Virus record (IMG/VR): IMGVR_UViG_3300021399_000127
Location: 33,691 to 97,690 of that record
Length of the DNA: 64,000 nucleotides
Source: a virus
Taxonomy: Duplodnaviria; Caudoviricetes
Reading direction: 5' to 3' (one strand)
This document shows positions 1 through 64,000 of the stretch, piece after piece (position 1 is the first letter of the stretch; the number at the start of each line of letters is the position of its first letter). The position numbers were made by a program, and so were the translations under genes. The notes beneath the pieces were generated by a model. The model was given only the letters and a program-made list of their open reading frames with translations. It had not been told where the DNA came from and ran no database searches.

Positions 1-1302
1 CTCTACAAGGCTTACGATTTTGAGTCATCACTCGATTCGCTAGAATCAATGTAGGTCGTTAATTATGTACCGATGGAGTCTGTAATTAATCCATATCTAG
101 AATACGGATTGAATTACAGAAACACAGGATCTAAAAACATAATGACCGAGCCTGGGGAAATTGTAGGTGTTGCGATACAAGATAGACCAGCATACTCTTA
201 CAATGATGTGTATTCTTGTAACGACACAACATCGTTTATATATGAACCTGAAACTGTAGACTCAGACACTACTAAATTTCAAGCTAGAATTTTGTATTCC
301 GATGAACAACAAGCTGCCGATTTTATAAACGTAAAAGGTGTATTTAAACCATTAAACTACATAGACGCAGAAACTAAATATGGACCAATAACACACATGC
401 TTGCAATAAAAGACACATTGTACGTGTGGTAGACTGGTGCGTTTGCTAAATTGTCAATAAACGAGCGTTCATTAGTAAAAGATGAAAACAGCAATACAAT
501 ACAGTTGGGTCAAGGTGGTGTACTTCAAAGAATAGACTACTTGAGTTAGCACTACGGAATGAGAGAATACGATCACGCTGCCGTAGGTGTAGACGGATCA
601 GTGTATTGGCTAGACATGATCAACAATGTAGTTGCATACTTTAATGGCAACGCAGATGCGTTATCTACAAAATTGCAGGTTTAGAATTACATTAATGAAA
701 ACATAAATCATGACATACAAGTTCAGATATCGTACGACACGCAGTACAAAGAACTTCTTTGCAAGTGTCTAAACGACGGAAAGCAGCTTGTATTTAACTT
801 ATCTGGTCCATATGCTGTTGGGGTATTTACAAGAGAATATTACGCTACAATGTATTTAACGAGCGTACTGTATGGAATATGTGAAAACGAGTTTGTACAA
901 TATACTAACATAAAAGAATCTGAAAAGAATGTATTCTTGGCACCAACAATATTGCAGTTTGTTGTAAATGGCGTACCGACTACGACTAAAACGTTTGACA
1001 ATCAGCAAATAAATGTGTTGTAGAAGTCAACATATTTCGGTTTGGATTCGAACTTTATGGCAAATAAGACATTTGGGTTCGAGACAGACTTGCATAACAA
1101 TTTTGAAACAAAGATGATGCATGGTCAAAGAATAAGCGCTAGAGAAGGCAATATTCAATATGCGATACCTAGAGCAGACAATGAAGAATATGGAAATCGT
1201 ATGAGAGGAAAATGGATGAAAGTAACAATGACAGACAATAATCCAGAATATGATTATGCTATATCACACATCATAACTAAATTTAGACAATCGTTCTCAT
1301 GA
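1..1302 (+). CDS. Tail muzzle / tail stabilisation protein, 3' part (TAG=Gln; 5' truncated by window)
   Basis: Frame 1 is open from base 1 to TGA at 1300-1302 when TAG is read through (joins track ORFs 73..432 and 1042..1302). C-terminal RMRGKWMKVT motif and position before the cargo/RNAP genes match crAss-like phages. Confidence 0.75.
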
Positions 1303-3779
1303 AGAAGAATAAACTAAAAACATATAAGAAGATAAAAAATACCAGAAAATTCTCATTGGGTAAACCGATAATTAAATCTGGTTATGAATCAGCATAGGCT
1401 GTTGATACCACACCGTTAGCTATCAACGAAGGTTATCGAGGATACGGTCAAGAAGGGTCTTCGATAAGAGGCGGAATACTGCCATCTGTATTAGGAACTG
1501 CTGGAACAATAGGCACATCTATTTATAATTTGGCAGATAAGACAACATCTGCTGCACAAGCTGCTGCAACGAATATAGCTAATGCAGGATTTTCAGAAGC
1601 TGGTAATCTGACGTCTGCTGGTGTTAATGCATTAAATGGAGCTGCAGAATTAGGAAGTTCTGTTGCAGGATTAAGCACTGAAGCACAGTCTGCGTTATCT
1701 GGAGCAGCTGCTAAATCGTTGTCAAGCTCCGGAAAAAGTGTAGCAAAAGCAGGTCTATCAAAATTAGGTACAGCAATGGCTATAGCTCAGATGGCAAAAG
1801 GTACATTTGATATGGGTTCTACTTTGGCTGGTTATAGTGACAGACTTAGTGATAGTGAAATAAATTCAACGAGGACTGCTAGTACTAATATGCGAAATGG
1901 TGTTGCGTATCAAGAGATATCAGGACCAGATATAGCTGGAATAAATGCATATACAGATGCACAAAATAAAGCTAGTACGTGGGGTATGGTTTAGTCAGGA
2001 GCTGACATAGGTGCTGGAGTTGGATCTATAGTAGGATCCTCTTTTGGCCCAATTGGAACTGCGTTGGGTGGCCTTGCTGGTACTGTGTTAGGCGGTCTCA
2101 CAAACTGGGGTCTTGATGCAATATTCGGATTTGGACGTAAGCGCAAAAAAGCTATAGAAGATGCCAATAGAAGAGCAGCAATAGCAGCTCAATATACGAA
2201 TATGTAGAATGAAAGTAATGCTGCAACTCAAGGATTACGTAACCAATATAATGAAACACATAGAGCAGCTAAAGGAAAGAATCCTGGTGAGAAATGGTCA
2301 ACTGGTGATTATACTGGTATACAAACTCCATCTGGTCTTACCTATGGAGCTGTACAAGGGTTGGCTCAACCAGCAGAAGGTGAGATAGATATGTTGACAG
2401 GCGAGACACATTACAACGGGTCTCCGGATCCGAATGTAAAGGATAGTAAAAAGGATATTGTACCAGTTGGTTCAGCAACTGGTGGTGGTGATTATTTTGA
2501 TGAGTTTGTAGGTATTCCTGGTGGACCTTTCGCAGATGCAGCAAGACCTTATTTTAAGGCTAACGAACTGATTAAGATGTCATCGTAGAGCATCGATGAA
2601 GAACTACAAGCCAATGCTGATCATAAGCATAGAGATGAAGCTACAAAAAAGTACATATAGAACAGATTAGAGAAGAAACAACAGATGTTACAGCAACAAT
2701 ATCAGTAGAACTCATAGTACATACAGGATCTTGTAATGAGCTAGTCAGAACAGACTGCTGGCAGACATTATAGTTGTGGTAAAACACCTAGGTTTGAAAC
2801 AGGGTCTGTACCAAATGTTGCTGATGAGTTATATGAAGAACCACTGCCAGGATATCTAGAAGATTATCTTTTACTAAAAGGTTAGCATTTTAAGTTCACA
2901 AACCCGCTAGATCGCCCTTCAATACCAAAGGATGCTACTATACCAAACGGTCCTCTTGCGTTAAACATACGTACCACTAAGATTGGAGATACAGATGAAA
3001 CAAAAGATCCGTGGTACACAAAATTGTTAGGCAGAGGCGGTAATTCAGCACAACTTGGATTGCCAGCATGGGCAGGTCTTGCTCAGGGTCTCCCATATGC
3101 ACTACAGACGTAGATAGCAGCAAACAGACAACAACCTTATGCGGCTAATTCATATGTGTCAAATGCGAATCAAAGAGCAGCGTTAGATATACTTGGAAGG
3201 CTTGGGTACGACAATACACAAGATAAGATAGCTCTTCTTAATACGGCTAGATAGAACAGGTACAACATCTTGAATACTGGAGGTTTAAGTCAAGGACAGA
3301 AGGCTATGCTTATATAGAATGGTCTTAATCAGCTTGCGTTAGGTAGAACTGCGTTGAATCAAGATGCATATAATAAGAATGCTGCTTATAAACAAGCATA
3401 TGCTAGCGAAATGGCTAAGTATGGTGAAACTAGTGCTGCTAGAGCGCAGGAAGCTCTTTATAGACAACAAGAGGCATTTAGGCAAGCTGTTGGAGCTAAA
3501 CAAAAACTTCAGGAACAAGCTAGAAAGAACTGGTACACTATTGGAAGACAAGCTCTTGAGGATTATAACACTAGAGCTAATGCGGAAGCTATGCGTAATT
3601 TGTATGACCGTTAGGTTTCTACACAAGAAGCTGGAATAAAAGCAGAACGTGATAGAGACATAAAGCAAAACAGTACTAATCCTTATTCTTCGAATTACTT
3701 GAAGGCAAAAGCGTAGTACAATACGTTCATTAAGAATTATATACCGCTTACAGATTTATTTAAAACAATAATTAGGTGA
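1299..3779 (+). CDS. Virion cargo / DNA-ejection protein (826 aa, TAG=Gln)
   Basis: ATG overlaps the upstream TGA (ATGA). One frame joins track ORFs 1530, 2361 and 3354 through TAGs to TGA 3777-3779. Gly/Ala-rich hydrophobic segments; syntenic with the crAss-like cargo protein that follows the muzzle gene. Confidence 0.7.
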
Positions 3780-3780
3780 T

Positions 3781-5124
3781 ATGGTATTAGGATACGAACA
3801 ACCTGTTGATATACCTGTATAGAGTATATACAACACAGATATGATGAAAACTTACCTCGGCGCCCTACAAAGAGATTATGAGTAGGGTGTTAAGGAGTTT
3901 AATGATTTTAGAGATAAATACGGAGACTTTATAAGTCCTATTGATGGTGCTTCTGAAGAGTACTATAACACCGGTGTTGGAGCTGTAATGAACGTTTATA
4001 ACAACCTTCGTAATCAAGGAATAGATCCAATTCGTAGTGTAGAAGGTAGAGGTGCCTTAATGCGTGCTATAAACGGCGTTGATAGAGCTAAATTAGCTAG
4101 AATACGTCAATCAGCAGATGCAGCTACAAAATACTTAGATGCTGTACAAAAATCAAAAGCAGCTAATACATTTGATCCAGTGTTAGAGGGTATTGCACTG
4201 AGAGCAGCAGGATTTGATCCAGAAGGAAATCTTACAGACGAGTAGCTCGGTAACAATCCTCTTGCTGGATTCGATAACAGCAAACTGTGGACAAGAACTA
4301 GTCCGGAACAAAAATTAGATGTTGTAAATTACTTTAACGACAAGTTTAGTAAAGTTCCACTTAGAACCAAAGAGTTTATAGATAGCGACGGGTTTAAACG
4401 TCAACAGTAGTATAGAGACGATAAGGCAATAGATGCAGTTGTAGATAATGCATTCGATACAAACAATCCTTCTATGAAGTTGATTGTTAACGAAAAGTTG
4501 GCAGAAATGAGACAGTTGGATCCTACTGCAACATTTGATCAAGCAGAGACTGCTGTTAAGGATCAACTCAAAGAACTAGGAAAGACAAACAAACCTTCTG
4601 AACTTGATCCTGGATCAGAACTTAAGTATAAAGAATATCAGCAAACACGACGTGCACGTATCAGTGCTTCTGGTAGTAGAGGAAGTAAGAATAGCAACTT
4701 TACCATATTCGACAACGCGTATGCCAATTATAATGAGAACGTAGGTTACGGTTCAGCTACATATGATCCAGCATACAGAATGAAAGAGGGTATAGGTCTT
4801 AAAACAGGAATCAATGGAAACCCTATTATATAGGGGAAACAATCAGGATGGGTTATAGATAAAAAATATGCGAATCAGCTTTATGTTAGAGATCACTAGA
4901 ATGGTGGTATAGTTAGAATAGTGAGAGAATACGGAAACAATCCTAACGCCAAAGGCCGTAGTGGAAGAATGCTTAACCTGAAATCGTTAGGACGTGTTGA
5001 ATGCGTCATTGTAGATGGATAGCTGCAATACTTTGATGTGTGCGAACCGAAGAACTTTAAAGCACCAGGATCTGAAATTTTGGTTCCTATCGAGAAGCAA
5101 ATGTACTCGGGTACTGTAAAATAA
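3781..5124 (+). CDS. Putative second virion cargo protein (447 aa, TAG=Gln)
   Basis: ATG 1 nt after the previous stop; joins track ORFs 3988 and 4474; ends TAA 5122-5124. Function from synteny only. Confidence 0.65.
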
Positions 5125-5136
5125 TAAACACTGACC

Positions 5137-8100
5137 ATGGCAGGTAAAAATATACGTATACAAAAACCACAGGGATTTGAATAGGATGTGGTTAAACAGG
5201 ATGCGACCGCTGTGCGATTTACTCAAGCACAACGGATAAGAGAAAAACAAGCATCTGGAAATTTTAATCAAGCAGACGACGCAGTAGCTAAGAGTGAAGC
5301 GTAGTCTGCTAGATATTACAACGAAAGAGAAAGAAAACGTAGAGAGGCTGCAGAAAACGCTAGAAAGCAAAAACAAAGAGAGATAGAGTTATACGAAAAA
5401 GCAGCAAAACGAAGACGTGCAGCAGAAAAAAGATTCTGGGAAGACAATTCTGCCGAAGAGGAGCAGAAGCGTCGACAGAAAGAAATGGACGAAGTTTCTG
5501 ACTATCTTGACTGGCTTGAGGAGCCTGAGCGCGAAAAGAAAGAAAAGGAGATAGAAGTCGAAAAAGAAGCATAGTTCATAAAGTGGAAAAATGACACTTT
5601 TGGAAAAATAGGAAGTACTGTAATAGGAGCTACACCTCTTGGATATTACAATCTTCGATCCATGTATTGGCTTAAAAACATGTTTGGAAGTGCCACAAAA
5701 AGCGGAACGGACACTCATATGGCAGCATTGTCAGACGATTTGTCGGAATTAGAGCTGGACAAAGAAGCGTTAGCATCTCATAAAAGAAGGACAGAGCTCA
5801 TACAAACCAAGAATGATCTTTAGTCTCAGTATGATGATCTTCTTCGTACTGTAAACTATAAAAAGAATGCTGGTACTAGCGCATCTTAGCAGGAGATGTA
5901 GAATCTTGAGGATCTTGGATCGCAGATAAACAACCTGCAAGCGCAAATAGACGATGAATAGCTTACTTATTTTGACAACCGGTATAAATCGTCATTTGTA
6001 GATAGGGCTGAGAAAAGCAATGGATGGTGGAGTTGGACTAAAAAGACAGCTGAGAATATAAGAGACGCTATCTTCGATGCAGCAGCTTCTATCACAGTAC
6101 TCGGTGGAGATCAAGACAGAGAACAAGCAAAAAGGGTTTAGTAGCGTAGAGCAGCAAAAAATGCTGAAAAATACGATCAAAACAGAGATTAGTATTTGTA
6201 GTCTTTAGGATTGGATACACTAAGCCCGACGTTGCTGTACCCTGGAGTCGATGCTATGGATCACAACGAGAAATTAGCTGAAAAATGGTATAGTGATCAA
6301 ATCGACACAGAAAGTAAGAAGGTTAGAGAACAGAGAATCAACACCGCTAGTCTGCAGGAAGATTTTAACAAGTGGGCACACGTTGACGATTGGTATAAAA
6401 AAGGAGAAGAGCTACATCAGAATGACAAATTATGGAGTCCTGGTTATTGGCAGTACTGCATGGCTGGAATGATAGGATCGTCAAACAGCTCGCCGTCTCA
6501 GATGATAGGGAACGCTATACAAACCGTCGGCATGCTTACAGGCCCAGAAGGAATGCTGCTTGCTGGTGCAGTATCAACTCCGTTTGATATAGCGGGAGGA
6601 TTAGAAGAAAATAAAACAGAAGCGACTGAAAAGCGTACATAGAACTTTAAAGATTCTATGGAACAGTGGGATCCTGAATTTAGGCAAGCCGTGATTGACG
6701 ATATGAGAAATCAAGCGTCTAAGTATTGGAAAAGATAGGGCATGTCTGACAAATGGATAAAGGAAAGATACTAGAGCGACGATAACTTAATACAAGATGC
6801 GTTTTCTGGCGTAGCAGATGGTGCGTTGAATGCACCTCTTGTTCGTCAGGCGCTGCTAGATTCACAACGTGGTTTACAAGCGTTAAAAGACGCAGATAAC
6901 ATTAGAACGTTGTGGGAAACTGGTAGAGAGAAAGCACTCCAATATGCACCACTAGGGTGGATGATGAAGAAAGGTGCCCGTGTGCTCAAAAGAGTTGGAG
7001 GTAAAGCTGGATCTTCTTTTATAAACAACGAAGGCAGACTGACTGTTTCATTTTAGAACAGTGCTAGTGTCGCAGAACGTACTGGACAGAAATACTCAAA
7101 CGGACTAATGTCGTCTATGAAAAAAGGTTATTCTGTTGCCCACGAGGCTGCAGAAACTGCTGGATTAGGAGGTCCTGCTGCAATAGCGTCTGGAATTATT
7201 GGTGCATCTGCAAACGGTGCTAGAAAGCTTGTGACAAATATGTCTCCTAGATTGGCTGAATGGAGCGACGATGTTGCAAAGACCCTTTCGTTTAAGTACC
7301 AAAAGGTGATAGACGTCATGGAAAAGAGCGGGCCTACGAGATTCTTACGGAGGTATGGTTTACCATACATGAAGTATGATCTTGCGCAAAGGTTTGCAGA
7401 AATGGGAGAAGAAGAAGGTCAATATATAAATTCCACAAAAGACTTTTCTACAAAGTACGGATATGACGGAATGACTTTCTTTGAGGGTATTGCAAACGAT
7501 ATGGAAACAGGATCGAGAATAGCAGAAGCATATCTTGCATTATTAGGAATAGGTCACAGTGAATTGTTAAACGATGAGGAATATTGGAAAAATGCGCAAG
7601 GTGGATTTGCATTAGGTGCATCTAATCCTGGATTCTCGCAAATAGTTACAGGATACAATGCCGTAATGGGTGCGAAGAACACATGGTCAGCATATGATGC
7701 AATACAACAATATTCTGCTATAAATCGAGAGGGAGACAGACTTATTCGTAGGTCTAATGAGTAGCTGGCAAACATAATAGTTAATGGTGATCCGAGGTCT
7801 GTAGTGAATGCTTTAGAGAAACAAAAGACGGAGGATTCACGTAGAGAGAATTCTAATTATAGGCAAGAAGACTATGATTACACAATCGAGTCAGCATAGA
7901 CGATTGCAGCACTGCATAAAAATAAAAAAGTACGATCGAGATTAGAAAAGATCGGAATAAAACCTGGCACAAAAGAGTATAATGTAGCCATGGCGGATCT
8001 TGCAAACCTTAGTATGCAAGATCGAGAAAATGATGCCGAAAGACAAGAATTGAATGCGGCATTAGCAGAAGCATATTAGAACAAAGAGTTTATAGAGAAC

Positions 8101-11100
8101 GTTGACAAGCTGTTTAAAGAAGCTTAGGATGCTCCTGATAATGTTGCAGAAAGAGCTAGAGCAATTGCGCAGCTTAGAAAGAACATAGAAGAGAATGAGA
8201 CTAAGATTGCAAAAGAAAACGGTATAGATACGAATTCTAAAGAATTTAAAGACGCACTATAGGAAAAGCAAAAGGCAATTGAAGAAAAGTTTGTAGAACA
8301 GTCAAATGCTAATTCTCGTGAAAATATAATACAGACGATTAAAGCTGTTAGTACAGGAAAGGCTTTGCTTAGAGCAAAAGCTGAGCACAATACTGCAAAC
8401 GATCTATTTGATTTTATCAAAAATAAAACTGGTGTTCAAACAAAAAGGCCTGACGCAAAATACGTAATTGGCGTTATTGACACACAGTTAAAACAGTTAA
8501 AGCAGAATATAAAAACAATAGATCCTGAATTCGACACAAAGATGTCGGATAGCGATTTCTTACAATATCTCGAAAGCATTGATATTCCACAGCTGAACAC
8601 TGATGGATTAGCAGATTTGGAATTAGCTAACGTGATGTTAACTGCAGACAAAGCAATTACGTCTAATTATTTGCAACAGTTCTATGGTATACAAAACCCA
8701 TAGGTAGACGAAAAAACAGGAAAGATTAAAGAATCAGAAGTAGTAAATGATTCTAAATATTCTAGGCGAATAAAAGCCATAATGGAAGCTGACAACACGA
8801 ATGATAAGATAAACTGGCTTGTCGCAGACGTGTTAACGGGAGATGCTGTTACAAAACTTACAGACGAAATAAACAAAGAAGAACGTGAGTTGTTCAAGCA
8901 ATCTAAAATAAAACAGGAAGAGATTGCTAAACAAAAAAATTAGGATGTTAAAAGTGGTACTGCAGGAAAACCTGTACCAGAAGATACTCCTGATATAAAA
9001 ACAGCAGATATAGAGAGCAAACCCACTCTGAAGCAAAAGCTTGACAAAAACAAAGAAACGTATAGAAAGAGAAAAGAAAAGGCTAAGTAGCAATGGAGAA
9101 AACGTCGTAACTCAAGCAGGGGAAAAGTACGTGCTTCTTTACTCGGACCACTTTAGGTTATTGTAGATATAGCTACAGATATAAGTTATCTTGCTGCCGT
9201 TGGAGCGTATAAGTTCTCTCAATTTGTAGATGATGTTGTAGACATATACGGACAACCAATAACCAGCGAGGACATGGGTTATGCTAAACAATAGTACATG
9301 AAGGCGCTAATTGCTGCAAGATTAAAAAATCCAGAGATCCTCGACAACTTAAGTACACTCGATGAAATACGTGACTACGGAGTAGTTGATAAAACACCAT
9401 ACATTACTCCAGGCTTAATAAAACTGGATCAGGAAATCGTGTTGCGAATGCAATTGTCAAATATGATGCAAAACAAGGACACTAAGTTATCTACATATTA
9501 TGACACAATAGCAACCGTAGACGGGGTAACCAGAGTGTATACAAACGATGCCGAGTACCAACTACAAATAGACGAGAGTTACAAGAGAGAGGCGAAAGAT
9601 ATAGCTTGTGAGTTTAAGAATGCTACAAACAACGAATCTGCGTTTTTGACTGTTTTATCAAAATACAATCTTGACAAAAAGTATTTAAAGTACCGAACAG
9701 TCGATGGTATTTCTGAAATGTTGGGTAGAACAGTTGTCACAAAAGGAATAGAGTTGAATCCTGATATAATGTTTGCAAGTGATATTAGACAATTAGCTAT
9801 TGCTGTATTCACATAGGATTATGACACTATAGACAAACTTGTAGACGCATACAAACCATCTGGTAGAAATTTAACGCCTGCTGTTGACGAGCTTCAAAAA
9901 TTGTACGAAGCTATAAATGATGCTGGAATGAATCCAGTATGCACAAACAGCAACATATATGGTATAAATAAGGACGGAAAAGCCGTCTCTTCGCAGCTCG
10001 ATTTGATTATTGTAGATTCTGCAGGGTATCTACACGTTATAGATGTATTGCAATCGTACAGAGATGTACAACAGAGGTGGAATCAACCGCCTGGAATGCC
10101 AGCCAGATATACAATTAGTCAAAGAGAAAAAGCTATGATGACTCAATTGACTAGTATTCTTGAGACATTATAGTTTATAAATATAGCAGATGTCAGTTGC
10201 TTACCGATAGTAGGAAATGCTGAGCCACATGTAGAGAAACGTATTCCTGTATACGATTCTCCAGAAACAGAGGTTTCTCAAGATACAACAGATCTCGTAT
10301 CTAAGATAAACGACGCAATAGACGATTACAATCAGTTAAAAGACGTCTGTGCTATCTATGATATTAGTTTTGTACCAATGTAGCACATTGCTGCAACAAC
10401 ACACGATACAAAAGCCGAACAAGAATCTTATATCACCAGCCTTTAGAGAAAACTCGATGAGATAAATACAACAAAGTTGTACGTGTTGAAAAATATAGAC
10501 GACACTGCAGAATCATATAACAAGTATGTGGAGCAGGTTGTTAATGATGGTGGAATACTGTTACCACAAAATGTTGAAGATAAAGTCTCTGTTTTAATAG
10601 ACTGTTGTCGTGAACTAGATGCAAAAATGGATGAGGTAGCCAACCTTACTCCAGACGATCAAGTATCCAAAACTGTATACGACCAGTTCTTGGTATGCGT
10701 ATAGGAAGCACAATATGCGTTAAATGATGTATTGATGGATCCAGACGCAAATAAAGCGTCTATTAGATCTGAACAAGAACTTATAGCAGCAGCACTTGAA
10801 AAACTAGCTACAAATAAAGAATATTTCGGACCATCTGCTGTAAACATAATTAGATGGTGGCTACACAAGTTTGATCCAGTAACACAAAATAACACTGCGT
10901 ACAAGAGTAACAGTGCTGCAGCAGGAATTACTGTTCAACAATACATCGATGTTATACAATCATGGCTTGAGACGTTACGAACACACATAAGACAAGACCT
11001 AGATGGTGATGTAAAACTATAGCAATGGTATTCTACTCTCTTAAATAATCATTTCACAGAACTCATTTAGAATGCAGAAGCATTCTTGAATGATACAGAG

Positions 11101-14100
11101 ATGGTGCCAGTCGACTTTAAAAATGAACTACAAGACTTAATAGTTCGAGCAAAAGGCGCCATATATTACTTTAATGATAGATACAAGGTTTAGCAGAACA
11201 CTGAAGTTTTAGGTGAACCTTAGAGCGAAGATGATGCCATTAACAGAATGGCGATACAGTGGATAAGTAAGTACGGGCAATCTGTAGCTTATTCTCCAGC
11301 TTTTGATAAGATGGTTGGTGGAGCTCAAATGGAGTAGAAGTACAGAAACTGGGCTATGATTTATCAAGAGATATCATAGAAACCAGACTTCTTAGAAAAA
11401 GCTATATTTAGCTTCTCTATATCAAAAGATAGCGACGATATAAAATTGTTTATAAAATACAATGATAAGAGTTGTTATCTTCCGTTTATCACAGATATCT
11501 CATCATATCCTGCCGGATCACTGTCACAAGAAGACATACAGTTAATAGAAACATCCAACAAGGCGAAACGTGACTTCTTTATTCCTAAAATGAAGAAGAT
11601 GATTCAATATGTCCAATCTCATCGTGGATGGAGGATTGAGTTTGGAAAATCATTGAATAAAGGTGAGATAATCTACGATACGGATCCAAATGCTCCGTTA
11701 CACAATGTACAAGAGTTTTTGTTTACAGGTGCTAACAGTAAGGATTTGTATACGGTACGCATGTCTGCAGAGGATGAAATAGGAATCCTCATCAAGCGTA
11801 ACCCAGGACAAGCTAATGAGACAGAAAAAGTGTACTGTGGAAAACAGCTTAACACTCCCATTCAGTCTTTCGATATGGATAGCAGAAAAGCTAAGTTATA
11901 TAGGTTTCATGCCGGAGCTCTGTTGTTTAACTTTGATACAGGAAATGGTGATAAGATTCCTGTACTACTAGACAGGGCTACCATAGGAGACAACATGGCA
12001 GAAAAGCTAGTCGACCTTATTTATCAAAAAATGCAGGGCCAGACGTATGCTGACGGATATGGTATAGACGACCTGTTGTCTATGGTTTTATACTTAGATA
12101 ATCCAAACAAGCGTGCATCACAGTATTCAAATACTAAAAACAAAATACGAATCGATGTAGCTAGTAAGTCTGTTATAATAGGATCTGAAGCTGGAATTCC
12201 TATCACCGATAGACAAAAGCTTGCACAGAGACTTTCATCCATGCAAATTGTAGTAGATGCAGAAATGTTGAATGAGAACATGCAGTCTACTACACACAGT
12301 GTAATCTCTTCTGCGAAACAGTATCTGAGATTCTAGGATAAAGTTGAACTTCCGAATGGTATTGTTATAAACAAAGATGATATAATACATTAGAACAGTG
12401 ATGGTTCTTATGGGTCTACATGGTTCGGATTCCTATTACGAAACAACCTTATTGGAACTAATGCTAAAAAAACTGGAGGAAAACAACTTAATATAATAGA
12501 CCCAAAGCTGGTTAAGGAAGGTAAGAGTAAAGCAGAGTAGGATGTGGAAGATGCAGAACGACAGAAACAAGCGACTGGTCGACTACAGGCCAATGCTGCA
12601 GATTTCTGGCAAAAATTAAGTCGCGGACCATCATTGCATATGGATGTCACCGATTACGAATCGATTTCAAGAACAGATGCTGAGATTAGTTAGTTCAAAA
12701 CAGATGCTGAAAAATATTTCGATCTTGTATTTGGGTCACATGACGACTTGTAGATGGATGATAAAGTGTACCCAGGCCTTGTTCCAGGAACTGTGGCTAC
12801 GGCATACTGCACATCTCAGTATGTATATCTGGCAACGTGCGCTCCAGAATCTGCGAAGTTCCATGAGGCATTCCACAAACTAATGGAACTTGTTTTACCG
12901 AACAGTCAAAGAGAATACTTTTATAAGATATACCGAGAGAAGTACGGCAAGAAAGTAGATCTTAGTGATGACAGAGATGTAGCAGAAGGTCTTACTGAAA
13001 TGTTCGTAGATTATATTGAACATGATCTTAAAGTAAAGAGATCTAAAGGGTTTGGAAAATTATACGCATGGTTTAAAAACATGTGGTTTAATGCTGGATT
13101 AACTATGAAGCTTGGTAGGCGTAACGCGAACGCATTCTATAAACTGTATCAAGACATGAATGCCGGAAAGTACGCAAACAAGCAGGTTGCTAAAGAAAAC
13201 ATAGAACGTTTCGATAGTGTGTTTGGAACAGAAGAGGGCTCTAAGCTTTTCTATACCGTAGAAGATCCAAAATTAAAAGGTTCGTCTTAGGATTTCAGAG
13301 AATTGACCGGAAAAGCTGATCTGAATGATCTGGTAGAGGCTCTTGGCGTGATATATATAAACTCTGTTGGAATATCTACATCAAACATTTTATTTGCTTA
13401 GGAGGTTCTTGAAACAGCTAAAATAGACGATAGAACAGCTCAGCGAATGCTTGACTATCTAAACAATAAAGTTAAGTTAGACGGAAAGACACTTGAAGAG
13501 TTATATCCTAAGATAGCAGAAGTATTTGAGCCTGAGTATGTAGACACTGATGAAAAAGACAAGGACGGCAATCCTATAAAAAAGGCTACTTATCCTAAGT
13601 TTAGGGTGTTGCAGTCTAGATTGTCAGAATACATATCTGAAACTCTTGGAGCTGATTATCATGGAAAGTTTAAGAATGACGAAGACGACGAGGATGAAGC
13701 TGTGCAAAAACAAAATATCGATAAGTTTGACAGAGCCTCATACGAATTCAGTAAACTGGATAGTGCATCTCAACGTGTTAAGCTATTCCTGTCTACAATA
13801 ACAAGAAAACTACCAAACGGTTTATATGACCACTCTAAGAATAGAACAGGATATGAAACATTTATACCAGCTAATGAGGTGTTCTCGAGGCTTGTGCATG
13901 ATTTTGGTGAGGTTCGATCGTTAGACGAGCTACTTCGAATGATGGAGTAGGCTCAGAACAAGAGTCCTATGCATAAAGATGTCTATGAAAAGTTTAAAAA
14001 AGCAATAGAAGACATGTACACGTTTGATGACAATGATAAACTTGTTGTGGATTATGACAAAGAGCAATTCGCAATTCAGTTCTACACGTGTATAAAATCA

Positions 14101-17100
14101 CAGGATATGAACTTCGTGCTGGCTAGAACTAAAACTGACAACAACAGAAAACATACAAACATTATTAGCGCCGGATCAGAAAGAGATGCTATAGCATATC
14201 CTAAGATGTGGAATTCTCTACTTACATCTGGTTAGGTTTCTATATTTAGTAGTGTAAGAACTAAACAAGGAGACTTATAGATAGTTAAAGGACATGAAAA
14301 CGACTTAAGAGACGTTGCTGCATTCTTTAGATCTGCAGAAGCAGTTTCGGCCAAAGGTGGATAGATAGAGATTGATGGCAAAATGGTGGATGCGTCTACT
14401 CCAGAAGGATTTGAACAGTTTAAACAAGAGATTGTAAAACAATTACATCGAATCGGAATAACATTCCCTTATGATGCTCTTGTACACATGTTGGAAGAGC
14501 AATTTACAACACCTGAATATGGAGGAAACTCAACAGAAGGTTTGTACGCATGGTTGACCCAACGAAATACTGCGTCCATCACGCCGTTCTTACAAGTTCT
14601 TGAATCATGGGTAGACAAAAATGGAAATGTAAATTCTGAAGTATCAAAGAAAGGCTACACATAGACTGGTTTCGTAAAAGCGCTTGGAAATGCGTATAGC
14701 AGATATACAAAAAGTACAACTCAGAGTATGGTGCAGGCGTTAAATGGAAAATAGTTATATTCTGTGTCTCAGAACTCATCACTGTCACACATAATAAATG
14801 CATTAAATACGCACGACAAGAACAACTACATCATACAGACATTGAGTAGATTCTCATACAATCTTTTAGATGAAGGTGGGCTGTTCTCTGGATCTATGAT
14901 TCTTAAGGAACTGATTACTAACAACAACTCTACGATGCATTTAAGACTTGCAACACATATTGGTTCCAGAACAGACAATAGTGGCGATTATGGTACTGAA
15001 TATTCTGAGGCACCCGAAGTCGACGACTACATGGCAAAATTAGCCTTCCTTTAGAGTGGTTACATTGTACCTTGTACATTCGCAGATAAAGGAACATACC
15101 AGGTTATACAAGGTGTCACATTGCCTGGAATGCAGTTTACAGAGCATTAGGATTCAAACGGAAACACTGTTGTAGATATAGCAAATGTACCTACTATAAA
15201 GAAATACGACGGAGAGTTTGTAATCATACCGTCCAATGCTGTTCTTGACAGGATGTTGGAGTATGCAAGAACGGAATACAGTGCTATACAGCAATGTATG
15301 GTTGATTTAGGATACAAAGACATTCCCGGATATAATGGTGTAAAAAGAGATCCAATACCAGAGCGTGCAAAGATAAAGAATTACCATACTAATAATGGTG
15401 ATGTAGAACCAAATGGTACAAGATTCTTATCTCTAAAACAAATAGTAGTTCCAACCAAAGATGGGCTGAAGACGATAAACCTCAACGACCCGAATAAGTC
15501 TAGCGTTGAATTGCTTAAAAAAGCGTATGATGAGTTCTTCTCTAAAGGTCTCGATGAACAAAGAGAAATAATGGCATTAACTCTTCACGTACAAACGAAA
15601 GAGGCTGTAGATTTCGCATTGTCTCGTGGTATCGTGGAAAGCGATAACATTACCATGATACAGAACGGACAGACTGTTGTTGCAGTAGATTCTACAGATC
15701 CTTCGAAGAAGTTAGAGACACTTGTAACAAAACATCTGGACGAACTATAGATAGCTACGTTAACAGAGGCTATTGTTAATGCTAAAAAATGGGGAAATAA
15801 TATAGCTGACTCACAAAAAAGAGAAGCGTATAGAAATGTCGCCAAATCGTTAGCGATAGCAAGTATTCTTGAAGATGCTACTGTTAAGTAGATTATGTCT
15901 ATAGAGGAGTGTTAGAGATTGTTCATAGGACATCCTGGTATGTTCAAAGTGAGATACAACAAGAGTGAAAGTAGAATAGCTGATGATACGTTCGACATAC
16001 AGAAGCGTATCGGCGGTATTGTCTCTACTGGTGACGACAACTACCTAAACGACGCACGTGGATTAAGAAGTGAATATCGTTGTGCAGAATTCAAAGACCA
16101 CGAAATAGGACTCCATGCTGATGTAATATCTCAACTCGAAGATGCGTTCGAAGAGTCTGCTACAAAAGATTTGTTGGCTTAGATTCTTTCAGAGCAGAAT
16201 AAGGAAAATCATTATTACGACGAAGAAAGCCCTTATTATGTTTTTGGTCTTAAGAGGAAAGAACTACAAAAAATAATAGACGAATTACCTGAAAAAGATC
16301 AAAAACGCATCAAAAAGGCTTCTAAAAAAGCAAAAGAGTGGGCCTAGGCGTACTCTAAAAAAATAAACGTAGCTGATGGTGCAGCATACATAACAGACGA
16401 AATGTGTGAGCTTATGCTCAGAGAGCGAGGAGCAGACAATGAGAATGTTAAAAAAGCATTCGAGATACTAAGAAGTGAAGACTCTGAACACTCATGGACA
16501 GAAAAAGCTGAAGCATATGAACTGATATACGAGTAGGCTGCAATTGTTGCAACTAAATATACGGCATATGGTGTCAGACCACATACTGTATCAGACAAAG
16601 ACGGTAATATACAAAAAGTTTCAGATGTAGCTGTACCATATTACAATAAGTTTGCGTTGTTCCCAATCTTCCCTTGTCTTGCAACAGGGCCTATGAAATG
16701 GGTCTACGAGAAGATGAAGAACGAAAGAGTAGACATGTTGTTTATGGATTCTGCAGTTAAGGTTGGTTCAGAAGGAGCTATCGAGTACGATCCAAAGGCG
16801 TTAGATAAACCATTCAATGTGTATACGCAACATATGGGATTCCTACGTAGGCAGCTTAACACAGATCCTGAAGAAGGTAATCGTATTGCTATCGGAACGC
16901 AGATGGTAAAGATTGTATTATCTAACTTAAGGTTAGATAGACAATACGGAGACATTAATGGAATTGAGCTTCTCACCTATTTTATGGAAAACATAAAACT
17001 ATTATCTATGATTGGTGAAAACGAAGTTAATGAAATGTTCTTCACCGATGGAGAAATAGATAATAAGAAGCTTAGTGAGTTCTTGAAGAGAGAGCTTTCT

Positions 17101-20100
17101 AGTAGAGGAGCAAATAACGCTGTACTTTCTGCAACAGATGTTGTATACAATGAAGACACAGGTAAGTTTGAGTTTGTTATACCTATGGCTGCTACAGCTG
17201 ATGCTAGGTGGATGGAATCTATAATAAGGTCTACTGTTTGTAAACGTGTTGTAGACATCACAACACCAGGAGGAAGCTTTGTTCAGAGGTCTGTATTTGC
17301 GATAGAAGCTGAAGATGGAGAGTCTTAGATCTTAGGCGACGATAGTCCTTACTATCATGGTCAAGAGTTGAAGATGATAAACGAGCACGGTTCAATGGAT
17401 TCTGTAATAAGTATAGACTATTTCTAGGACATGATACCGCCTCATATAAAAGAATTTAAAGCTCGTAGACAGTGGCTTATCGACAACAGAATAATAGGAC
17501 CTGATGCTGAAACAGCTACTGTTGCTTACCGTATTCCTACTCAGGCACAATCTTCGATTCATGCACTACGATTCATAGATGTCTTACCTGCTACACAAGC
17601 AGCTATCGTTCTTCCTAAGGAGTTTACAAAAATAACAGGATCTGACTTCGATATCGACCACCTGTACCTTGCAACAATGAATTATAAAAAGGTAAAGGAG
17701 GATATAATAACCGGAGGAGACGAAAACATTACTGGTGAATGGTTATCTCGTGAACCTTATGATTTGACAGAGAAACAACAGTGCGAAAACAATATCTTAG
17801 GAGTTATGATAAAACTGTTATGCGATATAGGCAATTCTATGTCCTCGCTGTATAGATCAATTGATAACGATACAGAGTTACCAAAAAGCATAGCAGACTA
17901 GATAAAACCAAGAAAGGAAGATAATAAGAAGCACTTGCCGTATAATTTCGGAACTCTACACGAACAAGTTAGACGTAAGAGTGACTATATGACAGGTAAA
18001 ACTGGAATTGGACCGTTTGCATTGAATGTGACGTCACACGTTCTTACATATCTGTACGAGGTCGAGTTTAACAATTCTAAGTTTACAAAGAACACAGATA
18101 TTAAGAGTTTGCATCATTTGTTTGACCATGATGACAATTATGTATCATCGTGGATATCAGCGTTTATTAATGCACACGTAGATATAGTAAAAGACCCATG
18201 GATAAGTAAACTGAACGTAAATCCGTTTACATACAACCATCTTTCGTTACTAGTTCGTAGTGGCGTTGGAAATTAGGCTTGTTGGATGTGTGCACAACCG
18301 ATAATAAGAGATTTAGCTGCAGCACAACAACAAGCACAAAGTGAGATACTTTCAGATGGTGGAACGTCTAAAGCTAAGCGCAAACAAGAGTTGTTTGATG
18401 CCGTACTTAAGAAGTATGGAATAACAATGTCGTGGAAAGAGCTGCAGGCTTGGGGTAAAAACAGGAATAATGTTGATGCAAGAATCGCAGCTACAAATAG
18501 TGTTTTAAGATATCGTACAGATGAGCTTATCGACCAAGCAATTAACCCTGACAACATAAACTACTCTTTGCAGAACGATGTTGTAAAAGCATTCGTCGCA
18601 CTGGAGCCATATGCACAGGGTTTGAGCAATCTTCTACAGTATACGAAAGTAGATACTCGTAAGTATGGAAAGAACTTCATCCAGATGCGTTGCTATTATG
18701 AAAAGTACTTGAACGCTTTCTATGGTGATAACGATCATACAATCTACAATATCGACAGTGTTCATAGAATGCTAGAAGGTAGCTGGATAGACCAGAAAAC
18801 AAGATCTGCTATACAATTACCGTTATATATAATGAGTCAACAGACGTTTGACGCCAACAAATAGTTCTACAATACTATATATAAATTATGTTGGGCTATT
18901 ACTCAAGACAGATCGTTGTTTACCGAAGATCTAATGGAGGCTGTTTCGCAGCAATACAGAACAGCGATAAAACTCAAGTATATGCACGAATATGCAACGC
19001 AAGTTCTCGGAATGACTGATAAGGATATTCGAATGCTGTTCTTTGGAAAAGATCAAGACGGATCACGTTCTATGGCGTCTAGATTAAATGGATTAAAGGC
19101 AGCCGTTAAAACGTATCCTGAATACCAAAGACTTGCTAACAACTATCTTATAGAAAAGTTATTGCCAAAAACCAGAGAAGATGATACTATAACATCTGAA
19201 GGAAAGTTGGCAAAAAAACCTATGTTCATAACAATATCTCAAGATGTCAACAACGAAAGAATGAATGAGAACGCGTTCTCTGATGCATGGGTTGAGTTAC
19301 TTAATGACGAAGATCCTTATGTTAGAAAATTTGCAGAAGATCTTGTTGTTTATGCAATGTACACATCTGGAGAATATCAGGGATTTGATAAGATTGCAAA
19401 ACTTATTCCACCAGAATGGTTGCGTGGCGATACATAGAAGACACCTGTTATAATAGACGGAGTTGCTAACAACTCATTCTCTGATTTTATAAAGCATGCT
19501 CTTACGTCATCATATGCTCAGAGTTTAGCTAGCAATGATATGTAGAACTCTATAGTATCACACCTTCAAGACAAATTCTTTATCGTACAAACTATACCAC
19601 AGCAAACAGCAGATGGAAAATAGAACTTCTTGTCTGTAGATACTGACAGGTCTGTCTTAATAGGCTCATCTGAAGTGTTGGATGAAGATGGAAACGCTCC
19701 TACGTTTATAAAGGTTAAAAAGCGTTACGCTTCTAACAAGAGACAGTCTTCGTATAATTTGTACAGATATGTTGGTAGCAATAATGGTTTTCCAATATAT
19801 GTGTATTGTAAAAGTGTTGGATACAAGAACGGCACCGAGAATATATATGAGTACTGGTTCGATATGTAGTACGAGGAAAATGACAGTAAAATCTCTAAGA
19901 AGCAGAACAAGTTTGAGGATACACGACGTATAGTGCTTTAGGCGATTAACGATCTGTTTGATTATACATACAGCGGCAAGAAAGAATCGTTAGATTAGTT
20001 CTTTGAAAGAGCGTCGGTCTATGCTTCTCAGGTATATGATAAAATAGATCCTAACGGTGGTGTTCAAATGCCTAGTTTGGTTAGAAAGAAGAGCGTATGG

Positions 20101-22854
20101 GTTAAAGCTAGAAGTAAGTACTCAAGAGAGTCTGTTGAGAACGATCCTAAAACTCTATATATATTCACAGATAACACAGATAGAACATCTGGTGGTGTAC
20201 AATACGGAGACGGATGGTATAAACAGAAGTATGGTGCAGGAGGTTTCGGAAGTTATAGTAATCCGACTACAGCTCAAATTCGTGGACTCGATAATGCTGC
20301 TCCTATCAGTACTATGAGATATATGTATTCTAAACACGGGTTTACACATCCTGGAAAAGATCCTAATAGTTTGGCTAGGTGGCATGATTCAGACTTCGAA
20401 GAGTTTAAGAAAGTGTTTGACGACGAGATAGCTCAAATAAAAGCATTGTGGGACACTGGACGATTTGAAAAGATTGTATCTCCACAAGGTGATGGTTTCT
20501 TCGGAAGTAGACTTACTGATATAAGTAAGGCACGTACTCCTAAGATATACGAATATATGAATCAAGAGTTCGAGAAATTATATCAGTATGTAAATAGTGG
20601 TTCTAGTAGACAGACAGAAAGTGTAGACACAAACACTACATTCGAGTATGCTAGAACGGCTGATGGAAAACCTAACTATGAGGTTTCTTCAAGAGGAGAT
20701 GCTAGATTCTCTGCTATGAATGCTACATTTGCTCCTGGTACGACATTGTTTGGTCACGACGTTGGTGGTAGAACAATAGAATCTGTATATCAGCATGGTG
20801 TTAAACAAGGAGACTGGTCTACTGATAACAACAACAAGACTGGTGCTCCAAAAGACAAGACTATAATAACTGGAAATACAGAGGATGACAGCTATGTTCA
20901 AGGATATCTCCCATTGTGGGAAGAATGGGCTAAGCAAAATACACAGTTGATGTAGGAACTTAGACAAAACGCTAGTGGTAAGGTTCTCACTGATATGTTT
21001 GCATCAACAGCCGTATCACAAGCTAGAGCTTTGGCTGACATTTTAAATAACAATCAGTCTGCTACTTCATCTGCTACAAATACACTCCATGGAAGACAAG
21101 CTACTCATGAGGAAGAACTTGCTACGTTGAACAGTGGTAAGACAATATTGTCTAATGAGGAGCTTGCTGCTTGGAATAAGAATGGTGTTGGAAAGAATCC
21201 TAGAATTCTTGTGGCTACAGAGAGAACTGATCCTGCATTCCATTCAAAAGAGATAATAGACATCATAAACGGAGTAAAAGGTGTTACTAATAGAAAGTAT
21301 ACCCAAATAACCAAAGAAGAATATGATGCTCTGCCTAACGGTCAACGGTGGTACAAACAAGCTACAAAACAGTATTTTAGAGTCGATGTTACAAATCTAA
21401 GCAGCAGTGATTTTGCAGGATTGTACATCATAACAAAGCATGATGGTCTCCCTATGAGAGACATATTGGCTACGAAAATACCAAAGTTAATACATTTCAG
21501 TATTACTGGTCTCGGTGGTACTACGTATGAACCTGGTGTCATGAAACCGAATGACTTGTTGGATAGAATCGGTGACTATATAAAGCAAGGGTTAGATCCA
21601 GACATGATAACTGTACGAATAGATCCTATAGTACCTGGTGTAACAACTCCTTCTATGATAGAAAACATAGTCAAGAGGGCTTCTGAACTAGGAATAAAGA
21701 GAATACGATTCTCAATAATGGATGCTTACGGTAACACTGTTAGAAAGATGAACGCTCTAGGATATTCGTTTGACTAGAAGTATCATTGGGATATACAAGA
21801 CGGTGTCAATCGCATGGTTGTAAACGATGATGTCAAAGACTCTATTGTCAAGTTCATGTTGTCAATGAAAGACAAGTACGGTGTTACACTCGGAACTTGC
21901 GCAGAAAACATTCATGTTGATGGAATATCCAACGAAGGATGTTTATCTGTAGATGGTGTAAACAGAATGCTTGGATCGAACATAGAAGATCGTGGCACCG
22001 ATAACAATAATCAACGAGTAGACTGTTCTTGTTATGGTGGAAAAGTCGACGCTTTGGCGTATGATAAGTATTGTGGAAGTGCGTGTGCCTATTGTTATGG
22101 AAAGCACGAAAACGATGCTGTTCATCAATACTACAATTAGGACGGAACGCTTAAACAAGATAAATTTACAATATCTGGATATACTGACGAACAAACACTT
22201 CCACAACAGCCGCAGACTAATAAGTATGTCAATCATAGTGGTGGAGCTATTGGTTCTGATTACGAATGGGGACAGTAGGGCTAGAAGTACGGAGTAACCT
22301 CTAATCATTACTATCACGGAGCTAAGACGCCGCACGGAAATATTGAAATAACAGAATAGGAATTCGAAGAGGGGAAACAACATGTAATGATTGCCAACAG
22401 GACGTTGCACAGAAGACCTGAACGATATTTGAATTTGTTAGCTAGAAACTACATGCAAGTAAAAAATTCTGATGCTGTATTCGCAATAGGACATCTCGTA
22501 CGAGGAATAGTTGACGGAGGTACTGGTTGGGCTGTACAGATGGCAATAGATGATGGAAAACCTGTATATGTATACGATCAACAGAGATTGCAGTGGTATA
22601 AGAATATCAACGGTCAGTGGTCTGAATCAGAAACTCCAACATTGACTACAAATTTTGCAGGAATAGGAACTCGTCAGATAAACGAAGCTGGAAAGCAAGC
22701 AATAAAAGACGTGTACAGAAAAACGTTCGATGAACAAAATGGTGTCGGAAACAATAATATTTAGAAACCAAGTACCGGATATGCATCGTCTATATTCTCA
22801 GAAGAAGAAATGAGACTTGGAGAGCAGTATAAAAACATTTGTAAAAATTAGTAA
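5137..22854 (+). CDS. Giant virion RNA polymerase polyprotein (~5905 aa, TAG=Gln) with zincin domain and C-terminal accessory domains
   Basis: 26 track fragments from 6211 to 22764 share one frame and end in TAG; the gaps I translated contain no TAA/TGA; ends TAG-TAA at 22849-22854. Motifs YRIPTQ and GSDFDID (17644-17658, the crAss-like RNAP catalytic motif) and HEAFH (12862-12876). Confidence 0.88.
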
Positions 22855-22855
22855 T

Positions 22856-25800
22856 ATGAATATTTGTCCAAATTTACATAACAAAAAAGTTAAAGAATAG
22901 TTCGAAGAACTAGTCTCTGTGTTTGATGAAAATTAGGCGTATTATATTTGGGACAAAACAAACGGATATGGATTAGACTTGGCTCCAAACGGAGCTGAGT
23001 CTAAACTATTCGGTGATTTATTATAGTTTTGTAACGGTAATAGGGCAGATGCTCTTAAGATGAAGGCTACTACGCTATCCAGTAAGTTTCCTAAAGCTGA
23101 CTCGATCTAGAAACAAATTGTAGACCACTTAAAGAAGCTGAAGATAAAGGTGCACGGAATAGAAGATATGAAGAAGTATCTTTCTGCTCGTGGATTTAGT
23201 TCTTTACAGCAGTTTATAGGTAAGAAGGCTAGAGCTTAGTTTGAGCAGCAACTTAGAAAAGCACGTCCTGACATGTCTGATGCTGAGATTAAATCAACTC
23301 TTGACTTTCTTCATTCTTTGGAGGACAACAAGGAAAACAATGCTTACATAAAGACAGCAGTGAGGTGGGTGATGAATAGATCGCTCACATTGCCTGAGGA
23401 TAATACTAAAGCTCGTTAGGTTTTCGATGAAGCACGTAAAAGACACATAGATGTATAGAAGTATCCTACACTAAGTGCTCTTATTGCTTCTGATGAAATG
23501 AAGCCTAAAGAGAAAGAGAAGCCCAAATTCGATCCAGACAAGGCTAAGACATTCAGCAACAAACGCACAATTACGACAGAAGGTGGTAGAGTATTCACTG
23601 TATACGATGTAGAGAATACTGAAGAAGGACAACGAGAAGTTTGTCATGCTCTTGCTGCTCACTACAAAACATCTCCTTGGTGTTTATCTACATTTACTGC
23701 CACAGGAGAACCTACTGAATCTGCTAAGTATTACTGGGACCATTATAATACACTTCCAAGAAAGATTGCTTATGAAAATGGAAAGCCAGTAGCTTTTAAT
23801 AGCGATTATGGATCCCCTTATAATCTTTCGTTTAGAGGTATGGATGTGGTGTACTACCCGAATTCAGAACGTGGTAAGTATGGATTTAAACTTAACCCTT
23901 ATGAGCCACTGGTGCTACAATTGATCCAAGAAGGTATTGTGCGCAATATATTTGACGACCAAGATGATGTCACACCTGTATATCGATTTACAGGTAAAGG
24001 AGAACGTCTTATTGAGAAATCAGTAAGAGAAGCTTGGTGGGACATGGAAGATAGGTTTGCACAATTGAAGTTGTCAGACAATATTGTAGCCGACCCTTCT
24101 AATGGCGGAATTGCTCCTGATTTTGATCAAGATTAGGAGTTTGATGACGATCTTTTTCTTCCAGTGGATCCTGATTATGACCCTTATGAGGATTTATTTC
24201 AGTCAGAAACTGAATATGAACTAATCAATATACTGCAAGACATTGTACTACTAAATTTATATCGTGTAGAGAATTAGGATTATAACTTAGATCCAGTTTG
24301 GATTGTAAACGAGTATTCAAATATTTATTTCCAAGAATTAATAGCACAAATATCAGACTTTGACTGGGGAAACCATCGTAATCCTGTAGAAGCCGCTTAG
24401 AGTATCGTATAGAATAACAACGTAGAGTAGCATATACGTGAAACGATAAACGAATATTATACTAGACTACCTCAGCCAGCACCACCACTACAAAACGGAC
24501 TTACTGAGCCCATACCTGCTCCTGTAGCTCCTGTAGCACCAATCGACTTAGGTCCAGGTTTGCCTTTCTATCTCACATCTAGTGGTGAGATATACGGTTT
24601 TGTAACCCTTGAAGGCGATATCTATCTCGATGAAAATGTAATATCTCCAGAACATCCTATCCATGAGTATACTCACTTATGGGACAGAGCTGTAGCAAAA
24701 AAGAATCCAAAGCTTTGGAAAAAAGGTGTAGAGTTAATGAAGAAAACCGATCTGTGGGAAGAGATTCTTTTCGACAAAAACTATGGCAAAAAGTGGACGT
24801 CTAATCCAAATATAACACCTGAAGAATTAGAGTTTCTTGTTGCATCAGAAGTGCATGCTAGAATTGTTGGAGAGAAAGGTCAGTAGGTATTAGATAGAAT
24901 AGCTAAACAGAAAGGTGGAGATAGTATAGTATCAAAACTTAAGGAATGGGCATTCCAGTTCTGGAAAACTATAGCATAGACTTTTTCTCCATGGACACAA
25001 GAACAGATAGACAGATTATCTTATGGAGATTTTGTAAATATAGTACTCAGAGATTTTTCTCAAGATAAAAATGTTTTGGAGCTTGATGAAAACGGAGAAA
25101 TGTCTGCACGAAATGTAATTTGTGCCGATCCGTTCTATGGAAGATCTGTTACAAGCAGCCAACAAACAAGGTGTATAATCAGTAAGCTGTAGTAGCATTT
25201 TGGAGACCTTATATAGTATAATGACAAAACAAAGAGCTTTTATTTATACTATTAGAACCATCCTAGTTTTAGAAAACAAAACGCACTTACAGAAGTTCAG
25301 CTCATAGATCAGGTCATACAATATTGTAAGTATTTCTTTGACAAGATACCTATAATTCGACGTGTTGGTTCAGTGTTGAATCCTAATACTGGTAAGTTTG
25401 AACCGCATCAACAACCTGCAATTCTTGGATTTGCTCCTAATAAAAGCATATTCGACAACTGGATAGATAAAGAGATGACTCTTTATGACAACAAATGTCT
25501 TATAGAACAGTTCTTAGAGCAAAGATTCCCTGAAACACAGGTACGTTGGATTACACGAGAAGAACAGGCTAGTCACAATTCGAATGCGAACGCTTGGTAT
25601 GACATTGAAAATAATTGTGTGTGTCTTGTTATGGATGCTGTAAAGTCAGATAATATAATAGAAGAGTTCTTACATCCTATAACACTGATGATGTAGTGCT
25701 CCAGTCCGTCTGTATTTGATGACTTATACGATTAGGCTGTGGAGAAATATCCAGAAATCCGTAAGCAGGTGGATAAGTTATATGGAAACGAAGATGAATT

Positions 25801-28800
25801 TGTAAAACGTAACGAGGTTGTCACTAAAGCTCTTTCTAAAGTATTAGACAAGAAAGAGAAGAACAAAAATCGTATAAGCGTAACAGAATCCATATTTAAG
25901 GATATAATAGATCATATATCTCGTATATCGAATGGCAAGCATCAGATTGATGTAAATAAACTTCCCGATATGACATTGGATTAGTTCGTACAACTTATAT
26001 GTTGTGAAGATGTACAGTTTCTTACAAAAGATGCCGCACAGTATATAGACGAAGTAAAACAAAAACGATTGTATAATATAGCAAATACGCTTGACCCGAA
26101 TGAGATCCATGAACGACTTACTGATGCGATGGAGTCATTACATCGATAGTTGTCTAGTAAAAAAAGAACGTCTATTACTGATACTCGTAGGAAGCAGATT
26201 CATGAAACGCTGAATAAAATAAGAACTGCAGACACTATTGTACTAATGAATGACTTTTTAGGACAAGCTATTGAGAGTCTTGGTATTCCTAATGAGACTG
26301 ATAATACGATTCCTAAAGATTATACTCCAAATGATCTAGACTCACATCCGCAATCTGTGTGGGGAGCTTTACTAAAAGCTAAAGAAAACAATTACGCAAA
26401 TGTAGATCCTATGTTTTTAATGGATGAATTTAGATTTAGTATAGGTTTCTACGAATAGACGATGAAACTTCTCGAAAGTTTTATACATAATACTGGTATC
26501 TTAGAGCAGTATATGTCTGACCAACAAGCAGGAGAAATACGAGAACAAGCAGATAATCTAAATAAAATTCTTCGTACAGTAAAGTCCTTATGGAGAGACG
26601 CTGTGTTTACCGTTGGAGACCAAATTGTTGACAATTCTATCGATGAGTTTGTTACAGCAGAAAAACAAGATAAAGAATCTATGAAAATTGTATATAAAGA
26701 TTGGCTTCATAGGAATCTTTATTATGGCGATATTAATCTTGCACAGAAATTGGCAGCCAACTATGGTAGACATCAGAACGGTATTGTAAAAATGGCGTTT
26801 ACATTGATAGGAGAAGCTAATACCAAAACATAGTTACGTTCGTACAATGAAGCTGTAGAAATAGACAAAGCGTTCAGTAGATGCAACAATGCTATACGTA
26901 AATCTCTTCCGTTCTCATGGCAAGATATGTTTATGGAACGTGATAGAAAAGGCAGGTATACTGGAAAATTTGCAAGAAAACTCAACTTTGGATAGTATGA
27001 CCAAGATTTGGACTAGTTCGTTTCTGAGCTCAATAACAAATTTGATCAGGACTACGGATACCATTATGTATACAATGCGTCTGGAGATTTAGTGCGTTCA
27101 GATAATCAGCAACTAGCAGAAGATGAACCATGGGGCGACAGCATGACTAGTGATGATTGTCCTGTATGTATAAAGTATCTCAACGAGATTAATAAGTGGA
27201 AGGGCATTCATTGTCACAGAAGATATACTGCTAATTATTATGGAGAAATGTTATCTAGACCGATAACAGCTACTCATAAGCAAGCTGGGGAACCATATGT
27301 GGATCTTCCGCACGGTCTATCTCCAAAAACATACTTTAAGTATAACAGGTTACAAGAAGATATAAACTACATATTGAACGATTGCACGGATCAAGATACT
27401 GGTTTTGCTAGGCCTGAATCACTTGAACCAGAAGATAAACTTAGGCTAGATCGTCTTTAGAAAGAGCTAAGAGATCTAAGTAATCCATTTGAGGACGATG
27501 GTTCGTTAAAGGAAGACGAAAAATATCAGATAGCCATAGAATTATGCTCTTGGTAGACGTGGATAGGTAAAAAGTTGAACACTAAAGTTGACATATAGGC
27601 TTTTGAAGACGAATGTTCAAAACTTTCTGGTCAAGAGTTGGAAGATTTTGTAAAATACAATTCTTATTGGGGAGTACACCCGCAATACAGTGAGCAAATA
27701 CCATATGCAAATATTCCATAGGACATAAGGGTTCATGAGATGGATCTTAGAAAGTCTGCTTTGTTACGAATGCCTAGTACGACACGTGATTTGTTTAGAG
27801 AATTATATCAATATAGGTTTAGTGGTGAGTTTTGGAAAAATTGTAGGGACTGCGATCAATATATTGCAGATAACAAACTCAGACAAAATTTAACAACACA
27901 CGATAGATTTGCGGACCGGTTTTATAGAGAATTAGTTCCGTATATAGACGAATATGGTAACTACAGAACTGTTACTGGATAGGTAATGACGCCTCAACAG
28001 TATGGTGCGCTTGTAAAGTAGTATAGGGAACATCACGATGATTCGTCTAAACCACTTGTAGTATTGCCTGAATTGTACTCTTTTAAAGATTATATAACAG
28101 ATCTGTATGTACAAGAGGCGTTACAGAACGGAACTATACCTGGATTTAATGATAATGACAACGTACCTGTATCGTTCTCTGGTATGAGCGAAAATGATAT
28201 ACGTATGAGAGTAGAATAGTTATTCACGTACGTATATAATTATACTGATTATGATGGAACTCCTAGATCTGAAACCAGACCATTGAGTGTATTTGTTACT
28301 AATCAACCATCCCACAACGTATTTCTTTCAGCAGATAAGGATAATAACGTTAATGTAGACCATGTTGTTATAAATGTACCTATAGGAAGATTTAGCACAA
28401 AGGTAGATAACGGAAATAATCTCGTAGATGGCGAGTTTGATCCACAGCTTCGTGAGTCAGAACAACCTGTTCGTTTCGATGCAGATGGTAATCTGCTATA
28501 TGATAACTCTAAAGCATTTAGTAAGCTTGGTGAAATAGGAACTCCAGATAGGGATCTGTACGAACTTCTTGTCGACACGATGAGAAAGAAATACCTGCAG
28601 GCGCATCCTAATGCAACTAGGTATGATTATAGGCTACCGTAGATAAACGCATCTAATAGTTAGATATTATCTAGAGCGCTAAGGATAGGTATTAAGGATG
28701 CGTTCTCTAGTGTTATCGAATCAATATACGCAGTACAAGAAAACGATACCGATATGAGAACGGAAGAGTCTTATATTATAAACCCAGACGGTAGTAAGTC

Positions 28801-30892
28801 TTTAACTCTTCCGAGAAGATTTGATTCTTTACTTGAAGATCCGTAGCACATATCTAAAGATGTTGTAGCAGGAGTTAAAATGTATCTGTACATGTCTAAT
28901 AATTACAAAGACATGTAGGATATTGAGGCATAGCTAAACATGTTAGAGTATAACATGAGAGATGATATTAGGCAAACTCCTTTAAATCATAGCGAATATG
29001 GTTTTAAATCTGCAGAGAGATCTGATGAAGTAATGAAACGTATGATAAACACTCATGTATACGAGGATCAGTCAGCATGGGGCGCAGATACGCCAATGAA
29101 AGTTGCCATTAGCAAAATACACAAACAAGTGAGCAAATATCTCGTTTTGCAACTCTTGGCATTTAATGTAATGTCTGTAGCTACAGGTTTTGTTGATCAG
29201 ATGAGTAGGTTGTTAACAGTTGCTTTTTCCGGTAAACTATTTTCTCCTATAGATTTCATATATGGACTAGGATCAACTATATACCACACACCAGCTATGA
29301 TATGGAATATGGGCAAGTCATATAACAAATAGGGTGATAAATTGGTAGGAACAATGGCTGCACTTGGAATTGGGGCTGATTACAAAGAAATTGTTGAATA
29401 TACGTCGAAGAGTCAGCTTAGAAATGTTGTTGTAAACTCTGCTCTTGGTGCATATTCTATGATGGATTACTATGGTTCTTCTACGGCTCTTGTAGCAATG
29501 ATGAGACAAAGGAAGTTTTACGATGGAGGTGTTGTACCAGCTGGGTTTTACACATCATATGAACTTTAGAATAAGCTTAAAGATGCCGGAATGTCCCCAA
29601 TGGAAGCTAGAATACATGCCTATCGGTCCAGACTTATGTCACACACTACAATGTGGGGTGCTGTAAAGATAGAACCAGGAGGCAAATTTGTTGTAAAACC
29701 AAAATGGTAGCAATACATAAAGACAAAAGATATATCTCAGCTACGTAAATCTGCGTTACAACAAGGTGCGTTATTTGCTGGTACCAATCCTAAAAACGAT
29801 AAGCCGTTTATAAACATAAACGCACTAGGTATGGCTTTAACCGGCATGCGCGGATGGCTTCAACAGAGTTTATAGTGGCAAGGTCTTTTAGATGGTATAT
29901 AGGATGATACATCTGTACGGGAGTTTGAAGAAAAAGAAGAGGAAGTCATACGGCATGGTAAAACTACAAAGAAGGTTAAGCTTAAGCGTAAAGGTAGAAC
30001 GCCTGAATAGAAGTATAGAAGGTTCTCTTGGAACTTTGAAATGGGAATGCCAGACGACAACGTACTGACAAATGTTGTACGTAGTATTCCTAGAGTAATA
30101 CGTTCGTTTTGTGATCTTGTGACATTTAACCTTGGAAAAGCGTCAAAAAGGATATCTTATTCAGAGCGTAAGGCTTGGAGAGCTTTGATCATGTATGTAG
30201 CATCTATAGTATTGATAGGATAGACGATAAGTCCGTTAGTAGATTGGGCCAATACAGCACCGGCTCCACCTGCATATAGTACAGCCAAAAAGCTTAAATC
30301 ATACCAGACTCATGATGCAGAATACGCAAGAGAACAATCTGCTGCGTTTATGCCTTGGGAAGATGAATATTATGACTATCAAATTTATAAACTATAGGTT
30401 GCGACTATTGCAATGCGTACCTATCAAAACAAAATGGATGGTATATCACCAATAGCAGCAATGGATGTTATCAAATAGGCTGCAGTGACATATTCTGGAT
30501 ATGATAGAGCGCAAACAGCTGCTACAGAATGGTTGTTGTGGAAAACAGGCATTTTACCAGACGAAGAAGGAGAAATAATAAAACAGGGTTCGTATAAAAA
30601 CTTCTCAAAAGGAGAACGTGATATACAAATGTTAGTCCCAGGTCTTAGAAACATACACACTTCATTTAGTCATTATGGTGTGCAAAATAACCTTAGGTGG
30701 TATCTATAGACGTTTGGTAATCCTGAGTTTAAAGATGTCAAAATCAACGATAATAGACCTGTTGAAAAGAAGGCAAAGAATAAGAAGAAAAAGACAAGTA
30801 AAGAAATGAATTTCGACAACGATATGAATTTTGATAACAACATGAACTTTAATAACGATATGAATTTTGATAATGATATGTCATTTGACTAA
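22856..30892 (+). CDS. Large virion protein of the RNAP/cargo block (~2678 aa, TAG=Gln) with zincin-like domains
   Basis: ATG 1 nt after the previous TAA; track ORFs 23498 to 30485 share this frame; ends TAA 30890-30892. N-terminal CPNL...LAPNGAESKLF motif typical of crAss-like giant proteins; HEYTH at 24662-24676. Confidence 0.8.
30806..30889 (+). repeat. 18-nt coding tandem repeat, about 5 copies (MNFDND)
   Basis: Encodes MNFDND MNFDNN MNFNND MNFDND MSFD directly before the stop codon. Confidence 0.9.
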
Positions 30893-30927
30893 CACGACGT
30901 ATCAATAGTAGTTCAATATGAAAAATT

Positions 30928-30970
30928 AAAAAATAAGGAGATAACACAGAAATGTGTTACCTCCTTTTTT
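30928..30970. terminator. Bidirectional intrinsic terminator between the convergent late and replication blocks
   Basis: AAGGAGATAACACA-GAAA-TGTGTTACCTCCTT hairpin with an A-run on the left and a T-run on the right. Confidence 0.85.
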
Positions 30971-31448
30971 ATTTATCAACTATAGACCCGTTATAGTCTC
31001 CAGCTGGCAATGTATTGTCGTCTGTCCACGATTCCTTATTAGAATAATACAAACGATTTTGTAATATATATTCTAACAGTTCAGCGTTATCGGTCCCCCA
31101 AAAATCTAATATTTTCAGTTTGTCGGTACAACTTAATGAAAAGGCGTGCTCACCAACAATATCAGATATTTTAGGACTTACCCAATACTTGTATACGATA
31201 ACAGGAGTGCCGCTTATATAGCGTACAAACCTGTTTTTCACCGTCGCTTGCCTTGAAAATCTTATTGCTCTATCAATGCTTTGTTCTGTTCTAACATCGT
31301 CATTGTATGCTAAAAAGACTTCTTTTTCAGAAGATGGTCTGTCTTTATCGTGATAAAATATACCAATAAATCCAGATTCTTCTGAAAAATCTTCTGGTTT
31401 AAACGAATCGTCTAGTAGTGCTATTAGCGACATGTCTGTACAATTCAT
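30969..31448 (-). CDS. Hypothetical protein
   Basis: 159-aa ORF tightly packed in the replication operon. Confidence 0.75.
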   Translation of the reverse strand: MNCTDMSLIALLDDSFKPEDFSEESGFIGIFYHDKDRPSSEKEVFLAYNDDVRTEQSIDRAIRFSRQATVKNRFVRYISGTPVIVYKYWVSPKISDIVGEHAFSLSCTDKLKILDFWGTDNAELLEYILQNRLYYSNKESWTDDNTLPAGDYNGSIVDK

Positions 31449-31451
31449 GCC

Positions 31452-32417
31452 TTATAGGTCTAAATGTTCAACACCGTTGTTTTCGTAATACTCAATTGAG
31501 TGATCCCATTTGTTATTGTCAATATGCCACTTTATCTTATGCAAAGTGTCAACTATAGTATCTTTTCGTGCAATAATTTGATCAAATGTCAATTCAAATA
31601 CACGAACATCGCCTGGAAGATTGTTACCAACAGCTACAATAAAGAATGAGAATGTCCAGTCCTCTGGATTATCTTTTAACTCATTCTCTATATACCATAG
31701 TACAGCCATGTAATAATAGCATAGCTGTCTACAATAATCAAACGTCTTCATAGAATCTTCAAACTGCCATAAATGGCTTGTGGTCTTCAGATCTATGATT
31801 GTACAATGCTTCTTCTTCTTATTAATCTTTATACGATCTAACAAAGACTTACACTGTACTCCTTCACATTCCCAATTGATGTGGAACTCACTATGTATCT
31901 CTTCATCTTCATCTCTATCTAAGATTTTGAATGCTGCAACATGTTCTTTTGCCGCATATAAGATGTCGTTACACAGTTTATAGTCCCATTTGCCTATAAG
32001 AATCTTTCCTGAGTTAGTGGCATCGATATAAGGAGTTAGCTCTGAGGCTATTTTAGAGGCCTCTGACAGCATCTTCTCCTCTGACTTACCAATTATACTA
32101 TAACTCTTCTTATAAGCGTCTAGAAGGCGTTTTTCGGGCTCTATTTCAACACTATTAGCCAACTCTCTACAAAACGCATATTGGTTTGTAGATGCTGGCT
32201 TTATTCCTTCATATACCATGTAGTCTTTATCAAACTCATTTGGTTGTAGAATGAACTCGTGTATCATAGTACCCCTTCTCAACGATGTTGTATCAAGATC
32301 AGGAACTTGATCTGTGAGATGTCTGTGTAAATAGGCTGGACCTTCTTTTAGGTACCAGCCTATATTGCTATTACTTATACGAGACATATCCTCGTAATAA
32401 GGAATATTAATTTCCAT
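31452..32417 (-). CDS. PD-(D/E)xK exonuclease (RecE / exonuclease VIII, DUF3799-like)
   Basis: ISNSNI, RGTMIHE, CKSLLDRI, IIDLKTT and YCRQLCYY motifs. Confidence 0.85.
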   Translation of the reverse strand: MEINIPYYEDMSRISNSNIGWYLKEGPAYLHRHLTDQVPDLDTTSLRRGTMIHEFILQPNEFDKDYMVYEGIKPASTNQYAFCRELANSVEIEPEKRLLDAYKKSYSIIGKSEEKMLSEASKIASELTPYIDATNSGKILIGKWDYKLCNDILYAAKEHVAAFKILDRDEDEEIHSEFHINWECEGVQCKSLLDRIKINKKKKHCTIIDLKTTSHLWQFEDSMKTFDYCRQLCYYYMAVLWYIENELKDNPEDWTFSFFIVAVGNNLPGDVRVFELTFDQIIARKDTIVDTLHKIKWHIDNNKWDHSIEYYENNGVEHLDL

Positions 32418-32835
32418 GGTTACTTTGCATTTTAATGTCTTCGATCATGGCGTCTACTTGCTTATGATTTCTCACAAGATAACATACAGATTTACTGTTA
32501 TGTCTTTTCAAGTAGTGTTTGAAGAGTTTGTATCTTAATGGGAAGGAATCACCCATTAGACCTTTACACTCTACTATGAACTTATAGCCTTTATATTGAC
32601 CAATAAAGTCTGGTAGATATGTAATAGGTCGTATCTTTTCTCCTAAATACTCGAATTTGTTTAACAGTACAAAATGCTTTGGCTCATATTTCACGTTGAT
32701 TCCAGCGTTCATAAAAGCTTCATAAGTATAGCATTCGAGTTTGCTTCTGAAATGTATACCATACTTATCGACCTTTGTCGCATTTCGTACTCTTCCTTTA
32801 CTTTCTACGGAAGACTGTTTTGAAGATGTTTTCAT
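32407..32835 (-). CDS. Endonuclease (DUF1064 / T7 endonuclease I-like), possible Holliday junction resolvase
   Basis: FRSKLE, YEP, TYLPDF and IVECKG motifs. Confidence 0.8.
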   Translation of the reverse strand: MKTSSKQSSVESKGRVRNATKVDKYGIHFRSKLECYTYEAFMNAGINVKYEPKHFVLLNKFEYLGEKIRPITYLPDFIGQYKGYKFIVECKGLMGDSFPLRYKLFKHYLKRHNSKSVCYLVRNHKQVDAMIEDIKMQSNHGN

Positions 32836-32968
32836 ACAAATTCTTTCGTAAATCGTAGCTCAGCTGAATGTTCTTCATATCTGCATCATACAGCTGTTTG
32901 AGAGTATAGATGTTAGTAGCAGCAAGTGCTGCGCATAACATTGTCAATACAACATCAATTCCGCTCAT
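32798..32968 (-). CDS. Small hypothetical membrane protein (56 aa)
   Basis: MSGIDVVLTMLCAALAATNI... fills the gap between primase and endonuclease; below the track cut-off. Confidence 0.45.
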   Translation of the reverse strand: MSGIDVVLTMLCAALAATNIYTLKQLYDADMKNIQLSYDLRKNLYENIFKTVFRRK

Positions 32969-33932
32969 ATTTATTTAGTGTTTTATCAAGCCATTCTTTT
33001 ACTATATTAAACCCACAGTTTGCTACAGCATCAGATATGTCTTTTGAGTTAAACTTCTTGTTGACGAAAAATGCATCAAGTCCATACTCTTTACTATAAG
33101 TACGAGCTTTTAGCATACCTGTTCTGTCACGATCATAAAGAATCAGTATATGTTTATACTTTTTCTTTAGTTTATCCAGGATTTTAGTAGGTAAAAATGT
33201 AGTTTCGCTTGAAGGAGATACAGCATCGTAACCCATCTTGTATAGCACCATAACATCCTTTAAAGATTTTGTTATGATTAATAGGTTACGTTGTCCTTTT
33301 GGTAGTTGTTTAAGACCTTGTATGTTTTCAGTTGTCACATTAGCTCTCCATTTTGTGTATTTTGTATTAAATGGACGATAAATCTTAAACTTATCATCTA
33401 TCTTATACGCATACATCGGATTACTATCTTTATACACACCAGATACAATGTTGTTACATAAGAAATATTTTATGCTAAACACTTGAAACTTCTTTAAGGT
33501 TTCTGTATCTATTCCGTACTGACCCCAATAGTTTATATCGGTATCAGTAAAAGGTTGTCTTACAATGCCTATATCTGCTGAGGAATAAGATGCATATTCT
33601 CGTGTCACGCCTCTTGTGCTTTTGGGTGCTTGAGTACGTAGTATCCTCAGTAGTTCTTTTTCAAGATCACCAGGTCTGGTAATATGTTTATACTCTTTTA
33701 CAAAAGTAACAACATTACCAGATAGACCTATACCGTGATCTTTAAACATCAAACCACCGTTTCGTCCTTTGAATACAGCAAAACTTGGTATTTTATCATC
33801 TTCCCTAAATGGGCTGTTATACAATTTACCCACCGTGAATTCTCCTAAATAATAACGATATATGTCATAATCGTCTAATTCGTTTAGTATATCAGTGAGA
33901 ATTCCTAATTTTGCTGTTTTAGTACTATACAT
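32955..33932 (-). CDS. DNA primase (DnaG-like, Toprim)
   Basis: SPFREDDKIPSF and FKDHG in the N-terminal domain; ITKSLKDVM and LYDRDRTG Toprim motifs. Start placed at MYSTK. Confidence 0.88.
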   Translation of the reverse strand: MYSTKTAKLGILTDILNELDDYDIYRYYLGEFTVGKLYNSPFREDDKIPSFAVFKGRNGGLMFKDHGIGLSGNVVTFVKEYKHITRPGDLEKELLRILRTQAPKSTRGVTREYASYSSADIGIVRQPFTDTDINYWGQYGIDTETLKKFQVFSIKYFLCNNIVSGVYKDSNPMYAYKIDDKFKIYRPFNTKYTKWRANVTTENIQGLKQLPKGQRNLLIITKSLKDVMVLYKMGYDAVSPSSETTFLPTKILDKLKKKYKHILILYDRDRTGMLKARTYSKEYGLDAFFVNKKFNSKDISDAVANCGFNIVKEWLDKTLNKYERN

Positions 33933-34333
33933 TATCCGTGCTTTTCTAACCAATCAACGCCCTCCTGAAAACCCCACTTAAAGGATTGTTCGTGACAATA
34001 CTCACCATCAGCATATTCTTCTGAATATCGTTTATCACAAGCATCGTCTATTGTATTTACCCATTCAACACCAGTCCTTATTTGTGGTGTAGCTTGGTTT
34101 TCAAATCCTTCTTTGATTATATTATACAGTTCCTCATACGTTGGAAATATACCATTTGAATCAATCGGATAGCCTTTGTTTATAAGGAACATCTTCGTTT
34201 TTGTTTCATCAGATTCACTTTGTTTCTCAAGCCAATCTATACACTCTACAGCATTTTCATAACCCTGCTCTGCAAAACCTTTAAGAAAGTCGATAGTAGT
34301 CTTTCTTAATCTTTCATCGTCTTTATTGTCCAT
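33932..34333 (-). CDS. Hypothetical protein
   Basis: 133-aa ORF with a repeated DWLEK motif. Confidence 0.7.
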   Translation of the reverse strand: MDNKDDERLRKTTIDFLKGFAEQGYENAVECIDWLEKQSESDETKTKMFLINKGYPIDSNGIFPTYEELYNIIKEGFENQATPQIRTGVEWVNTIDDACDKRYSEEYADGEYCHEQSFKWGFQEGVDWLEKHG

Positions 34334-34351
34334 ACTATTTACATATTATAA

Positions 34352-34840
34352 TTAATCAATCATGAAATAGTCGTTTAACAATTGCCTATTCTCTTTGATA
34401 AACAAATCTCTTTGTTCTGCTGTATGAAATGATATAGGGTTGTATGTAAGACAACTAACGTCTAGATTAAGACTACTACCTAAACGACACAATGTGTATT
34501 TATGTACCTTAGTGTCTGTCCACTCTTTATCTGTTATTTCACCACCAAAACGATCGTCGTTTTTTATGATTTGGGTAATCAGAGCATACGCTTTTGCACG
34601 TTTTGCTTGTTTTTTAGTAGCAAATATACAGATGTCAAGAGGATTCTTAAAACAATTCCTGACAAGTGTTTCTGACATCATATATCCCTCCACGTACGCG
34701 TTATGACACTTCTGTTTGAGACTTTCAAGCCAAGAAAGACATTTCTTCTTGAACACTATGTTTGTAAAAGTACTTTTTTCTGTATCTACTTCATACCCTT
34801 CTGGGACACTAATCTTTACCTCTTTTGTTTCTTCGTTCAT
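34352..34840 (-). CDS. Hypothetical protein
   Basis: 162-aa ORF; VPEGYEVDTEKST N-terminus of a type seen in Bacteroidota phage proteins. Confidence 0.75.
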   Translation of the reverse strand: MNEETKEVKISVPEGYEVDTEKSTFTNIVFKKKCLSWLESLKQKCHNAYVEGYMMSETLVRNCFKNPLDICIFATKKQAKRAKAYALITQIIKNDDRFGGEITDKEWTDTKVHKYTLCRLGSSLNLDVSCLTYNPISFHTAEQRDLFIKENRQLLNDYFMID

Positions 34841-34869
34841 GGTTTATAAACTCTAAGTTAAACAATTAG

Positions 34870-34941
<72 letters not shown>

Positions 34942-35090
34942 ATATGTAGGCACCGGATTCTACTTCTACCGATTTCACAAGATTCAGAGTCGAGTGAACT
35001 ATCAAATTGTTCTAGCCTACTCATCTATAACTTACTTTTAGTTGCAGTTCGCGATCTGAACTAATTTCTATTATAGATGTTTTATATTTG

Positions 35091-35722
35091 TACCACTAGC
35101 GGGATTCGAACCCACACGGACATTTCTGTCCAACAGATTTTCCTACTACTCTATGTTACCATAGCCAAACAAGTCTTATGTAAGGATTACAGATTCGAAC
35201 TGTACCTCTATCATCACAATAGAATGCGCTTACACCATCACCCTATGCTTGTTTGTTGTAGTCTGGAATACATCATTACCATATTGAAATTCTAGCTAGA
35301 TATACACTACTTAGACAGCGTGTTTAATTAGACATATCTTTATTAGAGTTAATTATTCTCTGTAGGAATTGCCATATACTCCAAATGTTCTGTTCGTTAG
35401 TATAAATTTCAATTTAGGTATCTCCTATATGAAAATAAAAGTGACACAGAAAATCAGCACCTCTGTACACTTCAATGCAAGAAAGGGGATTCTACGCAGC
35501 TGATTTGTTCTCATAGACCGATTCTCTATTCTTGTTTATTCTCAATTTAGCACGGTGTTATCCTTATACTGATTAATATGCCTTACGTAAGTTTATCTAT
35601 GCGTATAGGGATTCAAACCCATCGTCGTTTATAGCTTTATCCACTTACTTCTCATGCCGATATGGACTTTCACCGTTTAGAGAAATTTAAATCTGCTACA
35701 TTACCAATTCTGTCATAGTGGT
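35091..35722 (-). tRNA. tRNA-Leu(TAA) interrupted by a group I intron (exons 35722-35689 and 35141-35091)
   Basis: Joined exons give a perfect ACCACTA/TAGTGGT acceptor, GCAGA-TTTAAAA-TCTGT anticodon arm, long variable arm GGACA-GAAA-TGTCC and GGTTCGAATCC. Confidence 0.9.
35142..35688 (-). ncRNA. Group I intron (547 nt, no ORF) in the tRNA-Leu anticodon
   Basis: 5' exon ends in U and the intron ends in G. Pairings seen: P3 TTTCTCTA/TAGGAGA, P4 CGGTG/CACCG, P8 TACC..TTGAAATT/AATTTCAA..GGTA, S-like GATGTATTCCAGAC, P9 CTATG-GTAA-CATAG. Confidence 0.85.
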
Positions 35723-35809
35723 ATGTGTGGCAGGCTTGTTAATTCCTGCCACTAAGATTTATTTATTAATTAAAAATTTACAACTATGAATTAAATTAAA
35801 ATTCAAAGT

Positions 35810-35894
35810 TGGTTGTAATCAGGCGGAGATTCGAACTCCGCAATCCGTCAGCTATCTTTTAGAGTGACCGCCATAACCTCTAGGCTACTGATTC
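35810..35894 (-). tRNA. Atypical tRNA with CTCTAAA loop; candidate amber suppressor (CUA)
   Basis: AATCAG/CTGATT acceptor, GCC/GGC D-stem, GCGGAG-TTCGAAT-CTCCGC T-arm, ends ACCA. The anticodon arm GTCA-CTCTAAA-AGATAGC-TGAC has 7 extra nt. Confidence 0.55.
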
Positions 35895-36076
35895 ACCACT
35901 GACCATTTATAAACAACCACATCACGGACAATGCATTATCATTAGAGCACCGTGAAATGTGGACTTGTCTCTCTATACTACGCTCAAAGCCATTATATAG
36001 ATCCTATATTTATTGGTTGTCAGTACCAGAACATTTAAATAAATAGTTTGTAATTATGAAAACTAATAAGCTATTG

Positions 36077-36119
36077 TAGTATGGAGGGGAATCGGACCCC
36101 TCTACAACCATTCATACTC
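36077..36119 (-). ncRNA. Minimal tRNA-like element (acceptor stem plus T-arm only)
   Basis: AGTATG...AGGGG-TCCGATT-CCCCT-CCATACT. Confidence 0.5.
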
Positions 36120-36211
36120 CAGGGATTTACTAGATCCCAGCTCCACCATGTTGCTCATACCACCATTTGATGGTTAATCGCAACAGTTCTGTGTGACTTA
36201 AGCCACTAATA

Positions 36212-36817
36212 TTAAAACGGCAGTATATTGTCGTTCTCACTACCAGATGTTGCCGGAGTACTATCTGCTGTTACAGAAGCAAGCGGATCGCTAGACTCAT
36301 CGTCTGCTTTAATCAGTCGCTCAAAAGAATCTCGAGCAAACTTCTTAATCTGTGTAGTTTCTACAGACATAGGTTCAACAAATATACCATTAGGTGATAC
36401 TGTTGTATAACCCTTCTTGTCATATACAACTTTCAGGCGAAGAGCCTTCTTTGTTGCAATCATTGGAGTAAGCTGTTCCTTAACCCAATTAATCATCTCA
36501 GAGAAAGAGTTAATCTCTTTATCCTCAATCTTATCGTAAAAACATGAGATGATTTGCATTATACGACCAAACTGAATATTGTCTCTCTTTTGAAGATCCT
36601 CATCAGTCTTAATCCACATATTCTTCTCATTCTTCCACTCTGACATAGATACGGTCTGTCCATTCTTGTTCTCGAATACGATCTCAAGAAAGTCCTTGTC
36701 TGTAGGAGACTTCTTAACATTAACCTCTTTAAGGTAGATGTCGTCATTAATACCAACTGGGATGTAGTTTGAAACAAACTCATCCACATTAATCTGCGCG
36801 TTTTTTGTACTGTACAT
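36212..36817 (-). CDS. Putative single-stranded DNA-binding protein (DUF669-like)
   Basis: Follows the AAA ATPase; beta-rich N-terminus and a flexible acidic tail ending ENDNILPF. Confidence 0.6.
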   Translation of the reverse strand: MYSTKNAQINVDEFVSNYIPVGINDDIYLKEVNVKKSPTDKDFLEIVFENKNGQTVSMSEWKNEKNMWIKTDEDLQKRDNIQFGRIMQIISCFYDKIEDKEINSFSEMINWVKEQLTPMIATKKALRLKVVYDKKGYTTVSPNGIFVEPMSVETTQIKKFARDSFERLIKADDESSDPLASVTADSTPATSGSENDNILPF

Positions 36818-36851
36818 ATTTTTATTTAGTTACTGTGTTAAACATCCGAAC

Positions 36852-37595
36852 TTACACGTTCTTATAAATCTTATCCCAATAAGTAGTCAAATTACCATCT
36901 TCGTCACCAGTAGTGATTACAATGTCTTGACCACGTAAATGAGGTGCTCTAGCTTCTTTTGGTGTTCCATCGCCACCTTTAAAGCTAATGTGGGTTTCGT
37001 TTCCTTTTCGATACAGAAATCCAACAGCATCTGCTTCGCCACATATTATGGAGCTCAGCTTACCAACTAAGTCGAGTGACATTTCTGACAACTCTTCTCC
37101 GTCTTTGTTAACCTGAGTATCCTTGACATGTCCTACTAATATGAATTCATCACATAAGTCTTTGAACATATCTATCACTTTACGTACGGCTTGTCTGATA
37201 TAGAAATATCCACCTCCATTAGGAAGTTCTCGTACATCAGAACCTTTCCAGTTTTTACCAACGGGAGATTGACGATAAAGTGTTGCTGCATAAGGCAGAC
37301 ATATTTCTTCGAGACGTGTAGCATTATCTATAGTTATGTGTCTATAGAATGCATGTCCTACTTCTGTATTCTTAGCTCTAATGGCTTGAGCAATTTCTCC
37401 TAAATCTGAAACACTACGTGCCTGAACAGCCATAGCATCTATGAATGTAGAACCACCCTCTAGATCTACTATAAGGTTGTTCTCTAGTTGTGCCAATGCC
37501 GACGTTTTGCCTGCTTTTGGACGTCCATAGATTATTAAAAACTTCGGATTAGTCGAAACTGCTGGAACTTTAGATGTAGGTAATATCAAACTCAT
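36852..37595 (-). CDS. AAA_24 / Sak4-like ATPase
   Basis: Walker A IIYGRPKAGKTS, DLEGGS, ITIDN, ILVGHVKD. Confidence 0.85.
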   Translation of the reverse strand: MSLILPTSKVPAVSTNPKFLIIYGRPKAGKTSALAQLENNLIVDLEGGSTFIDAMAVQARSVSDLGEIAQAIRAKNTEVGHAFYRHITIDNATRLEEICLPYAATLYRQSPVGKNWKGSDVRELPNGGGYFYIRQAVRKVIDMFKDLCDEFILVGHVKDTQVNKDGEELSEMSLDLVGKLSSIICGEADAVGFLYRKGNETHISFKGGDGTPKEARAPHLRGQDIVITTGDEDGNLTTYWDKIYKNV

Positions 37596-37597
37596 TT

Positions 37598-38065
37598 TTA
37601 TTTTGTTATGTTAATGTAGATGTCAATGATCTCCTTCTTACGAGAGTTAGAAAGTATATCATAGATACGCTTTGTACCCTCGTTGAGAGGAATTAGCTCA
37701 TAACCGATCTGTATCTCATCAGAGAACAGAGCGATAGGAGTACCATCCTCAAGTTTGAAATCAAAGATATCCTCATACTCATTCTTATTCTTCAGAAGCG
37801 TTGCAAGAGCCTTGCTGAATGTAGCAAAATCAGGCTTAGCAGGTGACTTCTTAGTACCAGGAAGTGTAATCTCAATATCGATAATCTTCTTTGTCTTCTT
37901 AGACGTTGCCTTAGGAGCCAAGATTATCTCATCGTCACTATCTGTATAAAGATACGGAGCAATCTTCTTTAGATTAGAAGATATAATAGAATTAATGCTC
38001 TTAGTGTAAATGTTGTTACTGGGATTCTTCTTAGTATTGTTAGTGATATCGAATGTATATGTCAT
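37598..38065 (-). CDS. Hypothetical protein
   Basis: 155-aa ORF within the operon. Confidence 0.75.
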   Translation of the reverse strand: MTYTFDITNNTKKNPSNNIYTKSINSIISSNLKKIAPYLYTDSDDEIILAPKATSKKTKKIIDIEITLPGTKKSPAKPDFATFSKALATLLKNKNEYEDIFDFKLEDGTPIALFSDEIQIGYELIPLNEGTKRIYDILSNSRKKEIIDIYINITK

Positions 38066-38082
38066 GTTTTCAGCCTTTCTTT

Positions 38083-39024
38083 TTATGATTCCATTTCAGT
38101 CTCTATCAGATTGTTATATGCAAGATCGTTTTCAAATTCAAGTATACAAGGTTTGCCAGCATCTCTATTCTTCAAGATGTGGATATACACCTTGTTCTGA
38201 GTAGGTAGACGATTTGGTCCGTATTCTTGTATGTTTAGCGTCTCTGGTCTGTGGACTACCAATACATAGTCACTTGCCTGAAATATGGAATCTGATGATG
38301 ATAAATCGCTTCGCATCGGGTAGTGTGCAGAAGCATTATTAATTCGTTCCGGAGATTCGATATTACGGTTCATCTGTGTAATTTGTACTATAGATGTCAA
38401 CGGCAATTTCTTCAATCTAATCCATACTTCTTGCAACTCACTTAAAGTCTCTAATGTAGAGCCTATTCGTTTTGTTAAAAGAGTATGATCGTATAAGATA
38501 ATAAAGTATTTGCCTGTTCCTTTCACATGTTCGTTGTAAAAGTCAACCGCTGTTTGTAATACCTGTTGAGGATTTCCTGGATCATCTACAAAGTAGATTG
38601 GATAATCTTTCAACTGATTGGAAACATCGACAATCTTCCCGAATGTTTCATCGTCGAGGTCCTGTAAAGAACTATACAACTCCGAAGTCGTTTTCCTGAG
38701 TTTGTTAGAAAACGTCCTTCCGACCTGCCTAAATCCAACCATCTCTAACGAGAAGTTAAGTATCACAACATCTTTGTCCGGATTTTTGTCAATAAGATCA
38801 GTCTGCAATTCGTTTACAAAGGACGATTTGCCACTTGCAGAAATGCCGGCTATAGTCATAACTATATTGGACTCAATACCTCCCATACACACCCTGTTTA
38901 ACTTCTTCCATCTAGTGTGCAATGAAGAAATCTTGTGTTCTTTTCTCGCCTTAATGTAGTCTACTGCTTCTTTTGTTACAGCAGACATAGGTCTATATGA
39001 GAGCTTATATGAGTTCTGTTCCAT
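38083..39024 (-). CDS. dnaB: DnaB-like replicative helicase (ATPase domain)
   Basis: IAGISASGKSS, FSLEM, ILYDH, QMNR, DLSSSDSIFQASD and ILKNR motifs. Confidence 0.9.
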   Translation of the reverse strand: MEQNSYKLSYRPMSAVTKEAVDYIKARKEHKISSLHTRWKKLNRVCMGGIESNIVMTIAGISASGKSSFVNELQTDLIDKNPDKDVVILNFSLEMVGFRQVGRTFSNKLRKTTSELYSSLQDLDDETFGKIVDVSNQLKDYPIYFVDDPGNPQQVLQTAVDFYNEHVKGTGKYFIILYDHTLLTKRIGSTLETLSELQEVWIRLKKLPLTSIVQITQMNRNIESPERINNASAHYPMRSDLSSSDSIFQASDYVLVVHRPETLNIQEYGPNRLPTQNKVYIHILKNRDAGKPCILEFENDLAYNNLIETEMES

Positions 39025-39574
39025 ATGCGTCTTGCGTCTTAGTTGTGCTGTCCTTCATCTCTTCTTCAGTTTCTTCCCATTGATGGTCTACTAACCATCT
39101 CCACATAGTCTTCATATAACCTATCTTGCCAGATCTAGTCTTTTTATCTATTTCAAAAGCAAGACAGTTGTTGATATGTTCTGCCGCAGCTGAACTTCTA
39201 CCAACGTATGTGTTATACAAATGTCTACATTTATTTACATTCGCTCTCAGATAGTTTTTAGTGCCATCTGGTCGCAGAACATAAACTGGGTACATGTCAT
39301 AGAACAAATCGAAATAGTCCTTTTCAGGCGTAATAAATTTACTCAACGTTTCGGTAGGTTCATAGACAATGGATCCACGTCTCTCTATCGACGTGATAAG
39401 TCCCTGTTGAATTAAGTATGATATTTCGTCGTCGCTAATAAGGCTGACTAACTTGCGGACGTCTTGATTATAAGTTTTTTGATTCTTATCCAATACCATA
39501 CTTAAGAAGACTAACTGATTCAAATTGATATTTGCTGATAAGTTCAGCAATTTTGTATCTAATTCTATAATCAT
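39005..39574 (-). CDS. Hypothetical replication protein
   Basis: Between PolB and helicase; FDLFYDMYP and a W-rich C-terminal motif resemble phage initiator / helicase-loader proteins. Confidence 0.6.
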   Translation of the reverse strand: MIIELDTKLLNLSANINLNQLVFLSMVLDKNQKTYNQDVRKLVSLISDDEISYLIQQGLITSIERRGSIVYEPTETLSKFITPEKDYFDLFYDMYPVYVLRPDGTKNYLRANVNKCRHLYNTYVGRSSAAAEHINNCLAFEIDKKTRSGKIGYMKTMWRWLVDHQWEETEEEMKDSTTKTQDAYGTELI

Positions 39575-39606
39575 ACTCTTATACTCAATGGTTAACAAGT
39601 AACGAA

Positions 39607-41502
39607 TTAGACTTGTGCAAACAATGTTAGCTGTCTACACTTTAGTTGCTCCGCTATTTTTGTAGCTTCTCTGATGTAATATGTATAATTGACGTGTCTG
39701 CATTTAATGTCTACATCGTCATACTTGTTTAACAAAGTAACTCCAGATTTTGTAAGTAGGTTTGTATATGACGTTTTACCGTTTTCAGTTTTTAACTTAT
39801 ACAAACAACATCCATTTGTAGATGCATAAAATCTGTTTATACGTTGTACTACTTTTCCGTTATATTCTACTTTGAATTTCTTATCCACACGCTGTCCCAT
39901 GACAAATTTACGTATGTCATCGCATTTTGTTATTGTGTCTTTAACAGGAACACCGTTTATAAGATAATTTATTACAGCTTCTGGTATAATGACTGGTGCA
40001 AGCCCTTTACCTAATTGAGTATCTGTAATAAACATACCTTTCTTTTCTATCAGATTTGGATTTCTGGACTGAGAATATCCTTCTTTGACACCAACATAGT
40101 CATTGACTGCGTACTGATAAAACGCTTCATAATGTTCGCCTTCGAAAGAGAGCTGTGTGAGTTGCTCAAGTTCAGCAACCGATTCTTGCAAATTGCTTTC
40201 AATTTCCTTTTTTGCAACAAACATAACACCGTCTGTGTTCACCTGCACAATCCTGCAGTTATACTGTAATAATATGTCAACCAACATCAATAATACCAAT
40301 TGACCATTGATACGTATTTTGAACACACTAAATGGATCATACATCCAACTAGTCTCCTCTTGCATTTTCCCTGTAACAGAATTAAGAGTCAATTTTAGAG
40401 CCAGATTCTTAAGCTTCTGTCCATTATGCTTCGCCTCAAGCCTCTCCTTATACAGTTGAGTGTAGACGTCGATTCCTGCTTTGCCTAAGTGCCTAGGAAA
40501 CCACCCATAGCGCACAATGAATGACGGATACATAGATGCTACATCAAGATGTCCGATGTATTCGTCTTCTTTAGGCACGAATGTTTCCGGTGTGTTTAGC
40601 GAATGGATTCCGCCAACTCCTACCGAAAACCGCGTATTTGAGAGGACAAACTCCTTCTCATAGCCTTTGCGTTCTCTTGAATAGACTACAGTGCTCTTCA
40701 TCTCTTCAAGAACTGATTGTAATATTGGATTTTTATACGATATGATAGGCAATATCACATCTTTAAGTGGTATGTAATCCATAGGTGAACGCATTTCTTT
40801 TAATTTCTTGTAGCTTATATGTAATTGCTCACATATCTTCTTAGACAAAATACGTTCTCCGAACTTCACGCTATCCATAGAATAAGCGTTAATTCCATAT
40901 TCTTCTTCAATCCACTTTCGTAGCTCGTAGTCGCCTTGTTTTACCAACTTCTCAAATAACTCATGTGTTGAATTTACATCATTGATGTTATATTCAACCA
41001 TTACTTCCACGTCATCTGCAGGTATAGGCTTACTAAAATCTCCCTCGTACTCTAACACATTTGGATAATGCATTGTTAATTGCATCTCTTTTAATCCCAC
41101 TCTTAGTTTACTTGAGTACATTAATGTGAGTATATCGATAGATTCAAAGAAGTTCATGTACATCCACTTTTTATACCTATCTCTATTTTCATCTCCTTGG
41201 ATTAGTAATTGAGATAGGTTGGATAAAGAAATACATCCTTGAGTATATGATAGGCTTTTAAACTTAGAACCATAGTCTATGATGTAATTTAGGATAACAT
41301 CATCATAATGATGATTGTTGTACCCAGCGAACAACAAAGATTTGTCTAAGAAATAGTCTATCAATTCTTCTATTTGGTTTTTCCTCATTGAGTATTCAAA
41401 CTTTTTTAGTTCGTTTGTCTCTGTGTTTTTACAGACACAATGAAAACAATTTGGAAAAACCTCTATGTCGAATATAACGACTTGTTTGTTGTGTATTAAC
41501 AT
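39607..41502 (-). CDS. Family B DNA polymerase
   Basis: Exonuclease FDIEV and GYNNHHYDD; polymerase DVASMYPS, KLTLNSVTGK and NTDG. Confidence 0.93.
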   Translation of the reverse strand: MLIHNKQVVIFDIEVFPNCFHCVCKNTETNELKKFEYSMRKNQIEELIDYFLDKSLLFAGYNNHHYDDVILNYIIDYGSKFKSLSYTQGCISLSNLSQLLIQGDENRDRYKKWMYMNFFESIDILTLMYSSKLRVGLKEMQLTMHYPNVLEYEGDFSKPIPADDVEVMVEYNINDVNSTHELFEKLVKQGDYELRKWIEEEYGINAYSMDSVKFGERILSKKICEQLHISYKKLKEMRSPMDYIPLKDVILPIISYKNPILQSVLEEMKSTVVYSRERKGYEKEFVLSNTRFSVGVGGIHSLNTPETFVPKEDEYIGHLDVASMYPSFIVRYGWFPRHLGKAGIDVYTQLYKERLEAKHNGQKLKNLALKLTLNSVTGKMQEETSWMYDPFSVFKIRINGQLVLLMLVDILLQYNCRIVQVNTDGVMFVAKKEIESNLQESVAELEQLTQLSFEGEHYEAFYQYAVNDYVGVKEGYSQSRNPNLIEKKGMFITDTQLGKGLAPVIIPEAVINYLINGVPVKDTITKCDDIRKFVMGQRVDKKFKVEYNGKVVQRINRFYASTNGCCLYKLKTENGKTSYTNLLTKSGVTLLNKYDDVDIKCRHVNYTYYIREATKIAEQLKCRQLTLFAQV

Positions 41503-41533
41503 TGACTCATGGTTCTAGTTAATTGTTTATTAT

Positions 41534-42493
41534 TTATGCTGCTAATCCGAATCGTAACATGTCGTCATAATATACTGATGCACGTACGTTTCCGTACATA
41601 TCTACAACTTTAAGACCTACATTATTAGACGAAAGTCTTGTTATTCTAGATATACGATTCTGAATAGTATTATTGCTATCTGAAATCCTCATACCAACAA
41701 GAGGATATCCGTATACATACGGATTTGCTTCTACGAAAGAATACACATCTCCTGTTGCACAATGTGTACTGTTTTGTAACACGTGCTTGTGTAGAACATA
41801 CAGAGATAACTCTTCTGGTTTGTATACATGTCCGTTACAATATTTATTGCTCAACATGTTTCTAAAGTTTTCTGTAGCTTTTGTCCTTCGTAATTCCCAT
41901 TCCTTTTGTAAAATGTCAGGAAACAAGAAAGACTTAAGCTCTTTCTCTGTTGGTTGAGGATTTTTACGCTCCCATTTCTGCAACTTATGCCGTTCGTATG
42001 CGTGACATTTTGCTGCTACGCCATGCGGGATTGTATTTTTTGGACGTGTTTTGTAGATAGGCTCGTTTGTCTTTACGTCCCATAACAAACGTCCTTTGCT
42101 ATCCTTTTTTTGAACTGGCTTACCATACAGATCTTTTATAACCTCTGTATTGATGGTTGCCAACTCTTTTTTGGACAATCTTGGTGGAAGTTTAAGTTTT
42201 CCAGACTCTTGTAGCTTCCTAAGGTTTTTAGCATAGTTTGGATTCGGCTTTGGAACATCATCCTTTATACCGAGAGAATGCTTTACAGATACGTAAGAAT
42301 TCAACTTATGCTTATAACCTTGTACTGAAACTTTTGGTGCTTTGAAGTCACGAATCAGCATATCCAACTGCTTTACTTTAAGAAGTTTAGCAAATTGACG
42401 TCCACGTTCGGTGTTCATCCACTTCTTCAATTCATCAAGTTCCTTATATTGTTTATTGAGGTCTTTAAGCCTCTCTGTTATTGTCTTCTCCAT
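41534..42493 (-). CDS. Hypothetical basic protein ending in GLAA
   Basis: 319-aa Lys-rich ORF. Confidence 0.75.
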   Translation of the reverse strand: MEKTITERLKDLNKQYKELDELKKWMNTERGRQFAKLLKVKQLDMLIRDFKAPKVSVQGYKHKLNSYVSVKHSLGIKDDVPKPNPNYAKNLRKLQESGKLKLPPRLSKKELATINTEVIKDLYGKPVQKKDSKGRLLWDVKTNEPIYKTRPKNTIPHGVAAKCHAYERHKLQKWERKNPQPTEKELKSFLFPDILQKEWELRRTKATENFRNMLSNKYCNGHVYKPEELSLYVLHKHVLQNSTHCATGDVYSFVEANPYVYGYPLVGMRISDSNNTIQNRISRITRLSSNNVGLKVVDMYGNVRASVYYDDMLRFGLAA

Positions 42494-42522
42494 ATTGATT
42501 ATGTTTTTAAATTAATAAAAAA

Positions 42523-42592
42523 TGGTAGTTATAGTCGGTCTCGATCCAACTCTCTTCTGTATATACAGAGAGCGCCCAAAGCATATATAACT
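42523..42592 (-). ncRNA. tRNA-like element with CCA end and no anticodon loop
   Basis: AGTTATA...GTTGG-ATCGAGA-CCGAC-TATAACT-A-CCA: perfect 7-bp acceptor and T-arm; central arm CTGTA-TA-TACAG. Confidence 0.65.
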
Positions 42593-42604
42593 TTTGTATT
42601 ATTG

Positions 42605-42805
42605 TTAATTACCGTAAAATACAGATGTATCTATCATCTCAAATCCTCCTGCACAGTATTTACAATTTTCTGTACATTGTTTACAACTTCTGCGAGTTTG
42701 TAGTTTACGTTCCGTAAGAGCCTTTTTTCTCAAGCGTTCGTCTACGCGTTTAGCTTGCCTACGTGAATATGTTTTTACATATCGTTCTCCATTATATATA
42801 AGCAT
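42605..42805 (-). CDS. Small Cys-rich hypothetical protein
   Basis: 66 aa with CKQC..NCKYC. Confidence 0.5.
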   Translation of the reverse strand: MLIYNGERYVKTYSRRQAKRVDERLRKKALTERKLQTRRSCKQCTENCKYCAGGFEMIDTSVFYGN

Positions 42806-42957
42806 TACGTATACTATTAGTAAGATCCTGCATCATTTTGCAACTAGATAAGTAATCGCATAAATTGTTTAACTTTATATTATTATGATGTTCTTCATAC
42901 TTTCTTGCGTATTTAAACCACGCTTTTTTATATCTTCTCGACCACTCCATAGTTAAA

Positions 42958-43512
42958 TTATAACATTAGATCTTTAATATCAGACATATCGTTATCTGTT
43001 ATAGAAATGGTAGCTGAATCATTGAACGATGCAAGCTTCTCGTCTATCTTATTGATCTCGAGCTGAAGTTTGTTTTTTATTGCTGTAATCTTAGCAGAAG
43101 TAAAGGTCTCTGTCTTACCAGTACCCTTCTTACCAGCCTTAGCTTTAGCTGCTGGATTTATAGTAGCCTTCTTGAGAATCTCTTCCCAGTGTGCAAGCTG
43201 TTCCTTAAGCTCACAAGCCTTGTATATGTTATAGTAATGAGTCTTCTTAGCTTCCTCGTAGTTAAACTCAGTAATGCCACTATTGATAGCGTTCAACATA
43301 AGTTTAATCTTAATAAGATTCTCAGACATCTGAAGTATCTTATTATGAAGTACTGCAAGATCCATACCAGAACCCATACCAGCCTTCTTAGCTTTAATGG
43401 ACATCACGTTCTCAGACTTAATGATACGCCAGTATCGAGTCTTAGTCTTACAAATGAGATCACGTGTATTAATAATATCCTTTGAAGTAAAAATGTTTGA
43501 TTTCTTGTTCAT
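42958..43512 (-). CDS. Hypothetical helical protein
   Basis: 184-aa ORF with AT-rich leader. Confidence 0.8.
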   Translation of the reverse strand: MNKKSNIFTSKDIINTRDLICKTKTRYWRIIKSENVMSIKAKKAGMGSGMDLAVLHNKILQMSENLIKIKLMLNAINSGITEFNYEEAKKTHYYNIYKACELKEQLAHWEEILKKATINPAAKAKAGKKGTGKTETFTSAKITAIKNKLQLEINKIDEKLASFNDSATISITDNDMSDIKDLML

Positions 43513-43567
43513 ATATTTTGATTTTAATTAGACTTCTAGTTATATGAATTTGAAATCGTCTACCTAG

Positions 43568-43621
43568 TCCCCCTATGTGGTCTCGAACCACGTGGTTCCG
43601 CCCGTTCGCTGCGGTAGGGGG
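43568..43621 (-). ncRNA. Short tRNA-like element (acceptor stem plus T-arm)
   Basis: CCCCCTA...GTGG-TTCGAGA-CCAC-A-TAGGGGG-A. Confidence 0.55.
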
Positions 43622-43756
43622 TTATAGAAAGAAGATGCGGGTTTCCCCACACCTTCTCTATATATAGAGTTTATTCCAACTTCTAATCACAAATGTAACA
43701 AAGCCTTTTGTTTCAGATGTAATTGAGTCGTTGTCAAGGCTTTTGTAATCTCCTGA

Positions 43757-44305
43757 TTACTCATCACCTATCCAAGCAACCCCTGTTGGTCCAATCTCAA
43801 CGCTAATTACGTTCTCATTAGAACCTGGAAGATGGAATTTGTGTACTTTCTTATTTACTCTGAGATTGACATCTGTAGTTTTGTTATACTCAGCTCCTGC
43901 TGAAAACGAAGAACAAGACCACGCTGTCTTAACTCCCAAATATCCGACTAGAAACAGTCGGTCAATTATGTCGTTAGAGCGTCCTTCACGGTTCAATGCG
44001 TCGGCAATATCCTCAAGCAATCCTTTGCCTATAATATGAGAATCTTTGTCTTTTTCTGCCTTAGCCGTCAAAACGCTTATGACTTTAAATGCGAACTCGG
44101 CAAGAGATATTCGTCTCTCAGCACCAATCAGTTGATTCCACCATGTAAAACGCGTCTTTCCTAAGACTATTTCACAACGGTCAGTATCTACTGATACCTT
44201 AGAATAAAGGTTGCTCTCAGAGCTGTCAATGAGTTCCTTCATTACAGCAGGCTCTAAGAACATGATATTAATGAGAAGCGCACTGTGTTCTGTTAGCTTC
44301 TGCAT
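43757..44305 (-). CDS. Hypothetical protein
   Basis: 182-aa ORF. Confidence 0.75.
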   Translation of the reverse strand: MQKLTEHSALLINIMFLEPAVMKELIDSSESNLYSKVSVDTDRCEIVLGKTRFTWWNQLIGAERRISLAEFAFKVISVLTAKAEKDKDSHIIGKGLLEDIADALNREGRSNDIIDRLFLVGYLGVKTAWSCSSFSAGAEYNKTTDVNLRVNKKVHKFHLPGSNENVISVEIGPTGVAWIGDE

Positions 44306-44323
44306 AAGTTAATCCTCCTGGAT

Positions 44324-44929
44324 TTACTCATCTACTTCAACATGAACACGAACCTCTTTCTTACCATCGAGCTGACGATAGTAGTTCTCAGAACTCTGAG
44401 TATTACGCTCCTCAGTTGTCTCGATCGCCTTGTCGATCTTCTGAAGCTCTTCAATGAGAGCGCTGACACGTGCACGCTCCTTAGCATTTTCAGCGTTCAG
44501 GAACTTGCTCAGTTTCTTGCCAGAAGAGAAGAAAATGTTGCTACCACCGTCCTTGTTGAGAGCCTTAGTGATGTTCTCAACATCCACTTCTGTGGTAATA
44601 TCGTGCTTGGTAATTGGACAACGAACCTCGATGTCCTCGTTAGCCTCGTCTACGAGACCTTCGTTAATAACGATCTCATAATCGTCATCGATGCCCTTAC
44701 GTAGGGCGAGAGATGTGATATCGATACCAAGAACCTTATAACGGTTAATGTTACGATTCAGGAACAAGTCCTTGTTGTGGTTTGCCTGCTCAAGACGAGA
44801 GGCAAAGTCAATTATGACTGGGGTCTTAACGGCCTTGAAAATGCGACGACCGTAGAGGTTACCAAACGCAGTGAGGTTTGGACGATTTTCCTCAACGATT
44901 TGTACGTTGATTTTAGTGTTATTATTCAT
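44324..44929 (-). CDS. Hypothetical protein
   Basis: 201-aa ORF with strongly biased codon usage. Confidence 0.8.
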   Translation of the reverse strand: MNNNTKINVQIVEENRPNLTAFGNLYGRRIFKAVKTPVIIDFASRLEQANHNKDLFLNRNINRYKVLGIDITSLALRKGIDDDYEIVINEGLVDEANEDIEVRCPITKHDITTEVDVENITKALNKDGGSNIFFSSGKKLSKFLNAENAKERARVSALIEELQKIDKAIETTEERNTQSSENYYRQLDGKKEVRVHVEVDE

Positions 44930-47049
44930 GTTTTCTTATCCTTTTTGATATCGTGGTTGATTCCACCAACGATAAGATTAATACTATGTAGGACTTTCAC
45001 CTACGTTAATTTAAAAAAGTTGTATTGCTGTACTAGTTTATTATATATCCAACGTGCTTTTTACCTAAGCACCGCTTTAAACTGTGCGTCATTCAGCTTT
45101 ATATTCCTTACGCCCCCAATTAGTGGTATATGAAGCTCAATCACTGAAGTCGGGAACCCAATGGTAGGGTTAGCTATGCCCATCGACACAGTCCGTGTTA
45201 CCGGAAAGCTATGAAAGGCAGATAGTAGTTCATCTACTAAACGTCATACAGCTATGTTTCAGTTATTTAATGAAATAATAAGATACAGCATTACTCGAGT
45301 TGTACATCGCCTGATGTACAAAGCGCTCTAAAGTTTCAAGAATCGTGGAGGGTTCACTAGTTGAGCTGTTGTCTTTTGCCAATATGTCTGATTTACAGTT
45401 TACTCTGGATATGCAGTTTTCTCTGGAGGTGATAGTTTATTACGCTGGCTATCACGCCTCGTTCCTGTTTTATTTAGAACAAATATATCTTCCAAAGGAT
45501 ATACTTAATCTTACGTGAGGAGTACGTTTCTTTATCGAACTATCTAAGAGTTGCTGTGCTCTTTCAGGTACTTGATTTAAAATTCTTTCTCAGCGATACT
45601 ACGGCCTGTTTTCTTCTCTTGGCAGGTGCTGCCTCATTTGTTTATAGTGCGCGAATATTCCGATTTCAACGGATACCATTATAGCCCTCGGTACGTTGTT
45701 ACACCCGATTCTTGTGCTCGTCATCCCATCTGTCGATTTTTCAGACACCAATGGGAATCGGCTCTGATATTCTCTATAGAGACAGTATAGACAATACGCT
45801 AGGTATTAGGTTCTGACTTTCGTGTTACATATGTACTTGCACATACATATTTTACCACCTGTCTACCCAATAACGGTTGGCACTCAGCTTCCTCACCTCA
45901 GTACTCCCTACTTACAACGTAGGCTTTTCCCTATGAGGGGACACTAATTTTTGTTAAACATGTTAATGACTTATTTTATAAGTAGTTTTATTCTACTCCG
46001 ATGCAATCGTATTCCTATCTACTGGACTTATACTGTTCACAACTTCTTTTTATTTCCATACAGGATAGATGTGTGTTCAATATGTTGTAGTAGGTCCAAA
46101 CATGCTTTACGGCATTAGTGGATCTCTTTTACCACTGGAATGTGGCATGTCGAATCATCCTAATGTGCGTCTTTTTCCTCTAGACACAGAAGAGTTGTAT
46201 GACTTAGTAGACATACTTATTCCCATTTTCCCTAATAAATCAAGTCACAATGTGTTTATTAGTTCTATCATCAGTCTTATGTACGCGGACTCGTGTCGCT
46301 CTGTCTTGCATTGACAGCCAATCATTCAACTTTTATATACCGCATGAACGACGAAGGCCTGGCGGTTTTGATTCCTCTGTGGATAGGCACTGGATTTGCA
46401 CCAGAATGGACTTACATAGGCAGCATATTTACCATACACTACAAGGTAGACTCCTTGCTCAATTAGCCGTTTTACCCTCTTATTCCCATACCTAAGATTC
46501 ATCTAATTTCTCCTTTCATAATACAGATTGGACTCTGTATGAACACTAGAGGTGACATTTGTTAATTCCACATCACAACAGGTCTGGAGTCTGTTGTGGG
46601 TTGCTCGTGTTTGGTTACCAATTATCGTCTGTGGAAAACGATAAAGATTGTCGATACCTGTAACAGTTTTGCTTTTCTTAAGTCTTATGTGTCTTCCGCC
46701 ATATAATCGCCAGTACGGTTCTCATTATACTTTGAGGGGTTGTTACAGACACTCACCCCTATACAAGGTGGTTTTTCACGCCACTCGTGTCTTCCATCTT
46801 ACCTTTTGAGCTCTATTTTCAAGCTTTATCGCCATCTAGAGATGGTTTACATATTCTCAGATCAAGTATACAATCTAATGCCTACCATACATGTCTTCAA
46901 ACGATAACATAGTGACATGGAGGAGAATCGAACTCCTCGACATTAGTCGACACAGGTTAATGAGACCTGCTATAAGTCTAACACTGGGTTTCTTCCAGTA
47001 GCTCCTCTATGCCGATAATACGACACAGAGGAGCACCAGCTGGGATATA

Positions 47050-47430
47050 CTAACGGATTTCAGATATCGGTTCAAAGAAACCATGTATCTCATACCTTTT
47101 TCGAGCAGGTAGAGTATCTGGAGGTGTTCCCTTCCGAGCCTCACGAACGCTATCAAGTTTAATTGGAGCTGAAACATGATCAAACTTGTCGTAAGATGTT
47201 CGCTTACTCTTACGATATTTTGGTTTTACTTTAACAATTACACGCTCCCTCACAGTATCCTTTTTGATTACTGTGTCTGTGTCATGTATTGCTATTGGAT
47301 TTAGTACTGAAGCAAGAGAATTATTCTCACTTGCAGTTATGGTGTTTTGTTTTATAGGATTGGTTGTTCCAACAAAAGCACCATATGCGCATAATAATGC
47401 GCATGCTAACACTGTAGTGATATTCTTCAT
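47050..47430 (-). CDS. Hypothetical secreted/membrane protein
   Basis: MKNITTVLACALLCAYGAFVG signal-like start; ends at TAG. Confidence 0.65.
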   Translation of the reverse strand: MKNITTVLACALLCAYGAFVGTTNPIKQNTITASENNSLASVLNPIAIHDTDTVIKKDTVRERVIVKVKPKYRKSKRTSYDKFDHVSAPIKLDSVREARKGTPPDTLPARKRYEIHGFFEPISEIR

Positions 47431-47568
47431 AACTTTGATAGTTTTAATAGCCGTATAGCCACATCTCAAACTTTTTAAACGGCCAGAGGAAAAACTCTTT
47501 TAATCTGCTTAATGGCTCGCGATTTCCTTTAAACACACTTTTTGAGAGCCTTTTCTTCTTGAGAGTGG

Positions 47569-49095
47569 CTAGTCTTTTTTTGGATTTGTACCTATTGAAG
47601 CGTACTTACCCTCGAAAAGATAACGGTAGCAGAAAGGAATGTCCTTTACTACGATTGTACCGTCTTTAACCTTTTTGGTAACTTCTTCCGCCTTCACAGG
47701 ATCACCGATCGGTAGGATATTTGCCTCACAATACAGTGGGTTCTTGTTTCCAGGAGTACGGAACAAGTTAAGGATTATACCAGCACGCTGCATAAGGTTC
47801 TCGTTGAGACCCTCATAATACGCTGCTGTTGTAGCCTGCTTTGGATAGTAAGATCTCATGACCTTAGTGAAGGCCTTAGCACATGCAGACTTCTCATCCA
47901 ACTCCTCTGTCTCTTCGAACTCCTTGATTATATCAAATGATACATCGTGCAGATAGCCAAGAATCTTGTTTGCACGGTCTATCTCTGCCTGATAAGAATC
48001 CTTATCCTTGTTCTTCTTATCGCATTCAGCAAGCATCTTCTCGAAACGCTTAATATGATCCTCACATGCAAGCTCTACGAGTGCACGAGTAGCATCAGCT
48101 ATGGACTGATCATCCCAGCATGCTTTAATCTCTGCATCAGGATTCTTTGGATCAAACTTCTTCTCGAGAAGCTGGTCTCTCAGAATAACGAACGCAGACA
48201 ATGGAGACTTATCGTTCTCGATCAAGCGCATCATACCATTGCCAATACCTCTGAGGTGTACGATAGGACGAACAATGCTAAAGATATCGTTAAGTATGGC
48301 ATACATAGGACTTTCTACATAAGCCTGCTTCTTCTCAGGGTTGTCTTTATACTGCTCTGAACGATAAGTAATCATGAAGTCTACAGCCTCAACCAACACA
48401 TCCTTAATGGATTTCTGGTTGGTACGCAGACCTGTTATGAGTATTGCCTCAAGTGCGTCCTTAAGCGCCTGTTGATCAAGAGAAGCAACCTTTACAGGAT
48501 CCATCTCTATCTCTTTCTTGCCTGCTTTCTCTGCAATAGCCTTCTCTTCTTTGAGGTCAGTCTTTGTATTGTCATCAATCTTGATGTCCTCACTGTTTAA
48601 AACTACACTGCCGTTCTCTGCTGGAGGAAGGGCTTTAATTGGAGGAAGTTCGATATGAAGTGCGTTTGCAGCAATGAGAAGCTTCTCGTAAGCTTCACGC
48701 TTTATTGTGGAAGCAAATCTGCTGTTACCGTTAACTGCTTCATCTGCAACTGCAGTTACTACACCTATTGCAGCAATATCTGTCATTGCATCTACGAGAT
48801 TCACACCGAATTTGTTTGTGGCGTTAGGATTCTTTACGAATAGGTCTATAATCTGACCATTCAACTCTACTCTATGATTTGCATCAAGACCAGTAGAGTT
48901 ACTTGTCTTCATGATGTCACCTATGGTAACATCTTTTATTGACTTTCTTGTCGGCTCGTCAACTACTTCCGCCTCAATAACTTCGTTATCTTTAGCAGGT
49001 GGTGGTGTTGGAGTCTTTGGTGTTGCCTTTACAGCAGGTTTCTTATCTGTTGACTGCTTCTTTGCTTTTGCAGTCTGTGTTGTCTTTTTAGCCAT
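47569..49095 (-). CDS. Hypothetical protein (508 aa)
   Basis: Long ORF with K/P/T-rich N-terminus; ends A AAA AAA GAC TAG. Confidence 0.85.
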   Translation of the reverse strand: MAKKTTQTAKAKKQSTDKKPAVKATPKTPTPPPAKDNEVIEAEVVDEPTRKSIKDVTIGDIMKTSNSTGLDANHRVELNGQIIDLFVKNPNATNKFGVNLVDAMTDIAAIGVVTAVADEAVNGNSRFASTIKREAYEKLLIAANALHIELPPIKALPPAENGSVVLNSEDIKIDDNTKTDLKEEKAIAEKAGKKEIEMDPVKVASLDQQALKDALEAILITGLRTNQKSIKDVLVEAVDFMITYRSEQYKDNPEKKQAYVESPMYAILNDIFSIVRPIVHLRGIGNGMMRLIENDKSPLSAFVILRDQLLEKKFDPKNPDAEIKACWDDQSIADATRALVELACEDHIKRFEKMLAECDKKNKDKDSYQAEIDRANKILGYLHDVSFDIIKEFEETEELDEKSACAKAFTKVMRSYYPKQATTAAYYEGLNENLMQRAGIILNLFRTPGNKNPLYCEANILPIGDPVKAEEVTKKVKDGTIVVKDIPFCYRYLFEGKYASIGTNPKKD

Positions 49096-49159
49096 TTTTG
49101 ATAAATTGGTTTAAAGGGTTAATTACTTAAGTTAAACTTTTGGCAGTGTTTAATTTATT

Positions 49160-49549
49160 TCAACTAGTGTCGAAAGGATTAAACAATCCTATGTCTAACT
49201 CCGGATTAAAAGTTGGTAACTGTATGGTCACGGTAGGAGAAGTTATCATCTTCTCATAAGCATTCTCTAAAACTGTGTAGTTCGCCTTTAAATTGGCACG
49301 GGTTTCTTCTGCCACTGTACCAAAGTCTGGTATTGCGATTGCAACAGAAGACTGACACATCGGAGTTTGCTTAATGATAATAATCTTCTCCTTTTTGGCA
49401 CTATTACTAGCACAGTGCCCAACGTAACCACATGTAACTCCAAACAGGAAACTAATAAACAACTGCCAAAACAGTTTATTGCTCCTGTTATAACGTGCGA
49501 TCGCGAGTATTGTAAGACTTCCGATCAGCAGTAATGTAAGTGTTGACAT
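49160..49549 (-). CDS. Hypothetical membrane protein (two TM segments)
   Basis: Two N-terminal hydrophobic stretches; overlaps the end of the sigma factor gene. Confidence 0.7.
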   Translation of the reverse strand: MSTLTLLLIGSLTILAIARYNRSNKLFWQLFISFLFGVTCGYVGHCASNSAKKEKIIIIKQTPMCQSSVAIAIPDFGTVAEETRANLKANYTVLENAYEKMITSPTVTIQLPTFNPELDIGLFNPFDTS

Positions 49550-50102
49550 GTTTACGCTTTAAAAGGGTTCTTAGAATTTTACGCATTCTATGCAAATCTG
49601 ACTTTATAGTTCCCTTTGGCATATTCAACGCTTCATGTATCTGCTCTATTGTCATATTATCTACGTAGAACATTCTACAAACTTCTCTATACGAAGGAGG
49701 TAGTTTGTCAAACAGTTCTACAAGACTATCATACGTCATCTTATTGATGTACGTTGCCTCAGTATCTCCAACATAATCTTTAAGAGCACTTACGGATGTG
49801 TTCTCTGTTAGAGAATAACTGTCTTTGACAGTTCTGAGGTAGTCAATAGCAACATTCTTTGTTAGGATACGTAACCATCCTCCAAATGAAGAATAGTTCG
49901 TAAACTTCGAGAGTTTATCGTACACTTTAAGAAATACAATATTTGTAATGTCACGTGCTTCGTCTCTATCTTTCACATATGTGTACAATAGATTGTCGAC
50001 GAATGGTTTGTATCTCTTAAAGAGTTGATTGAAAGCTGATTCTGAACCAGCTTGCGCGCTTTTGATAAGAGCGATCTCCTCTTGGGTAATATCGTTCTTC
50101 AT
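49488..50102 (-). CDS. ECF-type sigma-70 factor
   Basis: Region 2 (AFNQLFKRY, ARDITNIVFLKVY, FGGWLRILTKNVAIDYLR) and region 4 (LPPSYREV, TIEQIHEALNMPKGTIKSDLHR). Confidence 0.92.
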   Translation of the reverse strand: MKNDITQEEIALIKSAQAGSESAFNQLFKRYKPFVDNLLYTYVKDRDEARDITNIVFLKVYDKLSKFTNYSSFGGWLRILTKNVAIDYLRTVKDSYSLTENTSVSALKDYVGDTEATYINKMTYDSLVELFDKLPPSYREVCRMFYVDNMTIEQIHEALNMPKGTIKSDLHRMRKILRTLLKRKHVNTYITADRKSYNTRDRTL

Positions 50103-50113
50103 CAAATCAAATA

Positions 50114-50422
50114 TTAAAAAGGTAAATCTCTAGACACACGTATAAACCACAGATCATTTACATTCTCTGTGAGATTACTGTGAAGTTTTTGTTTTTGTGC
50201 ATCAGATAAGGAAGTTATTTTATTCAACATACCTGTTGCTATCCTGAGTTTTACCTGGATTGTATAATAGCCTTCGTTGGCGAAAAGACCTACTACAATA
50301 TTGTTATTAATCCATTTTAACAGATCGACAACATCAAAGTTTGACATTATTTTTGCCCACATGTATTCACCCGAATTGTCAAATGGACTAATTATAGTGC
50401 CACATGTTTCTGCTATAATCAT
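50114..50422 (-). CDS. Hypothetical protein ending DLPF
   Basis: 102-aa ORF coupled to the upstream gene. Confidence 0.6.
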   Translation of the reverse strand: MIIAETCGTIISPFDNSGEYMWAKIMSNFDVVDLLKWINNNIVVGLFANEGYYTIQVKLRIATGMLNKITSLSDAQKQKLHSNLTENVNDLWFIRVSRDLPF

Positions 50423-50871
50423 ACTTTGAGTGTTTTTATTATGAATTCTGCTAATTTTGAATCAATTTTGTACCTTTTAGAGATTTCTTCTATTATTTCT
50501 TTTGTAGTTGCACCTCTGCTACGTAAATGAACACATGAATTTTGTATGTACAGGGTTTTTGTAGCAAAGAAATCATTCCAATCCGCAACAACTTTCCAAT
50601 AGTTAAAATCTTCTGTTCTGTCGTAGGTAAACAGCATTGTTAATCTTAAAACATCTTTAAACTTTGTTAATTTTGGATTTAACTTGTCTTTAAGTTGTTT
50701 TGAGATTAATTTAGCTTTTTCTTTTTTTGAGTGTACAGCACTCGTTCTATACGGACGTACTACGTTGTCATAGACGTATTCTATGAATCGATTACGACAC
50801 TTACACCAACGAATTGTCATATCCCACACTGGTGGAATACGATCAGAAATCATTTTCCTGTATCCGTTCAT
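50419..50871 (-). CDS. Hypothetical protein
   Basis: 150-aa ORF. Confidence 0.7.
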   Translation of the reverse strand: MNGYRKMISDRIPPVWDMTIRWCKCRNRFIEYVYDNVVRPYRTSAVHSKKEKAKLISKQLKDKLNPKLTKFKDVLRLTMLFTYDRTEDFNYWKVVADWNDFFATKTLYIQNSCVHLRSRGATTKEIIEEISKRYKIDSKLAEFIIKTLKV

Positions 50872-50929
50872 GTCTTTGCAGGTTTACACCCAAAGGGTGG
50901 GCACTTTCGCAGTTCCCGCGTGACTTAAA

Positions 50930-51260
50930 CCCCCGAAGGGGACCACTTACGCTACGTTAGTGTAGTCAACAATATTGTTAATATTGCCAGTTAATTGTTT
51001 TCGACCTAATAATGATGTACTCCACTGTGTAATCAAATCCAATTTACCCCCATTAAAAGCCCCCGAAGGGGCAAACGTATGCTTTACGAAAATAAGTACA
51101 TATGAAAATATAAATACACATTAACCAAAACTAAATTTATAGACACACTAATAGGTAATAAAATAGCATACGTTTTGGTGGAGGTAGAGCGATTCGAACG
51201 CTCGTCTTACACAGCTTTATAATCTAAAGGTCTTTAGGTCCTACATGCGCGGCCAAACGC
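50930..51260 (-). ncRNA. ssrA: Circularly permuted (two-piece) tmRNA; tag (A)GNINNIVDYTNVA*
   Basis: Acceptor piece ...CTGTGTAAGACGAGCGTTCGAATCGCTCTACCTCCACCA ends at 51176. Coding piece GGGGGTAAATTGGATTTGATTACACAG starts downstream at 51051. 7-bp acceptor with G3.U70; TTACACAG/CTGTGTAA helix; tag frame 50988-50947. Outer boundaries approximate. Confidence 0.85.
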
Positions 51261-51727
51261 ATATAGGCGAATTGATATTGTATTCAACAATCTATCAATA
51301 ATGTCTTCAGACGTCTCCTACAACAGTATTTATAAACTATTGTATACAAGATCAATCAGAGATTATATCGTGTTGAATAACGGCTTATAGCTCTTGTTAC
51401 GCACGTGATCGGTTCTTGAAAACATCATGAGGAAGCCACGGACCCAATTGTCAAACGTCAGACTTCCAGCCTCAAGGGTCGCATGATTCGAGTTTGATAT
51501 AAGCACATTTACACCTGTGTTGGTGGTTCCGCCAGTACTGGCTTATAGCTCTTGTACTTAGTGTTAATTCACTATTGTTGCATGCCCGACGGTACTATAG
51601 GTCTTTCATCCGAACTCAACCATGTCTAAGCATGCTCAATAACTGCATCAATGTGTCTGTATTGTTGGCTTGATGGATAACTAATATTCACCCTTTTTGA
51701 AATCAGCCATGAATGGCTCAACGGTGA

Positions 51728-52198
51728 TTACCAGTTGTAGCGGCGACGCTCATACTCCCACTCGAATGAGTAGTATGTTGGATAGTTGTCGCGGAGCTCC
51801 TTAATGTGCTCATTGTTCTCGCGTTCGATCTGGTCGAAGGTTTCGCCCTTCTTCTTGTCGACTTCCTTGAGCTTCTTCTTATACTCTGTAGGAGTCAACT
51901 TACCAGTCATGATGTCGTCAAGGAGCTTCTTAGACTCTGTAAGAGCATCCTTAGTCGCAGCTTCTTCTTTACGACGTTTGCGGAGTTCCAAGAGCTCACG
52001 TTTGTTGACGTAATCAGCCATCTGCATGATGTTCATCAACTCGTTGCGTTTCTTCTCGTCCTTCTCCTTCTGGATCTGCTCTTTCGCAGCCTTGACGTTC
52101 TCGTCTTCGAACTTGTTTTCGTCCTTGATCTGATCTACGATGTCCTTTGACTCTGCAGCTTCTGCTGCTGGCTTTGTCTCTTTCTTGTCTTTTGCCAT
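51728..52198 (-). CDS. Hypothetical coiled-coil protein
   Basis: 156-aa E/K-rich ORF. Confidence 0.85.
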   Translation of the reverse strand: MAKDKKETKPAAEAAESKDIVDQIKDENKFEDENVKAAKEQIQKEKDEKKRNELMNIMQMADYVNKRELLELRKRRKEEAATKDALTESKKLLDDIMTGKLTPTEYKKKLKEVDKKKGETFDQIERENNEHIKELRDNYPTYYSFEWEYERRRYNW

Positions 52199-52355
52199 AA
52201 TTCTTTGATAGATTTTAAATGGTTAATATTAAAAATGTTTAATTTTTATGTTGATGATATAATCATCATCTTCATAAATTTTTGTGTGCTTTTTAGGTTT
52301 TTGCACTACTAAACGAGCTCGGTGGGATGGTCCGTATTCGTTTTTAAATGTCTTC

Positions 52356-52808
52356 TTAGTCATGATCTAACCATGAATTGTAGAGTTGAGTTATAATACT
52401 TCTAGTGGTCTCTGTAAACCCATATTTCTTAGCGATCTTTGCGCTTACAGGTGACCCTTGTGCAATAAAGCTACAAGACGCCATAAATGCAGGATCTGCA
52501 CCATGGTCGGTGAGACCCTTTATTATGTCTACAGCGAGCTTATCTATACTAGAAATATCTCTACAATATTCAGCTAGATATATGACTGAAGAATCACCGT
52601 TTTCTGTATAGTTATTCCTAGATACAGTTACCGGTGATTTTACTGACTCTGCAAGAACTTGACAGAGTTTTGAGAATCCTATTGTCTCAACTTTAACGGT
52701 TGATTGATCCTCAATAAACGATGCCTGTTCTAGCATCGCTTTGATTTGCTTACGATTGGGAGTTGTTCCGTCGTAAAGGATTACAATAGCTTTTGTTTTT
52801 GTCTCCAT
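52356..52808 (-). CDS. Hypothetical protein
   Basis: 150-aa ORF, in frame with the upstream gene across TAG-AGC-ATG. Confidence 0.75.
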   Translation of the reverse strand: METKTKAIVILYDGTTPNRKQIKAMLEQASFIEDQSTVKVETIGFSKLCQVLAESVKSPVTVSRNNYTENGDSSVIYLAEYCRDISSIDKLAVDIIKGLTDHGADPAFMASCSFIAQGSPVSAKIAKKYGFTETTRSIITQLYNSWLDHD

Positions 52809-52811
52809 GCT

Positions 52812-53336
52812 CTAATCTCCGTTTATGTGTATGGTTAGACCTTTTGTAGGATGTGCTTTCGATGAATCCTTTTCTGCCGCTCGATGTTGTGTATTATCTA
52901 TAGGCGGTATAGATTGATCATCTGAACTTTGATGCGACCCTCGATATTCATCTATAGGATTCTTCTTTAGGGTACTGTCAGCTGAGTCATACACATCCTT
53001 ACTGGTTTCGTAGGTACTTATAAATGTGGTGTAATCAACATACCCAAAACTATTTATAGCCTTATCGGCTATTATTGCTACAGTTTTTGGTTCCATTGTG
53101 TTTATGATACTAATAGCTGATAACCGATTGGCATCATCTTTAGAATCCACAATGAACTGATCACTGTTTGTGTACTTTGGGAAAGCCACGTTTTCAGCAA
53201 TACCTACAATTTTAAGTGAATCTTTGTCACTAAGGGATGCTTTAAGCACACCTGTTGACGTTAGAGCTACTGTAGCTCCTACGCTCACTATTGCTGACAT
53301 TAATACCAGCAATAGGGCTGAAATTAAATTCTTCAT
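52812..53336 (-). CDS. Hypothetical membrane-anchored protein
   Basis: N-terminal hydrophobic helix; TAG stop. Confidence 0.75.
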   Translation of the reverse strand: MKNLISALLLVLMSAIVSVGATVALTSTGVLKASLSDKDSLKIVGIAENVAFPKYTNSDQFIVDSKDDANRLSAISIINTMEPKTVAIIADKAINSFGYVDYTTFISTYETSKDVYDSADSTLKKNPIDEYRGSHQSSDDQSIPPIDNTQHRAAEKDSSKAHPTKGLTIHINGD

Positions 53337-53480
53337 AACTTTTGATAAGTTTTAATTAAATGAATAAATTGGTTGTTGCCCTCTCCTCGTTTCACATCCA
53401 GGGGTTGAGGTTTCCTGGTAATACTCGAGTTCTACAACAGTACAGGGTGATGGACCTAAGCCCACCATCCTGTAGGGAAT

Positions 53481-53618
53481 TTAGTCAAACAGATCTTTCA
53501 ACACTTCCTCCATATCTTCAACGATATCGGCCGCATCCTCATCGCTGTCAAATGTGGTGTATTGTTGACACCTGATATAGATGTCATGTAATTGTTGTAT
53601 CTGTCCTTGAGAGATCAT
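53481..53618 (-). CDS. Small acidic hypothetical protein (45 aa)
   Basis: ATG overlaps the upstream TAA (TAATG). Confidence 0.45.
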   Translation of the reverse strand: MISQGQIQQLHDIYIRCQQYTTFDSDEDAADIVEDMEEVLKDLFD

Positions 53619-53923
53619 TACTTCACAACAATGTTTTTAGCAACAAATCCACTCTTGTCCTTTGAACCAATAGCAATCGCCTTGAGTTTAGCACCATGCT
53701 TCTTGACAAGTTTTTGTTTTTCGAAAGAAGCCTTGTTTGTTGCCACGAGTTCACCCTTGTAGATGACATAGTACTTCGTAACCTTCTTGCCCTTAGCGTT
53801 GGTTGACTCTGACTCAATCCAATTGGTGATATCGCCATTGTTTACAACAATTGTGTCTTTGGTTGCTGCTGACATTGAAAGTGCAGCACATGCAATTACT
53901 GCAGTAATAAAAAGCTTTTTCAT
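53618..53923 (-). CDS. Hypothetical secreted protein
   Basis: Signal peptide MKKLFITAVIACAALSMSA. Confidence 0.75.
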   Translation of the reverse strand: MKKLFITAVIACAALSMSAATKDTIVVNNGDITNWIESESTNAKGKKVTKYYVIYKGELVATNKASFEKQKLVKKHGAKLKAIAIGSKDKSGFVAKNIVVK

Positions 53924-53949
53924 AACTTTGATAGTTTAATTTTTGGTTG

Positions 53950-54411
53950 TTAAAGTGTTGTGACGCCAAATAACATCACGTGTAAGTTGTTGTCTTTGTC
54001 TACTGTACGCAATGAATTCTGAAAGCTGACATACACAATTCGATTGCGAAAATACAGTTTAAGATGCTTTATACCAAGTGTCTTAAACGCAATATACACA
54101 TCGTTGAATTTGTCAGCATCGAATTTAAGTTGCATCGGTGGTAGACTGCTTGTAAGGCTATCTATTATACTACTCGATACCGTTTTACGTAACATTTTGA
54201 GTCGTATGAGCTCACTTTTCCTAAAATAATGCTCACATTCTTCGTCATGAGTAATACCATTAACAATTTCTCGGGCGTAGACTGCACCCTTGTTCTTGGC
54301 GTTAACTACTACATAATAGGGTCCGATCGGCCTTTCGTACCCCCTTGGTTTGAGTCGTACAAGATCACCTTGTTTTGCTTTTAAGCTTCGTTTGTTGTTT
54401 AGTGCGCACAT
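53950..54411 (-). CDS. Hypothetical protein
   Basis: 153-aa ORF. Confidence 0.65.
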   Translation of the reverse strand: MCALNNKRSLKAKQGDLVRLKPRGYERPIGPYYVVVNAKNKGAVYAREIVNGITHDEECEHYFRKSELIRLKMLRKTVSSSIIDSLTSSLPPMQLKFDADKFNDVYIAFKTLGIKHLKLYFRNRIVYVSFQNSLRTVDKDNNLHVMLFGVTTL

Positions 54412-54429
54412 TTTTAATAATTTTGATAA

Positions 54430-54600
54430 TTATTTTGTTACTATGAAGCGCCCCTTCCAGTCTGTATAGACTTTCTGGAGCACTTCTTTTCTTCTCATAG
54501 CTGCATAATATGATAATTTTTCAAACAATAACATAGAACAGCCATTCTTCTTGAAATAGACTCGATATAACTCTTTGTCTTTCTTATTCCGTAGTTTCAT
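54430..54600 (-). CDS. Small basic hypothetical protein (56 aa)
   Basis: MKLRNKKDKELYRVYF... fills the intergenic gap. Confidence 0.5.
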   Translation of the reverse strand: MKLRNKKDKELYRVYFKKNGCSMLLFEKLSYYAAMRRKEVLQKVYTDWKGRFIVTK

Positions 54601-54799
54601 AGTGTTGTGTTTTCGTTGAAAAATACTTTATCGTATCATTAGCTGCATTAGTAGAATCTATACGATTGGTTAAGTCGTATAGATCTAACTTTATGTCTTC
54701 GATCTCCCTTTCTACTATGTTTATTCTTATTATGTTGCTAATGAGATAAACTGCAATAGAAATTAATGCTATCCACAGACTCCATTTTTCTTCTTTCAT
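54584..54799 (-). CDS. Small membrane protein
   Basis: 71 aa, one TM helix, ATGA coupling. Confidence 0.65.
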   Translation of the reverse strand: MKEEKWSLWIALISIAVYLISNIIRINIVEREIEDIKLDLYDLTNRIDSTNAANDTIKYFSTKTQHYETTE

Positions 54800-55317
54800 C
54801 GTTCTACTTGAATTTTTATTGGAACTTTTCCGTCTGATAAGTCATACATCAACAACGCATCTAGCAAATCATTCAGCTCTTGTTCATTGTCCAAATAAAC
54901 AATGCCTTTGTCCTGTTTGAGCTGAGATTCAATAGACATACAGTCACCATGCTTTACAAATCTGCCGAATAGACGTACTACTGCTTGAAATACGTTATTA
55001 TCATCTATATTTGTAATAGTGACTTTTATATTCTTCTTGTCAGTTTGCTTAGATGAACGTTTTCTGTACTGAACAGGCTTGTCTCGAACCTTTCCCTCTT
55101 CGACAACTTTTGCAGATTTAATATCATCTGGTATAACTCTTGTCAGGAATAATAACAGTTGTTCCAGATGCTTTGCGAGAGCTTTTGCTAGATCATATGC
55201 GGTTTCTTCTGTTACCGAGGCTAATGCGCTTTGCCATTCACCTATTACTTGAAAATCTTTTTCGTTGAGTGTCAAAGTTACTTCTTCGACATTAACCTTT
55301 TTGCTTACTAATTCCAT
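54796..55317 (-). CDS. Hypothetical protein
   Basis: Start placed at MELVSKK, just after the upstream stop. Confidence 0.7.
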   Translation of the reverse strand: MELVSKKVNVEEVTLTLNEKDFQVIGEWQSALASVTEETAYDLAKALAKHLEQLLLFLTRVIPDDIKSAKVVEEGKVRDKPVQYRKRSSKQTDKKNIKVTITNIDDNNVFQAVVRLFGRFVKHGDCMSIESQLKQDKGIVYLDNEQELNDLLDALLMYDLSDGKVPIKIQVER

Positions 55318-55319
55318 AC

Positions 55320-55535
55320 TCAATAGTTTTTGTAGACAACTGTAAATAAGCGTATAGCTAATGCTACGAGTATTGTGCACAGTGTAATCATTGTCGGATT
55401 AAAATACTCGCATGGGAGAACACATATTGGTATAAACCATAGGAATGCAGCTATAGATAGAACCACAATAAACGAGCATATAATGCCCGATTCTTCATTA
55501 AAGGCAAATGCCAATAATTTTTTAATCTTTTTCAT
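55320..55535 (-). CDS. Small membrane protein (two TM)
   Basis: 71-aa hydrophobic ORF with TATCAAA leader. Confidence 0.65.
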   Translation of the reverse strand: MKKIKKLLAFAFNEESGIICSFIVVLSIAAFLWFIPICVLPCEYFNPTMITLCTILVALAIRLFTVVYKNY

Positions 55536-55562
55536 AACTTTGATAGTTTTTTGTGATTTGTT

Positions 55563-55850
55563 TTATTCAAACAATTTGTTTATTTCTTTTGTTATGTTGT
55601 CACGATGTTCTGACTCGTCAGACAGTAAAGTATTGTATTCCAGTTCGATCGAGTGCATTTGTTCAATTGTGTCTGTAATATTCTTTTTTCCTTCAATAAA
55701 TTCTTTATTAAGTATTTTTAAATCTTTGTATTTTCTAATTAGTATTTTTACATACTCGCGATACCTTTTTAGATCACATATTGTCATCATTTGTGCACGA
55801 TCTAGTGTGTTTACACATGCTTTTACTTCTTTGTTTATTCTTTTACTCAT
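55563..55850 (-). CDS. Hypothetical protein
   Basis: 95-aa ORF. Confidence 0.65.
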   Translation of the reverse strand: MSKRINKEVKACVNTLDRAQMMTICDLKRYREYVKILIRKYKDLKILNKEFIEGKKNITDTIEQMHSIELEYNTLLSDESEHRDNITKEINKLFE

Positions 55851-55897
55851 TTTTCTTTTGCCGGTTTGATAATCTGTTGGCTCTTCAGGCTCTAATT

Positions 55898-56167
55898 TTA
55901 TTTAAACGTAAGCGTACATGAGTCGTATTCAATAGTTTCTGAAGTGTCTGTTTCATCCTTCTTTTCGTCCCATTCTTTTTCTTCTTTGTGCCACATTCTA
56001 AGAAGAAAAACCCATCCGATTACGCCTGCTAGAAGACCAGAATAAGAACATACCAATGAGATACTTGCAAACAGTTCATACTGTTCTGTAATTATGCCTG
56101 CTATTATACTTATTATTGCTAATATTACCAAAATAAGCGCTGTATATAATGAGATTTTCATACGCAT
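55898..56167 (-). CDS. Small membrane protein (two TM)
   Basis: 89 aa; two hydrophobic helices and an acidic tail. Confidence 0.65.
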   Translation of the reverse strand: MRMKISLYTALILVILAIISIIAGIITEQYELFASISLVCSYSGLLAGVIGWVFLLRMWHKEEKEWDEKKDETDTSETIEYDSCTLTFK

Positions 56168-56538
56168 TCCTCCTCTATCACGAGATCGTTGTCTAATTCA
56201 TCACTAGGGATAACATATTTACCATTTTTTGCATAGGTCTCTATTTCATCGTCCTCACCATCCTTTTTTTGTATTAGTACAACAATAGGATATTCATCTG
56301 AGTTACGATCGAAACACAAAATACGAACGTTGCGTCCGTCTCTTGTCACAACTTTTGCGCCTTGTTTTGCTTTTTCAATATCAAAAGGTATTGTTCTGAC
56401 AGTCGGTTTTTGCTGCTCGTTTGCCTCTTTAAGAGCATTTTCAACTCTAGTACTCAACTCATCAATAGTATGAGTCATTGTTTCTTTAAGGTCGTCTAAT
56501 TCTATTAACAAACCTTCTAATTTTTTCAAATCTTTCAT
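56158..56538 (-). CDS. Hypothetical phage protein
   Basis: PFDIEKAKQGAKVVTRDGRNVRILCFDR motif of a common Bacteroidota phage family. Confidence 0.75.
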   Translation of the reverse strand: MKDLKKLEGLLIELDDLKETMTHTIDELSTRVENALKEANEQQKPTVRTIPFDIEKAKQGAKVVTRDGRNVRILCFDRNSDEYPIVVLIQKKDGEDDEIETYAKNGKYVIPSDELDNDLVIEEECV

Positions 56539-56739
56539 AATTTGTTGTGATAGTATTTATGCTGTTATCTGCAGCTTTATTTAGCTTTAAATTGATAATC
56601 AAAAGAAAACACACCTATCTTCACAGACGAGTGTGTTGGTGCATAAACACGTTTCACAACGTATTCTTGCTTTTTCATTAATGGTCCGAAATGTGTAATA
56701 ACCAACAATAGGTAAAAATAAAAGCTGTTTTAAGAATAG

Positions 56740-56851
56740 TACCGCCAATCGGATTCGAACCGATATACACTATAGAGTTATGAGTATAAATTTGGGGCGG
56801 TTTTTAGCTGATCGGCCAGCTGATGTGTATTTCTCCAACTAGAATGACGGC
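56740..56851 (-). ncRNA. tRNA-like element with enlarged central domain
   Basis: GCCGTCA/TGGCGGT acceptor, TTCT/AGAA D-like stem, ATACAC/GTGTAT stem, ATCGG-TTCGAAT-CCGAT T-arm; contains CTCATAA but not in a canonical anticodon arm. Confidence 0.6.
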
Positions 56852-56945
56852 ATAAACAGTACATATCTTCACAGACGTGTACTGTAAACATGAAAACGCT
56901 TTTTCATGGCATGGTTCATGAAAGAAATTTGCCCAAATGCATTGT

Positions 56946-57041
56946 TCCTCACCGCAGAATCGAACTACTTCCCGTTTCGTGACGGCAAATGACCCAAACT
57001 ATACCGTTTCCCTTTTAGCATAGTTTTTATCATAGTGAGGG
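56946..57041 (-). ncRNA. Degenerate tRNA-like element
   Basis: CCTCACT/GGTGAGG acceptor and GTAG-TTCGATT-CTGC T-arm; non-canonical interior. Confidence 0.45.
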
Positions 57042-57158
57042 ATGTGTCCTGATATAATTGTATTTTGAGACAAAGTGTTAGCTAACTCAATTCGAAAATA
57101 CTCAATCAGGACGTTTGCCTAACCCAATAGGCTGAGTACACCCGATCTGCACCCGCTG

Positions 57159-57229
57159 TTGTCTCACAGGGATTCGAACCCCAACAAACAGAACCAAAAC
57201 CTGTTGTGCTACCATTACACCATGAGACA
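57159..57229 (-). tRNA. tRNA-Gln(TTG)
   Basis: TGTCTCA/TGAGACA acceptor, GGTGTAATGGTAGCAC D-arm, ACAGG-TTTTGGT-TCTGT anticodon arm, GGTTCGAATCC. Confidence 0.93.
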
Positions 57230-57472
57230 AAGTGAGCATACTATCTTCACAGACGGTATACTCTAGCATTTAACATAAAAACAAAATGTTGTTGACAAAC
57301 CGTGATTCACATCAGAGCTTGTCTGTTTGCTCAATAACAATTTGTATACTAACAAATGGTTAATAAAAAATGCCTGAAATGTATAAGTATGTATGTAGAA
57401 AACATTGTCAAATTGTTCTCCGTGGTGATAGCAAATCACATAACAGTCATGCTGTTCACGGAGGGAAATATA

Positions 57473-57880
57473 CTACTTCAAATCAATGTAGTGTTGATTA
57501 AACTCGTGCCACTCTCCATCAAATAGAGAAGCTTCAGAGTCTTCATCTTCATCGAGCTGTAAATGTACTACATGCTCAATTTCTTTGGCTACAGCTTGGT
57601 AAAGGCTGCGAGCAACATTGATATTCACAGTGTCTTTCGACATGTATGATTCGAAGTCGTTTATTGCTGTTTCTTTTTCTTCGTCTTCACAGATAGTATC
57701 TGCAAAACTAAAGACTTCATCAAATTCTTTAAGACAAGCAATCATACTGTCTCGTTCTGCTACTGTTCCAGACAATGCCGGACAAACAGGAATTGGTTCT
57801 GATTTGCAATGTGCAATACAAACCGTTGTAAATGCGATCACAAATGCACATATAAAACCCAAAAAACAGTCTTTTTTCAT
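57473..57880 (-). CDS. Acidic membrane/lipoprotein-like protein (paralog of 60065..60448)
   Basis: Hydrophobic N-terminus with Cys; visible similarity to the 60065 ORF. Confidence 0.75.
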   Translation of the reverse strand: MKKDCFLGFICAFVIAFTTVCIAHCKSEPIPVCPALSGTVAERDSMIACLKEFDEVFSFADTICEDEEKETAINDFESYMSKDTVNINVARSLYQAVAKEIEHVVHLQLDEDEDSEASLFDGEWHEFNQHYIDLK

Positions 57881-58460
57881 GTTTTGATAACTTTTAATTG
57901 GTTTGTAACTCTAGTTTGTTGAAAGATTTTAGTTTTAAGCCCTCATACCACATCAAGGTATCTTTCATAATGAGAGATTTTACGTTCTCCCCTGCATGAG
58001 ATGCAAGAGAGAGACGAAGGGATTTCAACCTTTTTTACGTAAAATGTCCTTATTATACGTCGACGTCCAACCTGAAGAATATGTGCCGGACTTTGAGCGA
58101 CATGCATTGAAGTCGATACGGAATGTCAAGTCTTCATTCTCAACAAACAGTCTTATCTTTGTCCTACCTTTATGGACTCACCTCGGCATGATAAGAAACC
58201 TTTTTGATTACGACATAGAGTTGGTGATTACTCTAACGAAGGTCACATACTACTTGCAGCGCGTGGATGTGACTTACACGATTTTGTGGTTACATAACCG
58301 TTTTACTTAGGCTTACGCCTTTGTCAGGAACGCTTATGTAACCTAGTTTAAACTACCACTCGCCAATTTATAGAGACTTGTGACTCTTCCGTTGTAGGAG
58401 TTGGTTTAGTAGTTTATATACAGCGTATCAATAGATTGTTCTATAGAGTCTCATTCGCAG

Positions 58461-58496
58461 TAACCCCCCGAACGCGCTGAGGCGCTGGGGGTTACC
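58461..58496 (-). terminator. GC-rich hairpin downstream of 58501..59181
   Basis: TAACCCCC...GGGGGTTA inverted repeat; no clear U-tract. Confidence 0.4.
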
Positions 58497-58500
58497 GTGA

Positions 58501-59181
58501 TTAGAACGGACGTTCTGCTGGTGCTGCTTGTGTGTCTGCTGGTTGGGCAGGTGCTTGTGCAGATTGTGCTGCTGGTGTAGACTGTGCAGGTTGTGTGGCA
58601 GGGATGTCTTCGTTTGCAGTCTCTGCATTTACCGCTTTGCGATAGAAGCGATTCTCCATACGAGAACCTTGTTCTGCAAGACCAAACTTGTCTACCCAGT
58701 GGTATTCAACTTTGTTGTCCTGCTCTACAGCATGGTCAATGATACAAAAGACAGAAATCTTGTCTTTTGTAACAGGAGTTGTAGTACCCTTGATGTAGAC
58801 TTGTGCACCATTGACATCATTCTGGTAGCACATACCTTTAGCTAGTTTGTACTCCAGTACGACACCGCCTGGTATCTCCAGTAGATCGTCAAGCATCTCG
58901 ACTTGTCCCTCGGCTTTTGCTCTGGGTAGGTCTACAAGGTAGCCACCCTGTGCATCTGGTGTCATTGCTGCATACGGCTTTAATTGGTCGAATAACCCTG
59001 GGAAATCTTCATCCCATAAGATTGTACGACGGCTGCCTGACAGTAAGCACTTTTTGTTCTTGAGGGTTAGGACAATATAACGGCTTTTAACACCGTTATT
59101 ATTCTCATTTTTCGCCGTGCCCAATGACATAGCGATTGTCTTGTAAGTGCCAAACTCAGCACCTTGCATAATTCTTCCCAT
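58501..59181 (-). CDS. Hypothetical early protein with Q/P/A-rich tail
   Basis: 226-aa ORF ending AQAPAQPADTQAAPAERPF. Confidence 0.8.
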   Translation of the reverse strand: MGRIMQGAEFGTYKTIAMSLGTAKNENNNGVKSRYIVLTLKNKKCLLSGSRRTILWDEDFPGLFDQLKPYAAMTPDAQGGYLVDLPRAKAEGQVEMLDDLLEIPGGVVLEYKLAKGMCYQNDVNGAQVYIKGTTTPVTKDKISVFCIIDHAVEQDNKVEYHWVDKFGLAEQGSRMENRFYRKAVNAETANEDIPATQPAQSTPAAQSAQAPAQPADTQAAPAERPF

Positions 59182-59488
59182 AATTCTTGATGATTTTAAG
59201 GGATTAGATGGACGAGAGACATAACGCTATATATTAATACATATGGATACCGAAGTGGTAGGCTATAATGCATTAATACGGTGGACAGAGAGAGTCTCTC
59301 GTTTCTTTCTGTCCGTAGTCACCCAAAAGACGAAGTATGTTGCTTCTAAAGTCGTCGGAAAGGCATATAATCCGGAGGGTTGTCGTAGTATGTTTCTTCT
59401 AAAAGCGTATTAAAGCGTATTCAACAGAGTTCAGTAATCCTCCCTCCCTAGTGGAGGCAGTTTAACGTCATGCCTAGGACGTAGTTGG

Positions 59489-59893
59489 TTAGATGTAGAG
59501 CACGGTAATACCCCAGTCTTTAGCATCTTCCAGTCGAATACGATGTTCCTTGTAGCAATGGTCAATGTCACCTGTCACTGCATTATTACCACATGCGTAC
59601 TCGATGTTGATGTCTATCTGATCCCCATCCAGATTTACTGAATAGTCTTCGTTTATATTAGGATCAATATCTAAGACGTCAGACACCTTGGTTCGGAACA
59701 AGACTGTGTCGGTAACCATAGCACCAACAGCCATACCTTTCAGTATGATATCTAGCATGATTCCAGATGTATCATGTTTCAGTGCTATCTCAACAAGCCT
59801 GTTAATGATGACGTTGGGGTTTGCATCAAATACCGCTTTGATGGCAAAATGGATTGCCTCTCTTTGAGTTGCTCCTGGAGTGTTCATATTCAA
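59489..59893 (-). CDS. Hypothetical early protein
   Basis: About 134-aa ORF. Confidence 0.7.
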   Translation of the reverse strand: MNMNTPGATQREAIHFAIKAVFDANPNVIINRLVEIALKHDTSGIMLDIILKGMAVGAMVTDTVLFRTKVSDVLDIDPNINEDYSVNLDGDQIDINIEYACGNNAVTGDIDHCYKEHRIRLEDAKDWGITVLYI

Positions 59894-60033
59894 ATACCGA
59901 CTTTATCCTGCTGGCACCGCAGTTTAAATTAAATCCGTAATCAAGCAAAAGACATATTTGGTTCTACTAAAATCGTTGACAACACGTATTATAACGTATT
60001 AAATACAGCTCAATATAGTTTCGTTCTAGGAGT

Positions 60034-60059
60034 AGCCCGAGCCCCGAAGGGGCTGGGCT
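60034..60059 (-). terminator. C(UUCG)G-capped hairpin after 60065..60448
   Basis: AGCCC-AGCCCC-TTCG-GGGCT-C-GGGCT on the - strand; no U-tract. Confidence 0.45.
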
Positions 60060-60064
60060 TAGGA

Positions 60065-60448
60065 TCATAGTTGATCAGTACAGTAGAGGAGAAATTTCCT
60101 CCACTGGTTGTCAAACTCAACTACACTCTGGTCATCTGGATCACACTCTAACTGGGCATCAATCACAAGTAGCATTTCGTGTGCCAACAAGCTAAACACA
60201 CCTCTTGCATAAGACACACTAATTGTGTCGTGCTTAAGCATGTTATCCCATGCAGCTAATGCATCACCACCATCATCTGTTTCAGCAACAGTGTCACCTA
60301 ATGGGATTATAGCATTAAACTCTTCAAGACACATACACATGCTGTCAAGTTCATGATTGACAACCAGAGTTTGTGCAGTTTCGTTGTACTGACGCTGTGC
60401 ACATGCTGTCATGACAGCAAGACACAGAAGAATAAGAACGTTCTTCAT
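60065..60448 (-). CDS. Putative lipoprotein
   Basis: Start placed at MKNVLILLCLAVMTAC (lipobox-like); acidic body. Confidence 0.75.
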   Translation of the reverse strand: MKNVLILLCLAVMTACAQRQYNETAQTLVVNHELDSMCMCLEEFNAIIPLGDTVAETDDGGDALAAWDNMLKHDTISVSYARGVFSLLAHEMLLVIDAQLECDPDDQSVVEFDNQWRKFLLYCTDQL

Positions 60449-60540
60449 AATTTTATGATTTATCGTAGACATACAACAGTCACATCTGTTACTATTAAAA
60501 ACAACAACAGCACAGTCCCGAAGGACTGGCTGTCGCTTAG

Positions 60541-60732
60541 TTAAATCTTGTGGCCGCAATACAGTCTGGCAGAGCCATCTGTGTTGGAGACAATCTCGTC
60601 TACATTGACTGTGTGGATACCACCCAAGATGATAGAAAGATTAGCAACTGTTTGAAAGATGCTTTGGTTCTCTGCAATTGTAGCCTGCTGGCGCTTGCCA
60701 GCATAGGTAACTGTAATTTGAATCTGTTTCAT
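60541..60732 (-). CDS. Small hypothetical early protein
   Basis: Start placed at MKQIQITV after an AT-rich leader and the promoter-like motif. Confidence 0.65.
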   Translation of the reverse strand: MKQIQITVTYAGKRQQATIAENQSIFQTVANLSIILGGIHTVNVDEIVSNTDGSARLYCGHKI

Positions 60733-60820
60733 AGCTAAATAGTTTAATAATGTCGTGGACCTGCAAAAGAACAGTTTGGTCCTACTAAAAAGAGCACAAG
60801 AGCCCGTTAGGGCTCTGTGC

Positions 60821-61111
60821 TTAGAATGGCAAATCGTCATCGCAGTAGTAGTCTAAGACTGGTGCGACAATTGGCTTGTTGAATAGATTTAAACCGTCAA
60901 AGTAGGCGTCATACGCCCGCTTAAACGTCAGACTAACTTGTACTGACTCGAAACCAACCGAGTCTAATCCGCCGCCTGAATCGTAGCATGGAACTTCTAC
61001 ATCCTCTTCGCATGTGAACATACATGTGTGTGGATTGTACTCTACGTGAGTGTAATGGAATGTTGTACGCAAGTTGTTTGCGAGTTGAGCGATAGTTGGA
61101 AACATAAGCAT
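60821..61111 (-). CDS. Small acidic early protein ending DDDLPF
   Basis: 96-aa ORF, first gene of the early block. Confidence 0.7.
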   Translation of the reverse strand: MLMFPTIAQLANNLRTTFHYTHVEYNPHTCMFTCEEDVEVPCYDSGGGLDSVGFESVQVSLTFKRAYDAYFDGLNLFNKPIVAPVLDYYCDDDLPF

Positions 61112-61282
61112 AAGAGTTTAAATTAATAATTGCGTAATCGTGCAAAAGATAGCTCTGTTGCTACTAAGTTTAATTATATTCTTACCCCAGGGGGGTGTTG
61201 GACTTGGCGTATCATGTGGGGGAGGTATACAGTGGAGTTTCTCGTTTTTGTACACACACAACACTTTTAAAAAATAAAAAAT

Positions 61283-61314
61283 AAAAAAATCGGAAAGATT
61301 ACTCCTCCCGATTT
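61283..61314 (-). terminator. Intrinsic terminator after the DUF3310 gene
   Basis: AAATCGG...CCGATTT hairpin followed on the - strand by long T-runs. Confidence 0.6.
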
Positions 61315-61393
61315 CTATGCTATATAAGCACTCCTATTGTTATCCCAAAGATAACAGCGATTCCGCATACTGCAGAACCAAACATTAATAAGT

Positions 61394-61924
61394 TCATATG
61401 TTGTTTACTATTTCTATATATTTATTAAGGTACCACATAGCCTTTTTTATATCCTCTATTGGGGTTTCATGCTTCTTATTACATCTGAATAGATACTTGA
61501 AAGCATTAAGTAGACAGAATGACTTAACTTGCTCTTTTCCAAACTGTTGTAGCATTGCATCTATACACTCTATACTTCCTGTATAGTGCTGTGGGTGATT
61601 TACGTTGTCTGCATCTTCTATCTGTTGAGCCATTGTTATGAGTAGGTTGTTTGCCTGTTTTTGTTCCATTTCTTGTAGTTCATGTGGTTCTGCATAGAAT
61701 TTACTAGCTTCTTTGACCAGTAAACTTTTTTCCATCTCTTGTTCAACGTCCTCTGGATCTGCTACATGCAACTCTTTCTTCATTTTTTCGGTAAATTCTT
61801 TCCAGTATTGCTCTTGTGCTTCTGATAGAGAACCCTCAGGTTTGCTCGTGTTTTGTGCCTCATTGTTTGGCTTCGCACACTCGTTTATCTTCTCTTCTAC
61901 TGCTTTATCTATGTTGTTCATCAT
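61394..61924 (-). CDS. DUF3310 domain protein
   Basis: VNHPQHYT, IECIDAM, NAFKYLFR and EDIKKAMWYL motifs. Confidence 0.88.
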   Translation of the reverse strand: MMNNIDKAVEEKINECAKPNNEAQNTSKPEGSLSEAQEQYWKEFTEKMKKELHVADPEDVEQEMEKSLLVKEASKFYAEPHELQEMEQKQANNLLITMAQQIEDADNVNHPQHYTGSIECIDAMLQQFGKEQVKSFCLLNAFKYLFRCNKKHETPIEDIKKAMWYLNKYIEIVNNI

Positions 61925-62832
61925 GCATTTTCTATTACATCTTTAACCATAGTTGCTACTACTTTCATATCTGGATGCACTTTACCAGTAGATTCATGGT
62001 ATCGCAACTGCAAGAACTGCTCCCATTGTTGTTCTGTACCTGTCATACAAATCTCTGTTTTTACGGCATTTGGGAGAACACTACGTGCTTGTTGGGGTTT
62101 CCAACCTCTGTTTAACAACTCCTTATATGCTATTTCTGCGTCATAATACAGTCTGTGTTGTATTGATGTTCCGTCTATTCTGTCCCAGGAAGAGCGTATA
62201 AATGTAATATCATCACTGCCGTAATTACAATATCTCTGGCTCTCTTGAGCAAATGAGAATACTCTATGCCTAACAAGTTCATGTGATACTCCTCTATCTG
62301 TAGTTATTCTTATAGTTGTTCTCTTTATGAATCTATCGTCATACGGGACCATGTGACGCTCTAATATCTTCTCCCAGTCATCTGGACGTAGTTCTACTAA
62401 CACTCTGAGGTTTGTAGTATAGAATACTTCGTGTGTTTCCCAATTATGGTTACTTACAGCATATGGACTCAGTGTCAGATTTAGGGTTATATCGAATGGG
62501 TCACCATCAAACATGCTACCATTCTCATCTCCTTTGAAGTATAAGTAGCACGTACCATGTTCAAGCATTGCAGTATGCTTGCTTTTTATCATTCTTCTTA
62601 CGAATGACTCGGCTGTTATACTCTCACCTCGAATAGGGAAATCTTCAGGTGTGTAACTCTCTGTAAATGTGTCAGTTCCCTCGTCTACATATGAGTTCTT
62701 ATTCTCTGTATAATAGCGATATTTTGGCTTACTTTTATAACAAGTTCTACCAACCATCTCTATTTGTTCATACAGACCTTGCAAACCAGGTTTCTGCGTT
62801 ATTTCTTCACACTTAGGATCTATCAAATTCAT
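61921..62832 (-). CDS. thyX: FAD-dependent thymidylate synthase
   Basis: GRTCYKS, HTAMLEH, RGVSHELVRHR-x-FSFAQESQRY, ARSVLPN and HPDM motifs. Confidence 0.95.
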   Translation of the reverse strand: MNLIDPKCEEITQKPGLQGLYEQIEMVGRTCYKSKPKYRYYTENKNSYVDEGTDTFTESYTPEDFPIRGESITAESFVRRMIKSKHTAMLEHGTCYLYFKGDENGSMFDGDPFDITLNLTLSPYAVSNHNWETHEVFYTTNLRVLVELRPDDWEKILERHMVPYDDRFIKRTTIRITTDRGVSHELVRHRVFSFAQESQRYCNYGSDDITFIRSSWDRIDGTSIQHRLYYDAEIAYKELLNRGWKPQQARSVLPNAVKTEICMTGTEQQWEQFLQLRYHESTGKVHPDMKVVATMVKDVIENA

Positions 62833-62959
62833 TTTTAAACTTCGTTATAGCTTGTTCTACGTATTTTTTACGCTCAGTTTCAGTTAATAATCTTTCGATA
62901 TACCGCTGAACCCATTTGTTTAATTCTTCTTCTGTGAGTTCTATCCCATGTATGTTCAT
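62813..62959 (-). CDS. Small hypothetical protein (48 aa)
   Basis: MNIHGIELTEEELNKW... fills the gap upstream of thyX. Confidence 0.5.
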   Translation of the reverse strand: MNIHGIELTEEELNKWVQRYIERLLTETERKKYVEQAITKFKNEFDRS

Positions 62960-62971
62960 TGGGATATCAGT

Positions 62972-63514
62972 TTAAGTAGTTTCTTCTAATTCTCTATCAT
63001 CAATTTTACTGCTTTCTACCAAGCTTGACTCTATGCGCATTCCTAAAGCTTTTTCAACATGTGCTAATTCTTTTCCACATTTTGCTATAATTGATTCTCC
63101 TTCATCGTTTTTGATAACGTGTTTATAAGACAGATTATTTTTCCAAATATTATATCGTTGTATAGCCTTTTGAAGTTTTTTGCCCTTCGCAAATCGGTAT
63201 AAATGCTGTAATATTCTTTCTGCGTTTACAGCCCCACATGCCCTGATACATGCTATTTCTCCGATGTATGAATATATACCATCTTCACCAAAGCTGTTTT
63301 TAATCAGATTATACTCTATGATAGCTTGTTGTAAGTATTCGTTTTGTATATCGTAAAAAGGTTCTACCTTGGCAATGTAACACGAATTAATTGGGGCTCC
63401 ATGGATAAAAAAATACTTGCATGTATCTGTTACAGATGTGTTTGTAGCCTACAAACTAAGGCAGTCTGCACGAAACAGGATAGTGCTCCACTCTGCTATA
63501 CTTAAATCTTCCAT
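62972..63514 (-). CDS. Hypothetical protein (180 aa, one in-frame TAG)
   Basis: MEDLSIAEWSTILFRADCLSL(TAG)ATNT... is open to TAA 62974-62972; absent from the standard-code track. Confidence 0.7.
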
Positions 63515-63885
63515 TTTCTATCCTCTTTCACAACTTTCATTACACACTCAACAGCCCATCCTATTAAGTATGCCCATGGTTCTTGGTGTTCTACCGATAG
63601 GCTTTCTCCAATACCATACATCACCTCTGCTGCCATATGAAAACATTCATGAGCTATAGTGCCTATTAGCTCTTCTGCCGGGCGATTAAGCGATTCCTCT
63701 GATATTATTATAGCAATATCTTTACCATTTGAGCATGTTACAGCGACTGCATTCTCAAAATTATTAGTATATCCGAACTTTTTACGTGTTTTTTCATCAC
63801 TATGCAGTATAAAATACAGCGTAAATGGATATAACTAAGACTTAAATTTTCGTATAATAGGCTTTATATCTTTCTTCTTAGTCAT
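63502..63885 (-). CDS. Small zincin-like metallopeptidase (127 aa, one in-frame TAG)
   Basis: MTKKKDIKPIIRKFKS(TAG)LYPF...IAHECFH...QEPWAYLIGW; HExxH plus downstream Glu. Confidence 0.75.
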
Positions 63886-64000
63886 ACTAATATATAATAT
63901 TATATTAAGCTTATATAGAGTTATTATTATGTCTATATAACGACATACTTAACTAAATGGTTACAAAAAAGCAAAATTTTAATTTATTTGCAACCAAATT

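Follow-up and report, generated by a model that had tools for sequence, protein, structure and literature searches.

A gut-type crAss-like phage has a virion RNA polymerase that ends in a tail of four enzyme-like modules. The last 930 residues of this 5,905-aa protein are self-contained add-ons: a DUF7831 domain (D1), a predicted NADAR-fold domain (D2), a DUF1848 radical-SAM-like domain (D3) and a DprA-like SLOG-superfamily domain (D4), fused to the polymerase in one frame when TAG is read as glutamine (Table 1). The fusion, which the first-pass annotation of this DNA had described, is confirmed. It is probable that the polymerase brings counter-defence or DNA-care enzymes along into the cell; the fuller reading, that the tail enters with the DNA and acts on NAD/ADP-ribose adducts or signals as well as on damaged DNA, stands an even chance of being right. 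While the idea of an injected multi-domain "polyvalent protein" is already known, its crAss-like phage case is new, and we found no published report of it in these phages. The window, the 64,000-nucleotide stretch analysed here, comes from a complete 97.7-kb crAss-like genome that uses TAG as glutamine in its late genes and has its nearest references in the Suoliviridae, Oafivirinae.

Table 1. The giant gene and the features of its product (window coordinates)
Feature	Position	Strand	Basis
Giant late-gene ORF, 5,905 aa with TAG=Gln	5137..22854	+	Single frame under recoding
RNAP-homologous module and end of conserved core, aa ~3787-4918	16495..19890	+	IAS virus BLASTP; end of cr130/cr131 alignment
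Catalytic DFDID motif, aa 4170-4174, within TGSDFDIDHLYL	17644..17658	+	Alignment to annotated IAS-virus RNAP
D1, DUF7831 domain, Rossmann-like alpha/beta	20074..20637	+	PF25176, E 3.4e-8, above cutoff
D2, NADAR-fold domain (predicted), phrog_9995 family, no Pfam model	20629..21075	+	phrog_9995, E 1.7e-28
D3, DUF1848 domain, radical-SAM-like	21106..22170	+	PF08902, E 1.1e-19, score 71.8 (cutoff 30.5)
CX3CX2C triad CGSACAYC, aa 5646/5650/5653, presumed 4Fe-4S/SAM site of D3	22072..22095	+	Invariant C338, C342, C345 (alignment numbering)
D4, SLOG-superfamily domain, DprA-like	22177..22737	+	phrog_768, E 2.1e-12
C-terminal 38-aa extension and stop	22738..22854	+	ORF end AAT TAG TAA

The giant ORF contains 76 in-frame TAG codons, no TGA and a single TAA, which is its terminator; the next gene starts with an ATG at 22856, one base past this stop. 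At 38% G+C, chance cannot account for a run of ~5,900 codons that lacks both TAA and TGA. The phage encodes a tRNA with the anticodon CTA, tRNA(CUA) (genome positions 1945-2019), and relatives carry glutamine opposite the TAG codons of the window at 12.6% of aligned positions as compared to a background of 3.6%, with a glutamine profile resembling that of true CAA/CAG codons. Reading of TAG as glutamine has been shown by proteomic work in crAss-like phages, with peptides spanning both TAG codons and apparent code-11 start codons (PMC9523058). As judged by the tail translation, the frame runs on for ~930 aa past the polymerase core through four blocks with S/T/Q/N-rich linkers (e.g. SGSSRQTESVDTNTT and NNNQSATSSATNT), just as the first-pass annotation had it. 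Its further claim that the fusion is invisible to code 11 gene calling holds for the genome of the window, in which table 11 yields many short ORFs (including 20068..20955, 20995..21777, 21814..22140 and 22387..22764), but not for RefSeq relatives, which already have a fused giant CDS annotated. The TAG codons are distributed over the modules as none in D1, one in D2, two in D3 and three in D4, and thus D2, D3 and D4 are not makeable as intact standard-code proteins. With 76 TAG codons to be read and the tail made last, the yield of the full-length polypeptide (~660 kDa, as estimated from its length) should depend steeply on the efficiency of suppression, which counts against the entry reading given above.

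The ~3,700 N-terminal residues are followed by the RNAP module and, lastly, by the tail. Searches of Pfam, PHROG and PDB with the first 5,000 aa returned no sequence match. As had been proposed, the protein upstream of the tail includes an RNAP of the crAss type: BLASTP matches to IAS virus gp056, annotated 'RNA polymerase', are colinear (aa 3787, 4097 and 4714 matching 693, 1099 and 1818), and aa 27-4918 are 35% identical to cr130_1 gp79 (5,801 aa; RefSeq name 'DprA-like DNA recombination-mediator protein'). The alignment with cr130/cr131 stops at aa ~4918, placing the end of the conserved core near aa 4920. When eight crAss-type RNAPs are aligned, the G, D, F, D and D of the catalytic motif are invariant; crAss-like vRNAPs have DFDxD as their catalytic motif (bioRxiv 10.1101/2020.03.07.982082).

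We assign D1 to DUF7831, a family of 746 representative clusters, mostly within giant proteins; many of the 55 D1 homologs are stand-alone proteins of ~154 aa. The Macro-like character originally suggested for D1 is only weakly supported: with the predicted structure (pLDDT 79.8) the best structural match is the DarG macrodomain (Z 5.2) and Macro domains make up ~20 of the 50 matches listed, but Foldseek, the Pfam Macro model and a viral structure library gave no Macro signal. The NADAR-like nature of D2 stands at the level of the predicted fold (pLDDT 88.1): the three NADAR structures 8bat, 8bau and YbiA 2b3w score Z 9.6, 7.5 and 7.4, as compared to 3.6 for the next match, and 8bat is also the top Foldseek match. 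At the sequence level no NADAR signal was found by Pfam or by hhalign against canonical NADARs (probability 0.4%, no better than controls). The D2 family (38 homologs; the stand-alone form is ~127 aa) has invariant E46, Y49, Q50, K54 and D117, with a Glu-to-Lys spacing of 8 residues as opposed to 7 in published NADAR enzymes.

The two remaining assignments of the first-pass annotation, DUF1848 and SLOG, are both backed by family matches. In addition to the Pfam DUF1848 model, D3 matches the PADLOC RTasDUF1848 model (E 5.4e-23) and, weakly, PA0069 radical SAM, PylB and DNA-repair photolyase-like radical SAM families; seven cysteines, the CX3CX2C triad among them, are invariant across four RNAP-fused DUF1848 copies. 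D4 belongs to phrog_768, which is annotated DprA-like, and has sub-threshold Pfam matches to Nuc_deoxyrib_tr, cpYpsA, DNA_processg_A and LDcluster4. Its loops HSGGAxGSD and GGTGxAVxMA are invariant, and it is 51% identical to aa 985-1162 of the vRNAP of the N4-like Klebsiella phage Pylas.

To place the tail among its relatives, we surveyed 92 crAss-type RNAP loci. At least one tail module is present in 26 of these, in 25 cases sharing one ORF with the DFDxD motif, and in varying order and position; the other 66 have none, and L014, the closest core relative, has no tail. The expected cassette-like variability of Crassvirales RNAP C-termini is thus observed. Each module type is also fused in a standard-code phage (D1 in L066 and L087; D2 pieces in L074; D3 in L037, L096 and L097; D4 in L008-13, L070 and L088), and therefore the fusion is independent of recoding. 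In L036 and L030, both of which use the standard code, the tail contains a Pfam cpYpsA SLOG (E 2e-23), NADAR above cutoff (E 2e-13 and 3e-16) and an SF1 helicase, which occupies the same tail position in L034. The four-module tail exemplifies an accessory zone that varies among crAss-type virion RNAPs, with modules gained, lost and reordered between lineages, and in other lineages the set adds canonical NADAR, cpYpsA-SLOG and SF1 helicase. Outside RNAPs, DUF7831 occurs together with canonical NADAR (P0132) and with cpYpsA SLOG (P0100, P0113, P0041). Among cultured phages, free-standing D2 homologs are encoded by gene 5 of N4-like phages, in the early block 1.8 kb from the left end, and amid head and structural genes in phiKZ-like phages.

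The crAss vRNAP is packaged in the virion and accompanies the DNA into the cell; it transcribes single-stranded but not double-stranded DNA (PMC7886860). Because of this, we infer that a co-packaged tail would reach the cell before any phage gene is expressed, where it would act upon damaged DNA and upon adducts or signals that derive from NAD/ADP-ribose. The first-pass proposal extends to a blunting of NAD/ADP-ribose-based immunity, with DarTG and Thoeris-type systems as candidate targets. DarT toxins attach ADP-ribose to ssDNA and lower transcription (PMC13309987), and the phage NADARs known as AdfN remove the ADP-ribose mark and defeat DarTG1 (PMC11825919). D2 may similarly strip base-linked ADP-ribose off the ssDNA that the polymerase uses as template. 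Since DUF7831 and SLOG recur with NADAR in other proteins, both could process or bind related nucleotide derivatives, and DUF1848 may carry out a radical-SAM reaction on DNA. If D3 passes unfolded through the tail channel, its Fe-S cluster would need rebuilding, which argues against immediate activity. Earlier work had predicted Macro, NADAR and SLOG domains that are packaged in virions, as well as polyvalent proteins that are injected (PMC9503650, PMC5512222).

It is conceivable, if unlikely, that the modules aid the polymerase on DNA rather than countering defence. The task of the DprA-like SLOG – in other lineages also of the SF1 helicase – would then be to open, bind or hold the single-stranded template, and that of DUF1848, NADAR and DUF7831 to repair or trim lesions where the DNA end enters. 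In vitro, gp66 uses ssDNA and not dsDNA as template, and the SLOG subfamily of D4 is also found inside the unrelated N4-type vRNAP, which likewise uses single-stranded promoters. The DprA-like annotation of phrog_768 and the SF1 helicases sharing one tail position in three loci fit handling of the ssDNA template equally well, and the weak photolyase-like matches of D3 point to repair. However, with 66 of the 92 RNAPs lacking all four modules and L014 lacking a tail, the modules are dispensable for transcription; the co-occurrence of NADAR-fold, SLOG and DUF7831 domains outside polymerases suggests a shared small-molecule or adduct chemistry, and known phage NADARs are counter-defence enzymes.

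We regard as quite unlikely that the tail works late in the producing cell, e.g. to modify or proofread phage DNA or nucleotides prior to packaging, with the fusion serving co-expression only and the tail possibly cleaved off and left unpackaged. The giant gene is late and TAG-recoded, the late-expressed AdfM of phiKZ, an anti-DarT macrodomain, guards packaging (PMC13309987), an Fe-S domain would be more easily loaded in the producer cell, and IAS virus and cr131_1 have separate or split genes for the regions concerned. Co-expression alone, however, is insufficient to explain repeated independent fusion at several positions on two unrelated virion RNAP types; furthermore, we found no protease domain or cleavage signal, and a D2 homolog is among the first early genes of N4-like phages. 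Finally, that translation terminates at a TAG further upstream and begins anew at ATG 20068 to yield separate small proteins is scarcely credible: while a table 11 ORF begins there, shortly after TAG 19996, and D1 has no internal TAG, the TAG codons within D2, D3 and D4, the tRNA(CUA), the published peptides and the uninterrupted RNAP ORFs of standard-code relatives with the same modules all speak against it.

The fused tail can be compared with known systems. UG25 reverse-transcriptase defence candidates have a DUF1848 partner (bioRxiv 10.1101/2021.12.02.470933) whose PADLOC model D3 matches, but there DUF1848 is a separate host protein beside a methylase-RT fusion, not one domain within a phage polymerase as here. 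With phi14:2 gp66 and the crAss001 RNAP-associated cargo (Drobysheva 2021; Bayfield 2023, PMC10172136) our protein has in common the DFDxD motif, its place within the late 'transcription block' and the expected packaging and ejection. While gp66 is ~2,200 aa long (its IAS homolog 2,159 aa) and has no such accessory enzyme domains reported in the texts consulted, here one 5,905-aa ORF comprises upstream proteins, RNAP and tail. Orthologous TAG-recoded giant genes with subsets of the modules are present in RefSeq as cr130_1 gp79 (SLOG then D1), cr272_1 gp23 (D1, DUF1848 then SLOG) and cr113_1 gp38 (SLOG alone), with no annotation beyond 'hypothetical protein' or 'DprA-like DNA recombination-mediator protein'; the NADAR-fold module is absent from all of them, as is the complete set of four.

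The AdfN proteins that T4-like, T5-like and Vequintavirinae phages encode are orphan NADARs countering DarTG1 (PMC11825919). D2 resembles them in its predicted fold (the same three PDB structures, at Z about 9), in an E-x-x-[FY]-Q helix that retains an invariant Glu and Lys, and in lacking the N-terminal extension of DarG1. Unlike the free AdfN proteins, it forms part of a virion polymerase as one of its domains, with an activity predicted from fold, and it belongs to the separate family phrog_9995, with no sequence similarity to canonical NADARs detectable by hhalign. A further parallel is provided by the polyvalent proteins that phages and conjugative elements encode, among them N4-like vRNAPs with a fused ADP-ribosyltransferase (Iyer, Burroughs, Anand, de Souza and Aravind 2017, PMC5512222): in both cases a very large virion-associated chain, with a virion RNAP as carrier, links several autonomous enzyme domains, which differ from relative to relative and for which action upon entry is predicted. 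The text of that paper contains no SLOG, radical SAM, DUF1848 or crAss, whereas the set described here is DUF7831, NADAR-fold, DUF1848 and SLOG. The carrier here is a two-barrel crAss-type RNAP rather than the T7-like N4 type and, unlike in the ADP-ribosyltransferase-type fusions, its modules are predicted to remove or process marks, not to add them.

Under the standard code, the plus strand between window positions 5137 and 22854 reads as a string of short ORFs. With TAG read as Gln, the same stretch forms a single ORF of 5,905 aa with 76 in-frame TAG codons, no TGA and one TAA, the terminal one; this giant ORF closes with AAT-TAG-TAA, and the ATG of the next gene lies at 22856, one base past the stop (TAG, TAA and this ATG fall within window 22849–22858). 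The downstream gene is itself a TAG-recoded ORF of 2,678 aa, ending at 30892. The virus record to which the window belongs is complete (97,690 bp) and has direct terminal repeats, and the layout of the window is crAss-like: late genes on the plus strand are TAG-rich, and minus-strand genes are in the standard code. ARAGORN detects no CTA tRNA within the window; a canonical-looking tRNA with this anticodon (labelled ‘Pyl’ by the program) is located just outside, at genome positions 1945–2019, has a D-arm resembling that of the phage tRNA-Gln(TTG) at window 57158–57229, and is likely an amber suppressor. A permuted tmRNA (tmRNA*) with the tag peptide GNINNIVDYTNVA was also called by ARAGORN, at window 50856–51268 on the minus strand. 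Opposite the window’s TAG codons, the commonest residue in relatives is Gln (12.6% vs a 3.6% background, i.e. 3.5-fold), followed by Glu and Lys, and in the alignable relatives the substitution profile at TAG codons is that of true CAA/CAG codons. Reading of TAG as Gln has been shown by metaproteomics in two crAss-like phages (PMC9523058). The single ORF, the tRNA(CTA), Gln opposite TAG and the metaproteomic precedent together confirm the first-pass observation that the polymerase frame runs on past its core without TAA or TGA; the pairing of a putative suppressor tRNA with Gln at the TAG positions of homologs is the signature of late-gene recoding to code 15 (TAG=Gln).

Over its first 5,000 aa, the giant ORF has no Pfam, PHROG or PDB sequence match; with the Pfam and PHROG scans blank, RNAP identity was taken from BLAST to annotated crAss RNAPs. 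In BLASTP, aa 27–4918 are 35% identical to gp79 (5,801 aa) of the crAss-like reference phage cr130_1; similar matches were found in cr131_1, cr272_1 and cr113_1 (all four phages are Suoliviridae), and four colinear segments match gp056 of IAS virus, annotated ‘RNA polymerase’, with GSDFDIDHLYL of the giant ORF aligned to GTDFDIDKLFL of gp056. DFDxD, the catalytic motif of crAss-like virion RNAPs (bioRxiv 10.1101/2020.03.07.982082; PMC7886860), is invariant across eight crAss-type RNAPs, the annotated IAS enzyme included, and is found in the giant ORF as DFDID at aa 4170–4174 (nt 17644–17658; context TGSDFDIDHLYL, aa 4167–4178). A regex match to DxDGD at aa 1954 is not the catalytic site. The gene order of the late transcription block is the same as in cr130_1, cr272_1 and cr113_1. 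As judged by homology, the upstream part of the giant ORF is a crAss-type (gp66-like) virion RNAP, the conserved core of which ends near aa 4920. The first ~3,700 aa (window 5137–16494), where Pfam, PHROG and PDB sequence searches found no match, are conserved only among Suoliviridae-like giants and probably correspond to the separate ‘RNAP subunit’ genes of other crAss families.

The 930-aa tail that comes after the core carries four modules, D1 to D4. A search of the tail sequence against PDB gave no match, NCBIfam yielded nothing useful for any of the four modules, and PADLOC matched D3 alone.

Modules of the tail in the window, and module order in surveyed crAss-type RNAP or module-bearing loci (L-handles) and in annotated crAss-like reference phages
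Feature	Family or module order	Position (nt)	Strand	Evidence
D1	DUF7831 (PF25176)	20074–20637	+	Pfam, 33.8–34.2 bits vs cutoff 27
D2	NADAR-fold, phrog_9995, no Pfam family	20629–21075	+	PHROG and structure model
D3	DUF1848 (PF08902)	21106–22170	+	Pfam, E 1.1e-19, 71.8 bits vs cutoff 30.5
D4	SLOG/DprA-like	22177–22737	+	phrog_768 ‘DprA-like’, E 2.1e-12
L016, L038	D1, D4			
cr130_1	D4, D1			
cr272_1	D1, D3, D4			
L018, L098	D3, D4			
L099	D4, D3			
L007, L088	D4, upstream of RNAP			

The first-pass assignments of the third and fourth modules, DUF1848 radical-SAM-like and SLOG, are supported by profile matches. For D3, the Pfam alignment is above cutoff and covers positions 42–261 of the 262 in the PF08902 profile, and the module matches the PADLOC model for the DUF1848 protein that accompanies UG25 reverse transcriptases (E 5e-23; bioRxiv 10.1101/2021.12.02.470933). 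D3 has the C-terminal cysteine cluster of its family: seven Cys are invariant in four RNAP-fused copies, among them the triad in CGSACAYC (aa 5646–5653), which has the CX3CX2C spacing predicted to ligate the 4Fe-4S cluster in the radical SAM superfamily. Weak matches to the radical SAM protein PA0069 (E 0.026), PylB (E 0.23) and a PHROG DNA repair photolyase family (E 0.005) point, weakly, to radical-SAM families of the DNA-repair-like kind. D4 is recognised as a probable SLOG domain by its PHROG match and by four sub-threshold Pfam matches, Nuc_deoxyrib_tr (E 0.0018), cpYpsA, DNA_processg_A and LDcluster4, which we take to be SLOG-type families of one clan. Its two glycine-rich loops, HSGGAxGSD and GGTGxAV, are invariant in seven sequences and presumably are the equivalents of the SLOG nucleotide-binding loops. 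A PDB profile search with the D4 alignment returned noise only.

That the second module is NADAR-like stands at the level of the fold and not at that of sequence family membership. In VIA-align, the D2 model (pLDDT 88.1) matches 8bat with Z 9.6 (126 aa aligned, rmsd 3.2), 8bau with Z 7.5 and 2b3w with Z 7.4, the next structure scoring Z 3.6; these three library NADAR structures align over 121–126 of the 139 D2 residues. Foldseek also placed 8bat at the top, but with an E-value of 0.13. As modelled, the fold of D2 is YbiA-like NADAR. The Pfam NADAR model PF08719 matches neither D2 nor any of the 33 family members, comparison of the D2 family with four segments of canonical NADARs by hhalign gave a non-significant probability of 0.4% on a thin template alignment, and a PDB profile search with the D2 alignment gave only noise. 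T4 AdfN was first identified as a NADAR by evidence of the same type and strength (PMC11825919). E46, Y49, Q50, K54 and D117 are invariant in the 33 D2-family sequences, with the Glu and Lys located in an E-x-x-Y-Q helix. The invariant Glu, Lys and Asp resemble published NADAR catalytic residues (PMC11543638): the catalytic Glu and phosphate-binding Lys are E43/K50 in PnNADAR and E36/K43 in T4 AdfN, although the spacing in D2 is eight residues instead of seven, its Lys being one residue further along. D2 relatives also exist as stand-alone proteins of ~127 aa.

The first module had been called Macro-like, a label that we do not adopt: D1 is DUF7831. All 45 aligned relatives match PF25176, and D1 has many stand-alone relatives of ~154 aa. 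A deep profile search with D1 recovered 746 representative clusters, the best matches being mostly proteins of 1,000–6,200 aa in which the position of D1 varies. When the AlphaFold model of D1 (pLDDT 79.8) was compared by Foldseek to PDB, there was no match (best E 0.056, CobU), and the viral structure library BFVD returned only DUF7831 proteins, from phages and giant viruses; a protein atlas search found only D1’s own family. Among these BFVD matches are proteins of Tupanvirus, Hyperionvirus and Yasminevirus and of Caulobacter and Rhizobium phages: members of DUF7831 occur both in phages and in giant viruses that infect eukaryotes. VIA-align did rank the DarG macrodomain first for D1, with Macro domains in about 20 of 50 rows, but all scores are at Z ≤5.2 with rmsd >4 Å, a range that by the tool’s own warning can be non-specific. 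No match to the Pfam Macro models turned up in D1, in any of the 45 relatives or in the phage genome translated in six frames, and a PDB profile search with the D1 alignment gave noise. With the Foldseek, atlas and Pfam searches lacking a Macro signal, ‘Macro-like’ may serve as a lead, not as a result.

What could such a tail do? Packaged in the virion, the crAss vRNAP reaches the cell together with the DNA, and it accepts single-stranded DNA as template but not double-stranded DNA (PMC7886860). DarT toxins ADP-ribosylate single-stranded DNA, lowering transcription and replication (PMC13309987), and phage NADARs undo this modification of guanine and overcome DarTG1 (PMC11825919). The best-supported reading, which we hold at about even odds, is that the tail travels with the polymerase and, ahead of phage gene expression, acts on ADP-ribose-type adducts or NAD-derived signals by removing or processing them, and perhaps likewise on DNA lesions. 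Delivery of the tail into the recipient cell along with the DNA we infer only from its fusion to the RNAP. Against the proposal, reaching the tail takes 76 suppression events, the Fe-S domain would have to regain its cluster once ejected, and neither D1 (as Macro) nor D2 (as NADAR) has sequence-level family membership. That the modules instead help the polymerase, an enzyme of single-stranded DNA, to handle its template seems to us rather improbable, and somewhat less probable still is that the tail has its role late, in the producer cell, and is perhaps cleaved off.

Since every close relative is also TAG-recoded, the main risk was that the fusion is not real. With the whole tail as query, a scan of IMG/VR for close relatives returned SLOG-bearing loci only, and the alignment around the catalytic motif was needed for a broad sample; baiting IMG/VR with it yielded 80 loci. 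The code was chosen per locus, and all ORFs were scanned with HMMs of the four modules. At least one module is present in 26 of 92 crAss-type RNAP loci. In 25 of the 26, module and DFDxD motif share an ORF; only in IAS virus are they apart, D1 forming the start of a distinct protein encoded immediately before the RNAP. Every module type is found in some uninterrupted standard-code ORF: D4 in L008–L013 (~1,160 aa past the motif), L070 and L088, D3 in L037, L096 and L097, D1 in L066 and L087 (N-terminal to the RNAP), and D2 as fragments in L074. With these modules inside uninterrupted standard-code RNAP ORFs, and in-frame TAGs within D2, D3 and D4 of the window itself, separate translation of the tail from the ATG at 20068 is very unlikely. 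The first-pass claim that the fusion is invisible to code 11 applies to the window, with its short standard-code ORFs, but not to RefSeq, which carries orthologous giant CDSs, one of them named ‘DprA-like’; the fusion is already deposited, but uninterpreted.

The anatomy of the tail is solid, and the survey generalises it. Among the surveyed RNAPs, the distance from the motif to the end of the ORF has a floor of ~800–950 aa and reaches ~2,900 aa. The closest core relative, L014, is without a tail, and all four modules occur together in the window only; module order and content differ among relatives, so that the cassette-like variability of RNAP C-termini, which the first-pass annotation proposed to look for, is borne out. 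In the standard-code loci L036 (12653–16087) and L030 (12653–15598), the tails consist of a canonical Pfam cpYpsA SLOG domain, then a canonical NADAR (Pfam, above cutoff) and then an SF1 helicase (AAA_30/PIF1/UvrD_C_2), and the tail of L034 is a helicase alone. Other long RNAP tails contain no Pfam family. Two standard-code crAss-type RNAPs, L071 (12551–18925) and L093 (12620–18142), have post-core tails of ~2,100 and ~1,800 aa, respectively, with no Pfam match. In proteins other than polymerases, DUF7831 occurs as a fusion to canonical NADAR (protein P0132) and to cpYpsA SLOG (P0100, P0113 and P0041), and because of these fusions DUF7831, NADAR and SLOG seem to work together. The contigs that came from a genome-collection scan were all crAss-sized, lay inside MAG bins and offered no clue to the host. 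L096–L099, of 26–99 kb, are in bins labelled Anaerovoracaceae, Anaeromicropila, Bacilli and Ruminococcus. Their giant ORFs carry DUF1848 50–60% identical to D3, in two cases the crAss RNAP motif and TAG recoding are present as well, and the contigs have the appearance of crAss-like phage sequence that ended up in bacterial MAGs on binning.

More tentatively, crAss vRNAPs could be modular delivery platforms, with tethered NADAR-fold, DUF7831/SLOG and DUF1848 modules acting on template, nucleotides and DNA in the first moments of infection, ahead of any phage gene expression: the NADAR-fold module would clear base-linked ADP-ribose from the polymerase’s own single-stranded template, DUF7831 and SLOG would process released or signalling nucleotide derivatives, and DUF1848 would repair DNA by radical chemistry. 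If true, phages and giant viruses would share, in DUF7831, a new family of enzymes that process ADP-ribose or nucleotides; both DUF7831 and phrog_9995, uncharacterised as they are, are candidates for new ADP-ribose-related enzyme families. crAss-like phages are the most abundant human gut viruses, and annotation of their giant ‘transcription block’ proteins is sparse. The shuffled NADAR-fold, SLOG, DUF7831, DUF1848 and helicase modules may offer concrete, testable functions for several thousand dark-matter residues, in architectures that code 11 gene calling conceals. The tail also suggests that DNA ADP-ribosylation or NAD-derived signalling may be an important defence in gut Bacteroidota-type hosts.

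In the papers searched, DUF7831 is not mentioned and DUF1848 only in passing, and nothing relevant came up on Crassvirales or crAss in combination with NADAR or ADP-ribose. Virion-packaged Macro, NADAR and SLOG domains and injected polyvalent proteins had been predicted before (PMC9503650, PMC5512222). The texts of PMC5512222 and PMC9503650 do not mention crAss-like phages, nor does the former mention SLOG, radical SAM or DUF1848. Links to other phages exist at the level of individual modules. D4 is 51% identical to aa 985–1162 of the virion RNAP (3,819 aa) of Klebsiella phage Pylas (L002, NC_049444.1), in which the SLOG is internal (locus 12001–12534, inside the vRNAP CDS 9049–20508). Pylas is N4-like and its vRNAP is of the T7-like type, unrelated to the crAss type; judging from this similarity, the same accessory domain is common to two unrelated kinds of injected polymerase. 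Among cultured phages, free-standing D2 homologs are found only in phiKZ-like and N4-like phages and in Sphingomonas phage PAU. In the N4-like Achromobacter phage Axy04 (L094, 1797–2186), the homolog is gene 5, in the early block beside a ‘DNA repair protein’; in phiKZ (L095, 5001–5330), it lies between gp082 and gp083, among head and structural genes, with only part of the match annotated, as the 38-aa ORF PHIKZ082.1. Both placements fit a function needed at or just after entry, and phiKZ-like and N4-like phages, too, inject a polymerase. Polyvalent injected proteins were defined from N4 vRNAP fusions, for instance to an ART domain (PMC5512222), and the crAss tail would carry this idea over to another virion polymerase, of unrelated type. 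Like polyvalent proteins (PMC5512222), the tail combines several effector-type domains, which we consider autonomous since D1 and D2 also exist as stand-alone proteins, in one presumably virion-associated polypeptide, the architecture of which varies among relatives.

Follow-up and report, generated by a model that had tools for sequence, protein, structure and literature searches.

The most abundant phages in the human gut belong to the Crassvirales, and to our knowledge next to nothing has been learned about their evasion of Bacteroidales defences. The locus described here raises the question of whether a crAss-like phage carries a domain related to NADAR antitoxins at the end of its virion RNA polymerase, as an earlier note on this DNA had proposed for positions 20641-21050, and what linkage such a domain might attack. 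The window, by which we mean the whole stretch of 64,000 nucleotides that was analysed, is taken from a virus record representing a complete genome of 97.7 kb with terminal repeats.

Reading frame and polymerase carrier

Translation of 20641-21050 in frame 1 gives the peptide quoted in the earlier note (...YEVSSRGDARFSAMNA...TIESVYQHGVK...LWEEWA...LTDMFASTAVSQARALADILN), which is thus real, and these coordinates correspond to the conserved core, from F4 to N139, of the segment that we modelled (20632-21072, plus strand). A TAG codon lies within the domain at 20953-20955 on the plus strand, and the match to the family described below contains this one TAG. Past it, the domain's conserved end, LTDMFAS..SQARALADILN, continues in the same frame. 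Because this conserved C-terminal motif resumes in frame after 20953-20955, we conclude that the TAG is a sense codon and is read through. A separate gene running from the ATG at 20068 to the TAG ending at 20955 was considered and rejected, since the C-terminal third of the domain, which is conserved, is in frame beyond that TAG.

Recoding is evident on a larger scale. Read with the standard code, the first 31 kb of the window break up on the plus strand into many short open reading frames (ORFs), whereas with TAG as a sense codon this patchwork merges into a small number of very long frames. The largest of the recoded ORFs (5137-22854, plus strand) encodes 5905 amino acids with TAG as glutamine and contains 76 TAG but no TAA and no TGA codons; the domain occupies residues ~5166-5312 of this protein. 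An amber-suppressor tRNA with the anticodon CTA is located at 1945-2019 in the coordinates of the whole virus record.

By sequence similarity, ORF 5137-22854 encodes a polyvalent protein that contains a virion RNA polymerase. Residues 3788-4788 resemble g066 of Cellulophaga phage phi14:2, annotated as 'catalytic RNA polymerase subunit' (tblastn, E 1e-20), the matching stretch, the crAss-like polymerase core, being at 17044-18720 on the plus strand (query residues 183-741 of 16498-19500), and they also resemble 'putative RNA polymerase' genes of cultured Bacteroides crAss-like phages. The closest giant genes to this region are those of the Suoliviridae/Oafivirinae phages cr130_1 (48%), cr131_1 and cr272_1. 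The sequence GSDFDIDH includes a DxDxD motif, DFDID (17644-17658, plus strand; ORF residue 4170), as a candidate metal-binding loop of the polymerase. A search of the polymerase region against PDB sequences returned no direct match. The description of the domain as part of an RNA polymerase tail is borne out by the homology to phi14:2 g066 and to crAss-like RNA polymerases and by GSDFDIDH, all in the same ORF.

In crAss001, RNA polymerase-associated proteins were detected in virions by mass spectrometry and were modelled as ejected cargo (PMC10172136). Based on homology to crAss001, it is reasonable to infer that the giant protein is packaged and ejected with or ahead of the DNA.

A phage family with a predicted NADAR-like fold

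The stretch belongs to phrog_9995, with a profile match along its full length (positions 7-123 of 124, E 1.9e-28) that is far above what would be expected by chance. In PHROGs v4 the family is listed as of 'unknown function', with no fold given. Searches with the domain found no family model in Pfam (E<=10), NCBIfam or PADLOC and no relative among PDB sequences by phmmer and profile search. A profile built from 22 homologues retrieved 969 representative clusters at E<=0.001, with 381 at E<=1e-30. The family, here called mini-NADAR, spans phiKZ-like, N4-like and crAss-like phages and occurs either standalone (~125 aa) or within giant polyvalent phage proteins. Among the best 150 family representatives, 59 are proteins of more than 1000 aa (1000-6146 aa). 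In IMG/VR, 53 of 80 loci have the domain in a frame of 1400 aa or more, where it can be N-terminal, internal or C-terminal, and the other loci have it in ORFs of ~130-950 aa. Standalone or early-gene copies are present in phiKZ-like phages and in Delftia phage RG-2014, an N4-like phage that has its homologue within the early gene block; RG2014_018 of the Delftia phage and gp084 of PhiPA3 are examples of standalone homologues. Comparison of 32 diverse members, mostly less than 50% identical, identified 15 invariant positions, namely S19, G22, D23, R25, S27, R47, E50, K58, Y92, D121, F123, Q130, A131, A133 and L134, and all 15 are kept in the copy studied here.

An AlphaFold2 model of the domain, made from a family alignment of 22 sequences (pLDDT 89.8, pTM 0.86), contains a short N-terminal hairpin, a helix at residues 49-58, helices at 84-102 and 104-114, a strand at 118-120 and a helix at 130-146. 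This model was compared with one representative per PDB sequence cluster (48,161 chains). The top three were the three NADAR/YbiA structures, far ahead of the rest: 8BAT, the DarT1-associated NADAR of G. lovleyi, ranked best (score 9.2 over 129 of 147 residues, deviation 3.5), followed by 2B3W, E. coli YbiA (7.7 over 125 residues, 3.6), and 8BAU, the NADAR of P. nicotianae (7.5 over 123 residues, 3.4). The alignment with 8BAT begins at 8BAT residue 12; in DarG1-type NADARs, a basic N-terminal extension and a K115-type residue serve to recognise DNA or DarT1. The NADAR-like fold that had been suggested for this stretch is consistent with this ranking, and the model supports a trimmed form of the NADAR/YbiA-like fold.

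The proposed match of the sequence pattern to DarT1-associated NADAR antitoxins was not supported. PF08719 gave no match to the domain even at E<=10. A comparison of the family with NADAR profiles, which the earlier note had proposed and which we ran with hhalign, remained at noise level (probability 0.1-0.4%, E 0.16-0.55), no better than an unrelated control. The YbiA-subfamily profile gave a probability of 0.1%, and relaxed settings were likewise at noise level; a broader profile made from ten phage NADARs and YbiA relatives gave 0.4% with a score of 15.3, and the control, DUF7831 against NADAR, scored 14.3. This is a weak test because the YbiA profile also misses a genuine NADAR, 8BAT. The NADAR diversity in these profiles was limited, since YbiA-based homologue searches returned close YbiA relatives only. 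Every time, the sole local hhalign alignment paired RFSA..DGRT-IE..YQ with FSNF..DGK..SEHYFQ, which is the motif highlighted in the earlier note; as it is statistically noise, we set it aside as support for kinship with NADARs. The ESxYQxxK element described there has the E, S, Y, Q and K residues but not the spacing, the actual sequence E-S-V-Y-Q-H-G-V-K being E-x3-Q-x3-K. Two further departures from NADARs, a Glu-Lys spacing that is off by one and a missing ADP-binding segment, are described in the next section.

Such profile comparisons would also be expected if the structural match were convergent or a modelling artefact and the family were instead kin to, say, the rhodanese-phosphatase-like domains DUF4326 and DUF488. 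The nearest neighbours of the homologue P0017 in ESM features are DUF488 and DUF4326, at a sub-threshold 0.83, and not NADAR. In a Foldseek search of BFVD, significant E-values were obtained for family members only; many DUF4326 proteins were listed at E 0.4-3 and two annotated NADAR proteins at E 0.4-2. We consider this explanation very improbable.

Candidate active site and possible substrates

Guanine de-ADP-ribosylation by NADARs needs three residues, namely a glutamate and a lysine, both in the first core helix, and an aspartate or glutamate where a later strand ends; these are E88, K95 and D171 in E. coli C7 and E43, K50 and E125 in P. nicotianae (PMC11543638). In the mini-NADAR domain, the invariant residues E50, K58 and D121 occur, by the model, in the same order and on the same secondary-structure elements as P. 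nicotianae E43, K50 and E125. The first core helix (49-58) has Glu50 (codon 20779-20781) at its start and Lys58 (20803-20805) at its end, and Asp121 (20992-20994) comes right after strand 118-120, all on the plus strand. They are thus candidate equivalents of E88/E43, K95/K50 and D171/E125, respectively, where equivalence is judged only by the order of residues and of secondary-structure elements. The noise-level local hhalign alignment likewise places Glu50 on YbiA E48. The spacing between glutamate and lysine is E+8 in the mini-NADAR family compared to E+7 in NADARs.

Binding of adenine and pyrophosphate by the P. nicotianae NADAR involves K75, R79, Y84, D86, W89 and R93. The corresponding segment of 8BAU, K75-R93, is absent from mini-NADAR, which has a shorter variable loop at residues 59-86 (pLDDT ~70 in the AlphaFold2 model). 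Most family members carry the motif W.GKGK in this loop; the studied copy has ...NNKTGAPKDK... instead. Similarly, the NADAR motif E..D..WG is replaced by LTDMFAS..SQAR. The invariant R25 and R47 could have taken over phosphate binding from the lost segment.

The missing ADP-binding segment and the changed Glu-Lys spacing might also reflect a NADAR-like fold that has no catalytic function and serves for binding or as a structural element, for instance as a binder of nucleotides or nucleic acids or as an inhibitor that binds a host enzyme. A phage NADAR protein that needs no enzymatic activity has been mentioned (PMC11825919). The 15 invariant residues, which include the charged and polar E50, K58, D121, D23, R25 and R47, form a pattern typical of active sites, and this makes a purely non-catalytic role improbable.

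In our assessment, the domain is probably a ribosyl N-glycosidase that acts on an ADP-ribose-type linkage and serves as an injected counter-defence; we infer catalysis, substrate and delivery alike. The polymerase protein, with its tail attached, would be packaged and then ejected into the host before the DNA or together with it, by analogy with crAss001. Glu50 and Lys58, both of the first core helix, together with Asp121 after the next strand, would attack the N-glycosidic bond, and a host defence based on NAD+ or ADP-ribose would be neutralised at the very start of infection. That the ADP-ribose is removed from nucleic-acid bases, in the incoming genome or in transcripts, is a tentative refinement to which we give a little less than even weight. 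About half of that weight falls on a guanine adduct of the DarT1 type, which overall is an unlikely target.

To address the last point, we consider the presumed hosts, for which 401 genomes of Bacteroidales, the order of a Prevotella metagenome-assembled genome, were sampled, with the host assumed on the grounds of Crassvirales biology. Such phages may plausibly be threatened by DNA ADP-ribosylation because DarT-family genes are present in 37 of the 401 genomes. At each of the best five DarT loci examined, DarT is followed by a Macro-domain protein of ~345 aa, an arrangement of the DarTG2 type, and a sixth locus encodes a DarT-HD fusion. The five genomes with these loci contain no match to the PF08719 NADAR family. 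The guanine-specific pairing of DarT1 with NADAR is absent from the presumed hosts in this small sample of five loci.

These observations bear on the possibility that the domain is an orphan antitoxin resembling DarG1, which would strip ADP-ribose from DarT1-modified guanine in DNA as AdfN of phage T4 does. We find this doubtful. Besides the Macro-type DarG partners and the lack of a PF08719 match in the five genomes, a search that recovers the copy in the window as a control detected no member of the mini-NADAR family in the 401 Bacteroidales genomes, beside a toxin or elsewhere. Moreover, the family is without profile similarity to NADAR, its ADP-binding segment is replaced, and its commonest fusion partners, DUF4326 and SLOG, equally suggest the processing of small molecules (PMC9503650). 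The anti-DarT function delivered with the genome that had been proposed for this stretch is thus, as regards DarT1, unproven and one possibility of several.

Based on the domain composition of mid-size family members, 14 of 54 (26%) contain DUF4326 and 8 of 54 (15%) an SLOG-type domain (cpYpsA, YAcAr or DprA). An AlkB-like oxygenase and DUF488 are each present in 2 of the 54, and DUF7831 and guanylate kinase each in 1. Kinase-PolyVal, ART-PolyVal and SF1 helicase domains also occur in giant ORFs that hold a mini-NADAR domain. PMC9503650 describes fusions of DUF4326, SLOG, Macro and NADAR as an ADP-ribose-processing network of DNA viruses and proposes that its components are packaged in virions. 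Within the reading as an ADP-ribose-directed hydrolase, it is also conceivable, though rather unlikely, that mini-NADAR hydrolyses soluble ADP-ribose-derived signals or toxins made by TIR or ART proteins, jointly with a DUF4326-type phosphatase and SLOG. The frequencies of DUF4326 and SLOG agree with such an activity, as does the SLOG domain downstream in the same giant protein, and a changed ligand is suggested by the lack of the segment with which canonical NADARs bind ADP. However, the tether to an RNA polymerase and the company of AlkB-like, helicase and DprA-like domains suggest nucleic acids, and the few copies in a virion would be poorly suited to a diffusible, amplified signal. Furthermore, we know of no NADAR that has been shown to act on soluble ADP-ribose-derived signals.

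Comparison with known systems

Relative to the NADARs of DarG1 proteins, represented by G. lovleyi 8BAT, the best structural match, and by E. coli C7, mini-NADAR is shorter (~125 compared to ~200 residues), is not detectably similar by profile, and differs in its Glu-Lys spacing (8 rather than 7) and in the replacement of the adenine/pyrophosphate segment. It has no DarT partner and is built into a giant virion protein. The AdfN proteins of T4, Bas32 and Bas60 (PMC11825919) are likewise encoded by phages and were recognised through AlphaFold and structure search, and enzymatic counter-defence early in infection is the proposed role common to AdfN and mini-NADAR. By contrast, AdfN is recognisable as a NADAR by PSI/DELTA-BLAST, unlike the mini-NADAR family; AdfN is an early protein in free form, and mini-NADAR is fused to a virion RNA polymerase; and T4-type AdfN has a histidine at the acidic position, where the mini-NADAR family has an aspartate. 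YbiA (PF08719, 2B3W) is an N-glycosidase of riboflavin intermediates with a housekeeping role, and it has an extra helical segment and a D..WG..G motif, both absent in mini-NADAR. A YbiA-like role in riboflavin metabolism was rejected for the domain on the basis of its context.

Polyvalent and virion-packaged proteins that process ADP-ribose, as described in PMC5512222 and PMC9503650, are giant, multidomain proteins with shuffled modules, like the carrier reported here. Macro, NADAR, SLOG and DUF4326 domains occur together in them, and delivery at the time of injection has been proposed. The carrier in the present case differs in being a crAss-like virion RNA polymerase. Neither the phrog_9995 family nor Crassvirales is named in the accessible portions of the main texts of the two papers, and a literature search for NADAR in Crassvirales found no paper making such a link. 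Phage NADARs, virion-packaged ADP-ribose-processing domains and polyvalent proteins are established; what would be new is a trimmed NADAR variant on a new carrier and, according to the predicted structure, the assignment of a NADAR fold to phrog_9995. If the domain is an active hydrolase of the NADAR type, this large unannotated family of 969 clusters gains a testable function, and the NADAR superfamily is extended by a trimmed clade to which sequence methods are blind. A virion RNA polymerase would then bring its own counter-defence enzymes, so that protection precedes the first phage transcript.

Modules of the polymerase tail

Downstream of the polymerase region, the order of tail domains is DUF7831, mini-NADAR, DUF1848 and SLOG, all on the plus strand. 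DUF7831 (PF25176; 20110-20566, E 3e-8) is weakly Macro-like by predicted fold. The NADAR/YbiA-fold domain at 20632-21072 (core 20641-21050) is assigned through its profile match to phrog_9995 and its predicted fold. DUF1848 (PF08902; 21205-22098, E 3.7e-18) also matches the PADLOC model RTasDUF1848 (E 1.5e-22), and the C-terminal SLOG/DprA-like domain (22219-22617) matches phrog_768 (E 2.3e-12), with weak matches to cpYpsA, Nuc_deoxyrib_tr and DprA.

It is tempting to regard these four domains as a kit for cleaning the template, carried by the virion RNA polymerase, in which DUF7831 and mini-NADAR would de-ADP-ribosylate bases while the injected polymerase engages the incoming genome and before phage genes are expressed. 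The Macro-like DUF7831 and mini-NADAR would clear thymine-type and guanine/cytosine-type adducts made by host DarT-like enzymes, while DUF1848 and the DprA-like SLOG domain would treat other lesions or hold single-stranded DNA. We regard such a division of labour as decidedly unlikely. If true, a phage transcription machine would for the first time be seen to have lesion reversal physically attached to it, and a new minimal NADAR clade of about a thousand sequence clusters would be defined.

The polymerase tail is modular, and the combinations of its domains vary among sister phages. The tail of cr130_1 has SLOG followed by DUF7831, that of cr131_1 has DUF7831 alone, and that of cr272_1 has DUF7831, DUF1848 and SLOG, with only ~62 residues at the position of mini-NADAR. 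Should mini-NADAR prove active, these variable tails could be read as a record of the defences met by each lineage. Among the crAss-like records of the phage collection, none contains a mini-NADAR domain at E<=1e-5. A copy 86% identical to the one described here is present on an IMG/VR contig (L088) in a very different giant ORF, where Kinase-PolyVal and SF1 helicase domains precede it.

Mini-NADAR copies in other giant phage proteins

A copy of the mini-NADAR domain that is 86% identical to the window copy is located at 4001-4405 of an IMG/VR contig (L088, IMGVR_UViG_3300021255_001841), within a giant ORF that uses the standard code. There it is preceded by Kinase-PolyVal and by an SF1 helicase of the PIF1/RecD-like type, and none of the remaining window tail domains was found near it. 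This suggests that giant phage proteins have recently exchanged the mini-NADAR module. Many other IMG/VR contigs, about 95-100 kb long, have mini-NADAR at the N terminus of a giant ORF and not within an RNAP tail.

Family members in phiKZ and PhiPA3

Copies of the mini-NADAR family are also present in PhiPA3 (L188:340-742) and phiKZ (L083:2950-3345, corresponding to NC_004629.1 about 79850-80245). The phiKZ copy is intact, comprises 123 codons and directly follows gp82; its annotation covers only a 39-aa piece (PHIKZ082.1). No ATG, GTG or TTG was found near the start of this frame, and phiKZ has ATA at the position of the ATG of PhiPA3 gp084. In both phages, the heptamer CCCAAAG (C_CCA_AAG in the gp82 frame) lies one codon upstream of the gp82 stop. 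The phiKZ domain would be expressed either by translation starting at ATA or by a -1 frameshift joining it to gp82.

RNAP tails and TAG recoding

RNAP tails vary among the sister Oafivirinae, with SLOG-DUF7831 in cr130_1 (L085), DUF7831 alone in cr131_1 (L086) and DUF7831-DUF1848-SLOG in cr272_1 (L087). The giant gene of cr131_1 is interrupted by the insertion of a small gene, for which the annotation gives similarity to gene 17 of Salmonella phage PVPSE1. In the window, the DUF1848 domain of the tail (21205-22098) hits RTasDUF1848 of PADLOC with an E-value of 1.5e-22. RTasDUF1848 partners with reverse transcriptases associated with defence, and this phage virion protein therefore contains a defence-type module.

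The RNAP gene is followed by a second TAG-recoded giant ORF (22817-30892; 2691 aa, 48 TAG), for which there was no PHROG match at E<=0.001. Outside the window, the full virus record encodes a tRNA with anticodon CTA (G000:C1:1945-2019, L168; labelled 'tRNA-Pyl' by ARAGORN), which is likely the amber suppressor behind late-gene TAG recoding.

DarT in Bacteroidales

DarT genes were found in 37 of the 401 sampled Bacteroidales genomes. Among the loci examined (L181-L187; genomes G190, G066, G227, G094, G156 and G262), five are DarT and Macro-DarG pairs, and one encodes a DarT-HD domain fusion of 469 aa.

Follow-up and report, generated by a model that had tools for sequence, protein, structure and literature searches.

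The window analyzed here, a 64,000-nt stretch of the genome of a gut Suoliviridae crAss-like phage, carries short minus-strand elements between its early and replication genes, each of which resembles the upper half of a tRNA. These elements (E1 to E5), two further sites and the neighboring features are listed below.

36074..36118, minus strand: E1, a 45-nt minihelix with a 6-bp acceptor, a 6-bp T-stem and a UCCGAUU loop
42523..42592, minus strand: E2, 70 nt, with a 7-bp acceptor, a 5-bp T-stem and an AUCGAGA loop
43568..43621, minus strand: E3, 54 nt, with a 7-bp GC-rich acceptor, a small hairpin, a 4-5-bp T-stem and a UUCGAGA loop
43545..43566, minus strand: motif TAGGTA..ACGA..TCAAATTCA, directly 3' of E3, read from the sequences
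56740..56801, minus strand: E4 (short form), 62 nt, with a 6-bp acceptor, a 9-nt linker, a 9-bp hairpin, a perfect 5-bp T-stem and a UUCGAAU loop
56946..57041, minus strand: E5, a 96-nt four-way junction with a 6-7-bp acceptor, a 4-bp T-stem and a UUCGAUU loop
35813..35893, minus strand: additional member, cloverleaf-like, its anticodon stem capped by a 14-nt loop
46910..46958, minus strand: candidate element with a GAGGAG-UUCGAUU-CUCCUC T-arm
57159..57229, minus strand: tRNA-Gln(UUG), a true tRNA by ARAGORN and Rfam, at the head of the cluster to which E5 and E4 belong
56616-56629, 56864-56877 and 57242-57255, minus strand: three hairpins that share one 14-nt loop, CGTCTGTGAAGATA, within 56616..57255
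50947-51224: permuted tmRNA, the only site in the window matching tmRNA models

A preliminary description of this DNA had proposed at least five minus-strand elements that combine an acceptor stem with a T-arm, and this was borne out by folding, in which the acceptor helix was coaxial with the T-arm in 5/5 elements, giving 11-12 stacked pairs, and the T-loop was always 7 nt long (UUCGANN, AUCGAGA or UCCGAUU). E1 lies after an SSB-like gene (36212-36817) and a GGTGGAG-hairpin motif, and its 11-nt linker includes a GG. The linker of E2 also contains GG, and a closed hairpin replaces its anticodon arm. E3 is preceded by a strong hairpin (43625-43680) and followed by a conserved motif; its fold has a z of -2.5, or -4.8 with the upstream hairpin included. 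E5 additionally has a long hairpin and a short hairpin with a 6-nt loop, without a 7-nt anticodon loop (z = -3.8, with an equally good fold in 1 of 200 shuffles). Two covariance models were built in this work: R1, which is specific to E2 (21 bits, E 0.012), and R2, which recovers E1 (58.7 bits), E4 and the two further sites and misses E2, E3 and E5. All five fold as first described, but E4, which had been drawn to 56851, is better taken as the 62-nt short form. This form gives a clean fold (z = -3.0, MFE frequency 0.41) and scores 20.3 bits (E 0.009) with R2, a model trained on other sites, whereas the acceptor of the long form (5 Watson-Crick and 2 GU pairs spanning 111 nt) does not exceed chance expectation; the long form has this weaker acceptor, yet it includes a D-loop-like UUGGAG.

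The additional member at 35813-35893 scores 21.3 bits with R2 and 23.6 bits with the Rfam tRNA model, and is 88-95% identical in distant relatives. The candidate at 46910-46958 (25.3 bits with R2, E 5e-4) lies within 2.1 kb of non-coding sequence (44930-47049); the assignment of its acceptor is ambiguous, other pairings are used in the MFE fold, and it has a possible counterpart at L008:4611-4707. A T-arm at 35092-35115 was rejected as a member of the class, being part of an intron-split tRNA-Leu.

In the window, ARAGORN called only tRNA-Met, tRNA-Gln and the permuted tmRNA, leaving E1-E5 uncalled. With the Rfam tRNA model (RF00005; gathering cut-off 29 bits), no match was obtained for E1, E2, E3 and E5 at E <= 10, while E4 scored 14.7 bits, and family members from six relatives likewise scored under the cut-off. 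E1-E5 fall outside the tRNA class as defined by a cloverleaf with a D-arm, an anticodon arm with a 7-nt loop and a score of at least 29 bits.

The number of such structures in the window exceeds chance. The minus strand has 16 T-arms with an NTCGANN loop, of which 11 adjoin a flush acceptor, and the plus strand has three and two, respectively; in 200 dinucleotide shuffles, 2.8 +/- 1.9 T-arms were found, 1.4 +/- 1.2 with an acceptor (maximum 6). The enrichment of the T-arm motif is about 6-fold and confined to the gene strand. Of the 11 minus-strand T-arms with a flush acceptor, two belong to real tRNAs, and a third is probably a chance occurrence, given its position inside an ORF. These figures rest on the NTCGANN test, which replaced a looser scan for any T-loop-like motif whose 13 matches (8.3 +/- 3 in shuffled sequence) were not significant. 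Across relatives, 233 distinct T-arms were counted on the gene strand and 45 on the opposite strand, only 40 of them within called tRNAs, and strict acceptors numbered 92 (decoys 40) on the gene strand and 8 (decoys 9) on the opposite strand, counts that overstate the independent events because the elements are phylogenetically related. The late region held no elements, its top R2 match scoring 14.2 bits.

Up to about 35 related Suoliviridae contigs have homologues of E1, E2 and E3 at matching gene junctions, and covariation across these phages was strong in the E1 and E2 families, with compensatory changes in both the acceptor and the T stems. The E2 family, with 35 model matches at the junction after the p184 homologue, showed 92.5% of cells paired, compared to 61% when shuffled and 31-47% when slid, and 103 double-change cells against 31; these values come from an equal-length seed and a model-based alignment, as a first MAFFT alignment had fragmented the 5' acceptor strand. 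For the E1 family, a plain MAFFT alignment not fitted to structure gave 100% pairing, with both sides changing in 8 of 12 pairs, and all 50 of the R2 matches were on the gene strand (93.7% paired). The E3 slot holds seven unrelated acceptor sequences, every one of which pairs. Beyond the helices, conservation in the E1 and E2 families is limited to features of the tRNA elbow, namely the T-loop and the GG in the linker. The earlier suggestion that intact pairing with divergent sequence reflects selection is thus upheld by the compensatory changes and by the E3-slot acceptors, which support the view that pairing in E1-E3 has been kept by selection while the sequence diverged.

No homologues of E4 or E5 were obtained: a DNA search of five close relatives returned the tRNA-Gln only, and degenerate pattern scans of viral contigs gave no match. 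Just four distant loci were found for the neighboring 126-aa protein. R2 gave no convincing match to cultured crAss001 except a tRNA, and as crAss001 is without such elements by this model, the layout is specific to the present clade; no cultured relative carrying the elements was found.

The gene junctions occupied by these families are filled by true tRNAs in other relatives: tRNA-Gln in the E2 slot; Gln, Leu and Thr tRNAs in the E3 slot; and Leu, Trp, Gln and Asn tRNAs in the E1 slot. Judging from these sequences, the conserved thing at the slots is a tRNA-shaped object and not a decoder. The motif TAGGTA..ACGA..TCAAATTCA, situated in the leader of gene 42958-43512, follows the tRNA or the tRNA-like element of the E3 slot, whichever is present, in nearly all relatives. 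Most of the strict elements (83/92) are intergenic, and 35/82 end 10-30 nt before the next start, compared to 10% of random intergenic positions; 14/49 real tRNAs do so. Many E2-type elements begin 3-20 nt past a stop codon and end 21-57 nt ahead of the next start, gaps so short that they leave no space for a promoter or terminator of their own. As noted in the preliminary description, two elements of the window end 30-56 nt upstream of a start codon (E2 about 30 nt before gene 41534-42493 and E3 about 56 nt from the next start). This spacing is not uniform, with many E2-slot cases exceeding 100 nt. PHROGs and Pfam searches revealed no function for p184, p182, p319, p201b or the 508-aa protein.

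The 3' context is also shared. In 49/83 elements the acceptor is followed by ACAA, ACTA or ACAT, ACAA being the tail of E1, and this discriminator-C-A/T-A context is common to the real tRNAs of the phage. The encoded CCA first noticed after E2 (tail ACCA) is indeed present but not conserved, as relatives have ACAA, ACCG, ACAC or ACAT. A T-run follows E2 in the window and in two relatives but is absent from the rest of the family, and none follows E1, E3, E4 or E5; the elements do not have the conserved U-run that follows the GC-rich hairpin of an intrinsic terminator.

E4 and E5 lie in a small-RNA cluster. In this cluster, headed by tRNA-Gln(UUG), the stems of three CGTCTGTGAAGATA-loop hairpins differ, and two of the hairpins end 4-5 nt before the tRNA-Gln and the E4 long form. 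Analogous hairpins lie beside a tRNA-like element and a tRNA-Gln in one relative (L090). Because both are singletons in a cluster that has repeated hairpins of its own, E4 and E5 may represent independent RNA genes.

Of the functions raised in the preliminary description (mRNA punctuation, decoys for tRNA-targeting toxins and uncharged-tRNA mimics), punctuation fits the anatomy best, the elements being co-directional with the genes, intergenic, set in tight gaps, interchangeable with tRNAs and followed by a tRNA 3' context. We favor, with modest confidence, the reading that the elements are phage 't-elements', tRNA-like signals acting in cis to direct the processing of polycistronic early and replication transcripts by host RNase P and RNase Z. 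Its directly established basis is the structure, the selection on pairing, the conservation and interchangeability of the slots, the bias towards the gene strand and intergenic positions, and the 3' context in common with tRNAs; we infer cleavage, the enzymes responsible and what cleavage achieves. The features kept for the host tRNA-maturation enzymes would be the 12-layer acceptor/T-stem stack, the T-loop, the discriminator A and a 3' trailer of the phage-tRNA type, with the GG, where present as it usually is, able to complete the elbow by docking against the T-loop. Cleavage by host RNase P at the 5' edge would leave a very short 3' UTR on the upstream message, and RNase Z or another 3'-end pathway would cut past the discriminator, leaving a short defined leader downstream, so that the two cuts would separate neighboring cistrons. 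A genuine tRNA in the slot would serve equally well, which we propose as the reason why tRNAs and anticodon-less forms replace each other among relatives. The phage genome was found to encode neither a PolyA_pol/CCA-adding enzyme nor an RNase Z-type Lactamase_B_2 protein, and any processing would therefore be left to the host.

One point against this reading is that punctuation does not account for the sizeable conserved inserts of some family members, for instance the 63 nt inserted in the contigs L032, L036 and L041 or the 14-nt loop at 35813-35893.

In plant mitochondria, t-elements guide RNase P and RNase Z to the sites where mRNA ends are cut (Forner et al. 2007, PMC1920247). Like these and like mitochondrial tRNA punctuation, the phage elements combine non-canonical folds with a GGTTCRANYCC-type T-arm and an acceptor stem (PMC1920247). 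The phage elements show the stacking of an acceptor helix on a T-arm whose T-loop is canonical, and as far as can be read from the gene layout they lie within transcripts, on the same strand as and beside coding regions, as in plants, where t-elements are interchangeable with real tRNAs as RNase P/RNase Z signals. The plant elements, however, belong to an organelle and their transcript ends have been mapped, whereas those described here belong to a bacteriophage of Bacteroidota-type hosts, form families with covariation at fixed gene junctions and are described from their sequences. The tRNA-like domain of tmRNA also combines an acceptor stem with a T-arm; it lacks an anticodon arm and has a reduced counterpart of the D-loop. 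E1-E5, in contrast, are only 45-96 nt long and lack the linked mRNA-like domain, the tag reading frame and the pseudoknots, and the G3:U70 alanine determinant was not seen in E2 and E4, the window elements read for it; they are not tmRNAs. T4 species 1 RNA and the P1/P7 C4 antisense RNA precursor are RNase P substrates with a tRNA-like top half. As here, they are phage-encoded non-tRNA transcripts with an acceptor/T-like helix, in their case recognized by RNase P, but they are single RNA genes whose product is a functional RNA, whereas the present phages have many elements per genome, at junctions, in which only generic tRNA features are conserved.

Theta (HDV-like) ribozymes located 3' of tRNAs provide a means of processing tRNA regions in TAG-recoding gut phages of Bacteroidota, and a CCA tail is reported to be encoded by only 4.5% of the tRNAs associated with them (Kienbeck et al. 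2024, PMC10879173). The tRNAs and elements described here are likewise without a conserved encoded CCA. Theta ribozymes are self-cleaving. The trailers here are short and AT-rich, those of E1-E4 being AT-rich or under 35 nt, and the spacer after the tRNA-Gln is 115 nt; general HDV-family models gave no match at E <= 10 on 34000-58500. Bacterial Y RNA (YrlA) is a non-coding RNA, also found in phages, with a tRNA-mimicking module of acceptor, T-arm and D-arm. crAss001 encodes a TROVE protein, but TROVE/Ro60 (PF05731) was absent from the whole genome of the present phage, with positive controls, and the 508-aa neighbor is unrelated to crAss001 gp96. A Y RNA reading was rejected, as there is no TROVE gene and no Ro-binding stem in the elements.

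Among the alternatives to processing in cis, an unlikely one is that the elements are excised as stable small RNAs acting in trans, as decoys or sponges for tRNA-binding factors (tRNA-targeting toxins, CCA-adding enzyme, EF-Tu or modification enzymes) or as uncharged-tRNA mimics, processing being merely their release. Many tRNA-binding proteins recognize their targets through the top half of the tRNA, which would suit such a role, as would the position of E4, E5 and 35813-35893 in small-RNA clusters near real tRNAs instead of between tightly packed genes, and conserved inserts that exceed what processing needs. Plant t-elements are, moreover, able to accumulate as stable RNAs (PMC1920247). Nevertheless, trans-acting RNAs usually keep specific loops, whereas the E1 and E2 families conserve generic elbow features only; the potential partners TROVE/Ro60, CCA-adding enzyme and RNase Z-type protein are all absent from the genome; anticodon nucleases require the anticodon loop that is missing here; and the conservation of slots relative to genes favors a role in cis.

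We regard it as rather improbable that the elements work in cis while staying on the message, as a 3' stabilizer of the upstream cistron, a protective or ribosome-loading structure at the 5' end of the downstream one, or a pause or terminator. The many elements ending 10-30 nt ahead of a start codon, the conserved leader motif that always follows E3 and the T-run after E2 in the window would fit such a role; however, that T-run is not kept in relatives, a generic stabilizing hairpin needs no T-loop, GG elbow partner, discriminator A or tRNA-type trailer, and swapping with real tRNAs, which are certainly excised, would not be expected. Lastly, it seems very doubtful that these are functionless, decaying tRNA pseudogenes, relics of insertions at permissive intergenic sites: real tRNAs do occupy the same slots in some relatives, E4 and E5 are without homologues and lie beside a real tRNA-Gln, and low-scoring tRNA pseudogenes are mentioned in another Crassvirales report, but decay would break the pairing, and in E1-E3 the covariation argues against it, with 92-100% of cells paired and many double substitutions among phages whose DNA polymerases are only 54-77% identical, the 12-layer stack length preserved and the altered or missing part always the D and anticodon domain. 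Normal tRNAs do stand at these sites in relatives, but the tRNA-like forms, with their abundant compensatory changes, are not simply decaying.

Processing by host tRNA-maturation enzymes may also apply more widely, although we put this forward tentatively. Across the clade, early and replication junctions might be built on a tRNA-shaped slot, any filler of which, be it a decoding tRNA of whatever identity or a mini-tRNA without an anticodon, would be excised by host RNase P and RNase Z, excision setting both the 3' end and a short leader, often of 20-30 nt (up to about 60). Expression would then be organized by tRNA punctuation as in mitochondria, and the tRNA genes in the slots would be partly or mainly processing signals and not decoders.

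A literature search on crAss-like phages with tRNA-like elements, and on tRNA-like intergenic elements of phages, yielded no description of such elements. Should the proposed cleavage occur, tRNA punctuation, until now a mark of mitochondria, would extend to the organization of messages in phages that are highly abundant in human and animal guts, and part of the question of why phages carry tRNA genes would be answered without codon usage. R1 and R2 provide a concrete means to map the family, and the p184-E2-p319 junction offers a compact candidate substrate for RNase P and RNase Z. Current annotation overlooks these RNAs, sometimes with spurious small ORFs placed on top of them, as in Dulem virus 42, and real tRNAs at the same junctions are overlooked as well.

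The preliminary description had proposed a family of anticodon-less tRNA-like RNAs, and its structural core was upheld: an acceptor helix running on into a T-stem with a 7-nt T-loop is folded by each of the five elements, designated here E1 to E5.

36074-36118, minus strand: E1, acceptor 6 bp, T-stem 6 bp; fold statistic unremarkable by itself
42523-42592, minus strand: E2, acceptor 7 bp, T-stem 5 bp; fold statistic unremarkable by itself
43568-43621, minus strand: E3, acceptor 7 bp, T-stem 4-5 bp; fold z = -2.5
56740-56801, minus strand: E4, 62-nt form; clean fold, z = -3.0
56946-57041, minus strand: E5, acceptor 6-7 bp, T-stem 4 bp; fold z = -3.8

For E4, the 112-nt form originally drawn has a weak acceptor and was abandoned in favor of the 62-nt form, which is also matched by a model trained elsewhere. 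None of the five was called by ARAGORN, which reported only a tRNA-Met, a tRNA-Gln and a permuted tmRNA in the window; the Rfam tRNA model stays below its cut-off on all of them, and no Rfam family covers them. The two-piece tmRNA lies at 50947-51224 (minus strand, tag GNINNIVDYTNVA), where the Rfam tmRNA_permuted model scores at its gathering threshold (47.1 versus 47).

The frequency of T-arms in the window was evaluated with a scanner that required an NTCGANN loop on a 4-5-bp stem, with 200 shuffles as the control; it replaced a looser scanner, the result of which was not significant. The T-arm signal is real and strand-specific, because the minus-strand counts greatly exceed those of the plus strand and of the shuffles.

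T-arms in the window under the stricter scanner
Minus strand: 16 T-arms, 11 with flush acceptor
Plus strand: 3 T-arms, 2 with flush acceptor
200 shuffles: 2.8 +/- 1.9 T-arms, 1.4 +/- 1.2 with flush acceptor

The virus record is 97.7 kb long with direct terminal repeats, and the window covers its bases 33691-97690. At the DNA polymerase the virus shares 74% identity with Dulem virus 42 and 64% with crAssphages cr131_1 and cr130_1 (Crassvirales, Suoliviridae, Oafivirinae). Read with code 11, the late genes on the plus strand are broken up, and genome position 1945-2016 holds a tRNA whose anticodon is CUA; both features are compatible with TAG recoding. All of E1-E5 lie on the minus strand inside a standard-code block encoding primase, an SSB-like protein, a Sak4-like annealing protein, helicase, DNA polymerase and a sigma-like factor. 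Additionally, the 2.1 kb between genes 47050-47469 and 44324-44929 (44930-47049, minus strand) contain no credible ORF and hold a candidate element at 46910-46958.

Relatives were represented by 80 loci recruited from viral contigs through DNA polymerase (54-77% identity) with gene order kept, and the junctions of three of the five elements could be traced across them. At the E2 junction, between the genes for phage proteins p184 and p319, nearly all relatives carry a 48-74-nt element immediately 3' of the p184-homologue stop codon. It has four parts: an acceptor, a linker in which a GG is almost invariant, a hairpin that varies, and a T-arm. The acceptors are highly diverse (AGTTATA, TGCCTTA, GAGCTTA, GATCAG., GGCTAG., TAGTTTG and others), and every one has a matching complement. 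A covariance model, R1, built from nine members of equal length gave 35 matches, E2 itself among them, in whose alignment 92.5% of cells were paired, compared with 61% when shuffled and 31-47% with slid partners, and 103 cells were double changes versus 31. In three relatives a true tRNA-Gln takes the place of the element. The gene after this junction is preceded by a family-wide conserved motif, ACATAATCAATATG or CATTATCAAAATG, seen just before many start codons in relatives and the window, which may be a clade-specific translation-initiation context.

The 6+6 minihelix of E1 also recurs in relatives, with linkers of 10-63 nt; it follows the SSB-like gene and a GGTGGAG-plus-hairpin motif, which is conserved. 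When nine members were aligned plainly with MAFFT, every one of the 108 cells was paired and both sides had changed in 8 of 12 pairs, compared with 45-62% pairing and 0-1 such pairs in slid controls. The corresponding covariance model, R2, gave 50 matches, all 50 on the gene strand and 93.7% paired, and none in a scan of the genome's late third. Other relatives have a tRNA for Leu, Trp, Gln or Asn at this junction, in most cases some 24 nt 5' of the primase start. Several further features are found in this neighborhood.

About 36125-36150 and 35894-35904, minus strand: (GGTCAG)TGGTGGAG, a variable-sequence hairpin, then CCC
35813-35893, minus strand: tRNA-like element, anticodon stem with a 14-nt loop containing CUCUAAA
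35091-35722, minus strand: split tRNA-Leu(UAA)

The first of these, for which Rfam has no match, occurs in nearly all relatives downstream of the SSB-like gene, just past the stop of phage protein p201a and directly before whichever tRNA or tRNA-like element is there; many relatives also have tandem units beginning GGTCAGTGGTGCTGACAACCA. The element at 35813-35893 keeps 88-95% identity in relatives with DNA polymerases less than 60% identical and is therefore strongly constrained. The halves of the tRNA-Leu, one including the T-arm 35092-35115, lie about 550 nt apart, and their 7-bp acceptor strands, ACCACTA and TAGTGGT, match. Two relatives (L063 and L074) show conservation of parts of the insert, in which the Rfam group I model found no match at E <= 10.

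The content of the E3 junction, between the p182 and p184 homologues, differs among relatives (L-numbers denote their loci).

Content of the E3 junction
Minihelix: window, L006, L007, L008, L011, L012
Cloverleaf with closed anticodon loop: L014, L015
True tRNA: tRNA-Gln in the L023 group, tRNA-Leu in L011 and L012, tRNA-Thr in Dulem virus 42

Seven mutually unrelated acceptor sequences are present and all seven are paired, two double compensatory changes separate L006 from L008, and the motif TAGGTA..TCGAATTCA invariably lies 3' of the content. In the more distant relatives L036-L065 the minihelix is replaced by several hairpins with covarying stems and loops repeating UGCGG or UCGAGG (e.g., CTTGCGGGA and TATCGAGGTA), which may be protein-binding RNA or DNA motifs.

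Across the relatives, 233 distinct T-arm motifs were counted on the gene strand and 45 on the opposite strand, only 40 of them within ARAGORN-called tRNAs. Strict acceptors outnumbered decoys on the gene strand (92 versus 40) and not on the opposite strand (8 versus 9), and 83 of the 92 strict elements were intergenic. The next ATG-started ORF began 10-30 nt after the end of 35 of 82 elements and 14 of 49 real tRNAs, compared with 10% of random intergenic positions. Of 83 elements, 49 have ACAA, ACTA or ACAT as the tail 3' of the acceptor, a context that matches the phage's real tRNAs; the ACCA of E2, previously read as an encoded CCA, is therefore incidental.

RNase P, RNase Z and the CCA-adding enzyme recognize the acceptor/T-arm part, as is known from minihelix substrates, and it is exactly this part of the tRNA that selection maintains. 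Each such slot takes a tRNA of any identity or a mini-tRNA. Many elements fill so tight a gap between stop and start codons that a promoter or terminator of their own would not fit; they must be co-transcribed with their neighbors and, if recognized at all, excised from the message. Neither a CCA-adding enzyme nor an RNase Z of its own was found in the phage genome. We lean toward a role in cis as mRNA punctuation, one of the examples given in the preliminary description; cutting by RNase P and RNase Z would then separate the messages. Among documented systems, the plant-mitochondrial t-element comes closest (PMC1920247). Excision would equally be the first step of a role in trans, which we consider unlikely, and a cis role without cleavage, which would dispense with it, seems somewhat less likely again. 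Neutral decay is improbable and concerns mainly E4 and E5, for which a DNA search of five close relatives and pattern scans of viral contigs gave no homologues. Both sit in a cluster of small RNAs, where three hairpins also share the loop CGTCTGTGAAGATA.

56616-56629, 56864-56877 and 57242-57255, minus strand: identical 14-nt loops CGTCTGTGAAGATA on different stems, each complementary

The loop motif has no further occurrence in the window. In the close relative L090 (about 1180-1215, 1410-1445 and 1635-1665), TTCGTGAGAATAG-loop hairpins followed by T-runs adjoin a tRNA-like element, a tRNA-Gln and a gene start. Hairpins of both kinds may be clade-specific terminators, promoters or protein-binding sites. 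A twister-P1 ribozyme match over the full model was also obtained at 58353-58412 (minus strand), below threshold (39.8 bits versus a cut-off of 67.2, E 1.2e-5).

Literature searches on phage tRNA-like elements found no description of them in phages, and in GenBank records of relatives they are unannotated or overlaid by a 30-aa ORF. This case contributes slots interchangeable with true tRNAs of several identities, a 3' context common to elements and real tRNAs, the start-codon spacing, and two working covariance models. In Dulem virus 42 (PP511876.1; 5060-5330 and 5885-6003), a 93-nt hypothetical CDS is annotated over the E2-slot element, and the E3-slot sequence reads as a tRNA-Thr(UGU) where the record has no RNA feature. 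In crAss001 (1683-5807), real tRNAs lie 2-19 nt from small CDSs (gp6, gp7 and gp8), a layout that fits punctuation by true tRNAs; a TROVE (Ro60-like) gene in the same phage adjoins a 900-nt non-coding gap.

What the first reader, a model, noticed from the sequence alone, without database searches (positions are those of the whole stretch)
50930..51260. Phage-encoded circularly permuted two-piece tmRNA with a non-standard tag
Seen: the T-arm/acceptor/CCA end (51176) is transcribed before the GGGGGUA 5' acceptor strand (51051), separated by a 124-nt spacer containing an 11-bp inverted repeat and a UUCG hairpin. The G3.U70 alanine determinant, inter-piece helices and a resume context (TAACT-GGC) are present. 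The tag is GNINNIVDYTNVA*, not ending in LAA. Established: permuted tmRNAs are known mainly from alphaproteobacteria and some cyanobacterial and betaproteobacterial lineages, while Bacteroidota tmRNA is normally one-piece. Inference: an independent permutation in a phage, possibly rescuing ribosomes stalled at amber codons during the code switch or altering the fate of tagged proteins.
Basis: partly seen in the sequence, partly recalled or inferred. Interest (0 to 1): 0.85.

Follow-up and report, generated by a model that had tools for sequence, protein, structure and literature searches.

The report
Two-piece tmRNA gene of crAss-like phage
This gut crAss-like phage carries a real, conserved "back-to-front" gene for tmRNA, the RNA that frees stalled ribosomes, but sister phages already have the same gene labelled in public records, so it is a sound find and not a new one.

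Summary
On the minus strand there is a T-arm/acceptor/CCA end at 51176, a 124-nt spacer, G1 at 51051, and a tag ORF at 50988-50947. ARAGORN calls a permuted tmRNA, and Rfam tmRNA_permuted just reaches its threshold (47.1 vs 47 bits).

Across 38 distinct related phage copies the acceptor, T and P2 helices covary, G3.U70 never changes, and the tag peptide is under purifying selection.

The gene is not new:
- Six RefSeq Suoliviridae genomes annotate it as SsrA.
- A 2022 paper supplement lists about 13 crAss phages with "Permuted" tmRNAs.
- This scan has already flagged it in at least 48 genomes.

My tests add four points:
- It resembles Bacteroidota one-piece tmRNAs, not alphaproteobacterial two-piece ones. 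That favours a separate permutation in an ancestor of the phage family, not in this phage.
- It lacks about 30 nt where pseudoknot 1 should lie.
- The window's lineage has also lost the post-tag pseudoknot that its relatives keep.
- The link to amber recoding is weak. All 8 recoded relatives carry the gene, but so do 2 of 4 non-recoded Suoliviridae.

Function (trans-translation using host SmpB) is inferred.

The parts
51240..51267 (-). 5' hairpin at the start of the acceptor piece (11-bp stem, 6-nt loop)
   Evidence: Found by the MFE folds. Relatives have a hairpin of different sequence at the same place. The true 5' end was not determined.
51234..51240 (-). Acceptor-piece strand of the distal P2 helix, pairing with 51003-51009
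   Evidence: 7 complementary bases in the window. L040 and Dulem virus 42 have different but complementary 6-bp helices at the same position (read). An alternative partner at 50888-50895 is chosen by the MFE cofold, so the pairing is not settled.
51207..51214 (-). Acceptor-piece strand of helix P2a, pairing with 51025-51032
   Evidence: Modelled by Rfam. RNAalifold recovers it, and all 8 pairs carry several canonical pair types across 38 sequences.
51187..51206 (-). GAC linker plus T arm (5-bp stem, loop UUCGAAU); no intron in this copy
   Evidence: The T stem covaries, with at least 10 stem variants, all complementary.
51176..51186 (-). 3' acceptor strand (51180-51186), discriminator A (51179) and encoded CCA (51176-51178)
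   Evidence: In the parse of the tag-matched loci, CCA is encoded only in the window and L016; the window-like relatives L039 and L040 also encode it. Most other copies do not.
51052..51175 (-). 124-nt intervening spacer, expected to be removed from the precursor. It has an 11-bp closing stem (51165-51175 with 51073-51083) and a GC hairpin plus U-run (51059-51072) just 5' of G1.
   Evidence: Fold and terminator-like call. Spacer length ranges from 16 to 231 nt in relatives while the flanking helices stay complementary.
51033..51051 (-). 5' acceptor strand (51045-51051, G1 at 51051, G3 pairing with U70) and a D-loop-like segment with the UUUGA motif
   Evidence: G3.U70 is invariant in 38 of 38 sequences. 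UUUGA occurs in 31 of 32 phage copies and in 9 of 12 Bacteroidota tmRNAs with a GGC resume codon.
51025..51032 (-). Coding-piece strand of P2a
51003..51009 (-). Coding-piece strand of the distal P2 helix, 14 nt upstream of the resume codon
   Evidence: Complementary to 51234-51240. Equivalent helices in L040 and Dulem virus 42 have different sequences.
50947..50988 (-). Tag reading frame: resume codon GGC at 50986-50988, 13 codons, stop TAA at 50947-50949. The predicted added peptide is A-GNINNIVDYTNVA.
   Evidence: ARAGORN. The tag family is conserved in about 40 loci. In core codons 5-13 there are 36 synonymous versus 10 non-synonymous pairwise differences.
50970..50986 (-). Hairpin covering the first seven codons of the tag ORF (7-bp stem, loop AAC)
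   Evidence: Fold. On 11 relatives 92.3% of cells are paired, 2 pairs change on both sides, and 0 of 500 shuffles reach the observed covariation score. The sample is small and the sequences are related.
50887..50941 (-). Three post-tag hairpins (50930-50941, 50908-50920, 50887-50899) forming the 3' part of the coding piece.
   Evidence: Folds. Comparison with relatives that do have a covarying H-type pseudoknot at this place. The next ORF starts at 50871, so the RNA probably ends between 50872 and 50886. This end was not determined.

Best explanation
**What it is.** A functional, phage-encoded two-piece tmRNA gene. It belongs to a family that is ancestral to much of the crAss-like family Suoliviridae.

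**How it most likely works (steps inferred from known tmRNA and tRNA biology):**
1. The minus-strand, standard-code block is transcribed into a precursor that runs: acceptor piece, 124-nt spacer, coding piece.
2. Host tRNA-processing enzymes remove the spacer. RNase P cuts 5' of G1 at 51051, and the 3' end is trimmed back to the encoded CCA at 51176.
3. The two pieces stay together through the 7-bp acceptor stem and the P2 helices.
4. Host alanyl-tRNA synthetase charges the RNA through G3.U70.
5. Host SmpB (the phage encodes none) and EF-Tu deliver it to ribosomes stalled at mRNA 3' ends.
6. Translation resumes at GGC (50988) and adds A-GNINNIVDYTNVA, freeing the ribosome and marking the product.

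**Origin.** The RNA most likely derives from a Bacteroidota-type one-piece tmRNA. It lost the pseudoknot-1 region, and in the window's lineage it also lost the post-tag pseudoknot.

**Shown versus inferred.** Shown here: gene anatomy, conservation, covariation, selection on the tag peptide, absence of a phage smpB, and similarity to Bacteroidota. Inferred: processing, charging, SmpB use and tagging.
For: **Detection.** ARAGORN calls it permuted, and RF04321 reaches its gathering score.

**Conservation.** The permuted order with a near-identical tag occurs in 36 tag-matched IMG/VR contigs plus RefSeq and GenBank relatives.

**Covariation.** The acceptor, T and P2a helices covary across a spacer of 16-231 nt: 97.6% canonical against 79.5% shuffled, 17 of 24 pairs with double-sided change, and G3.U70 in 38 of 38 sequences.

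**Tag selection.** The tag codons vary mostly synonymously, 36 against 10 in the core.

**Partner protein.** The complete 97.7-kb genome holds no SmpB gene. Candidate host assemblies keep their own one-piece tmRNA.

**Origin.**
- The UUUGA D-loop occurs in 31 of 32 phage copies and 9 of 12 Bacteroidota tmRNAs with a GGC resume codon, against 0 of 24 alpha-permuted and 1 of 29 one-piece Pseudomonadota.
- GGC or GAC resume codons occur in 31 of 32 phage copies and 20 of 52 Bacteroidota, against 0 of 53 Pseudomonadota.
- Alignment scores on three collinear segments are highest to Bacteroidota and lowest to alpha-permuted tmRNAs.
Against: - There is no expression or processing data, and the ends are predicted only.
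- The Rfam score is marginal (47.1 against 47). True alphaproteobacterial two-piece tmRNAs score 113-162 bits.
- The G1-to-resume distance is 63 nt, against 80-102 nt in bacterial tmRNAs, so the PK1 region is missing. From my own knowledge, PK1 matters for tagging in E. coli.
- A terminator-like hairpin with a U-run sits directly 5' of G1 and could stop transcription before the coding piece.
- A hairpin covers the first codons of the tag and might hinder resumption.
- No Bacteroidota-type promoter motif was found upstream.
Confidence: 0.8

Rival explanations
1. **Recoding helper.** The tmRNA exists mainly to cope with the switch to TAG = sense. Once the phage suppressor tRNA(CUA) is made, ribosomes read through TAG-terminated host and early phage ORFs, run to mRNA 3' ends and stall. 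The phage then supplies extra rescue capacity.
For: - The phage is amber-recoded: 208 in-frame TAG in 32 late ORFs, with a tRNA(CUA) at genome position 1945-2019.
- 4 of 39 ORFs in the standard-code block end in TAG.
- All 8 TAG-recoded Crassvirales records tested carry the permuted tmRNA. It was not found in 8 non-recoded records from other families; a ninth, cr106_1, carries a one-piece tmRNA instead.
- From my own knowledge, suppressor tRNAs increase SsrA tagging in E. coli.
Against: - Non-recoded Suoliviridae cr10_1 (49.6 bits, intact tag) and cr118_1 (intact pieces, T arm split by an insertion) also carry it.
- Within Suoliviridae the count is 8 of 8 recoded against 2 of 4 non-recoded, which is not significant and is confounded by shared ancestry.
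- Many non-recoded phages carry tmRNAs, including mycobacteriophages and marine myophages (PMC4131195, PMC9004378).
Confidence: 0.15
2. **Decoy or competitor.** The RNA, or just its acceptor piece, mainly titrates host SmpB or competes with host tmRNA. It would then block or redirect host trans-translation without rescuing ribosomes for the phage.
For: - The phage has no SmpB gene.
- A terminator-like hairpin between the pieces could give an excess of the acceptor piece.
- A TLD-only tmRNA of mycobacteriophage DS6A is reported to inhibit tmRNA (PMC4131195, PMC11915505).
Against: - The tag ORF is conserved at the peptide level with mostly synonymous change.
- The resume context, P2 helices and coding piece are kept in every lineage.
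A pure decoy would have no need for any of these.
Confidence: 0.08
3. **Not an independent permutation.** The gene was acquired by horizontal transfer from one of the three known two-piece lineages (alpha- or betaproteobacterial, or cyanobacterial) and then diverged.
For: - The best lineage-specific Rfam match is beta_tmRNA, covering the whole model at E 8.5e-10.
- Marine phages do carry alpha-type two-piece tmRNAs (PMC9004378).
Against: - beta_tmRNA scores are 27-46 bits against a gathering score of 84. Any alpha, cyano or standard matches scored lower still.
- Alignment to 24 alpha-permuted tmRNAs is the worst of all groups.
- The UUUGA D-loop and GGC/GAC resume codons are Bacteroidota-type.
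- Beta and cyano sequences were not compared directly.
Confidence: 0.07
4. **Artefact or relic.** The call is an ARAGORN/Rfam false positive on a tRNA-like fragment, a mis-assembly that swapped the halves, or a decaying pseudogene.
For: The Rfam score is only marginal, and ARAGORN's permuted calls can be false positives.
Against: - The same order occurs in more than 40 independent contigs and records from different samples and hosts.
- Compensatory changes link the two halves across the spacer.
- The tag is under purifying selection.
- The genome is complete, with terminal repeats.
Confidence: 0.02

Closest known systems
tmRNA (SsrA) genes annotated in RefSeq crAss-like phages cr124_1, cr7_1, cr130_1, cr131_1, cr272_1 and cr273_1 (Suoliviridae, Oafivirinae)
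   Same: - Same permuted order.
- Same place in the genome, upstream of a sigma-factor-like gene.
- Same tag family: GNVNNIVDYTNVA in cr124_1 against GNINNIVDYTNVA here.
- Same UUUGA D-loop and short G1-to-resume distance.
   Different: - Only about 81-85% identical over 52-84 nt to the nearest records.
- This copy encodes CCA and has a terminator-like hairpin 5' of G1.
- It lacks the tRNA or tRNA-like minihelix that follows the coding piece in relatives.
- It has a plain hairpin where most Oafivirinae have a post-tag pseudoknot.
Two-piece (circularly permuted) tmRNAs of Alphaproteobacteria, a betaproteobacterial lineage and cyanobacteria (Rfam RF01849, RF01850, RF01851; merged model RF04321)
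   Same: - Acceptor piece encoded upstream of the coding piece.
- Spacer expected to be removed by tRNA-processing enzymes.
- Pieces held together by the acceptor stem and P2.
- G3.U70 and a tag ORF are present.
   Different: - RF04321 scores 37-74 bits in the phage family, against 113-162 bits in 30 alphaproteobacterial genes.
- The lineage-specific models are not reached.
- The G1-to-resume distance is 58-68 nt against 80-86 nt.
- The resume codon is GGC or GAC, not GCN.
- Sequence similarity is lowest to the alpha group.
One-piece tmRNA of Bacteroidota, e.g. Segatella copri (397 nt, tag GENNYALAA)
   Same: - UUUGA D-loop.
- GGC resume codon with a closely similar upstream context.
- Similar T arm.
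- Best alignment scores on three collinear segments.
   Different: - The gene order there is standard.
- It is about 150 nt longer, with PK1 and the later pseudoknots.
- Its tag ends in ALAA.
Two-piece tmRNA of marine myophages (Melnitz, pelagimyophages; PMC9004378) and one-piece tmRNAs of mycobacteriophages (PMC4131195)
   Same: Phage-encoded tmRNA without a phage SmpB. The proposed role is to sustain or redirect host translation.
   Different: The marine phage genes are of alphaproteobacterial type and sit behind a glutamine riboswitch. The mycobacteriophage genes are one-piece. Neither shares this tag family.

Membership tests
tmRNA (any form) | tRNA-like domain: 7-bp acceptor stem with G3.U70, T arm with a TPsiC-type loop, discriminator A and a CCA end | tested here: met
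   Sequence, Rfam alignment and ARAGORN. Covariation in 12 of 12 acceptor and T pairs or invariance; G3.U70 in 38 of 38 sequences.
tmRNA (any form) | Internal tag reading frame with a resume codon and a stop codon, conserved as a peptide | tested here: met
   Tag ORF at 50988-50947. The tag family is conserved across Suoliviridae. 36 synonymous against 10 non-synonymous differences in the core codons.
tmRNA (any form) | Pseudoknot PK1 between P2 and the resume codon, plus further pseudoknots after the ORF | tested here: not met
   The G1-to-resume distance is 63 nt, against 80-102 nt in 105 bacterial tmRNAs. No room or complementarity for PK1 was seen. The post-tag pseudoknot that covaries in relatives is replaced by a hairpin with a 3-nt loop in the window. 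Pseudoknots are typical of tmRNA but not universal.
tmRNA (any form) | Partner protein SmpB available | tested here: inconclusive
   No PF01668 match in the complete phage genome. The control genome Bacteroides thetaiotaomicron has SmpB. Use of host SmpB is inferred.
Permuted tmRNA, Rfam RF04321 | Score at or above the gathering threshold (47 bits) with full model coverage | tested here: met
   47.1 bits over model positions 1-213. This is marginal. Relatives score 37-74 bits.
Permuted tmRNA (gene form) | The 3' half of the tRNA-like domain is encoded upstream of the 5' half, and the two halves are complementary across an intervening sequence | tested here: met
   Order confirmed. Seven or more acceptor variants, all complementary, across spacers of 16-231 nt.
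Permuted tmRNA (gene form) | The precursor is cleaved into two mature RNAs | not testable with these tools
   No transcript data were available.
Alpha-, beta- or cyano-type two-piece tmRNA (RF01849, RF01850, RF01851) | Score at or above the lineage model's gathering threshold | tested here: not met
   beta_tmRNA scores 37.5 bits against 84. Overlapping clan matches scored lower still. Relatives score 27-46 bits.
Suoliviridae phage tmRNA family | Tag motif G/D-N-...-D/N-Y-T/S-x-hydrophobic-(x)-A, UUUGA D-loop, short G1-to-resume distance, and position upstream of a sigma-factor-like gene in the standard-code block | tested here: met

The most novel reading that the evidence does not exclude
The Suoliviridae tmRNAs are a fourth, independent origin of two-piece tmRNA. 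On this reading they were made from a Bacteroidota one-piece gene inside a phage lineage and then stripped of PK1, and in this window's lineage of every pseudoknot. That would make them the smallest tag-encoding tmRNAs. Their phage-specific tag (core D-Y-T) would give rescued proteins a fate different from host-tagged ones, and amber-recoded phages would keep the gene because read-through raises the load of non-stop ribosomes.
Probability: 0.3. Interest if true: 0.6.

Novelty: new member of a known kind. Interest (0 to 1): 0.35.

Why it matters
tmRNA is the main ribosome-rescue system of bacteria. A phage version that works without pseudoknot 1 and writes its own tag would show the minimum an active tmRNA needs, and how a virus can take over protein quality control. 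A fourth independent permutation would also show that the two-piece form arises readily. For annotation, these genes explain the "permuted" tmRNA calls that turn up in Bacteroidota metagenome bins.

This particular copy adds little that public records and this scan do not already hold.

Tried and rejected
- **blastn of the window region against phage records** found only two short matches. Wider sets had to come from tag patterns and from a flanking sigma-factor-like protein.
- **Loosening the tag pattern** added one locus only.
- **The supplements of the 2025 tmRNA database paper** hold no phage row, so the form of its 79 phage sequences could not be read.
- **The MFE cofold of the two pieces** recovers the acceptor stem but not the comparative P2a. 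It proposes another partner for 51232-51239. I kept the comparative model.
- **My regular-expression parse of the post-tag pseudoknot** was off by one base in several rows. The pseudoknot pairs quoted were read by eye from that output and, and were not scored formally.
- **A Bacteroidota -7 promoter motif (TAnnTTTG)** was not found in the 500 nt upstream.
- **The 203-aa ORF antisense in the L039 intron** looked HNH-like by eye but has no Pfam match, so I do not name it.
- **The weak RF04321 hit in cr118_1** first looked like a remnant. Inspection showed intact pieces with an insertion in the T arm.
- **Beta and cyanobacterial two-piece tmRNAs** could not be fetched for direct comparison.

Full report
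**Observation.** Reading the minus strand, the layout is:
- a T arm at 51187-51203
- a 3' acceptor strand at 51180-51186
- discriminator A at 51179
- an encoded CCA ending at 51176
- a 124-nt spacer at 51052-51175
- a 5' acceptor strand starting with G1 at 51051
- 63 nt further on, the resume codon GGC at 50988, followed by 13 codons and a stop at 50947.

ARAGORN calls a permuted tmRNA at 50856-51268 with the tag GNINNIVDYTNVA. Rfam's merged model RF04321 scores 47.1 bits against a gathering score of 47. The best lineage-specific model, beta_tmRNA, reaches only 37.5 of the 84 bits needed. The MFE fold of the precursor recovers the T arm, the acceptor stem, the 11-bp stem that closes the spacer, and the UUCG hairpin next to G1.

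**Genome context.** The window is bases 33691-97690 of a complete 97,690-bp phage genome with terminal repeats and no SmpB gene. The plus-strand late block is amber-recoded: ORFs of 5,908 and 2,692 aa open only when TAG is read as sense, there are 208 in-frame TAG in 32 late ORFs, and a tRNA(CUA) sits at genome position 1945-2019. TerL, portal and major head protein match crAss-type PHROGs. The tmRNA lies in the minus-strand, standard-code block, two genes upstream of a sigma-factor-like gene. The same arrangement is seen in cr124_1 and cr130_1.

**Is it real?** Yes. A tag-based scan of IMG/VR found 36 contigs, and ARAGORN calls a permuted tmRNA in most of them. RefSeq and GenBank relatives in four Oafivirinae genera and in three further Suoliviridae subfamilies have it too.

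Across 38 distinct sequences with the spacer removed, RNAalifold recovers P2a, the T stem and the acceptor stem. In those helices 97.6% of cells are canonical, against 79.5 +/- 0.7% after shuffling partner columns. 17 of 24 pairs change on both sides, and G3.U70 is invariant. The two acceptor strands stay complementary across spacers of 16 to 231 nt, which rules out an assembly artefact or a chance tRNA-like fragment.

The tag varies mostly at synonymous sites, with 36 synonymous against 10 non-synonymous differences in codons 5-13. The peptide, and not only the RNA, is therefore under selection.

**Is it new?** No.
- The homologous gene is annotated 'transfer-messenger RNA, SsrA' in RefSeq records of cr124_1, cr7_1, cr130_1, cr131_1, cr272_1 and cr273_1.
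- Table S1 of PMC9004378 lists about 13 'CrAssphage' genomes with ARAGORN 'Permuted' tmRNAs, without discussing them.
- The 2025 tmRNA database paper (PMC11915505) took in RefSeq viruses and counts 79 phage sequences. It still describes three permuted clades only.
- I found no paper that discusses tmRNA in Crassvirales or in recoded phages.
- Earlier notes of this scan report the same kind of gene in at least 48 other genomes.

**Origin.** The tag pattern also hits five GTDB 'bacterial' assemblies. Three of these hits lie on contigs of about 100 kb, the size of the phage genome, and two of those are in Segatella copri bins. Each of the five assemblies also has its own one-piece tmRNA; in S. 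copri it is 397 nt with the tag GENNYALAA.

I compared 32 phage copies with 52 Bacteroidota one-piece, 29 Pseudomonadota one-piece and 24 alphaproteobacterial two-piece tmRNAs:
- **UUUGA in place of UUCGA in the D-loop:** 31 of 32 phage copies, 9 of 12 Bacteroidota tmRNAs with a GGC resume codon, 2 of 40 other Bacteroidota, 1 of 29 Pseudomonadota, and 0 of 24 alpha two-piece genes.
- **GGC or GAC resume codons:** 31 of 32 phage copies and 20 of 52 Bacteroidota, against 0 of 53 Pseudomonadota.
- **Alignment scores on three collinear segments:** highest to Bacteroidota and lowest to the alpha two-piece group.

This supports a separate permutation of a Bacteroidota-type gene. Because the order is shared by Oafivirinae, Loutivirinae, Uncouvirinae and Boorivirinae, the event predates this phage. 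Beta and cyanobacterial two-piece genes were judged only through their Rfam models.

**Reduced structure.** The distance from G1 to the resume codon is 58-68 nt in the phage family (63 nt here). It is 89-102 nt in Bacteroidota, 86-95 nt in Pseudomonadota and 80-86 nt in alpha two-piece genes. The missing 25-35 nt correspond to PK1. What remains is P2a, a distal P2 helix whose sequence differs but stays complementary in the window, L040 and Dulem virus 42, and a 14-nt A-rich stretch before the resume codon.

After the stop codon, most Oafivirinae show an H-type pseudoknot. Its second stem differs between lineages yet stays complementary (five variants, read; not formally scored). In the window, L039 and L040 the first stem instead closes a 3- or 4-nt loop, so the pseudoknot cannot form. 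The window copy therefore seems to have no pseudoknot at all.

A hairpin over the first seven tag codons is kept in Oafivirinae with two compensatory pairs: 92.3% of cells are paired, and 0 of 500 shuffles reach the observed covariation score. That rests on 11 related sequences.

**End formation.**
- CCA is encoded in the window, L016, L039 and L040 but not in most relatives, which would need RNase Z and CCA addition.
- In most relatives the coding piece runs directly into a tRNA (tRNA-Leu in L039 and L040; tRNA-Met and tRNA-Leu follow after a gap in cr273_1) or into a tRNA-like acceptor/T minihelix that ARAGORN miscalls as tRNA-Cys. RNase P cleavage there would set the 3' end.
- The window has neither. 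Three hairpins are followed by the next ORF at 50871.
- The window lineage has a GC-rich hairpin plus a U-run directly 5' of G1. If this terminates transcription it would favour the acceptor piece. This remains unexplained.

**Link to recoding.** I scored 20 Crassvirales records for RF04321 and for in-frame stops in the portal homolog.
- All 8 records with 4-15 in-frame TAG carry the permuted tmRNA.
- Among the 11 records with a portal match and no in-frame TAG, cr10_1 has an intact gene. cr118_1 has intact pieces with an ORF-bearing insertion in the T arm. cr1_1, the Azobacteroides phage, four Steigviridae and two Intestiviridae have none. cr106_1 has a small one-piece tmRNA.
- The twentieth record, cr127_1 (Crevaviridae), gave no portal match and no tmRNA hit.

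Within Suoliviridae the count is 8 of 8 against 2 of 4. The gene is a family trait, retained in every recoded member sampled but not restricted to them. 4 of 39 standard-block ORFs here end in TAG. This stays a hypothesis.

**The tag.** Across the family the tag reads G/D-N, a variable stretch, then hydrophobic residues, D/N-Y-T/S, and an end in VA, AA or similar. From my own knowledge, SsrA variants ending in LVA are efficient degradation tags in E. coli, so an ending in VA need not mean escape from proteolysis. Whether the conserved D-Y-T core meets a host or a phage factor is unknown.

**Verdict.** This is a genuine, selected two-piece tmRNA gene that most likely works with host SmpB in trans-translation. 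It is a new member of an already annotated phage family. The family's build and apparent separate origin are undescribed in the papers I could search, but they have been seen repeatedly in this scan. The recoding-specific role is not supported as stated.

Noticed in passing
L029:7863-8210 and L039:1413-2300 (related phage contigs): A group I intron (RF00028, 87 and 80 bits) interrupts the T loop of the permuted tmRNA gene after its first U, with a U.G pair in P1 and a G as the last intron base. The two introns are homologous to each other. The L039 intron is about 800 nt and holds a 203-aa antisense ORF with no Pfam match. ARAGORN misses both genes. The window copy has no intron. Earlier notes of this scan already report this combination.
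   Followed up: partly
L192 (cr118_1, MT774379.1, around record 60700-60900): The coding piece and the 3' acceptor strand are intact (tag GNNVNFFDYTLKVA), but the T arm is split by an insertion carrying an ORF on the opposite strand. RF04321 scores only 21 bits as a result. Whether the insertion is a group I intron was not checked.
   Followed up: partly
L193:1579-1882 (cr106_1, NC_055871.1, Steigviridae): ARAGORN calls a small one-piece tmRNA (304 nt, tag DNTYRVAA) beside tRNA-Arg and tRNA-Ile in a crAss-like phage of another family that is not recoded. This would be a separate capture of tmRNA.
   Followed up: no
L045-L049 (GTDB assemblies; contigs CAVGQQ010000005.1, JAJWOH010000001.1, JAJXAL010000002.1 and others): Phage-genome-sized contigs (about 100 kb) carrying this tmRNA are binned into Segatella copri and other MAGs. 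This hints at the host. It probably also explains some of the 48 'permuted' tmRNA calls listed for Bacteroidota in the 2025 tmRNA database table, although that is an inference.
   Followed up: partly
window 51059-51072: A terminator-like GC hairpin plus a U-run lies 7 nt upstream of G1, between the two tmRNA pieces. L039 and L040 have a longer GC-rich stem plus a U-run at the same place, while cr124-like copies do not. Its effect on the ratio of the two pieces is unknown.
   Followed up: partly
window 50970-50986: A hairpin covers the first seven tag codons. In relatives, a synonymous Asn-codon change is matched by an Ile/Val change on the other strand, giving two compensatory pairs.
   Followed up: partly
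Genome 1945-2019 (outside the window) and window 30969-63547 (minus strand): The suppressor tRNA(CUA) heads the recoded late block. In the standard-code block, 4 of 39 ORFs end in TAG and would be read through once the suppressor is made.
   Followed up: partly
Records PP511876.1, NC_055902.1, MT774379.1 and NC_055889.1 (TerL region): The TerL match is split into two pieces spanning about 3.1 kb in four relatives. A LAGLIDADG-like domain protein is annotated inside the Dulem virus 42 copy. This suggests an intein or intron in the terminase gene.
   Followed up: no
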